The notes beneath the pieces are model-generated. The model did not search any database. It was not told the DNA's origin and saw nothing but the letters and a program-made list of their open reading frames with translations. A stretch of 64,000 nt of DNA, from positions 12,710,001 to 12,774,000 of the forward strand of contig JAGIQG010000036.1 in assembly GCA_024679065.1 (NCBI GenBank). The letters run 5' to 3'. The translations under genes and the position numbers were made by a program. Origin of the DNA: Sphyrna mokarran (taxonomy: Eukaryota). Of this stretch, positions 1 to 64,000 are shown piece by piece. Each line of letters begins with the position of its first letter. Position 1 is the stretch's first letter.

Positions 1-979
1 AAGCTGACAGGCACATTTCACAGTTTCTAAAGTAGGTCATGGGGCCACTTTCCACTCTGTGGTTTAACGGAATGTGCCAGATGTCCTCGTAGCGCTGTCA
101 GTTTGGAGGCCGGCTCACTGAGAACTTCTCTCATTTTCTCCTTGGTGACAAAACTGCCTCTAAACCCCAGCACCTGCCAGCTCTTTGCAGAGAAATGTGG
201 AGGCTGGGCAAAACTGATCATGCATTTTATTTTTATTTAATTATTCTCCCTATTTTCAGTTCTTTTTTCATTCTTCTTTTTGTCTTTCATTGGCCACATT
301 TTCCTTTTTGATTCTTTCAATATTTATTGTTTCTTCAATGCAATCCAGCTTCCTATTTGTCAGTCATTTTATCATTTGTTTCACTCTGTTTTGTTATTCT
401 TTCTTTTTCTTTCACTGCCTTTCATAGAATATTACAGCAGGAAAGGAAGCCATTCGGCCCATCGTTAGTGCATCTGCTCCCGAAAGAAGTACCCAAGTGG
501 TCCCATTCTCCAGTCCTACTTGCATAACCCTTTAAATTCATCACTTTAAAATATGTATCCAGCTCTCCTTTGAAACTTCCAGTGGTATCTGTCTCCACTC
601 CTGTGTCAGGCAGCCCAGTCCAAATCCCAAGCACTCTCTGAGTAAAAATGTACAGGTTAGAGGGATTAGTGGAGTTACATGGATAGGGCTTGGGAGGGAT
701 TGTTGTTGGTGCAGACTTAATGGGCCATTGGCCCTCTTCTGTACAGTAGGTATTCTATGATTCTACGAATCTGTTTCTGTCTCCACAAATGTTGCCAAAA
801 CCGCTGAGCTTTTCTGTTTTTTTTATTTCGGATTTCCAGCATCTGCAGAATTTTGTGATTAGGATTAAATGTGATCTCTACTGCTCCCCGCTCATCATTA
901 TGCAAAGGGCGTAATTTTAAGGACATGTGGATAAATATTTGGACAGATAGCTGGGAAGTTAGGCAGACAAACAAAACAG

Positions 980-1080
980 TCAGGTAGATAGATATATAGA
1001 TGGATAGATAAACAGATGGATGGATAAATAGATAAATAGATAGATAGATAGACAGACAGACAGGCAGACAGACAGACGCA
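980..1080 (+). repeat. (GATA/GACA)n microsatellite
   Basis: Direct observation. Confidence 0.9.
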
Positions 1081-1439
1081 TCGTTTTGTGAAAATAGCCA
1101 GAGGTGACAGGCACAAAGAAAATTTGTGATAGATACAATTCCTGAAAATGTAGATTAAAATATCTCTAAAAAGGGAGTGTGTTATTTGTTGAAATGAAAA
1201 CATTTGCAGGAATATGTGTTCACAGCAGGAGATGAGAGAATGGCCCTAATGGAATGGCTCTTTTCAATGGGAAAGACATGCACACAGGGATTAGTTAGCC
1301 CCTTATTTCCGTAGGAATCTGTGACCAGTGTTGGAAGGTTCAAGGTGAAACAAAAGTTGTGATATGCTTGTCGGTCGCTCGGGACTTAATTCCTTCTGGT
1401 TGTTCAACATGTGGCAGTTAGGGGACATCATATAGATTG

Positions 1440-1790
1440 CTCCAATGTATGCCCAGCCTTCAAGAGAAAAGCGACCAGGACACCACACAACCCTACTTTG
1501 GAAACCTCTGCAAGGCTGCCGGATAGTCAACATGGATATCACCATCACAGATGAGAACATGACTCATCAAGTACACAGTACATGCTCATGTGACTCGGTC
1601 AAAGTTGTCTACCTCATACCTACAAGAAAAGATGTCCCAAGGTGTGGTACGTCGGCGAGACCATGCAGACGCTATGACAACAGATGAGCGGACAACACGT
1701 GACTATTGCCAGACAAAAACTGAAAGCTAAGTTCTGCACGCATGAGGATGGACTCAACCGGGATCTTGGATTCATGTCACACTACAGGTA
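1440..1790 (+). mobile_element. Penelope-like element fragment (GIY-YIG endonuclease region)
   Basis: Frameshifted CSCDSVKVVYLI...WYVGETMQTL motif typical of the PLE GIY-YIG domain. Confidence 0.7.
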
Positions 1791-2835
1791 ACCCCGAACA
1801 CATTTGGTCTGAGTTGCAAAATCCTACTAACTGTCTTGGCTTGAGACTATTACTGTTCATTTAAAAAGTGCCTGCTCTTGCACCTTAAGTGCTGTAAGTA
1901 CTGTAAATTAGAGGGCATGGATTCAATATGGCAAAGTATGATTTGAAAAGGCAGTTGGGTGTCCTCGGGCTGGCATTGACAAAATGGGTTGAATGGCCTC
2001 ATGTGCTGCAACTTTTCTTTTGTTTTGCTATCAGTGACTTTTATACTGGGTGCATTCTGACAGCATTTCTGATGGCTAACATCTAATTTTACGAGTAAAC
2101 GCCTACTAGAGAAAGAAGTTTTCTCCCTATATAACATATCAAAATGTTCAACCAATTTTAGTACTTTGATTTCATCACTCTTAAATCTTCTATACTTGAG
2201 GGAATTGAAAGTGAGGAATGAAAATATTTTGGATGTTATATTTCCTCCCACTCTGTAATTTCAAGTAAATATTTTGACATACTCCCATCAGAGAAATCAC
2301 TTGCACTGGCAAAGCACCATAGAATGGTACTGCACAAATGAAGGTCATTCGGCCTGTCGAGTCTGTGCTTGCTCTTTGGAAGCCCTATCCTGCAGGCACC
2401 ACTTCTTCTACTACCGTATTAATTCAGTCGAATCTTGAATATCTGCAAATTTCTCTGCACTGTTTTGCCTCACTGCTCTAGTGGAGAAAACACAAAATGC
2501 AAGAAAACAGTCAAATAGTACAGGTGTGCAGAGAGAGAAAGCAGTCAAGATTTGAGATTACTGTCTTTTTTTTGAAAAAGAAATAGGTCAAAATATGCAA
2601 CAAGTAAGAAAACAACCTGTTGTGTCGGTTTAAGGTCAAGCAAATCAGAGTGTAACACATCATCTGCAGGAGCCTACACACATTGTCTGTTCCACGAGCG
2701 TGGTTTGCATATGAAAGTAGGTTAAAGTTTGAGGTAGTGGAAACATTAGACTAATAATCCTGGGCTAACAATGTGCAGGTGTGAGTTCTAATCCCACCAT
2801 GATAGATATTTCCACGTTTTTAAACTTCTTTCTTT

Positions 2836-4185
2836 GGATGTTGTATATTTTATGCTATTCAATATTTTATGCTGTAGCAAAGGCCCTTCACCTGTTGTGA
2901 GAATCATGTCGTTCCCCATTTTCACTCTGAATATAATTCCTAATTTCTAGTAACCAATTTTAAGCCATGTACCTACTATTTGTTTCCTACGCTGTGGGGT
3001 TCCTTTATACTCTGCATGTTTTGTGCATTCATGGAAATTCTTGTTTTTCCAGGTAGACCCCATAACCATTGTGCATGTCCTGTGTTGAGGTAACGAACTG
3101 AATTGCTTTGTACAGGTGACAACTGGTAATAACTAAAGGTATAATTTGAATAACGCCTTTTTTAAAACATGTTCATTGTTGAATTACAAGGGTGGGAAGT
3201 GGTTCTGGGAAGAGAATTGAGGTATCTTGTCTGTTTGCATGACTCTGTTAGAATGCCATTTATTGTCCATTGTCCATACCCTGACAAATCGTAAAGGAGG
3301 TAATAGGCCAGTATTTGTCACTCACTCGTAATTGTCCTTGAGAATGTGGTGGTGAACTGCTTTCTTAACCTGCTGAAAGTCCCCCCGAGATGTAGATGCA
3401 CCTACAGCGCTGTTAAGAAGGAAATTCTAGTGTTATGACCGTGCGACAGTGAAGCAAAGGAGATATATTTCCAAGTCAGGATGGTGAGTGACGGAGAGGG
3501 AACCCTCCTTATAGTGCTGTTCCCATGTAACTGCTGCCTCTGCCCTTCGAGAAGGTCCCTGGGTTTGGAAGGTGCTGACTAAGGAGCCTTGGTGAGGTCC
3601 TGCGGCGCATTTTGTAGATGGTGAACACATGGCTGCCATAATTCGTCAGTGGTGACGGACTGAATGTTGTAGAAGCATAGCCAATCAATCGAGTTTCTTT
3701 ATCCTGGATAGTGTCAAAGTTATTGCATGTTTTTGGACTGCACTCATCCACGCAACTGCCCTAACAGAGACATGCAAACAGACATGATACCTCCTTTCTC
3801 TTCCCGGAACCACTTCCTAATAATTCTAATTCAACAATGAACATGCTAATAAAGGCTTTATTCAAATGATATTTGTTTATTACCAGTTGTCACCTGTACA
3901 AAGCATTTCAGTTCGTCACCTCAACACAGGACATGCACAGTGGATATGGGGTCCACCTGGAAAAGCAAACATTTCCGGAAATACACAAAAAATGCAGAGT
4001 ATAAAGAAAGAAATAGTTCCCACATTGCAAGAAACAAATAGTAGACATGGGGCTTAAAATTAGTTACTCGAAATTGTAGGAATTATATTCAGACTGAAAA
4101 TGAGGAACGACATGGTTCTCACAATAAATGCAGAGCCTCAGAAAAGGCAAAAATATTGGATTACATAAAATATAGAAGAACCATA
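2836..4185. repeat. Long degenerate inverted repeat (arms ~2836-3251 and ~3761-4185)
   Basis: For example gtacaggtgacaactggtaataa (3110) vs ttattaccagttgtcacctgtac (3877); arms collinear throughout. Confidence 0.8.
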
Positions 4186-4189
4186 CACT

Positions 4190-7100
4190 CTGACTTGTGC
4201 CTTCGAGTTGTGGGCAGGTTTTTGAGGGGAGGAGGTGAGTTATTCGCTGCAGGATTTCTAACCTTTGATCAAATCTGACCTCCACGGTATTTTATATGGC
4301 TAATACAGTTCAGTGTTTGGGCAGTGGTACCACTCTAGGTGTTGACAGTAAGAATAATGGTAATGCCATTGAAAGTCAAAGGGCGATGGTTAGGTCCTGT
4401 CTTATTGGAGAAAATCATTATCTGGCACTTGTGTAGTGCGAATATTACTTGTGACTTGTCAACCGAAGCTTAGGTATTGCCAGCTCTTTCTGAATTTAGA
4501 CGTGGCTTGCTTTAGAATCCGAAGATTCACGAATGGTGTTGAACACTGTGCAGTCATCGACCAACATCCCCACTTCACGTATGATGGAAGGGAGGTCCCT
4601 GATGCCGCATCAGGTTGATTGGGCCTAGATCATCACTCCTGCAGAGGCGTCCCGCAGGTGAGATGATTGACCTCCAACCACCACAACTATCTTCTTTGTG
4701 CCAGTTATGACACCAACCTTGATTTGCATTGATTACATTTTTTCAAGGGCTCCTTGATGCCATACTCCATCAAATGCTTCCTTGATATTAAGGGAAATCA
4801 CGCTCCCATCATCTATGTCATTCAATTATTTTGCCTACATTTGAATCAAGCCCTTAATGAGTTCAGGAAGTAGGTGACCCCGGCGGAAGCCAGCCTAAGC
4901 ATCCATGAGCTGGTTTTTGTTGTGTAAATGCCACTTGATAGCAATGTTGTTGACCCCTTACGTCAATGTCCTGATGACTGAAATAGACTAGTGGTTTGGT
5001 AATTGGCCTGGTTAGATGTATCCTGCATGTTATCTACAAAGAATACCCGAGCACTGTTCCATATTGCCATTTAAATGCCAGAGTTGTTGTTGTAATGGAA
5101 CAGTTTGGATAGGAGTGTAACAAGTTCTGGAGCACAAGTCTTCAATACTATTTCCGGAATGTTGCCAGGACCCATAGACTTTGCAGAGTCCACGGCCGTT
5201 TCCTGCTATCACGTAAAGTGAATCGAATTGGCTGAAGATTCTGGAGAAGACCGAGATGGATTATCCAATCGGCACTTCTGACTGAAGATTGTTTCAAATG
5301 CTTCACCCTTATCTTCTGCACAGATGTACTGAGGTCCTCCATCCTTGATGATGGGTATATTTGTAGAGCCTCCTCTTCCAGTGAGATGTTTAAATGTCCA
5401 CCACCATTCACGACTGGCTGCAGCAGGACTGCCGTGCTTAGATCTAACTGTTGGTTTTGGAATTAAAAATCTCTCTCCACTACGTGCTGCATTGACTACG
5501 TGGTATGCTAGCTATCCTGTGTTATAGCTTCACTAGGTTGACACAGTCTTGAAACTTTGCATTCCTTGTGGTGTAAGTGCACCCATAGTACTGCGAGGGA
5601 GTGAGTTTCAGGTTTCTGACCCAGCAAAGGAACAGTCAGCGAGATCCTTGTCCATTTGATGGGTGAATTTAAGGCGAACTTGTCATTGGTGGTGTTCCCA
5701 TACGCCTGTTACCTTTTCATTCAACATGATGGAGATGAAAGGTTTGGGAGCTGTTGTCCTACCTGCCTTGGCATACCGTCCATAATGTAGATGGTGCACG
5801 CTTCTCCCACTGTGAATCAGTAGTGGAAGGAGTGAATCATTAAGGGGATGTCCTGCTGGTCAAGATAGTTGATTTGTCTTGGTTGGTATCGAGTTTATTG
5901 ATTGTTGTTTAAGTTGCACTCGTTTGGTCAAATGCAGGATCTGAAGTTTTAAAAATTACATTACAGAAATAGGTCATTGGCTAGGCCAGAATTAATTGCC
6001 CACCCGTATCTACCATTGAGAATGTAGTGACGAGCTGTTTTCTTGAACCTGTACAGCCCATGCCGTGTTAGTAACGGAGATCCAGAATTGACAGTGACGT
6101 AAAGGCGATGTATTTTCAATTCAGGATGAAGTAGAGCGGTATGTGTAGGTCCCCACGTATTTGTCGTCCTCGCCTTTCTAGGCAGTACAATTCATAGCTT
6201 TGGAAGATGCCGCAGGAGGGGCTCAGTGACCTGCCGCAGTGCATTTGTGGATTGCGCACACTGTGACTGCACACCCTCCTGCTACTGTGGGTGAATGGTG
6301 GAAGGAGTAAATGTTGAAGGGTGGATTCTGTGCCAATCAAGAATTCTCCTGGATGGTATAGAGATTATTCTGTTTTGTTGGAGGTGTACTCATTCATACA
6401 ATTGGAGATTACCCATCGTACTTCTGACTTATACCTTGTAGATAGGAGACAGGGTTTAGGGAATCAGGTCGCAGGTAATCGCAGCTCCTGACCCTCCGTT
6501 GTAACCACAGTATTTTGTTTCTGGTTTTCCAGTAAAGTTTCTGGTCAACGGTAACGCGCCAGGGGGAATCGTCGATGGTAATGCCTTTGAATGTCAAGGG
6601 AAGATTGTTGGATTCTCTCTTGATGGAAATGGTTATTGCCTGGACTTTGTGTGGTGCAAATGTTTCTTGTCACTTATCAGCCCAAGCCCGGATATCACCC
6701 GGCTCTCGCCGCATGAAGGTAGAGACCGTTCTAGTAACAGAAAATTGTGAAATCATCAGTTAACAGCCCGACTTATAACTTCATTATAACGGAAATGTCA
6801 TTTATTAAGCGGCTGATTATGGTTGGAAATTGGAACAAACAGAAGGAACGCCGGCAACGAAGAACCGGACTGAGATGAACTTAGAATCCCTACAGTTCAG
6901 AAAGAGGCTGTTCGACCTATTGAGTCTGCATCGACCACAATCCCATCCAGGCCCTACCCTCATATTCGTACATATTTACCCATTAATCCCTCTAACCTAT
7001 ATGTCTCAGGACACTAAAGGCAATTTTAGCATGGCCAATCAACTTAACCTGCACATTTTGGACTGCGGGAGGAAACCGGAGCAACCGGGCGAAGCCCACG

Positions 7101-8030
7101 CAGGCACGGGGAGAACGTACAAACTCTACACAGATAGTGACCCAATTGTGCCAATATTGTCATGGACAGATGGATCTGCGGCAGGTAGATTGGTCCAGAC
7201 AATATAAAAACTTTTCCCTCTCTTGTTAGTCCCCTCAGCAGCTGCAGCAAACTGGGTCCAGCGATCTTTAGAACTCAACCAGCTACCAAGGACTGATGGT
7301 ACCAAGCCTGTCATGCTGATCAGCACTGAAGTTCCCCATCCAGATCACATTTTGTGCCCTTGTCGCCCCTCAGCGATTCCTCCAACTGGTGTGCAACCTG
7401 GAGAACGTGGGGCGGTACGGCAGCACAATGTTTAACACTGCTGCTTCACAGCGCCAGGGACCTGGGCTTGATTCCCACTTTGGGTCACCCTCTGTGCAGA
7501 GTTTGCACGTTCTTCCCCTCTCTGTGTTGATTCCCTCCCACTCCCTCCCTTAGCTGGTTTGACCCGAATAGGTGCCGGACTGTGTCGACTACCGGAATTT
7601 CTCAGTAGCTTAATTACAGTGTTAATGTAAGCCTTACTTGTGACTAATAAATAAACTTTTAACTTAAAGTGTTGTTTCATCAACTGAGGAGGGTGGGGGA
7701 GGGTAATGGTAATCAGCAGAGGGATTCCTTGCCCATGTTTGACCTGTTGCCATGAGACTTCATGGGGCCAAAATCAAACGTCGAGAACTCTCAGGATAAC
7801 TCCCGATACCCATCCCCATCAGCTGATGAATCAATACATCTCCATGCTGCACACCACTGATTCCTTGTAGGTGCTGGGCAATGTTGGAGGCGTCAAAATT
7901 CTTTGGCATATCATTCTCAGTCTCTGAGAGGTAACATCATAGAAATGACTGGTTTCGTACACTTTCCTGATTAATGACAACCCGGAGATTGTAGACATCG
8001 TGGACTCGGTCACAGTCATACCAGTAAGTG
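4190..8030 (-). mobile_element. Cluster of old, degenerate LINE fragments with nested SINEs
   Basis: Similar blocks recur at ~4.2-4.7 and ~6.4-6.9 kb; reverse-complement similarity to the LINE RT remnant at 59-60 kb; V-SINE cores at ~6880-7145 and ~7410-7655. Confidence 0.5.
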
Positions 8031-8689
8031 CAATGTGTGTGTATGTGTGTGTCGGGGAAGGGGTGTGTGTGAATAAATCGATTCTGTTTTGTTGAGATTG
8101 GCACTCCTATGCACAGTCGTTCACGTTGGAAGTCTATTCAGAACTAAAAGGCAATACCAATATGTTAACGCTATAGTTTTGGCTCAATTGCCTGCAATTG
8201 AGTTGCCCCATGTTTCCATCATTTGATGTGGAAAATATTATGTTGCTGATGCTCTGACCCCAGCTCAATTTAAAAAAAAAATCACCAAGTTTTGAAAGAT
8301 TAAAATGGAAACAACAATAAAAAGGAAATGATTAAATGGTATGATTCAGTAATGGATTTTTTTTTTGGCCTTTGGAGCGTTCGTAACAAGTGAAAACTGG
8401 TTTGGGTTAATTTGTTTAAAATAGAACAGGGTCAATGAGAAGAAATAGTTTTGACGGAGCCAATGGAAGGAGCTGTCTGAAAGGATGGAGAAATGGGACT
8501 CAATTAGAGCTGTCCCCGATCTTTTAGATGCAGATTTGAAAGCAGGAACTATGTTGACATTGCGGAGACAGAGCAGGAGAGGATAAGTTTGTGGACTGTT
8601 GTCAAACCCACCATTTAAGATCTAGGAAAACATTTGGATCAAAATATCGAGTACAGTTCATCAATTCAACTCTCTGCCTCTTCCTGTTT

Positions 8690-9235
8690 CTTCAATCTCC
8701 CAACCCCCCGCCCCAACCCTTCTCAACCTCCCACTTCCTGCCCATCACCCTGCCTTTCTCTCAGGCTTTGCTTTCAAACTTGTTTCCTCTCGCGCTCGCT
8801 CTGTCTTTCCTCCACACTGTTTCTATCCCTTTGTCCCACAATTCTGCCTCTCTGTTCCCAATACTTTTTAATCTTCTCATTAATTTTTCCTCTACTTCTC
8901 TCTGTTTGTCTCTTTATCTCTCAATCTGTTTCCTTCAGCCATTCTCTTTTTCTTTCCCACTCACTTTTTTCTATCCGTGTGCCTTTCCATTTGCTCTCTC
9001 TCTCTTTCTTTCTCTCTCTCCCACTCTTTGTATGTTTCTCTTTCTGCTTCTCTCTCTATCACTTTCTCTCCCTATCTATGTCTCTACCGGTCTCTGCCCC
9101 TGTCGATCTGTTGTTCTCGCTTTCTCTTTGTTTGTTATCAGTCTACTCTTGTCTCTCACGATCCTTTTGTTTTTCTCTGTATTTTACTCTCTCTCTCTCT
9201 CTCTCGCAACCTGACTCGCCCTCCCTCTTGCTTTG
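8690..9235 (+). repeat. CT-rich low-complexity tract
   Basis: Polypyrimidine sequence; produces spurious S/L/F ORFs. Confidence 0.9.
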
Positions 9236-9587
9236 TTCCTCACTGGGAACAAAGGAGAAATTTCAGAGGCGCCCTAATGCAGTAGGCTCAGTGTCCATTC
9301 TCATTGCAGGCTGAAAACCTGGAGATATTGAAACTTTGGGAAGGAACGAATGAAGCCGAATTGAATCAAGTGTCCGAGCTGCCTCGTAACTTCTCTTTGG
9401 CACCGGCATGGTGACGTTGGCTAAGTAAAGGGAACGCCCTGAAAATGGTCAAATTATAGGTTGTCTTTGCGATGCCTGCCGTTTCTGTACCTTCTCCACT
9501 GCAAGATAAGGCCCCAAATTCCAACTTTCTGTAACTACTCTGAGTCACAACAACAATCTGAATTTATGTAGCATCACAATCCATATT

Positions 9588-9911
9588 AAACAGGCTGATT
9601 CCCCTGGTCCGCCCTGGTTCTAAGTTAGCTGCTAGGCGCCGGCCGTGGCCAACCGCCCGCCGGAGAGGTAAACAGACAGTGCAGCTGGGGCAATCCAGAG
9701 GAAGGGCCCGGTGCCCGCCCAGAGTCACCACCGCCCCGGAAGGCGGTGCCTCGCCCAGCCGCGACACGCGCCCAGTTCCCCTTTGCACCCCAGCCTGACA
9801 GACCCAGCCTTTAGAGCCAATCTTTATCCCAAAGTTATGGATCTAAGTTGCCCACTTCCCTTACCTACATTGTTCCAATCTCCCAGACACTGTCCATCTT
9901 GGAGACCTGCT
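9588..9911 (-). pseudogene. Decayed 28S rRNA fragment
   Basis: Reverse complement matches conserved LSU motifs GCAGGTCTCCAAG...GGAACAATGTAGGTAAGGGAAGT...GGATAAaGATTGGCTCTAA and ...CTTAGAAC...GCGGACCAGGGGAATC..CTGTTTAAT, with substitutions. Confidence 0.85.
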
Positions 9912-10599
9912 TCCCAGGAGCGTAAGATACTCAAAATTTGACATTGAACCAGCTGAGGAGACATCAGGACAGCTGTTATAAGTTTGATGGGATTTAAGGA
10001 ATCTCTGACAAGAACAAAAAGAGGTTTTGAGAAGGTCCCCTGTTTATTTTAGAAAATAGACTGCCAAGGGCATGCCGGGAGATGGGTACACGAGACAAAG
10101 GAGTAGAAAAAGAACATTCATTCCTGTAAAATCTGCTCCTCCATTCGATAGGTTCCTGGATGATCCACCTAACTCATGGACCAATATTTTTTACTTCGTT
10201 CCTGCTTTGTTTGATAATCCTCCTGTGATGGGCTTTGTGCAATTTTGAAACGTTAAATGCGTGATATAGATTGTAGATGTTGAAGTTATTTTGGTTTTGA
10301 AAGAGGTACATGATGCAGTTTATGATGTGGAACGAGTCTGCCGCATGTGAAAATACAATGAAAATAAGAGCTAGCCCATTCATATGGGGGATTACGAATC
10401 TTTATTCACGTAAAGAGTCTCTGCGTCTCCATTTCTCCACCTCTCATCTTGGCTCTTGTTCACGAATTTTGCATTTCTTCTATGTTCTTCAATTTATCAA
10501 TTTCTATTATTCTATGTCTTATATACATTTCCTTCTCTTTGTACTTATGGTTTGGTCCCGCCCTAAAGTATCACTCTATCTCTCTGTTTATTTAAGGTA

Positions 10600-10890
10600 A
10601 AGTTTATTCATAAGCCACACTTAGGTTTATGTTAACATTGCAATGAAGTTACTGTGAAAATCCCCTTGTCGCCACACCCCAGTGCCTGTTCGGATACACT
10701 GAGGGAGAATTTAGCACGGCCAATGCAACTGACCAGCATGTCTTTCAGATTGTGGGAGGAAACCGGAGAACCAGGAGGAAACCCACGCAGACACGGGGAT
10801 AATGTGCAGTCCCCGCACAGGCATTGACCCAAGCCCGGAATCGAACCCGGATCTCTGAATCTGTGAGGCATTATGTCACCGTGCTGCCCA
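10600..10890 (-). mobile_element. tRNA-derived V-SINE
   Basis: Box B (GGTTCGATTCC) head and core TGCGTGGGTTTCCTCCtGgTtCTCCGGTTTCCTCCCAC. Confidence 0.75.
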
Positions 10891-11269
10891 CTTGCTTACT
10901 TTGCATCTCATTAATTCTCCTACCCTTCCTCTTCTCCAGCCCATATATTGTTAGAATAAACTGTACTGGTACATGCACTTAGTGCATGAAAATTAATATT
11001 TCAGAGCTGTTCCAGCTGCGGACGCGAGGCCCTTATTTGGTAGACGACAGCTCCCTCCTGTGGTGGACTGAAGAAATGTCAATGTTGTGGAAGGGAAACG
11101 AGAAAAATTTACATTCCACAACAACACAAGAAATACAAGCAGGAGCGGACCAATAGGCCCTTCCAGTCTTCCCCGCCATCCATTGTGATCAGTACTGGTA
11201 TATATATTTCCCTATATTCCACTTGCACCGTCAAGCTATTGACACATTCGAAAGGGTTCACTTCAGAGC

Positions 11270-11720
11270 CAGAGAACAAAGAACAAAGAATAAAGAACAA
11301 AGAAGCACGGGAAACAGGCCCTTCGGCCCAATGAGCCCGCGCCGTCACCCCGATGTTCCCACCTCTACCCGTGATCCCTGTCCATGTTTATAGATCTATG
11401 GATTAAAAACCAAATTTGAGACAGTTTAGGGAGAATTTGTTTTACCAATTAGCCTAAGAGCACATCTTTGGGATGTGGGAGGAAACCGGAGCACCCGGAG
11501 AAAACCCACGCAAGCACGGGAAGAATGCACAAACTCCCACTGACACAGGCCCAAATCCATGTATCTGCACAGCACAGCGATAGTCACTGAGCTGTCGTGT
11601 TGCCCATCAAATGGTCCAGGTCAAGCGTACACTAACGACGTGAAGCACTAGGATACTCCCGAAAAAAAATCCAAGAGCAGTCCTCTCACGACCCATCGCG
11701 TGTATGCCCCTTGTTAGACA
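11270..11720 (-). mobile_element. V-SINE variant with atypical head (second copy at ~45975-46421)
   Basis: V core plus CR1-like 3' tail with (TTCTTTG)n; non-tRNA-looking head shared by both copies. Confidence 0.6.
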
Positions 11721-13289
11721 ACAAGGTGGACCAAAGCACCTGTAGGATAAAGACAAGTACATCAATATCATCTTCTATTTACACACTCCCCAGGGACTCC
11801 CAAGGCTCATGATCCGTATTTTAAATCAGTTTTCTATGTCCCTCCATTCCCATTCTGTTCATGTGCCCATCTAAGTATTTCTTAAATAACTCCAGATCTT
11901 AAATAACTCCAGAACTCTCTAAGTTTGTACTGAGCAATTGAAGAATGTTCAGACAAAGGTTACGAAGTACACACAGCAGCACTTTGCATTAACCTTCATT
12001 CTTGACGATGACTTTGGGCTGTTAGAATTTAATAATGACGGTTAACACTGCTGCCTCAAAACGCCAGATATCCGGGTTCAATTCGAGACTCGCTGCCGTG
12101 GGGAGGTAGTAGAAGCTGATACGGTATTGAGTTTTAAGAAGCGTCTGGACGAATATATGAACAGAATGGGAATAAAGCGGTATGGTCCCGGAAGTGTGGG
12201 GGGTTTTAGTTCAGTCGGGCAGCATGGTCGGTGCAGGCCTGGAGGGCCGAAGCTCCTGTTCTTGTGTTGTAATTTCTTTCGTTGCTTGTTCTAAATATGT
12301 GGGGTTTATGGGGATAGGGCCTGGGTGAAGTTGATGTAGGTTTAGGCTAGATGTGCCGAATGACCTCCGTCTAGATTGTAGGAATTCTATGATTCTATGC
12401 TTTTAAAATATTGTTTTCGAAAGGCAACCTGAGAACAGTAACCTGAAAATTCTCCACATGAGGATCCCCGGGGAAAAGGGGAAGTGTTGTATTAGTATCT
12501 GGATCCATTCTATAAAGGATTGTTTCTCTGAAGACTAGAAGGAGGCCAATTAAAAAGAAGGCAAGACCTGGATAAATATAAGCTCATTAGTTCGGAATCA
12601 ATAATCGAAAAGATCCTAAGATACTTATTAAGAATGCAGTATGCAATTATCTGCCTAGACAGAGGAATATACTAATGACACCCAACATGGCATTATATAA
12701 AGATTTGAATCATGTCTTATAAATTGCTTAATTTTTGAAAAGGTAAGCAAAATTGCAATGAGTAAAGGCAATTAGATATTATGTAGACAAGTTTGGAAGA
12801 GGTTTAGTACTGGAAGGGCATTATGGGCACTGCAGTATGAAGATACATATGAGAGAATAGATAAAATAGTGATCTGGAATTAAATGGGAAGCTTTTAGAG
12901 ATCCATGTGGATTTTTTGGGGAGTCTAGTGGCCACCATTGTCCCAGTCAATGATCTGGGTGTTAGTGGTTGCGAGCATCGTCAGTAAACTTGCAAATCGA
13001 TGAGTATCAGGTCTATCGACAATATTCTACCTGTCAGGAGGATCTGGCATGTACAGGTTGTCTGGGATCCTAACTGGAAAATAGTGCTTAATCTGCAAAA
13101 GCATGGTGTTAAAAACGGCGAGAGAGCAGATGCTTCTGGCTGTACGAAGACTCCAAATTACAGAAAACGCATATTGCTTGGGATTATTGGGACAGAGTCA
13201 TCTACTGAGATAATTTTATTTTTGATTCATTTTCTGGCTGGCTGGATGTATAGACGGACGGATGTGTGGGTGCACAGGGGAAGCGGAAA

Positions 13290-13445
13290 TAGATAGATAA
13301 ATAGATAAACAAATAGATAGACAGAGAGAGATAGACAGATAGACAGACAGCTAAACTGATAGATATGTAGGCAAGTAGGTGGATAGAGATGGTGTCGGTG
13401 GGTAGAGAGGTAGTTAGGTACGTAGGTAAGCAGAAAGGCAGACAG
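13290..13445 (+). repeat. (GATA/GGTA/GACA)n microsatellite just past the V1 RSS
   Basis: Direct observation. Confidence 0.85.
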
Positions 13446-13509
13446 ACGAAAAAAGAGACAGAAAGATATACAGGTCAGGTCTCCCACAATTCCTTCCTAT
13501 TTCCTTGGG

Positions 13510-13548
13510 GTTTTTTGTTGAGTGACTGCGTCTCTCTGAGTCACTGTG
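13510..13548 (-). other. 23-RSS of V1
   Basis: CACAGTG-23 bp-ACAAAAAAC. Confidence 0.95.
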
Positions 13549-14316
13549 TAAACGCCAGGCGCAGTAGTACACTGCTGTGTGATTTGCCCACAGCCCAGAT
13601 GACTTCAGGTAAAAGTGAGTTTTGTTGGGTCTTCTGGCAGTGAATCCCTCAACCTCACTGGAGGAAGGATTAACCGTTCCGCGGTAGTTGGAATAAAAAA
13701 TGATCTGAGGCTCACGTTCAGGGTGCCATCGATACCAGTAGAAGTAGTCGCTTGCATCTGATTCCTTGTTAAGGCATTCGATGTTGACTGGAGTGCCTGG
13801 GGAGCTCGATATGGAAGTGGGAGTCTGTTTGATCAGCACTGCAGCAACATCTGTAAAACAGGGAGGGGGAAATATAAACACAAGGATAGTTTGCGTGGGG
13901 ATGCCGAGCATGCAGGGAAAAGGAGGGAAGAGGAGACAGAGAAGCAGAGACACAAGGAGATGGAGAAACTAGGAAAAAGCTAGGAGAGGTTAGAAGAGGA
14001 TAGATGCTGACACGGGGAGAGAGAAAACTATACCTTAAGAAAAGAGAGAAGGGGAGATAGAGATGAGGACTTGGATAACCAGAGAAAGAATGAAGGGAGT
14101 AGAGTGGATAGTCAGGCAGTGCCAGGCAATGGCGACGATAAACGGAAAAATGGATAGAAACAGAGAGAGGTAGACGGTGTTGAGAACATCCACCAACAAG
14201 TTAATGTCAAGGCTGACTTCCGAATGAAGATACCGAGGGCAGTGACAGTGAGTCACATCCAGCTCTACTTTACCCGTTAGCATGAGCAACGCAATCCAGA
14301 GCGGGGATGGAGTCAT
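13549..14316 (-). CDS. TRBV: TCR beta V gene segment V1 (CAW family); leader exon 14274-14316, V exon 13549-13850
   Basis: Leader MTPSPLWIALLMLT + GT donor; ttttacAG acceptor; V exon ...NIEC...YWYRW...NHTAVYYCAWRL followed directly by a 23-RSS. Confidence 0.9.
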
Positions 14317-14555
14317 CTCTGGAGGCTGATCTCAATATTCGTGTGTTTATAGGTGGAATCGCTGAGCCTCTGTCTGACAGCGGGGGAGGGGCTCGGAGAT
14401 CGTCTGCAATGTTGTATGGTCAGAACGAAGGGGACTTCACTTATCTAATCAATTGGCTCCCACCTTTGGTGAGGTAATTTCCGGAGCGGGTTCGAGAGCA
14501 CCCGCCTCCGCCCCTTGGCCCCAGTGTAACTCTGCATTCGGATCTTGTTGTAGCG

Positions 14556-14594
14556 GGTTTTTGTCGCACTCATCCTGTTCATTGTGTCACTGTG
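14556..14594 (-). other. 23-RSS of V2
   Basis: Consensus CACAGTG-23-ACAAAAACC. Confidence 0.95.
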
Positions 14595-15018
14595 GAGTTG
14601 CCAGGCACAGTAATACACCCCAGAGTGGCTCGTCCGCAGGTTGGAAGTTTGCAGGTGGAAAGTAGAGTCGTCGCTCCTCGAGGCATTGAAGCCGTCCACC
14701 TCCGTCCTCGGCTGGATTTGCTCAGTGTTGGGCGAGTGGAAGAGCAGCGAAAGCTCACCGTTTGCGAGCTGGCGGTACCAGGAAAACACCGAGCTGAAGG
14801 AACCCTTTGCTGAGCAGAGAATTTTGAGGTTGGAATTCAGGGGTTTGGAGATTATAGTCGGACTTTGATGAACTGTGCTACCGGCTACACCTGCAAAATA
14901 AGGAGGATAATCATGGGTTAACGTTTCAAATCATCTTCAAATTCAAACTGCGGCAAGCGATTACCTAGGGAGACTCACCATGCAACAGCACAGACACAAA
15001 AAATAGATTTAAATACAT
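14595..15018 (-). CDS. TRBV: TCR beta V gene segment V2 (divergent CAW family); leader 14979-15018, V exon 14595-14890
   Basis: Leader MYLNLFFVSVLLH|GTGAGT; V exon STVHQSP...ILCSAK...WYRQ...SHSGVYYCAWQL, open frame. Confidence 0.9.
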
Positions 15019-15394
15019 TTTGATTAATAGCTCGTACAAGTTAAACCAACCAGACTTTGAATTTCAAATGTCTACAGTCATGGGGACACTTGGCCATTTA
15101 TACAACTGCCCTTCTGTTTGATTGATAGCCACCTACTCCAAGCCCCGCCTACTGGCAGCGCTGATCCCTCCCCCGCCATCCCCATCACTCCATTTCACTA
15201 AAGAGCCTCCTCCCTCACGCCATTGTGTCAAATCTCCTCTGCACCTTCTCTGAGATCTTGACATTAGTTCGTGAATTATGGTGTCTGGAATTGGGCACAG
15301 CACACGCACTCCAGCCGGGAAAATGAACGTTATTTAATATATCGGTGAATGAAATTTGTGAGGAAATTGTCGTTCATTTCTATTCTTCCGGGAT

Positions 15395-16500
15395 ATAGAA
15401 CATAGAACATAGAACATAGAACACTACAGCACAGAACAGGCCCTTCGGCCTTCGATGTTGCGCCGACCAATATAAAAAGCAATGCCCCTCCAAACTAAAC
15501 CATTCCCTTCTCTTCCATATACTTATCAACTAACCTCTTAAACGCCACCAAACTTGGCGCATCTACAACTGCTGCAGGCAGGGCATTCCACTCCCGAACC
15601 ACCCTTTGGGTAAAGAACCTACCTCTGATATCCGTCCTATAACTATCACCCCTTAATTTAAAGCTGTGTCCCCTCGTGCTAGCTTTTTCCATCCTAGGAA
15701 AAAGGCTATCACTGTCCACCCTATCTAAACCTCTAATCATCTTATATGTTTCGATAAGGTCTCCTCTTAGCCGCCTCCTTTCTAACGAAAACAACCTCAA
15801 ATCCCTCAGCCTCTCTTCATAAGACCTGCCCTCCATACCAGGCAACATCCTGGTAAACCTCCTCTGTACCCTCTCCAATGCCTCCACATCTTTCTTATAA
15901 TGCGGGGACCAGAACTGCACACAATACTCCAAGTGCGACCGCACTAGAGTTTTGTACAGTTGCAACATGACGTTGCGGCTCCGAAATTCAATCCCCCTAC
16001 CAATAAAAGCCAAGACTCCATATGCCTTCTTAACAACCTTCTCGACTTGACTGCCTACTTTCAGGGATCTATGCACATACACACCAAGATCCCTCTGTTC
16101 ATCAAGACTACTAAGAATCCTACCATTAGCCCTATACTCTACACATTTATTATTTCTGCCATAGTGCATTACCTCACACTTTTCCACATTAAACTCCATT
16201 TGCCACCTCTCGGCCCAGCTCTGCAACTTGTCTAAGCCCCTCTGCAAACTATAACACCCCTCTTCACTATCTACCACTCCACCGACTTTAGTGTCATCTG
16301 CAAATTTACTAATCCATCCTTCAATACCCTCATCCAGATCATTTATAAAAATTACAAACAGCAGGGGCCCCAAAACAGACCCCTGAGGTACACCACTTGT
16401 CACCGAACTCCACGATGAATATCTCCCATCAACCACCACCCTCTGTCTTCTATCCGCTAGCCAATTCCTAACCCAATTAGCTAAATCACCTTCTATGGTG
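15395..16500 (-). mobile_element. 5'-truncated CR1-type LINE (RT C-terminus, 3' UTR, (TTCTATG)n tail)
   Basis: Intact ORF with [13 protein letters not shown] and FADDTK RT motifs; tandem-repeat tail at 15395-15421. Confidence 0.92.
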
Positions 16501-16574
16501 AACAAAGGTGATATGGTGAATAAAGCAACAACCTGGGGGAAATTGCAAAGGTACTGCGCGAGTCAGGTGTAATC

Positions 16575-16875
16575 ATAGAATCGTAGAGTCCCTATAGTAC
16601 AGAAGGTAGCCATTCGGCCATCGAGTATGTACTAACCATTGTCCCACCCAGGCCCTATTCCTGTAACTCCACCTATGTACCCTGCTAATTCCCCTGACAG
16701 GAAGCTCAATTTAATGTGGCCAATCAACCTAACCCGCACATCTTTGGATTATGGGAGGAAACCGAAGCACCCAGAGGAAACTCACGCAGGTACGGGGAGA
16801 ACGTGCAGACGCCATTCAAACAGTGACACAAAGCCGGAATTGAACCTGGGTCCCTGGCGCTGTGCCACTGCGCTG
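16575..16875 (-). mobile_element. V-SINE
   Basis: GGGAGGAAACCGaAGCACCCaGAGGAAAC core. Confidence 0.7.
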
Positions 16876-17702
16876 TCAACTGTTGGTTTTGGCAACAGTC
16901 CCCAGAAATCATATTGGGATCAACACTTTTAACTCTCTCTCTCTCTCTTTCTCTGCGGAAGCTGCCAAATCTGCAGAGCTTCCGCAGCACTTTCTGTTTT
17001 TCCTGCACACAGATGAAGTTATATTATAAATCCGAGTTAGCTGATGAGGATGGATTAGACATTAAAATCTGTATTGTCCCACAGTAGAGATTCAGCGGCA
17101 CGAGAATATGCAACCAAAAGCGCCCCAGTTTCCCAGTGTAACCAATTAGGAAGGACTTCCTAGATGTACATTGAAATAGATCCGCCCAGTGTAACCAATT
17201 AGAAAGGACTTCCCAGATATACATTGAAATAGATCCGCCTTCTGATAGGTTGCTCTCTCACTGTAGGGATTCTATAATTCTATGATTTTAGACTGGGTCG
17301 GGATAAATGAGTTTCTATCAAGCTGTGCCACAAGGACCGGATGGGGCTTGAACGGTTTGTAATTTATATTAAAGAAGGGGCCGGGTGTATTGGAAAGATA
17401 ATGATATAGGTAAGTAAAATGGGGGGAGGGGGTGCGGGTGCGGGGAAGAGGATACACTGGAAGCTCGTGGAAGGCCTTCACGCTTTAATCTGATCCGAAT
17501 CTCACAATACCATTGATGAACTTGCATCTCACCTTTTGATTGGCATTCACCTCAAACCCCCCTCCCCCTCATTTATCAGGCTATTGTCCCCACGGTCTCA
17601 GTGAGAGATCCACACATACACTGGGGCTCCCACCTCCTAGAAACGTGGCTGATAAAATGGCTTGAGGCTAAACGGGCGGTGGTGGCCTTTTTGATCATTC
17701 AA

Positions 17703-17741
17703 GGTTTTTGTCACAGAGTCGAACTGTTCTGGACCGCTGTG
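17703..17741 (-). other. 23-RSS of V3
   Basis: CACAGCG-23-ACAAAAACC. Confidence 0.93.
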
Positions 17742-18717
17742 CTCCATCAGAAGTTGCACAGTAGTAAAGCGCCGTGTCTGACCCTCTGACGCTGCCCAGC
17801 CGCAGCGCCGATTTCCTATCATCCGAACTTCGGGTGATGGTAAACCCGGCGTTAAAACTCTCTTCATACTTCGCTTGACTCCCCGACATGTAACCGATCA
17901 GAGTGAGCCCCTTCCCGCGGTGCTGCCGGTACCAGAGCATGGTAGTGCGGACTGTTCCATTCTGATAACAGTTCAGTTCGGCAACTTCACTCTCCTGCGC
18001 GGCGAATATAGCCGGCCATTGATGCACCACGTCTTTCGAGAAAGCATCTGCAAAAATATTGCCAATATTAATATATAAATGTTAAACCAGGTACCTCTAA
18101 AATTATCTTTGAGAAGAAACTCGCCCATCAAACTGAGGGCCATTTAATTAGGCGCATTCCCCTCTCAGCAGCCCCAAATCTTTACAAATGTTCTCCCCTG
18201 TCGTCTACACACTAAGGTTCCATTTTGAAAATTACTTTAGAATTAACTTGCATCGTCATTTGAGCGGCTTCCAAAACACAACTCTACTTGAACTAAAAAT
18301 CGCTTTATTTCTCTCACTGCTTGATTTGCCAATTGTTTTACTGACATATTGTTACGTTGACCCCTTGATATGGCTCATTTATTAGTCACAAGTAAGGCTT
18401 GCATTAACACTGCAATGAAGTTAACGTGAAATTTTCCTAGTCGCCACAGTCCGCGCCTGTTCCCATCTATGAGAGTAGATCGGAGCATCCGCACAGACAC
18501 GGGAAGAACGTGCAAGCTCCACACAGACAGAGACCAAAGCCGGGAATCGAACCCGGATGCCTGGCTCTGCGAAGCAGCAGTGCTAGTCATTATTCCACCG
18601 TGCCGCCCCTATAGATGCTATTAGAGTCACAAAATTAGAGTCACAAAATGTCAATAAGTCCCCCTGCTTACATGGCACCAGAAGGATAATAACGAGAGCG
18701 AAAGAATCTAAAGACAT
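17742..18717 (-). CDS. TRBV: TCR beta V gene segment V3; leader 18672-18717, V exon 17742-18047
   Basis: Leader MSLDSFALVIILLVP|GTAAG; V exon VHQWP...LNCYQ...MLWYRQHRGKGLTLIGY...DTALYYCATSD, typical fish TRBV framework. Confidence 0.9.
18375..18608 (-). mobile_element. tRNA-derived SINE in the V3 intron
   Basis: GGGTTCGATTCCCGG box B and the shared AAGCCTTACTTGTGACTAATAAA tail. Confidence 0.7.
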
Positions 18718-19149
18718 CTTGGATTGACTCAAACCCAGTGACAGTGCGCTTTAATGCAATGTTGCCTGATGCCCTGCCCCCTGTGACGTTGGGGCTGAGT
18801 TAATAAATCATTTTAGAAAAGGATTCGGAAGTATCAAATGGGGGTGTCAATCTCCCAGCACAGCTTTTTCACACTGAGAGTTATTAATACTTGGAAGGCA
18901 CTGTCCCACAGTGTGGTGGACGCTGGTTCAGTTGAAGCATTTAAAAGGAAATTGGAAAAGGGAGAATTGCAGGGAATACAGGGAGAGGGCGGGAGAAGAA
19001 AACTAGGTAAATTGCATATTGGGAGAGCCGGTGCAGGCATAATGGGCTGAATGGTCTCCTTCTGTGCAGCACTGACTTTGTCATGAATGTGGCAGTGCAA
19101 TCATTTGCCTGGAACTCGAGATTGTAGCTGGCCACTACTGCTGGAATGG

Positions 19150-19430
19150 CACTGTGGCACAGTGGTTAGCACTGCTGTCTCAGAGGTCAAGGACGCCGGT
19201 TCGATTCCAGGTTTGTGTAACTGCTTATTTGCACCCTCTCTCCAAGTCTGCATGGGGCTGCTCTTGCAGTCCAAAGATGAGCGGGTTAGATGGATTGGCC
19301 ATGCTAAATTGCTTCTTATTGTCAGGGGGACAACTAGCTGGGGCAAATACGTGAGGATAGTGCCTGAGTGGGATTGTGATCGGTGCAAAGTCGATGAGCT
19401 GAACAGTCTCAGTCTACACAGTGGGATTCG
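19150..19430 (+). mobile_element. tRNA-derived SINE
   Basis: GGCACAGTGGTTAGCACTG...GGTTCGATTCC head. Confidence 0.7.
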
Positions 19431-20010
19431 AAGATGACCCTAAAAGCGACTTCAAAAGGGGACTCTCAGAATGAGAGGAGATATCTCAGAGGGCGGTGAT
19501 AACAGAGAGAGAGACCAGGGAGGCACGGGGATGAGAATTTTAAGGAGCATGAGAAATTTTAAATCAAAATTTTGATTGAACGCATGTCATTGTAGGTTAG
19601 TGAGCAAAGCAGTTAATGGGGTTTGGTGCGGGCAAACAGACTGCAGCAGAAATGTAGATAACCTGAAGATTGCGAGGTAGAATGCAGGAGACAGCCAGGG
19701 CTGACGTGGAATAGTCAAGTCGAATGGGAATAGTGACATGGATGAGAATGTTAGCAGCAGATTCGCTGAAATAGTGGCGAAGAGCCGCAAAGTTAATGAA
19801 TTACGTGGGTAGAAATAATAAGGGCAACGTATGAGATCGGAAGCTCATCTTGTGGTCAAATACTACCCAAACTAATGGATTCAATTCTAGGTTGTTGTGA
19901 GAAAGAAGAATGCGTCACCAGCTGGTATGAAGTTGTCCACGTTGGACTGGGGTGGGCGCAGTAAGTAGTCTCACAACACTAGGTTAAAGTCCAACAGGTT
20001 TATTTGGCAG

Positions 20011-20045
20011 CACGAGCTTTCGGAGGGCTGCTCCTTCATCAGGTG
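20011..20045 (-). ncRNA. Minimal hammerhead ribozyme within a Penelope-derived hairpin (19965-20087)
   Basis: cac-CTGATGA-a-GGAG-cagcc-CTCC-GAAA-gcTC-gtg: intact core, stem II, palindromic AGCT stem III, stem I. Confidence 0.7.
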
Positions 20046-20569
20046 AGTGCTGCCAAATAAACATGTTGGACTTTAACCTGCTGTTGTCACCAAAAAGAGA
20101 ACAGAATTTCGAATTGAATCGAAAAGAAGACCTTTAATCTTTCTAGTATTTAACTGAACTAAATTTCTACTTTTGCCGTGTCGGGTGTCTGCATAGCAGT
20201 CTGATCCTCCAAAATCAGTATAACGTAGGGAGAGTGGGGCTAGTGAAGGGGCCAAGCTGATAGGTTAACATAGAGATAGATGGGGACGGTTTCTGTGAAT
20301 TATAAACATACTTGTTGGTCTAATTGCCCCTGGACCCTTTGAAAACATGTGAGCTGCCTTCTAGAATCGCTACGTAGGATGTAGGTATAGCCAAGGATCT
20401 GTTATGGTGTAGGAACAGTTCCGAGACTCTGAACTAGTTCTGGCCAATGGTGACTTTCTGGATGTTGATAGCGGGTGTTCATCAATTGTAATGTCAAGGT
20501 GTGATGGTTGGACTCTATATTTTTGGTCATAGTCATTGACTGACGCTTCTGTGGCATTAGTTCTTCTAT

Positions 20570-20800
20570 GGACAACCCTGCCCTCCTATCGACATGTCCT
20601 TCCTTGGCCTTTTGCAATGTCCTAGCGAACCCCAAAGTAAAGTGGAGGGACAGCAACTCACCTTTTGATTTGAAACATTGCAGCCTCCCGGACTGAACAT
20701 TGAGTTCAACAACTTCAGAGCATGAACTCTCCCCTCCACCTTCACCCCATTCCCATTTATTTTGTTTCATTCTGTTTCTTCTTTTCATCTCATTCACCCA
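20570..20800 (+). mobile_element. Penelope-like 3' fragment
   Basis: Degenerate ...LQPPGLNIEFNNFRA* C-terminal motif. Confidence 0.6.
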
Positions 20801-21769
20801 TTTTTATCAAGCGTCTTTCTCACATCCATTTTTCCCTTGATTGTCGAAAATGCCTCAGCCTTATCTTTTGCACTAATGTGCTGGTTTCCTCCATCACCGA
20901 AGCTAGGGACATCTATGGAGGCATCTTCTGAAGAGTGTTTACTTATTTGGCCACCGTATTAACGGGCTAACTAGTTAAGCAAAGTTGTTTGGTTAATTAT
21001 TATTCACTAAAATTTACAGATGAAGCCATTTAAAGACAATTACACAGGGTTTGCATTACGCATGCCTGGACATATCTTGGTTAACTTTCGACTTCCATAG
21101 ACATGAGCTTGTCCAAACGCTTGTTACCCTTAATCCAACAGATCCCCCATATCTCTGCAACCTCATCCATTTTCTCCGCTAGTTCTATATCCTGCCACCA
21201 GATTCTAAATCCTCCCTATCTCTGTCTCCACCTGCGACCACTACAACCTTTTCTATCTCTGTAACAGTAACAACGGCAGTTCCCCATAACTCCATGCCCT
21301 CTTCCATTCCATGCAGTCTACCTTATGCATGTAGCCTCCTCCAGTCCCCACAGCTCTCTTTATCTCTACAATCTTCTCAAACTCATAAAGCCCTCACAGT
21401 CTCTGCAACCTGACCCAGACCATTTAAAACTTCATATGATGGACACATTCATCAGTCATACAACTCCAGGATTTTGATCTCTTTCACATTGGCGGTCTAT
21501 CTTCATATGCACGAGATAATGCGCCTGAACTTCCTCGGAATGGGTGCAATTTAATTTCTCCACATTTTTAAGCTGTCTTTAAAATTTACCTCGTTGACCA
21601 AATGTTTGTTCAGCTGATCTAATATGTTCTCTTGTTTCATATTAATCTGTTCTTTTCACAATCTACGCCCAAAAATATGTTTTGTCCAATTCGGATGAAG
21701 AGTGTCTGGCAGCATCTATTCATTTACGAAAGAATGCTAGTGGATATGAAAATAATAGTGCTGAACTGC

Positions 21770-22098
21770 CTTGAGGGTCAGTACTGAGGGAATCTATACT
21801 GTTTGAGGATCATAACCGAAAGAGTTCTACTTGAGGATCAGTACTGAGAGATTCTGCACTGTCTGAGGGTCAGTACTGAAGGAATCTATACTGTTTGAAG
21901 ATCATAACTGAAAGAGTTCTACTTGAGGGTCGGTACTGAGATTCTACACTGTCTGAGGGTCAGCACTGAGGGAGCCTGCACTGAGACTACTCGTGAAGCT
22001 ACTGACGGTCTCTGCACTATCTGCGAGTCAATACTGAGGGTAACTGCACTGACTGAAGGTCAGTACTGAGATACCCTGCACTATCTGAGGGTCAGTAA
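21770..22098 (+). repeat. ~33-bp minisatellite (GAGGGTCAGTACTGAGGGA.TCTGCACTGTCT), left part
   Basis: Tandem degenerate units. Confidence 0.85.
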
Positions 22099-23418
22099 TC
22101 AAGTGACCAAAGACGTGGATGGGGGTAAGGCTGTTGATGTGGTATATATGGACTTTAGTAAGGCGTTCGATAAGGTGTTGATAAGGCTTCTGCAGAAAAT
22201 GCAGCTTATTGAAACATATAAGATAATTAGAGGTTTGGATAGGGTGGACAGTGATAGCCTTTTTCCTAGGATGGAAAAAGCTAGCACGAGGGACACCTTT
22301 AAATTAAGGGAAAAACAACAAACACCAAAGGTTTGGGAGTGGAATGCCTGCCTGCAGCGTTGTAGATGCGCCAAGTTCAAAAAAAAAAAAAAAACACACA
22401 CACACAACCACCCCACACTATGCTATGGGATAGAGGGTGATTTAGCTAATTGGATTAGGAATTGGCTAGCGGATAGAAGACAGAGGGTGGTGGTTGATGG
22501 GAGATACTCATCGTGGAGTTCGGTTACAAGTGGTGTACCTCAGGGGTCTGTTTTGGGGCCCCTGCTGTTTGTAATTTTTATAAATGATCTGGATGAGGGT
22601 ATTGAAGGATGGATTAGTAAATTTGCAGATGACACTAAAGTCGGTGGAGTGGTAGATAGTGAAGAGGGGTGTTATAGTTTGCAGAGAGACTTGGACAAGT
22701 TGCAGAGCTGGGCCGAGAGGTGGCAAATGGAGTTTAATGTGGAAAAGTGTGAGGTAATGCACTATGGCAGGAATAATAAATGTGTAGAGTATAGGGCTAA
22801 TGGTAGGATTCTTAGTAGTCTTGATGAACAGAGGGATCTTGGTGTGTATGTGCATAGATCCCTGAAAGTAGGCAGTCAAGTCGAGAAGGTTGTTAAGAAG
22901 GCATATGGAGTCTTAGCTTTTATTGGTAGGGGGATTGAATTTCGGAGCCGCAACGTCATGTTGCAACTGTACAAAACTCTAGTGCGGCCGCACTTGGAGT
23001 ATTGTGTGCAGTTCTGGTCCCCACATTATAAGAAAGATGTGGAGGCATTGGAGAGGGTACAGAGGAGGTTTACCAGGATGTTGCCTGGTATGGAGGGCAG
23101 GTCTTATGAGGAGAGGCTGAGGGATTTGAGGTTGTTTTCGTTAGAAAGGAGGCGGCTAAGAGGAGAACTTATCGAAACATATAAGATGATTAGAGGTTTA
23201 GATAGGGTGGACAGTGATAGCCTTTTTCCTAGGATGGAGAAAGCTAGCAGTTGTAGATGCGCCAAGTTTGGTGGCGTTTAAGAGGTTAGTTGATAAGTTT
23301 ATGGAAGAGAAGGGAATAGTTTAGTTTGGGGGGTCATTGCTTTTTTCATAATTGGTCGTCGCAACATCGAAGGCCGAAGGGCCTGTTCTGCGCTGTAATG
23401 TTCTATGTTCTATGTTCT
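22099..23418 (+). mobile_element. Rearranged CR1 LINE RT fragment with (TTCTATG)n tail
   Basis: [19 protein letters not shown] and FADD motifs; internal duplicated/misplaced segment at ~22205-22420. Confidence 0.88.
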
Positions 23419-24690
23419 GACTACTCTGGATCCCCCCCCCCCGAATCTGTTTAAAGCCCCCTGCATAGCCTTTGCAAATTTTCCCCCCACGATGTTAGTT
23501 CCCCTCTGGTTCAGGTGTAGACCATCTCTCTTGTAGAGGTCCCACCTATCCCAGAATGAGTCGCAATTGTTCAGGAACCTGAACCCCTCCCTCCTGCACC
23601 ATCCCCGCAGCCACGAGTTCAAACATTCCCTCTCTCTGTTCTTCTCTAAACTATCCCGTGGCACAGGCAAGAGTCCAGAGATAACCACTCTGCCAGCTTT
23701 GGCCCTAAGCTTCCACCCCAACTCCATAAATATCTGTTTAATATTCCCTTCCCTTGTCCTACCTATATCATGTGTCCCTACATGAACTATGACTTGGGGC
23801 TGACTCCCCTCTCCCTTAAAAATCTTAAAAACCCGCTTGGCGACATCCTGGACCCCAGCCCCTGGGAGGCAACACACCAGCCCTGAGTCCCTTTTATTAC
23901 TATTTACTCTCCTATCGGTCCCCTTAACTATGGAGTCTCCAATTACCAGGCCCAATCGCTTATTCCCCCTACCCACCTGAGCATTCTCAGCTGGCTCACC
24001 CCCAGAGACCTGCTCCCTTTGGCCATCTCCAGTTGATTCTTCCTCAACTGTAGCCTCCAGGACAGAAAATTTGTTTTGGAGGGGAACAGCCCCAGGGGAT
24101 TGTCTACCCAATTGCTTCTTACCCCTCTTCCTAATAGTTACCCAAGAATCACTTTTAGGAGTGACTATCTCTTTGTTACTCCTGCCAATATCCTCCTCAA
24201 CCTCTCGAATTATCCTGAGTTCCTCTAATTCCAGCTCCATCTCCTTAACACGATCCTCAAGGAGCTGCAGATGGGCACACTTCCTGCAGGTATAATCAGC
24301 AGGAACACTACTGATGTCCCTCACCTCGTACATACTACAGGAGGTGCAACGTACTGCCTGCATTGCCATCCCTGATACTTTAATTTCCAGGAGAGAAGAA
24401 AAACTTCCCACACACTTTTATTATTAGGTTCGAGGAGGGGGGAGGGTGGGATACTCTACCTGTGTAGAGTATCGGGTTTCCTCTCTGTACCAATTTATAG
24501 AGTCAGAGAGAAAAACTACAACTACCGGCAAGCCTCCTAATGACGACTTCCGGTTTTCAGTTAGTTTAAATAAAAACGGCAAAAAACTACCACCGCTCGC
24601 TACTTTAACCAAAGAGAAAAAGTTAAAAATCACTTAACACTCGAACTTTACGCTCTGCCAAATCGCTGCCTCTCCGTGCTGCTCCAAGGG
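23419..24690 (-). mobile_element. CR1 LINE 5' part: 5' UTR plus ORF1 (Zn-finger/leucine zipper and SGNH esterase)
   Basis: CTSC...CRKC, leucine heptads, VIGDSIV, HVGTHD and DGLHLN motifs in ORF 23410-24411. Confidence 0.9.
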
Positions 24691-24769
24691 AACAATGAGG
24701 CCGATACCCAGAGGTTAGTACTTATATAGCTTAAAAAACTACAACTACCGGCTATGCTGGAATAGATGC

Positions 24770-25235
24770 TGGACTATCTAAGGGTCAGTACTGAGTGAGT
24801 CTGCACTGACTGAGAGTGAGTACTGAGGGAATCTGTGCTGTCAGTGGGTCAGTAATGAGTGAGTACGTACTATCTGAATGTCAGTGCAGAGGGATTACTG
24901 CACTATCTAAGGGTCAGTACTGAGTAAGCCTGCACTGACTGAGGGCCAGTACTGAGGAAGTGCTTCACTGCCTGAGAATCAGTCCTGAAAGAGTGTTGCA
25001 TTGTCAGAGGGTCAGTGCTGCAGTATTTTCAGGGGGTCAGTGCTGAGGGAATGCTGCACTGTCGCATTTTTAGTACTGCACTGCCTAATGTTCAGTAGTG
25101 AGGGAATACTGCACTGTCAGAGGGTTAGTACTGAGGAAGGGCTGCACTACCTAATGTTGAATTCTGAGAGAGTGCTGTACTATTCAATGGTCAATATTGA
25201 GGGAGCACTGCACTGTCTATGTGCAGTATTGAGAT
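24770..25235 (+). repeat. ~33-bp minisatellite, right part
   Basis: Same unit as 21770-22098. Confidence 0.85.
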
Positions 25236-25319
25236 GCTAAATCGAGGCCTCTGTGTTATCGTGAGAGAGTGTAAACCATTTCTCCTCTTATTGGGAGAGC
25301 AGCTTTGGATGATGTGTAT

Positions 25320-38799: not shown

Positions 38800-39152
38800 C
38801 GGAGTGGTGGCACGATGGCTAGCACTGTTGCCTCACAGCTCCAGGGACCAGAGTTCGGTTCGCAGCTTGGCTCACAATCTGTTTAGAGCCTGCACATTCT
38901 CCCCGTGGCTGCGTGGGTTTCCTCCGGGTGCTCCGGTTTCCTCCCACATTCCAAAAATGTATATGTTAGGTTGATTGGTCAAGCTGAATTGCCTTTAGTG
39001 CCCTGGGATGCGTAGGTTAGAAGGTTAGCGGGTCTAGAATCTATGATTCTAACTATGTTGGAATAGGGGAAAAGGCCTGGGTGGGATTGATATCAGTGAA
39101 GGCTCGATGGGTCAAATGGCCTGCTTCTGCACTGTAGGGTTTCTATGTTTCT
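38800..39152 (+). mobile_element. V-SINE
   Basis: tRNA head, TGCGTGGGTTTCCTCCGGGTGCTCCGGTTTCCTCCCAC core, CR1-like tail. Confidence 0.78.
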
Positions 39153-40350
39153 AATCATCTAATGGTTAGCTCTCTGGCCAACCGTTTTGACTGATGCTAA
39201 GTGGATGAACAGGCAGAGCACCAGTTAACTTCTTTGAAATTTTGGCTTAAGATCTTTGAGAATGACCAGAAGTTTCCAGTTGATTTCTTTGTTATCATGC
39301 GGAGCGTTAGCTTGCAGCTCTGAGTACATGAAGCGAGACTTTAATCAATACACTTCCGGTCAGAAGGAAAAGTTATGCCATCTGAGCCACGGTTGACACT
39401 AAGAGTTAATGATGTAGAGGTTGTCATGTGCATCTAAAGATGTAACTTGACTTGGAAGTGTCTCGATATTGGTTTGAGCTGAGATTGTCCATTTGTGTTC
39501 GAATTTTGTGACTCTTGCATTCCTTCAATACCATCACCACCAACCCAACCTTCATGAATATTGCTGTTCTATACTTTATCAAATTCAACCCACATATCCG
39601 CCAAGTCATTGCACATACCGTCAGTATAATTGCCACAAGCTCATCCTCATCAACCTGGCCATTGTTATTTGAACCACGTCAGAGTTATCATTAGGGATTT
39701 ATTATTCATTCTCCAGATGTGCAAAGGCAACATATATTGGCCAGCCAAGTAGAGAAATGTTCTGTTAGGCAACTGGAGAAGGCAGTTACAATTGTTCTCT
39801 GCCTGGTGTCTTATAGACCCTAAGTGAATGAGGTGGCAAATTTCCTCCCTTCTATTATATGGTTGCTATGGTCGAAACCAGCTTCTCATTCCAGCCCCGT
39901 TTACTTTAAAAGAACATCCTGCTTACAACATGTGCGTCCTTGAGAAGTTGGTGATAAATGACTGCAGCGCTTGTTCTCAGGACCCTGGCCCAGCAGCAGC
40001 AATGAATTAACTATATCGTTCCAGATCAGAGAACCGCCTTCATGGAGAGAAATCTGCAGGGAGCAGCGATCCCCTTGTGTCTGCTGACCCTAGTGGCGCA
40101 GCTTAGGGGTTCCGTTGATGAATGAGACATAACGAGCTGCGAAAGTGTATTTTGTAGATGACAAACTGCCGCCGGAAGTGAATGGAGTGAAATTCTCCTA
40201 CTGCCACGGAGAATTTGAACACCTATATTCTAGATCAGTATCTCAGGCCTCCAGGTGACTAGCTCCAACAACGGAATCACTATGCTAACCTCTCTAGAGA
40301 CTGAGGCAGGTCATTTTGTGCCGAAAGCCCTGCATTCGTGTAACACTGTG

Positions 40351-41132
40351 GACACCTTTGTATGCTATACAGTAATACGTGCCGCTGTCTTCGACCTGGG
40401 AGCCCTTCACGAATAGAGTGAATGCATTCTCCGTTGGGTCATGTTTGACCTCCGTTCGTTTTCTGTGCCTAGGTGAAGAAAATATCCCGGATCTGATCCA
40501 TTCAATTTGGTCGCCGATCTGGATGAACCAGTGCAACCAATAGTTGGTCATGTTGCCTTGCCAGATGCTGCAAGAGAAAGTGGCTTTCTTGCCTGGAGAT
40601 ATAACCATTGCCGACGGAGACTGAAAGATTAGGTGTCTCGAGCAAACATCTAAAAAAAATTAAATCAAGACAGCAAATCAATCAGGAGACAAAATCATAA
40701 GTAGAAGGTGGGGCAGAGGTAGGAGACGGTAAAAGAGAAATTAATAGATTAGGTTTCTCAGGTAACATTGCTACATTCCTTCTTATATTAGCTCTTCAAG
40801 TCCAATTATCAATTGGATTTTGTTAAAATTTAAACAATAAACGCGCCAAACTCTGAAATTGTTCCGAGTCAGATCACGGCGGTTCTGAAAGAAGAAAACG
40901 AGTAATAGTACTGTGGAAATAAACTGGAATTACAGCACTTTAGTGGATTAAGGCACAGTGAAATATTTGCGTTTTGTTCGCCAGCATTTATAACCGAACG
41001 CAAAAGTATTTGTGAACAGTAAACGTGGGTGAAGAAGCAGCGAAGGCACGAACTGGGAGCTCTTGTTTCTGCTACCTTATACATACAGGCATTAGGCAAG
41101 AGAAATATAGAAAGCCAAATAATAGTGAACAT
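40351..41132 (-). CDS. Divergent V gene segment V7 (paralog of V6; ORF with damaged RSS); leader 41087-41132, V exon 40351-40649
   Basis: Leader MFTIIWLSIFLLPNA|GTATGT; V exon IFQSP...FSCSIWQGNMTNYWLHWFIQ...EDSGTYYCIAYKG; perfect heptamer at 40344-40350 but no good nonamer. Confidence 0.83.
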
Positions 41133-42945
41133 CTCCAAATAAGATTCCGCCCTCCTTTGCCAACTGATCTCAAATTACTTTGAGATGATTTCTGAGAGAA
41201 AACGGCTTGTTAGATATAGAGTGATAGCGCCGCGGCGGCTGCTTTTTGAACTGCAGCGAAAAGAAATAAGTCTCTGCTCTCCTGCAAGAGCCAGCCACAA
41301 AATTGCGGAGACCCTGTCAATTGGTTTAAATTGATGGCATAGAGTGTCAACAAAGCCATACAAATAGATCAGAACCATCGCATCGCCAGAGAGAGAGAGA
41401 GAGGGGGAGAGAGGTAGGAGACAGAAACAGAGAGGCAGCTTGAGGAAATCAGTGACAGTGGTTCGAGGCAAATGACCCTGGCAGAGAATAATTCGAAAAG
41501 AAAACACGTTCCAGAGGGAGGAAGAATGAGAAAAGAAATAGAGAGAGAAAATGGGGCAAAATGAGAGATACAGCAAAAACAAAGGCAGAACGCGATAGAA
41601 AGAGAAAATGAGAAATCGAAAGAGAGCGGGACAACGGGAATGAATGAACTGTGAAAGAGAGGGAGAAGAAATCATTCAAGTCAACGAAGAGAGACAGAAT
41701 TGGAAAATAGTTTGAGAAAGAAAACTATTTAATATTATTTAAAAAAAATTCGGATCAAATGTTGGTTCCATTTAAATGTTAGACTTTTGACCAGGATGCG
41801 GTGAAAATAATCACCTGACTGAATGTGGATTCAATCAGAAATTACTACATCATTCTAACTGATGCGGGTTGAATGAGAGTTTGCCGCGTTTTGGATTGTT
41901 CCTGATGTGGAGGACAACAGTGCCGCGCCCCGGCGGCTGTTCACTGCCCCTTGGGCTCGGTGATAAATTTGGGGGATTTTATGAAAGAGCGCCCACGTTT
42001 CCGTGCATCATTGCAGGTGCCCGTGTGCCACTGAGAGACTATGGTGAGTTCCAGACTAACCTCCTCATGGCTGGGACTGTGGGCTTGAAAAATTCCAACG
42101 TCCATCTGCAAGCATGGACGGGTACTGGGCGATTTGATAGAAGCTTCCCATTCTTCCAAGAAGGAAACCAGAAGATCCATCGTTCCCGAATCACCCATTC
42201 TCCCTTGTTACTTTTCTGAAAAGTAACTGCTTATGGAATCATAGAAGTATAGAATCCCTACAGTGCAGAAGGAGGCCATTCAGCCCATCAGTTCTGCACC
42301 GACCACAATCACACTCAGACCCTATCCCCATAACCCTATTTACCTTAGCAAGCCCCCTGTCACAAAGTGACAACTGAGCATGGTCTAACCCACACATCTC
42401 TGGACATCACGATGTACCTGATTCAATTGTGAACATTAGTGTTAATTTGACGCAATAGAATCTACGTCTGAACTGTCCGTTTCCTAATAAAAGATCCTCA
42501 TTAGTGTTAATAACTTTCGCTCTTGTATTCTCCCTGCTTTGGGAAAAGCAATTCCAGTTCCTCTAGTCTGTCCATGTAACTAAAGATACTTCACGCTGAT
42601 ACCTTTCTGATCAATAGCCACTTGCTTTAAGCAGAATAATTGCATCTTCTCCTATCTATCCAGCTAATTGACATGACTAGTAACATTCCGGGAAACCTGT
42701 TCTGCACGCGTTCCTCCGTTCTGTGGTTCCTTCCTAGTTTCTTAAATTCTGGCTTGCTTTCTATTTTTCGTCCACACTTCTCTGCACTACTTCTTTCTGC
42801 CAATCTCTCCTGCTTTAATCTATAGTTTCCAGTGTCTTCTTGTTAAAAGGTCATACGGTCTGTAAAATGAACCTACACAGATGCAACGCCATTGCTGTTT
42901 TTTTTTGTGTGGTTTCATTCTCAGGTGTCTCCTGCTGCTTTTTGG

Positions 42946-42984
42946 GGTTTTTGTTGAACTGCTCCATCTCTCTGAGTCACTGTG
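42946..42984 (-). other. 23-RSS of V8
   Basis: CACAGTG-23-ACAAAAACC. Confidence 0.95.
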
Positions 42985-43511
42985 AACAATCCAGGCACAA
43001 TAATACACTGCCGAGTGATTCACCCGCAGGCTGGAGGATTCCAGGTTGAACTCGGAGCCAGACGGTCGCTTGGCGGTGAAACTGTCCAACGTCTCCTTTG
43101 GATTCACGTCTTGAGCAACTGCGGAGTAAAACATCAACTGGAGTTCCTTGCCCGGGTATTGCCTGTACCAGAATCTCCTACCAGTACTGCTGCCTTCCAC
43201 GGTGCATTTCAGAACCACTCCGTCCCCGGGATATTTCGAGACAGCAGCGGGAAACTGGAGGACCTTCTCTGAGTTCACGCCTGAGTAAAGTACGGGCAGA
43301 GAAAGAAGTCAATAAACAGAGACATTCCCGTAATGGGCCAGAGCGAAAAGGGAATGAAAGATAAACGAGACAAAGGCACCAGAGAGACAGGAGGTGAAGA
43401 AGATGGGGATTGAGGGGGAGGGAAGGTAGAGGGTGTGGGTGGTAGAGCACGAATTTCTGAGTAAATATTCTTACAGTGAAATAAAGTCACCAAGCTCAGG
43501 ACCAGGTACAT
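42985..43511 (-). CDS. TRBV: TCR beta V gene segment V8 (TRBV30-like CAW family); leader 43475-43511, V exon 42985-43280
   Basis: Leader MYLVLSLVTLFH|GTAAG; LKCTVEG...WYRQYPGKELQLMFYS...NHSAVYYCAWI. Confidence 0.9.
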
Positions 43512-43797
43512 CTTTTGCTTGACACCTCCCGCCTGTTAACGGGAGAAATCCGGCCGGGAGCTCTGAGTTTTGTGAGGAGCCAATCGAGAATTCTAAACCA
43601 CTGAGGAAGTGATCAAGATCGCAAGGTAATAAGGTCATTTCGACACGCCCCTTCCAACCAATCAGAATTTATATGATTGATAACTTCCGATGGCATTTCT
43701 TACATTTGCTATTCAAATGCAATTAAACACAACTTCATAATAGCCAGAAGTGTATTTACAGATTTAATTACGTTGGAATAGTTTCCATTTGATTATA

Positions 43798-44620
43798 TGG
43801 GCAGCACGTTGGCGCAGTGGTTAGCACTGTTGTCTCACAGTGCCACGGATCGGGATTCAATTCTGAGCTTAGGTCACTGTCGGTATGGAGTTTGCACATT
43901 CTGCCCGTATCTGCGTGGGTTTCTTGCGGGTGCTCCGGTTTACTTCCATAGTCTGGAAGATGTGCTGATTAGGTGCATTGATCCGAACAAGAGCCGGAGG
44001 ATGGCGACGGGAGGAATTTCGCAGTAGCTTCATTGCAGTGTTAATGTAAGCCTTACTTGTGACTAATAAATACACATTAATTTAAAAATATGTAACAGAT
44101 TCGATGGGCTTTCCCTATTTGGATGGAACTGACTGGAGGGAATGCTCTTGAGATTGGTGGAATTACTTTGGTCTTCTGTGCAACAGTCTCAGGAAGGGCT
44201 AAACTAGCACCCTCCCCCCCACTTTTCCCCTGTATTAGGCGCGAATGGGGATGCAAGGTCACCTCCTGTTGAATCATAGAAATCCTATAGTAACGAAAGA
44301 GGCCATTCGGCCTATCGACTCCGCACCGACCACAAACCCACTCAGCTTCTCCCCCAGCCCGCCCTTCCCCACCTACATATTTCTACATCTTTACCCACTA
44401 ATCCCTGTAACCTACGCATCTCAGGACGCTAAGAGAAATTTTACCATGGCCAATCAACCTAACCCGCACATCTTTGGACTGTGGGAGGAAACCGGACCAC
44501 CCGAAGGAAACCCACGCAGACACGAGGTGAACGTGCAAACTCCACACAGACAGACACACAGTCCGAATCGAACGCAGCTCCCTGGAGCTGTGAAGCAGCA
44601 GAGCTAATCACTTGCTACCG
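43798..44620. mobile_element. Two V-SINEs (+ at 43798-44072, - at ~44275-44620)
   Basis: tRNA heads and V cores. Confidence 0.7.
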
Positions 44621-45489
44621 CTCTTTTGTAACAAGTCCGAGGGGCTGAATGGCCTCGGCCTTCTGGCAGGGTATAGGGGGCTTGAGTAGTCTCATCCTGT
44701 TCCGTCTACATATGTTTCAATCACTGAAGTGTCTGCCTGTCACAGGACGACCCCTTGAAAAATATCGCTGGCAGTTGATGAAGAGAAAATCTTGTTTTAT
44801 TCTCTTCTCTCTATCTACTATTTGTTCATTGATTCACTCTTTTTTTGTCCCATTGTTTTTTCCTATCTTTCCTCCCTGCTTCAGCAATTTGTTTTGTCCA
44901 TCTCATTAGTAACGAACAAGTGGGTTATAGGATTTCTAACACATTCCTTTTCCAAAAGCAAAAGACTTCTAAGTCACATTTTATAAAAGCTGGAAGCACT
45001 CAGCAGATCAGGGAGTCTCTATGGAAAGAAAAACCGAGTTAACGGTTCACACCAGTGATCTTTCATCAGAACATTAAACCAAATATTTTTTAAAACGTCT
45101 TTATTCAAAAGATAGCGGAAGTGTGGAACTTCCACCAGATACATCGCTGAGTTATGCTCATGGTTTTCTCAATGATTTGTGATGAAGAGTTAAAGGGATT
45201 CGAAACGTTAAAATTTTTCTCTCACGAACGATGTTGCCAATACTGCTTTTTACGTTTTGTTCCTGAATTACTTGTTCTGCTCACAATCAAATTCGCCCGC
45301 ACTTGGGAACTAGCTCCCTCTGCTGACTGAATTTGCTCATTCCCTCAGTAACAGGATGTACTGAAATTCGACTCCAGCGGCATATCTGTCTATTTCTCTC
45401 TTCCACGTATTTTTATGTAACTTCTCCTGAAAGGCAAATACGTTTCTCACCCCAATCCAATTCTGCAGAAACAAGGTTCACAATCTACA

Positions 45490-46615
45490 CTCTTAAGGGT
45501 ATAAAAAGGCAGAAGGAACTGGGTGTGCAGATTCACAAGTCACTGAAAGTGGCAACGCATGTGGAGACCGTAGTCAAGAAGGTATACTGCATGCTTGTCT
45601 TCATCACTCGGATCACTGAGTTTAAAAATTGGCAAGTCATGTTGCAGCTCTATAGAACCTTAGTTAGGCCGCACTTGGAATGTAGTGTTCAATTCTGGCC
45701 ACCACATTACCAGAAGGATATGGAGGCTTTGGAGAGGATACAGAAAAGATTTTTTAGGATGCTGACGAGTATGGAGAGCATTAGCTATGAGGAGAGGTTG
45801 GAGAAACTTGGTTTGTTTTCATCGGATAGCGGAGGTTGAGGGGCAATCTGAGAGATGCCTACAAGATTATGAGGGGCATGGACAGATGGACAGTCAGAAA
45901 CTTTGGAAGAATCAATTACTAGGAGGCATAGATTTAAGGTTCGAGGGGCAAGTTTTACACAGAGGGTGGTGGATTTTTTTTTTAAGAGCAACACAGCACG
46001 GGAAACAAGCCCTTCGGCCCAATGAGCCCGCGCCGCCGTCATAACTATATAGTAGCAATTTCATTATCCTATTATAGATTTAGGTTATTCCTAATATGGA
46101 AGACTCTCACTATAGGGACAATTTGTTTCCCAATCAGCCTAAGAGCGAATTTTTGGGTTGTGGGAGGAAACCGGAGTGCCCGGAGAAAACCCACGCAACC
46201 ACGGGGAGAACGCGCAAACTCCCGCAGACACCGGCCCAATTCCAAGTGTCTGCACAGCCACATCGATAGTCTCTGAGCTGTCATGGTGCTCTTCAGATGG
46301 TCCACATAAAGCACTCATTTACGACATGAGGTACCAGGCAACCCATGAATCAACATCCAAGAGCTGTACTCGCACCACCTGCCGAATGCATGCTCAATGT
46401 TGGTCAATATGGAAGTATGGATGCTTGGAACACTCTGCCAGCGGAGGTATGGAAGCAGATACGATAGTGACATTTAAGGGACGTCTTGACAAACACATGA
46501 ATAGGATGGGAATAGAGGGGTACGGTCTCCAATGGGGTAGGGGCTTTTAATTCAGTCGGCAGCATGGTGGGTGCAGGCTTGGGGAGGCTGAAGGTCCTGT
46601 TCCTAAGCTGTATTT
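45490..46615 (+). mobile_element. Old CR1 3' fragment duplicated with the V9-V11 cassettes (paralogs at ~51840-52520 and ~55810-56450)
   Basis: LYRTLVRPHLECSVQFW motif in all three cassettes. Confidence 0.8.
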
Positions 46616-46889
46616 TTTTTCTCTGTTGTAAGAACAATTTCTACACAGTCCCTGTTTAATCTATGAATGCAGATCTCTTCTTTATGAGGCCTAGTGTTGG
46701 ACTTTTTCTAAAGTGAAATTATGTTCCCTCTGTCTAATCCATTCAACCTCCAAATTATCTATGAGATCCACTTCAAACTGCTCTTCAATAGAAACGAATA
46801 TGGGCAGTCTTCCCTATAAGTTACAATCTCTCAGTTCAGGGAACATCCTTGCTAATATTCCCTTCCGCCTTTTCCAGTGTTCCGCAAAG

Positions 46890-48388
46890 TAGAACATAGA
46901 ACATAGAACATAGAACAATACAGCACAGAACAGGCCCTTCGGCCTTCGATGTTGTGCCGACCAAAATAAAAAGCAATGCCCCTCCTAACTAAACCATTCC
47001 CTTCTCATCCATATACTTATCAACTAACCTCTTAAACGCCACCAAACTTGGCGCATCTACAACAGCTGCAGGCAGGGCATTCCACTCCCTAATCACTCTT
47101 TGAGTAAAGAACCTACCTCTGATATCCGTCCTATAACTCATACCCCTTAATTTAAAGCTGTGTCCCCTCGTGCTAGCTTTCTCCATCCTAGGAAAAAGGC
47201 TATCACTGTCCACCCTATCTAAACCTCTAATCATCTTATATGCTTCAATAAGATCCCCTCTTAGCCGCCTCCTTTCTAACGAAAACAACCTCAAATCCTT
47301 CAACCTCTCTTCATAGGACCTGCCCTCCATACCAGGCAACATCCTGGTAAACCTCCTCTGTACCCTCTCCAATGCCTCCACATCTTTCTTATAATGTGGC
47401 GACCAGAACTGCACACAATACTCCAAGTGCGGCCGCACTAGAGTTTTGTACAGCTGCAACATGATGCTGCGGCTCCTAAATTCAATCCCCCTACCAATAA
47501 AAGCTAAGACTCCATAAGCCTTCTTAACAACTTTATCCACTTGACTGCCTACTTTCAGGGATCTATGACACATACACCAAGATCCTTCTGTTCCTCAACA
47601 CTATTAAGAGCCCTACCATTAGCCCTATACTCTACACATTTATTGTTCCTGCCAAAGTGCATTACCTCACACTTTTCCACATTAAACTCCATTTGCCACC
47701 TCTCGGCCCAGCTCTGCAACTTGTCCAAGTCACTCTGTAAACTAAAACACCCCTCTTCACTATCTACCACACCACCAACTTTAGTATCATCTGCAAATTT
47801 ACTGATCCATCCCTCAATACCCTCATCCAGATCATTTATAAAAATTACAAACAGCAGGGGCCCCAAAACAGACCCCTGAGGCACACCACTCGTCACCGAA
47901 CTCCACGATGAATATCTCCCATCAACCACCACCCTCTGTCTTCTATCTGCCAGCCAATTTCTAATCCAATTAGCTAAATCACCCTCTATTCCACACATCT
48001 GCATTTTCTGTAGAAGTCTTCCATGGGCCACCTTATCAAAAGCCTTACTAAAGTCCATATATACTACATCAACCGCCTTACCCCCATCCACCTCTCTGGT
48101 CACTTTCTCAAAAAACTCAATGAGGTTAGTAAGGCATGACCTACCCTTCACGAAACCATGCTGACTATCCCCAATCAATTCATTTCTCTCTAAATAACTA
48201 TAAATCCTATCCCTAATAATTCTCTCCAATACCTTGCCCACCACAGAAGTAAGACTCACTGGCCTATAATTCCCAGGAAGGTCTCTCTTCCCCTTCTTAA
48301 ACAATGGGACCACATTCGCCATCCTCCAGTCCTCCGGAACCACACCCGTAACCAACGAGGACCTGAAGATCAGAGCCAGAGGCTCAGT
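46890..48388 (-). mobile_element. Young 5'-truncated CR1 LINE (RT domain, one frameshift)
   Basis: NYRPVSLTS, QHGF, DFSKAFDKV and FADD motifs; (TTCTATG)n tail; absent from the paralogous cassettes. Confidence 0.92.
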
Positions 48389-48513
48389 AGTCGATCATTT
48401 TCATTTTAACCCTTGACTTTTATTCTCAATAACATGTTCACTCGACAAGATAACATGGCAAGGCGAATCACAGCACAGAATTGTCAGTGACAGCTGTTTC
48501 TTGCTGCCTTTGG

Positions 48514-48552
48514 GGTTTTTGTTGAGCTGCTCCATCCCTCTGAGTCACTGTG
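48514..48552 (-). other. 23-RSS of V9
   Basis: CACAGTG-23-ACAAAAACC. Confidence 0.95.
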
Positions 48553-49023
48553 AATACTCCACGCGCAGTAATACACGGCCGAGTGATTCGCCAGCAGGCT
48601 GGAGGCATTCAGGTTGAACTCATTCATATTCGGTCTCACGGCGGTGAAGCTGTCCACCGTCCCTTCTGAATTCACGATTTGTGCAGTTGCAGAATGAAAC
48701 ATCAGTTGCAGTCCCCTGCCCGGATATTGTCGGTACCAGTACATATAACCGCTACTAGCTCCCTCAGATTTACAAGCCAACTTCACTCCTTCCCCAACAA
48801 GTTTGGAGACAGCGGTAGGGGTCTGATGGATCTGCACTGAGTTTACATCTGGAAGACCCATGGGGAGAGCAGAACGTTAATAAATAAAGAAATCCTGGTG
48901 GTGAATCAGCAAAAGGAAATAAAGTACTTGAGGCAGAAGGAAAGGAAATCATAAGAGATTGTTGCCCAGAAAAACACATGACTTACATTGAAATAACATC
49001 GCGAGGCCTAGTAACACATACAT
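48553..49023 (-). CDS. TRBV: TCR beta V gene segment V9 (CAW family); leader 48987-49023, V exon 48553-48848
   Basis: Leader MYVLLGLAMLFQ|GTAAGT; IHQTP...LACKSEG...YWYRQ...NHSAVYYCAWSI. Confidence 0.9.
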
Positions 49024-49139
49024 CTTTAATGTTAACCTTTTGTTGTTTTAGAAAAATATGCGGTAATACTAGAGAGCAGAATTCTGTGGAGTCAACTGGT
49101 CGTCTGTCAAATCATTGAGAAAATATGAAGGGCTAAAGT

Positions 49140-49212
49140 GAACTCCGCCCTCACTGGCGGGAAAACACGCCCTATTTCTATGATTGGCTAGAAGTAGGAG
49201 CAGGAAGTGCCA
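49140..49212 (-). promoter_or_regulatory. Putative V promoter module (GC box, CCAAT, ETS site), repeated upstream of V10 (~53540-53610) and V11 (~57470-57545)
   Basis: CCGCCC, GATTGG and CAGGAAGTG about 120-190 bp upstream of the leader ATG (ETS site altered in the V10 copy); CCAATC also upstream of V5, V8 and V12. Confidence 0.55.
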
Positions 49213-50637
49213 AAAAAGGCAGAGACAGATGAAGCGAGTGTGCTAAGAAAATTGATAAAATATGAGCGAGAGTTTCAGCAGGTCTGACGGCATCTGTGGA
49301 GAGACAATAGAGCCAACGTTTCGTGTCTGGATGTCGCCTTCGTTCGCTCTGAGAAAGGGTAATCCAGACTCGAAACGTTGGTCCTATACTTTCTCTAAAG
49401 TTGCTATCAGGCTGCAGAAGTTACCCTGCATTTTCTACTTTCGTTTCAGATTCCAGCATCCGCGGTATTTTCTCTTTGGACAAAATGTGACATCGCCTTA
49501 AGCAATTTAGAGTGGCGCAACTTCTAAGTGGCGAGAGGAGCTGTGGCGAAGGAAATGTGTTCAGCGCCATAATTCACTAAAACCAGGCAGGCCTGGACAA
49601 AATGGACTTCAAATTGTAATCGAAGGCACGTTTTTGCACCATGGGAACTGGAATATCAAAGGAGAGAGGTTTCCTTAAATTGTAACAGAACTTTAGAACA
49701 CAGGGCACAGATCTGAGAAAGCACCCCGGACCAACCCACAGAACATCCACATTCATGGACGGGCACAGTGGTTAGCATTGCTTCCTCACAGCACCAGGGT
49801 CCCAAATACAAATTTCGCTCATATTTTATCCATTTTCTTACCACACTCGCTTGGATCACTGACTATATGGAGTTTGCACGTTCTTTCCGTGCCTACGTAT
49901 ATTCTCTCCGGGTGCTCCATTCTCCGCCACAGTCCGAAAGATGTGCGTGTTGGATGCACTGGACATGCTAAATTCTCCCTCAGTGTACCCGAACAGGTGC
50001 TGAGGTGCGGCGCTAAATGAATTTTCACAGTAACTTCATTTTAAGCCTTAATGTAAGCCTACTTGTGACAGTACTAAATAAAAATAAAGAAGGTAGGGAT
50101 TACTGGGAAGGATTGCAAAATAGATTCGCCAGCATGATACAGGGGCTTGTTTTACAATTCTGGGCGCCGCTGACAAGGCCACTAAATATTGTGCATCCCG
50201 AATTGCCCTTAAAGACTGAGTGGTATTGCAGAGGGCAGTTAAGAGTCAGCCACATTGATCTGACATCAAACGCTTTTACAATAATCGACAATTATTCCGT
50301 GATCACCATTACTTAGACCGGATTTGAATTCCAAACGTTGTCTTTTTGTTCATTCCATTGGCTGCCAAGGTGAGTTTTGAACATTGCCCGCAAGAATCTG
50401 AACTGCTGGACTAGTAGCCCAGTGGCAGTAACACTACACCACGGGCTGCACCTACATCAATCAATAAATCATAAAGACATGTTGCTTCAGCTTGTCTGCC
50501 TTCCCTTGTGTTGAGGAGGAGGTTAAGGGAGGGGTCTACTGATTTGCGTTTTTGGTATTTTAGAAGGAGAATTTAAGATCAACTGAATGATGTACTGCAG
50601 AGTTGGGGGTCAGCACCATGCCCTGTCACAGTTGGAA

Positions 50638-50960
50638 TCATAGAAACCCTACAGTGCACAAAGAGGCCATCTGGCCCATCAAGTCTGCATCGATCACAAT
50701 CCCACCCAGGCTTTATCCCTTATCCCTAACATTTATCCGCTAATCCCTCTAATGTACACATGTGAGGACACTAAAAGGCAATTTTAACATGGCCAATCAA
50801 CCTAACCTGCACATCGTTGGATCATGGGGAGAAACCGGAGCACGTGGAGGAAACCCACGCAGACACGAATAGAATTTACGAACTCCACACAGACAGTGAC
50901 CCAAGCCGAATCGAACTCAGATCCCTGGAGCTTTGAAGCATCAGTGCTAACCACTGTGTT
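50638..50960 (-). mobile_element. V-SINE
   Basis: V core and tail. Confidence 0.7.
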
Positions 50961-52912
50961 AACGTGCTTTTGTAACAAGTTCGAGAGGCTGAATGGTCTT
51001 ACCTTATTCCAAGTAGCAGGCTCGAGAGAGAGTTTGAATAGCTTCATCCTAATCATTCTACATATGTTTCAGCCATTGAAGTGTCTGCTTGTCAAAGAAC
51101 GCTTCCTTGAAAGCAACCGTTGGCAGTGGATGAAGAGAAAATCTTGTTTTATTCTCCTCTTCTCTCTATCTAACATTTGCTCACTGATTCATTCTTTCCT
51201 TGTCTCATTGTTTCTTCCAATCTTTCCTCCCTGCTTAAGCAGGTCGTTTTGTCCATCTCATTAGTAACAAACAAGTGGATTGTAGGATTTCTAACACATT
51301 GCTTCTCCAGACGCAAAAGACTTCTAAGTCACATTTTATAAAAGTTGGAAGCACTGAGCAGGTCAGGGAATCTCTGTGGAGAGAAAAATCGGGTTAACGG
51401 TTCAGACCAGTGACCTTTCATCCGAACATTACACCAAATAATTTTTAAAACGTCTTTATTCAAAAGATAGCGGAAGTGTGAAACTTCTACCAGATACATC
51501 ACTGTCTTATGCTCATGGTTTCCTCAATGATTTGTGATGAAGAGTTAAACATTAAATATTTCAGCAAAATTCGAAATGTTAAATATTTTTCTCTCACGAC
51601 TGATGCTGCTTTCTGTGTTTTGCTCCTGAATTACTTGTTTTGCTCCGGATTAAATTCACTTGGGAACTAGCTCCCTCTACTGACTGAATTTGCTCACTCC
51701 ACAGGATGTACTGAAATTCGACTCCAGCGGCATATCCGTCTATTTCTCTCTTCCACGTATTTTTATGTAACTTCTCCTGAAAGGCAAATACGCTTCTCAC
51801 CCCAATCCAATTCTGCAGAAACGAGGTTCACAATCTACACTCTTAAGGGTACAAAAAGGCAGAAGGAACTGGGTGTACAGATTCACAAGTCACTGAAAGT
51901 GGCAACGCATGTGGAGACTGTAGTCAAGAAGGTATACTGCATGCTTGTCTTCATCACTCGGGTCATTGAGTTTAAAAATTGGCAAGTCATGTTGCAGCTC
52001 TAGTTAGTTAGGCCGCACTTGGAATGTAGTGTTCAATTCTGGCCACCACATTACCAGAAGGATGTGGAGGTTTGGAGAGGGTACAGAAAAGATTTCTTAG
52101 GATGTTGTCTGGTATGGAGGGCATTAGCTATGAGGAGAGGTTGGAGAAACTTGGCTTGTTTTCATTGGACGACGGAGGTTGAGGGGCGACCTGAGAAATA
52201 TCTACAAGATTATGAGGGGCATGGACAGATGGATAGTCAGAAGCTTTGGAGGAATCAATTAGTAGGGGGCATAAGTTTAAGGTTCGAGGGGCAAGTTTTA
52301 CACAGAGGGTGGTGGATGCCTGGAACTCTCTGCCAGCGGAGGTATGGAAGCAGACACGATAGTAACATTTAAGAGGCGTCTTGACAAATACATGAGTAGG
52401 ATGGGAATAGAGAGATACAGTCTCCAATGGGGTAGAGGGTTTTAGTTGAGTCGGGCAGCATAGTGGGTGCAGGCTAGAGTGCCGAAGGGCCTGTTCCTAA
52501 GCTGTATCTTTTTTCATCTTTGCTGTAAGAACAATTTCTACACAAATCCCTGTTTAATGTATGAATGCCGATCTTTATTTATGAGGACTAGTGTTGGTCT
52601 TTCACTAAAGTGAAAATATGTTCCCTCTGTCTAATCCATTCAACATCCAAATTATCTATCAGGTCCACTTCAAACTTCTCTTCAATAGAAACGAATATGG
52701 GCAGACTTCCCTATAAGTTACAAACGCTCAGTTCTGGGAACATCCTTGCTAATATTCGCTTTCGCCTTTTCCAGTGTTCAGCAAACTAATCGGTCATTTT
52801 CATTGTAACCCTTGACTTTTACTGTCAATAACATTTTCACTCGACAAGATAACATGGTAAGGCGAATCACCGCGCAGGGTTCTCAGTGACAGCTATTTCC
52901 TGTTGTCTTTGA

Positions 52913-52951
52913 GGTTTTTGTTGAGCTGCTCCATCTCTCTGAGTCGCTGTG
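52913..52951 (-). other. 23-RSS of V10
   Basis: CACAGCG-23-ACAAAAACC. Confidence 0.93.
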
Positions 52952-53421
52952 AATACTACCAGCGCAGTAATGCACGGCCGAATGATTCGCCAGCAGGCTG
53001 TGGGCATTCAGGTTGAACTCATTCATATTCGGTCTCACGGCGCTGAAGCTGTCTACCGTCCCTTCTGAATTCACCATTTCTGCAGTTGCAGAATAAAACA
53101 TCAGCTGCGGCCCCTTGCCCGGATATTGTCGGTACCAGTACATGTAATCGGTATTGGCTCCCTCAGCGTTACAATTCAATTTCACTGCATCCCCAATAAA
53201 TCTGGAGACAGCGGCGGGGGTCTGATGGATCTGCACTGAGTTCACATCTGAAATAGAGATGGGGTGAACAGAGCATTGATAAATAAGGAAATTCTAGTGG
53301 TGAAGCAGCAGCAAAAGGAAATAAAAGAAAAGCAGGAGGAAAGGAAATCCTAAAAGACGTTGTCCAGAAAAAGACATGACTTACACTGAAATAACACCGT
53401 GAGGCCTAGTAACACATACAT
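52952..53421 (-). CDS. TRBV: TCR beta V gene segment V10 (CAW family, atypical HYCAGS end); leader 53385-53421, V exon 52952-53247
   Basis: Leader MYVLLGLTVLFQ|GTAAG; paralog of V9/V11; NHSAVHYCAGSI. Confidence 0.87.
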
Positions 53422-56400
53422 CTTTAATGTTAACCTTTTGTTGTATTAGAAATATATGCTGTAGCACTGGAGACCAGTATTCTGGGGAGTCAACTGGTCG
53501 TCTGTCAAATCATTGAGAAAAATGAAGGGCCAAAGTGAACCCCGCCCTCACTGGCAGGAAAACACGCCCTGTTTCTATGATTGGCTAGAAGTGGGAGCAG
53601 AAAGTTCCAAAAGGGGCAAAAACAGATGAAGAGAGTATGTAAAGAAAATGGATAAAATATGAGCGAGAGTTTCAGCTGGTCTGACAGCACATATGGCGAG
53701 AGAATAGAACAAACATTTCGTGTCTGGATGTCGCCTTTGTTCGCTTTGGAAAAGGGTAACCCAGGTTCGAAACGTTGGTCCTATACTTTCTCTACAGTTG
53801 CTATCAGGCCTGCAGAAGTTACCCTGCATGTCCTGCTTTTGTTTCAGATTCCAGCATCCGCAGTATTTTCCCTTTGGACAAAATGTGACATCGCCTTAAG
53901 CAATTTAGAGTGGCGCATCTTTTAAGTGGCGAGAGGAGCTGTGGCGAAGGAAAGGAGTTCAGCGCCATAATTCTCTACAACCAGGCAGGCCTGGACAAAA
54001 CGGACTTCAAATTGTAATCGAGTGCTCGCTTTTGCACCACGGGAACTGGAGTATCAAAGGAGAGAGGTTGCCTTAAATTGTAACACAACTCTGAAACACT
54101 GGGCACAGATCTGGGAAGGCACACCCTGACCAACCCACAGAACACCCACATCCATGGGCGGCACGGTGGGCACAGTAGTTGGTGTCCCAAATTCAAATCG
54201 CGGCTTAAGTCACTGTCTATGTGGAGTTTGCACGTTCTTCCCGTGCCTATACAAGTTCTCTCCGGGTGTTCCGTTTTTCACCCACAGTCCGAAAGGTGTA
54301 TTACACATGCTAAATTCTACTTGATTTCTTACAGAACTCCGGGCATCTGGGACACCTCGATAAGTGTTACGCAGCGCATTTATTAAAGGTGATTAGGGCT
54401 CAGAGAGAATGCACAGTGGAACATACTGAATGATTTTGGGGCTTAAAGAGTTAAATCATGAAAGGTTGTCTGCACTCCGCTGAGTATAAAGAATTAAAGA
54501 TTGAACTCATTAACTCACTTTTTAACCCCTTTCAAAGAGGGTGTCAGTGTCGAAATAACAATATAATTTACTCCGGAGCAGTAATCCAGAACAAAAACGG
54601 ATAATCCCAAAATTAAAGATAACGTCTTCAGACCATAACACCTATGGAAACGTAAAGTTTAAAATTTGTTTATGAAGTGAAGATGCCGGTGTTGGACAGG
54701 GGTTATTAGAGCAAGGAGTCTCACAACATCAGCTTAAACTCCAACAGGTTTATTTGGTATCACGAGCTTTCGGAGCGCTGCTCCATCCTCAAGTAAATGA
54801 CTCAGTCACTTTGACTTTAACATGGTGTTGTGAGACTTCTTAAAGTTTAATTGTTAGCGCTACAAGTATTAACTCTGCAATCAAGTTACTGTGAAAGCAC
54901 ATTAGTCGCCACAGTCCGGTGTCTGTTTGAGTACACTGAGAGAGTATTTAGCATAATCAATGCACCTAACCAGGAAACCGGAGCACCCGGAGGAAACCCA
55001 CGCAGACACGAGGAGAACGTACATAGTCCACATAGACAGTGACTCAAGCAGGAGAATGGTATCTGCATCCCTAGCGCTGTGAAGCAGGGGCGGTAACCAT
55101 TGAGCTACTGTGTGCAATTTAAATTCAAATGATAAATCTGAATTTGCAAACTACTCTCCGTAATGGTGACCATGAAACTATCACGGTGTATTGTAAATAC
55201 CTACCTGGTTCACTAATGTTCCTTTAAGGAAGGAAATCTGCCGTCCTCATGACCGAACACGTGACTCCGGATCCACAGTAGTGTGCTTGACGTCAAACTG
55301 CGCTAATGGCCTCGCTAGCCAATTATTTCAAGGGCAATTAGTCATAGGCCAACAAATCTTGACCTTGCTGTCGGCACCCACATTAAGTCAATTAATTTCT
55401 AAAATGTCTATATTCAAAAGATAGCGGAAGTGTGGAACTTCCACCAGATACAGCACTGTTTTATGCTCACTGTTTCCTCGACGATTTGTGTTGAAGAGTT
55501 AAACGGACTCGAAACGTTGAATATTGTTCTCTCACGATTAGTTCTGCCAGAACTGCTGATGTCTCCCAGCTTTCTTTGTTTTGCTCCTGAATTATTTGTT
55601 TTGCTCAGAATCAAATTCACCCACACGTGGCAACTAGCTCCCTCTACTGACGAATCTGCTCACTCTCTCAGCAACATGATGTACTGAAATTTGACTCCAG
55701 CAGCATTTTCTTCCATTTCTCCCTTCCACGTGTCTTTATGCAACTTCTCCTGAAAGGCAAATACGCTAGTTGCCCCAATCCAGCTTCTGAAGCAGCGTGG
55801 TTCACTTTCTACATTTTGAAGAATACGGATAGGCAGAAGGAACTGGGTGTACAGGTACACAAGTCACTGAAAGTGGCAACGCAGGTGGAGAAGGTAGTCA
55901 AGAAGGCATATGGCATGTTTGCCTTCATCACTCGGGTCATTGACTTTCAAAAATGGCAAGTCATGTTGCAGCTTTATCGAACCTTAATTAGGCCGCAATT
56001 AGATTGTAGTGTTCAATTCTGGTCGCCACATTACCAGAAGAATGTGGAGGCTTTGGAGACGCTACAGAAACAATTTCTCAGGGTGTTGTCTGGTGTGGAG
56101 GGCATTAGCTATGAAGAGAGGTTGGAGAAACTTCGGTTGTTGTCATTGGAACGATGGAGGTTGAAGGGTGACCGGAGACATGCCTACAACGACAGATGGA
56201 TAATCAATTACTAGGAGGCATAGTTTTAAGGTTCGAGGGGCAAGTTTTACACAGAGGGTGGTGGATGCCTGGAACTCTCTGCTAGGGGAGGTAGTGGAAG
56301 CAGATACGATAGTGACATGTAAGGGGCGTCTTGACAAATACATGAATAGAATGGGAATAGAGGAATACGGTCTCTAGTAGGACAGGGAGTTTTAGCTTAG

Positions 56401-56838
56401 TGAGTGCAGGCTTGGAAGGCCTGGTCCTGTGCTTTTTTTTTGTTCATTGTTGTAAGAGCAATTTCTACGCAATTCCCTGTTTGATCTATGAATACTGACC
56501 TTCATTTATGAAGCCTAGTGTTTGTCTTTCACTAAAGTGAAAATACGTACCCTCTGTCTAATCATTCAACCTCCAAGTTATCTATCAGGTCAAAATCAAA
56601 CTACTCTTCAATAGAAACGAATATGGGCAGTCTTCCCTATAAGTTACAATCTCTCAGTTCTAGGAACATCCTTGCTAATATTCGCTTTCATCTTTTCCAG
56701 TGTTCCGCAAACTAATCGGTCATTTTCATTGTAACTCTTGACTTTTATTGTGAATAACATGTTTACTCGATAAGGCAACGTGGTAAGGCGAGAAACCGCG
56801 CAGAGTTGTCAGCGACAGCTGTTCCCTGCTGCCTTTGG

Positions 56839-56877
56839 GGTTTTTGTTGAGCTGCTTTGTCTCTCTGAATCACTGTG
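56839..56877 (-). other. 23-RSS of V11
   Basis: CACAGTG-23-ACAAAAACC. Confidence 0.95.
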
Positions 56878-57353
56878 AAGACTCCAGGCGCAGTAGTACA
56901 CGGCCGAATGATTCGCCAGCAGGCTGTGGGCATTCAGGTTGAACTCATTCACATTCGGTCTCACGGCGGTGAAGTTATCCACCGTCCCTTCTGAATTCAC
57001 GATTTGTGCACCTGCAGAATAAAACATCAGCTGCAGTCCCCTGCCCGGATATTGTCGGTACCAGTACATGTAACCGCTACTAGCTCCCTCAGCGTTACAA
57101 GCCAACTTCACTCCATCCCCAACGAGTTTGGAGACAGCGGCGGGGGTCTGATGGATGTGCACTGAGTTTACATCTGGAAGACACATGGGGTGAGCAGAAC
57201 GTTAGTAAATAGGGAAATTCTGCTGGTGAAGCATCAAAAGTGAATAAAAGAAAGCACTTAAGGGAAAAAGAAAAGGAATCATAAGAGATTGTTGTCCAGA
57301 AAAACACATGACTTACATTGAAATAACACCGTGAGACTCAGTAACACATACAT
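56878..57353 (-). CDS. TRBV: TCR beta V gene segment V11 (CAW family); leader 57317-57353, V exon 56878-57173
   Basis: Leader MYVLLSLTVLFQ|GTAAGT; NHSAVYYCAWSL. Confidence 0.9.
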
Positions 57354-59099
57354 TTTTGTTGTTAACCTTTTGTTGCATTAGAGAAATATCCGGTAACACG
57401 AGAGACCAGTATTTTGGGGAGTCAACTGGTCGTCTGTTAAATCATTGAGAAAACCTGAAGGACCAAAGGGAACCCCGCCCTCACTGGCAGGAAGACACGC
57501 CCTATTTCTATGATTGGCTCGAAGTGGGGACAGGAAGTGCCAAAAAGGGCAGAGATAGATGAAGCGAGTGTGCTCAGAAAATAGATAAAATATGTGCGAG
57601 TAGGTCTGACAGCATCTATGGAGAGCGAATAGAACCAAAGTTTCGAGTCTGGATGTCACCTTGGTTCGCTCTTGAAAAGAATAATCCAGGCTCGAAACGG
57701 TGGTCCTATATTCTCTCCACAGTTGCTGTCAGGCCTGCAGAAGTTACCCAGCATTTTCTGCTCTGTTTCAGATTCCAGCAGTATTTTTCCTTCGGACAAA
57801 GTGTGACATCGCCTTAAGCAATTTAGAGTGGCGCATCTTCTAACTGGCGAGAGGAGCTGTGGTGAAGGAAAGGAGTTCAGCGCCATAAATCGCTAAAACC
57901 AGGCAGGCCTGGACAAAACGGACTTCAAACTGTCATCGAATTCTCGCTTTTGCACCGTGGAAATTGGGGTATCGAAGGCGGGGGATTTCCATAAATTGCA
58001 ACAGAACTTTGGAACACTGGGCACAGATCTGGGAAAGCACATCCATACCAACCCACAGAATACCTACATCCATGGGTGGCACGATGGGCACAGTGGCTAG
58101 CATTACTTCCTCACAGCGCCAGGGTCCCAAATTCAAATCGCGGCTTGCGTCACTGTCTATATGGAGTTTAGACATGCTAAATTCTCCCTCAGTATACCTA
58201 AAGAGGCACCGGAGGAATTTTCACAGTAGCTTCAATTGCAGTTACTGTGACACTAATAAATAAAAATAAAGGAGGATGTAGGGATTGCAAATCCTTCTAT
58301 CTACACAAATAGAGATCCAAGCCGGGAATCGAGCCCAGGTCCCTGGAGATGCGAAGTAATATTGTTAACCATTGTGCTAATTAAGGCCGGACCATTCAGA
58401 GGTGAGGTCACGAAACATTCCTTTACAGAAACTGTCGGGGAATTTTCCCCTCCAGAGAATGGTCGAAGGCTGATGCTTAATTGGACATTTCAAGACTCAG
58501 ACTAGTATAGGCTTCTTGGTTAGTACGTTGAAAAATGAGGGCTGAAGGTGGCGAGTATCTATCAGCCATGATCTCTTTGTACAGTATTACGGTAAGGTCA
58601 CTCGACTGGTAATCCAGAGGTTAATGTTCCTCGCGATATGGGCCCATATCCAACCACGGCAGTTGGTGAAATTTCAAAACAAGACATTAGTACCTATCTG
58701 GAACTGCGAGCAAGGAAACATCAAGTTGATTGCCACCTATTGCCAGTAACCCACTCTGCAATGATGAATCGGTTTTCTTCCACGTCGGAATGTCAGTTGG
58801 CATTCTGAATGTGGCAAGAATGCTCACTGCAACCTGAATAGGAATTTTCAAATTCCAGCAACATTGCAGTTTGATAATACCATCACTAGCCCAGTCGTAA
58901 AGATCGTAGCTGATAGGCTGAGGCTGCAAGAGGTATTGAGAGGACCAAAAGAGCAAAGCCTACTTGACTTAATCCTCACCAAGCCACAGCACTAATGGAT
59001 TACAAAAGGATCTGGTGGATCAACGAGGATCTGAGCATCCACGAGGCATGGTGTGTCACCGGCAAGTAGTAGAATTGTATGCAACCACAATCTGTAACT

Positions 59100-60340
59100 C
59101 ATTCTCCCATTACCATCAAACTAGATGATCATTCCGGGAGTTTAATGAAGCGTATAGGAAGGCCTGCCAAGATCAGCATCTGACATAGATTAAATGAGGT
59201 GGCAGCATGGCGACTAATTAAGTAACCTATACATTACAGGATTACTGCACGCCAAATTGCAAACCAGCTCTGAAGTACAGAACTTAGCGAATCCACTACT
59301 GACGGATCTGCTCTGCAAACCTGCTACAAACTGTCATAAATGCTGGTAAGACAATCGAACAGATAACGGGAGAAGGGGGTTCCACTAACATCGCCTCCAT
59401 GATGATGGGAGGGTGGGGGGGGGGGGGTCAGCAGGTCCGTACAACAGATAAAGCTGAATCATTCGCAGAAACCTTCAGCCAGAAGTACAGAGAGGAAGAT
59501 CCATCACGTCTCCTGAAATGTCCCAATTCCATTCGCTGCATGTAATAGCAAGAAACGCCTGAAGGCACTGAATGCTGAAAAGACTATGAGCCCTGACAAC
59601 ATTCTAGCAATAGCAATTAAGACTTGTGCTCCACAACTAGCTGCTCCTCTGGTCAAGGTAGTCCAGCATTGCTTCAGCACTGGCATCTACTCAGCTATGT
59701 GCAAAATTGTTCAGGTAAATCCGGGCAAATACAGTCAAAATAATTACAGTTCCACCTATCTATTTTCAATCACCAGCAATGTGATTGAAGGTATCGTAGA
59801 AAGTGCGACCTTGCTCTACTTTCACGGCAATAACCAGTTCACCCAGATACAGATTACATTTCTTAGGTTCACCCAGGTTCTGTTTTTATTACAGTTTTGC
59901 TCCATACAAGAGATGAATTCAAGAGATGAGGTGAGTGTGATTGACGTTGACATCTGCCTTATAAAAAGACTGGCGAAACTGAAGTCAATGGAGCCAGGGG
60001 GAATCTCTTCGCTGGCTGGAGTCATACAGAGCGCAAACGGAAACGCTTGTAGCTGTTGAAGTTCAGTCATCTCAATCCGAGGTCATTGCTGCAAGAGTTC
60101 CCCTAGCTCCCCTAGCTCCTAGCTCCTTCATTAATCAGTCTCCCTCCATCACAAGGTAGAAAGTGAGGATATTCACTGATAATTACACAATGTTCCGCAC
60201 CATTCATGGTTTTTCAGTTACTGAAGCATTCCTATAGGCAGCAAGATTTGGACAACATTGAAGCTTAGGCTGACGGGTGGTACGTAATACTTTCGCCTCA
60301 CAAGCGGCAAGGAGTGACTGCCTCCAAAAAGAAATAATCC
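59100..60340 (+). mobile_element. Degenerate LINE RT fragment
   Basis: PDNI.AIAIKTCAPQLAAPL.K..Q.....GIY motif typical of the LINE ORF2 pre-RT region. Confidence 0.7.
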
Positions 60341-61399
60341 TCCACTTCCTGTGTTCCAATTAAGCAATGTCCTCGGAATTGATGTGTTCAATGGTGTCGG
60401 AGCGCCCTCATCAGGTATTGTGGAGAAAGACAATATCAATCTGTATAAAATTGTTTTCTTTGATCTCTTTTTTCCCTTTCTTTCCTCATTCCTTCTGATA
60501 TGCCTTATCCAGAACCTACTTCACCTCTCCACGAAAACCACCGTCAACTGAATTTGCTCCTCGCTTTACTACAGGATGGGTTACTGTTTCACTGTATCAG
60601 TATATCTTTCTATTCCTTTCTCTTTTATAAAATATTCATTTATTGGTGGGATATGGGCGACGCTGGCTGGCCAGCATTCATTGCCCATCTCTAGTTGCCC
60701 GAGGGCAGTTGAGAATCAGCCACATTGCTGTGGTCCTGGAGTCACGTGTAAGCCGGATCAGGTATGTACAGCAGATTTCCTTCCCTCAAGGGATATGAAT
60801 GAATCAAACAATCGACAATAGTTTAATGATCACCAGTAGGTTCTTAATTTCAGATATCTTTTATTTGAATTCAAATTCCACCATCTGGCGGGATTCGAAC
60901 CCGGGTCATCCAGAGCATTAGCTGAGTTTCTGAATTACTAATCTAACGATAATACCACTCGGCATGATCTCCTCTTTATCCAGCTTCCACCGTAAAATAC
61001 ATCTGCTCTATTCGCCTCAGACCACACCCAGACAGCAAATTCCACACTCTCAGAGTTCCTGTGTGAAGACTTTCCCTAATTCGCAGTGAAATTTATGAGT
61101 AATGCATTTTATTTACCAAGTTTCATTTCACTCAAGTCCATCTTTCCTACCAACCCTCTGTCAGAAGTTCATGACCTGTATCAGGTAGAACAAGTTCCGT
61201 CTTTCCTGGTAATGTAAAATTCTCATATCTAGCAGCATCCCTGCTAAATTTCATGTTCACCTTCTCCAGCGCTCCTGAAACTTGCTTTCCATTCTAACAT
61301 TCCTTATGATTGTCCAAATCATCTTCCCTCGGCAAAGATGAATCACAGTGGCTCCAAGCACTCCTGCAGTTTTGTCTCGATCATCCTGCTGCCTTTGGG

Positions 61400-61438
61400 G
61401 GTTTTTGTTGAACTGCTCTATCTCTCTGAGTCACTGTG
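61400..61438 (-). other. 23-RSS of V12
   Basis: CACAGTG-23-ACAAAAACC. Confidence 0.95.
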
Positions 61439-61895
61439 AAGACTCCAGGCGCAATAATACACGGCCGTGTGATTCACCCGCAGGCTGGAGGACTCCAAAT
61501 TGAACTCAGAGCCACTCGGTCTCTGGGCGCTGAAACTGTCCACCCTCTCCTGTGGATTTACGGCATTGGTACCTAAGGAGTAAAACATGAGCTCAAGTTC
61601 CTCTCCCGACTTTTGTCTGTACCAGTACATGTTTGGGTTACTGGTCCCTTCCACAGTGCACTTCAGGTTCGCACCCTCCCCAGGAAATTTGGAGATAGCG
61701 GCGGGTGTCTGACGAATAGTCTGCGAGTCCACTCCTAGGAAAGAGAAGGAAATGAGCACATTGTGAACAGTGAAGAGAGAAAAAGAGGAAAAACAGAGTG
61801 AAAGAAATGATTAAGATTAATGATTATGAGTCATTATTCTTTGAAAGAAGTTTCTTACGGTGAAACCAGACGATTAACCCCAGTAACAAATGCAT
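61439..61895 (-). CDS. TRBV: TCR beta V gene segment V12 (most TRBV30-like); leader 61859-61895, V exon 61439-61734
   Basis: Leader MHLLLGLIVWFH|GTAAG; SQTIRQTP...KCTVEGTSNPNMYWYRQ...LELMFYS...NHTAVYYCAWSL. Confidence 0.92.
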
Positions 61896-62524
61896 CTTTA
61901 TTAGGAATTTCTCTTTCGGTAAAAAAAAGGCTGTAACAGCCAGAGTTGTGTGAGAACCCGTCCTTTTTATATCATTGAAAGAAACAATGTAACGTTGCAA
62001 CGTTTTACATACCCCCTTCCTCTGTCAAACCAATCAGAATGGTTGAGCTGCTAATTAGCAATGATTGACAGGATTGACTGCAGTTACATTCTCAGGAACT
62101 GCGTCCGTCACTCCCATTTAACCTAACTCAATCATCTGAACTACAATTGATCGCATCTGGATTTATATTCAACATGTGACAAATGCCTAAGCAATTGAAC
62201 CACATTGCTCGAAGGAAGGCCTTTAGAAGTCAGAGAACGCAACATGGGAACTTGCACATCACCACTGGCTTATTAGTTTGCTCTATGATAACAAAGTGGA
62301 TTGAATGATCCCGCCATGAGGGATCATTCGATATGCAGCTAACTCAGGCTCCCTCAGAAGCGCCAATCAATGAAATCGATTGTGACAATTGGCAGATGTG
62401 GAATTCTGTGTATGGGTGAGCTTATATCGCATTTATCTCTGTCTCCCTTTCTCTCCCTTTGTCATTCCCCCTTTGTCTCACACTATGCTCTTTTTTAAGT
62501 AGCCCCTCTCTGCTTCCTTCAAAG

Positions 62525-62782
62525 TAAAGTTTACTTACTAATCACAAGTAAGGCTTATATTAACACTGCAATGAACATACTGAGAAATTCCCCTAGTCGC
62601 CACAATCCAACGCCTGTTCGGGTCAATGCACCTAACCAACACGTCTTCCGGACTGCAGAAAGAAACCGGAGCACCCGGAGGAAATCCACGTAGACACGGG
62701 GAGAATGTGTAGGCTCCACACAGACAGCGACTCAAGTCCGGAATCGAACCGCTATGCTAACCACTGTGCCACTGTGCCGCCA
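62525..62782 (-). mobile_element. V-SINE
   Basis: AAACCGGAGCACCCGGAGGAAA core and tRNA-like head. Confidence 0.72.
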
Positions 62783-63075
62783 TAACTCCATCTCTGTCTC
62801 TCAATCTGTCTCACTCACCGTCCCGACCCCTCTCTCTATCTCATTCTGTTTCATCTTTCCATTCTGTGTCTCCCAGTCTTTCTCTTTCTGTATATCTAAT
62901 TGACTTCTTGCTCGTTCTCTCTCTCTGCATCGTTCTGTTCTTCGCTTATTCGTGCGCTTTTTCTTTGTATCTCTCTCTCCTCTGTGTTGCCTTCTCTGGC
63001 CTCTTCATTCCCTCGCTCTCTATTTATCAGCCTCTTTTTTGGCTAACTTGCCTGTCTGCTCTCTTTCTGGTTTCC

Positions 63076-63114
63076 GCTTTTTGTACGACGCACCTCGCCT
63101 TTTGCTGCGCTGTG
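63076..63114 (-). other. 23-RSS of V13
   Basis: CACAGCG-23-ACAAAAAGC. Confidence 0.9.
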
Positions 63115-63402
63115 CCTTACTACAGACGCAGTAAAAAACGGCGGAACGTGACAGATTGGCCGACTTCAACAGAAAGTGCGTGTTGTTGGGCCTCTCGGCT
63201 GTAAAGGGCTCCTTGGTGTACGGAGTAATCATTTCCTTGGTGGAAGAATAGAACAGGGCTTCGGGTTGCGAGTCCGAATACTGCCGGTACCAGTACAGAT
63301 AGCTGTAGCTCGGATCCTTCAGCACACAGCTCAGCCGGAATGGCTCACTCCCCGACACCGTCAGAAACACCGGGTCCTGCTCCACAAAAGTGCTTCTGTC
63401 GC
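63115..63402 (-). CDS. TRBV: TCR beta V exon V13 (divergent CAW-related; leader not found, probably beyond the window)
   Basis: tttcacAG acceptor; FVEQDP...LSCVLK...YWYRQ...FTAERPNNTHFLLKS...SAVFYCVCSK; FR3 resembles V1. Confidence 0.82.
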
Positions 63403-64000
63403 CTGTGAAACACAGAGTGAGATTCAAACTCAGAATATAATTATAAACTCTCTCCCCATATAGCTGTGCTTCCTACCCGCTGCCTCTCCCCCTTTCTCTA
63501 TGTATTCCCCTCTGCTTACTCTCTCTTTCTTTAACTATTTTTCTCCTGCTCTCTATATTTCTGTGCCCTCCTTTTCTCTCTCTGGCATTTAATCTCTTTT
63601 CTTCGGTCTGTTTTGTTTCCTCTATCGATGTTTCTTTGATTCTCTTGTACTATCTCAATCGCTATGTATATGCTCTCCCCTCTTCCTCTCTGTCTCCATC
63701 TCCTCTGCCCCTGCATACCTCACTCTGTCTCTTAATTCCTCGTTCTCACCCTTAATTCTATTAATGTTTCTATTAATCTCTATTAATGTTTCTTATTTTC
63801 CCCTCAGTTTGTTTGGCTGTCTGATTCTCTGCCTCAAAAACACCCGTTTTCACTCTTTTCCTGTGCCTTTCAACCCCTATCTCTGCTTTCCCCTGAGTAT
63901 CGTGGTCTCGCTCCCGCGTTCATTATTTCTAAATCTCTCTCCCTCTATCTCTCCTCTCACCCTCCCTCGTTCTGTATTATCTCAATTTGTCTCTCCAGGA

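What the first reader, a model, noticed from the sequence alone, without database searches (positions are those of the whole stretch)
13510..63402. Germline shark TCR-beta-type V array: 13 open V segments from several deep lineages in 50 kb
Seen: 13 co-oriented minus-strand V exons, each with an abutting heptamer and most with a 23-spacer RSS and a phase-1 leader, plus one pseudogene. Established: V-23RSS with CAW/CAT/CAA ends fits TRB. Inference: this is a translocon V cluster whose RSSs face the low-coordinate side, mixing very different lineages (CAW family, GLTLIGY family, MSSYTMLW type, V6/V7 type).
Basis: partly seen in the sequence, partly recalled or inferred. Interest (0 to 1): 0.7.

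Follow-up and report, generated by a model that had tools for sequence, protein, structure and literature searches.

The report
Backward-facing shark TCR-beta gene array
These 13 shark T-cell-receptor beta gene pieces sit behind their constant gene and face backwards, so they would be joined by flipping the DNA; that layout is already tabulated for a bamboo shark, but three of the pieces likely belong to the lineage of the human V-delta-2 receptor, and the genome holds a second, small beta locus elsewhere.

Summary
Observation confirmed: 13 open minus-strand V-set exons (11 with a 23-spacer RSS, one 22, one 24) plus one broken V. They are TCR-beta segments: a TRB-type D, seven J and a TRBC gene lie just below the window. 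The same layout, with matching order of the C-proximal Vs, is in a supplementary table for bamboo shark (PMC10322711), so the architecture is known. Two extras: (1) V30294, V36434 and V40350 group with Vdelta2-like V genes of bony vertebrates and an atypical fish Vbeta family (95/96 support); V30294 is the top shark hit of two such genes, ahead of all scored TRA/D Vs, and an IgH origin is rejected (p-AU 0.01). (2) A second, intact-looking TRB unit with only three open Vs sits on another large scaffold (dS about 0.43, dN/dS about 0.4). An earlier scan note saw a broken copy of the atypical V at that second locus. No transcript was found, so use of these Vs is inferred. Verdict: new member of a known kind, moderate interest.

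The parts
63076..63402 (-). V63114: open V exon (63402-63115) and 23-RSS; divergent branch of the CAW clade; leader not found inside the window
   Evidence: its start and end resemble nurse shark beta-V2 primer peptides printed in PMC5931798
61400..61895 (-). V61438: leader 61895-61859, V exon 61734-61439, perfect 23-RSS; CAW clade
   Evidence: best single-V PDB hits are TCR beta chains incl. 3hg1 MEL5, named TRBV30 in PMC5887915
56839..57353 (-). V56877: leader 57353-57317, V exon 57173-56878, perfect 23-RSS; CAW clade
52913..53421 (-). V52951: leader 53421-53385, V exon 53247-52952, 23-RSS; CAW clade (ends CAGS)
48514..49023 (-). V48552: leader 49023-48987, V exon 48848-48553, perfect 23-RSS; CAW clade
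42946..43511 (-). V42984: leader 43511-43475, V exon 43280-42985, perfect 23-RSS; CAW clade
40311..41132 (-). V40350: leader 41132-41087, V exon 40649-40351, 24 spacer with weak nonamer; atypical, Vdelta2-like lineage
36397..37210 (-). V36434: leader 37210-37165, V exon 36733-36435, 22-spacer RSS; atypical, Vdelta2-like lineage
30256..30591 (-). V30294: V exon 30591-30295, 23-RSS; uncertain 64-nt leader candidate at 31788-31725; closest shark match of Vdelta2-like genes
29603..29787 (-). Broken 3' part of a V30294-like segment, frameshifted, degenerate heptamer
27364..28499 (-). V27402: leader 28499-28454, V exon 27705-27403, 23-RSS; GLxxIG clade of typical fish-like Vbeta
17703..18717 (-). 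V17741: leader 18717-18672, V exon 18047-17742, 23-RSS; GLxxIG clade
14556..15018 (-). V14594: leader 15018-14979, 88-nt intron, V exon 14890-14595, perfect 23-RSS; CAW clade
13510..14316 (-). V13548: leader 14316-14274, V exon 13850-13549, 23-RSS; CAW clade; the V nearest to TRBC
772..1370 (.). Last piece of the non-coding block that is colinear with the second TRB locus (3' flank of TRBC). D (C949:12,685,742-754), seven J (12,686.2-12,689.4 kb), C exon 1 (12,699.7 kb) and TM exon (12,704.9 kb) lie on the plus strand 5-24 kb below the window start

Best explanation
The window is part of a shark T-cell-receptor beta locus: an array of V segments lying downstream of the D-J-C unit on the opposite strand, which would be joined to D-J by inversion. 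Shown: the Vs, their RSSs, the plus-strand D with a 12-spacer RSS on its 5' side and a 23-spacer RSS on its 3' side, seven J with FGxG motifs and splice donors, and TRBC exons. Inferred from the 12/23 rule: D joins J by deletion; a window V (23-RSS) then joins the D 5' 12-RSS by inverting the 38-87 kb between them, which leaves V-D-J-C co-oriented and deletes nothing. The array mixes at least three old lineages: the CAW clade (8 of 13, nearest human match TRBV30), a typical fish-like clade (2 of 13), and an atypical clade (3 of 13) that likely shares ancestry with Vdelta2-type V genes. The two Vs with 22 and 24 spacers likely rearrange poorly.
For: D core matches the conserved TRBD printed in PMC11754216 but for its end. 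The C exon is C1-set and most named TCR chains among its top 60 PDB hits are beta chains; the TM exon has the lysine-bearing TCR motif. No N lies in 464 kb around the locus. All 22 full-length stop-free Vs 3' of C are on the minus strand. The bamboo shark table lists 15 inverted Vs 3' of each TRBC, mostly classed functional; the four C-proximal Vs match this window in order by RSS offset (16, 16, 20, 17 in both), leader length (43, 43, 46, 46 against 43, 40, 46, 46 nt) and one 88-nt intron; both bamboo shark C-beta genes are expressed. Inverted TRBV genes are stated to rearrange by inversion in mammals and newt. The second locus also carries an inverted V 3' of its C.
Against: No transcript of this animal was found: the only run with a share covered a LINE and had zero depth on the three V exons tested. 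The match to bamboo shark is by table features, not by sequence. The top three PDB hits of the C exon are not TCR chains. No EPH ligand-binding exon was found on C949 and no trypsin hit near the locus among 150 listed, so the tetrapod flanking-gene order is not reproduced. V trees have only about 104 columns and many open forks.
Confidence: 0.9

Rival explanations
1. The inverted position is an assembly artefact and the array really lies upstream of D, co-oriented.
For: A 99.6-99.8% identical inverted duplication of about 19 kb exists at the far end of the locus, so local inversions or assembly quirks occur here.
Against: No gap between C and the window; non-coding colinearity with the second locus runs from upstream of D into the first 1.4 kb of the window; bamboo shark has the same layout and order.
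Confidence: 0.03
2. The three atypical Vs (30294, 36434, 40350) are IgH-derived segments captured in the TRB locus, like the IgH-type Vs known in TRA/D loci.
For: The best genome hits of V30294 outside itself are IgH-type Vs on C994 (58 bits, 42%); PDB sequence and fold searches return mostly VH domains.
Against: With bony-vertebrate references added, its four best scores are non-IgH (200-203 and 177 against 168 for the best IgH V); the tree places it in a 95/96 clade apart from IgH; the AU test rejects a clade with the five IgH rows (p 0.01); Cys-Trp and Trp-Cys spacings equal those of the Vdelta2-like set (13 and 53-55). The PDB is dominated by antibodies.
Confidence: 0.08
3. The three atypical Vs are simply a fast-evolving ordinary Vbeta family whose likeness to Vdelta2 is convergence or long-branch attraction.
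For: A tree with all TRBV genes as one clade is not rejected (p-AU 0.057). The Vdelta2-like references came from a search seeded with V36434, so they were preselected. The V36434 group has a long stem branch. Relatives sit in teleost TRB gene models.
Against: Reciprocal searches rank V30294 first in the shark genome for a gar gene (74.5 against 59.7 bits) and for an opossum gene (65.9 against 50.3 for the best non-TRB hit) whose top PDB hits are human TRDV2. V30294 is not a long branch (0.6).
Confidence: 0.3
4. The array serves TRA/D, TRG or an Ig locus rather than TRB.
For: CAW ends and 23-RSS also occur outside TRB.
Against: The only D-J-C within 240 kb below and 160 kb above the window is TRB-type; TRA/D-, TRG- and Ig-like genes map to other scaffolds.
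Confidence: 0.02

Closest known systems
Chiloscyllium punctatum TRB locus (Giorgetti et al. 2023, PMC10322711, Supplementary Table 3; table read)
   Same: 13-nt D, seven J per unit, two D-J-C units, a large V array 3' of C in inverted orientation, matching order of the four C-proximal Vs.
   Different: Its two units lie back to back about 100 kb apart on one scaffold, each with 15 inverted Vs. Here one unit is on C949 (19 Mb) with 16 full-length Vs upstream and 22 downstream, the other on C738 (58.6 Mb) with three open Vs. No V with RSS offset 22 (the V36434/V40350 type) is in its table.
3'-inverted TRBV genes of bony vertebrates: mammalian TRBV30, skink (1), tuatara (5), catfish (9), newt clusters (PMC11754216, PMC8656973, PMC12698447; passages read)
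   Same: V genes behind TRBC, opposite strand, used by inversion. The CAW clade's best single-domain human matches include a TRBV30 receptor.
   Different: Here more than half of the locus's Vs are 3'-inverted, and the CAW clade occurs on both sides of D-J-C.
Human TRDV2 and related TRA/D V genes of opossum, sparrow, bowfin, gar and paddlefish
   Same: Same CDR1/CDR2 spacing and framework motifs as V30294; one supported clade; the opossum gene and V30294 even share two extra cysteines at the same spacing.
   Different: Those genes belong to TRA/D loci where a name shows it (bowfin model, human TRDV2; the locus of the gar, paddlefish and sparrow genes was not checked). The shark members sit in TRB loci, at 36-48% identity only.
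Salmonid TRBV6 (PMC10464911; passages read)
   Same: Described as an atypical Vbeta with 9-residue CDR1 and 3-residue CDR2, which fits the teleost relatives P0110 and P0125 of the atypical shark Vs.
   Different: Sequence not compared; trout TRBV6 has introns inside the V exon, the shark genes do not.
Squamate TRE locus and salmonid duplicated TRB loci (PMC11754216, PMC10464911; passages read)
   Same: A TRB V-D-J-C unit duplicated to another genomic place, as inferred for C738.
   Different: The C738 unit keeps a TRB-like C (66% identical in exon 1), seven J and an ordinary TM exon; no sign of a new chain type, and no genome duplication is involved.

Membership tests
TRB locus V segments | V-set exon with conserved Cys-Trp-Cys and a 3' 23-spacer RSS | tested here: met
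   13 of 13 V-set; 11 of 13 with 23 spacer, one 22, one 24
TRB locus V segments | Linked TRB-type D with 12/23 RSS, FGxG J segments and a TRBC gene | tested here: met
TRB locus V segments | Found in rearranged transcripts spliced to TRBC | not testable with these tools
   no run covered the V exons
TRB locus V segments | Tetrapod flanking genes (EPHB6, trypsinogens, MOXD2) | tested here: inconclusive
   no EPH ligand-binding hit on C949 among 14; no trypsin hit near the locus among 150 listed; MOXD2 not searched. Catfish TRB also has other flanks
Plain translocon with co-oriented upstream Vs | V array 5' of D and on the same strand as D-J-C | tested here: not met
   window Vs are 3' of C and on the opposite strand
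Vdelta2-like lineage (V30294, V36434, V40350) | One clade with TRDV2-like genes | tested here: met
   95/96 support in a 53-row tree; SH-aLRT 85 for a wider group that also holds TRAV rows in the 66-row quick tree
Vdelta2-like lineage (V30294, V36434, V40350) | Exclusion from a single TRBV clade | tested here: inconclusive
   p-AU 0.057
Vdelta2-like lineage (V30294, V36434, V40350) | Use with TRDC or pairing with a gamma chain | not testable with these tools
   no transcripts; position argues for use with TRBC
IgH-type V in a TCR locus (VH-delta, TAILV) | One clade with IGHV | tested here: not met
   p-AU 0.01 against five shark IgH-type rows; TAILV sequences themselves were not available by name

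The most novel reading that the evidence does not exclude
The V lineage that gave human Vdelta2 is older than the split of the TCR loci or jumped between them: in sharks it survives only as beta-chain V segments behind TRBC, and a duplicated mini TRB locus on another chromosome kept one such V among just three, giving sharks a distinct class of alpha-beta T cells with a delta-like, short-CDR2 beta domain that may see non-peptide or non-MHC ligands.
Probability: 0.3. Interest if true: 0.7.

Novelty: new member of a known kind. Interest (0 to 1): 0.4.

Why it matters
It gives a complete map of a shark TCR-beta locus and shows that inversional joining must carry over half of its V repertoire, placing the 3'-inverted V arrangement of mammals in a much older and larger form. 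If the three atypical Vs are true Vdelta2 relatives, V lineages are not confined to one TCR locus, which bears on the old proposal that the alpha-delta and beta-gamma loci arose by duplication (discussed in PMC12227049, passage read). A second beta locus on another chromosome raises a testable question about allelic and locus exclusion in shark T cells.

Tried and rejected
RNA route: the look-up of sequencing runs listed five runs with shares of 0.08-0.18; the one laid (X1) covered only the LINE, depth zero on V13548, V14594 and V17741. Homologue search with V36434 among longer proteins found nothing. Searches used the wrong frame of the C exon and are void; the right frame was run against the genome and PDB but not against the large protein database. 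Structure prediction of V30294 was confident (pLDDT 92) but fold searches returned VH domains and a Vdelta domain (1tvd) within about one Z unit of each other, so they cannot assign a lineage. The ESM Atlas named TRG, TRA and IgL clusters at tied scores. No remnant of a second D-J-C was found inside the C949 locus. Flank scans used 148 of 352 and 148 of 254 candidate ORFs, so flanking genes are incompletely known. Ten paper searches and the passages read gave no account of a Vdelta2-like V in a shark TRB locus or of a shark TRB unit on a second chromosome; older subscription papers on horned shark, skate, nurse shark and catshark TCR-beta were not held or not read (Ott et al. 2021 not held), so either point may be in print.
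Full report
Observation. An RSS scan and six-frame translation found 13 stop-free V exons on the minus strand, with heptamers at 63114, 61438, 56877, 52951, 48552, 42984, 40350, 36434, 30294, 27402, 17741, 14594 and 13548. All 13 pass the Pfam V-set cut-off. Eleven have a 23-spacer RSS with at most two mismatches, against none on the plus strand and a mean of 0.06 in 200 shuffles. V36434 has a 22 spacer and V40350 a 24 spacer with a weak nonamer. Leader candidates in phase 1 exist for 12 of 13. A broken V lies at about 29603-29787.

What the locus is. The window is G000:C949:12,710,001-12,774,000. I fetched 240 kb below and 160 kb above it; there is no N in this region. On the plus strand, 5-24 kb below the window start, lie one 13-nt D with a 12-spacer RSS on its 5' side and a perfect 23-spacer RSS on its 3' side, seven J segments with FGxG and splice donors, a C1-set exon and a TM exon. 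The D core matches the conserved TRBD quoted in PMC11754216 except at its end (passage read). Most TCR chains among the top 60 PDB hits of the C exon are beta chains, although the top three hits are other Ig-family chains. This is a TRB locus. That it is a shark rests on the nearest named protein (Chiloscyllium punctatum) and on the clustered Ig genes of the genome; I did not determine the species.

Architecture and mechanism. The locus spans about 12.586-12.836 Mb. Sixteen full-length stop-free Vs lie upstream of D (12 co-oriented, 4 inverted) and 22 lie downstream of C, all inverted; 13 of those are the window's (at least two of the 22 have a defect, a lost cysteine or a non-CAC heptamer). 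By the 12/23 rule (established knowledge) a window V can only reach the D 5' RSS by inverting the 38-87 kb between them, which retains both joints. This step is inferred, not observed. Inversional use of 3' TRBV genes is stated for mammals (PMC10464911) and newt (PMC12698447).

Prior art. Supplementary Table 3 of PMC10322711 (file 16, part 1 read) maps the bamboo shark TRB locus: two D-J7-C units back to back on one scaffold, 15 inverted Vs behind each C and five Vs between. The four Vs next to its first C have RSS offsets 16, 16, 20, 17, the same as V13548, V14594, V17741 and V27402, similar leader lengths, and the second has an 88-nt intron as does V14594. Both bamboo shark C-beta genes gave repertoires. 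The passages of the main text that I read do not discuss the layout; one supplementary PDF could not be read. So the 3'-inverted array is already on record for sharks, and smaller versions are known in catfish (9 Vs), tuatara (5) and skink (1).

Lineages. A 63-row tree of all 38 locus Vs, three C738 Vs, 20 outgroup Vs and two database proteins gave a 31-row CAW clade (94/93) holding 8 window Vs, a GLxxIG group (94/95) holding V17741 and V27402, and left V30294, V36434 and V40350 unplaced. The best single-V PDB matches of V61438 are TCR beta chains, among them MEL5, named TRBV30 in PMC5887915. Nurse shark beta-V2 primer peptides in PMC5931798 resemble the ends of V63114. A CAW end alone is not diagnostic, since a V on the TRA/D-IgH scaffold has it too.

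The three atypical Vs. Inside the genome V30294 scores best against IgH-type Vs. A search of 1.84 billion representatives with V36434 returned 184 hits, 150 listed; among them were teleost gene models that fuse a similar V to TRB J and C (P0084, P0125), a paddlefish V 48% identical to V30294 (P0099), and Vs of bowfin (a TCR-alpha model), gar, sparrow and opossum. The opossum gene's 11 best PDB hits are human TRDV2 chains. In a 53-row tree (13 redundant rows dropped from the 66, which itself used 18 of 38 locus Vs) these and the shark genes form a 15-row clade with 95/96 support. A clade with IgH is rejected (p-AU 0.01); a single clade of all TRBV is not (p 0.057). Searched back in the shark genome, the gar gene hits V30294 first (74.5 bits, next 59.7) and the opossum gene hits V30294 first and the C738 relative second (65.9 and 54.2; best non-TRB 50.3); each search scored only 150 of 494 and 329 candidates. 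Fold searches and the ESM Atlas could not separate lineages. I put a shared Vdelta2-like ancestry at about 60%. Trout TRBV6 is described with a 9-residue CDR1 and 3-residue CDR2, which fits the teleost relatives; I could not compare its sequence.

Second locus. Only two TRBC-like exons were found in the genome: C949 and C738:57.906 Mb (69% identical; the next hit is 42%). The C738 unit has one D, seven J, C and TM exons, three open Vs with leaders and RSSs upstream (two co-oriented, one inverted) and a broken inverted V downstream; no other V was found in 400 kb. Its core is colinear with the C949 core at 65-82% nucleotide identity, introns included, so it is not an uncollapsed haplotype. Over 347 codons dS is 0.43 and dN/dS 0.41, consistent with purifying selection. 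One V pair is 72% identical between the loci and 61-66% to a bamboo shark relative, a weak hint that the duplication is later than that split. One of its three Vs is of the atypical type. An earlier scan note (e1-9832121) described the broken copy there and left its family unsettled; its mention of bamboo shark clusters sent me back to the supplement.

What failed. No RNA evidence was obtained. Tetrapod flanking genes were not found near the locus; the flanks instead show a 7TM receptor, a two-pore potassium-channel exon and an SRCR/GSDH/folate-receptor-domain gene on C949, and a multi-SRCR gene on C738 (148 of 352 and 148 of 254 ORFs scanned). Ten paper searches gave no description of the two extras, but the older shark TCR papers are not held.

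Verdict. A real, germline shark TRB V array, 3' of the constant gene and inverted; a new member of a known kind. The architecture scores low for novelty because it is already tabulated in bamboo shark; the Vdelta2-like segments and the separate mini locus lift the interest to about 0.4.

Noticed in passing
G000:C738:57,875,000-57,964,200 (L026-L035): Second TRB unit (D, seven J, C, three open Vs, one broken inverted V) 0.6 Mb from the end of a 58.6-Mb scaffold, next to a multi-SRCR gene at about 57.844-57.856 Mb.
   Followed up: yes
G000:C949:12,527,548-12,553,267 and 12,578,134-12,591,122 (L041-L047, L012): Near-identical (99.6-99.8%) inverted duplication of about 19 kb that copies two broken V genes outside the locus; a recent palindrome or an assembly quirk.
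   Followed up: no
G000:C949:12,631,100-12,641,900 (L007-L008): The strand pattern of the upstream Vs resembles the bamboo shark locus with its second D-J-C unit missing at this point; no D-J-C remnant was found by blastn.
   Followed up: partly
window 30296-30591 and 29665-29787: V30294 and its broken neighbour carry two extra cysteines five residues apart near CDR2, as does the opossum Vdelta2-like protein P0107; a possible extra disulphide.
   Followed up: no
window 15498-16562, 22070-24417, 33915-34928, 46992-48394: LINE fragments between the Vs: reverse-transcriptase pieces and an esterase-type ORF1. Ordinary.
   Followed up: partly
L020:4433-5197 and L039:8772-9713: Related 7TM receptors (63% identical) beside both TRB loci; probably members of a large shark family.
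   Followed up: partly
L056:1057-1500; L057:384-1142; L058:7242-7691; L059:8972-9829: Two-pore potassium-channel exon and a gene with folate-receptor, GSDH and SRCR domains (HHIP-like architecture, name recalled) on the 3' flank of the C949 locus.
   Followed up: no
L074-L077 (C1027) and L080 (C772): V exons already joined to J-like sequence in the germline, without an RSS.
   Followed up: no
G000 small contigs such as C734, C750, C780, C815, C1338, C1493: About 55 of the 150 listed trypsin-family hits are a single-exon protease gene repeated on many small contigs.
   Followed up: no
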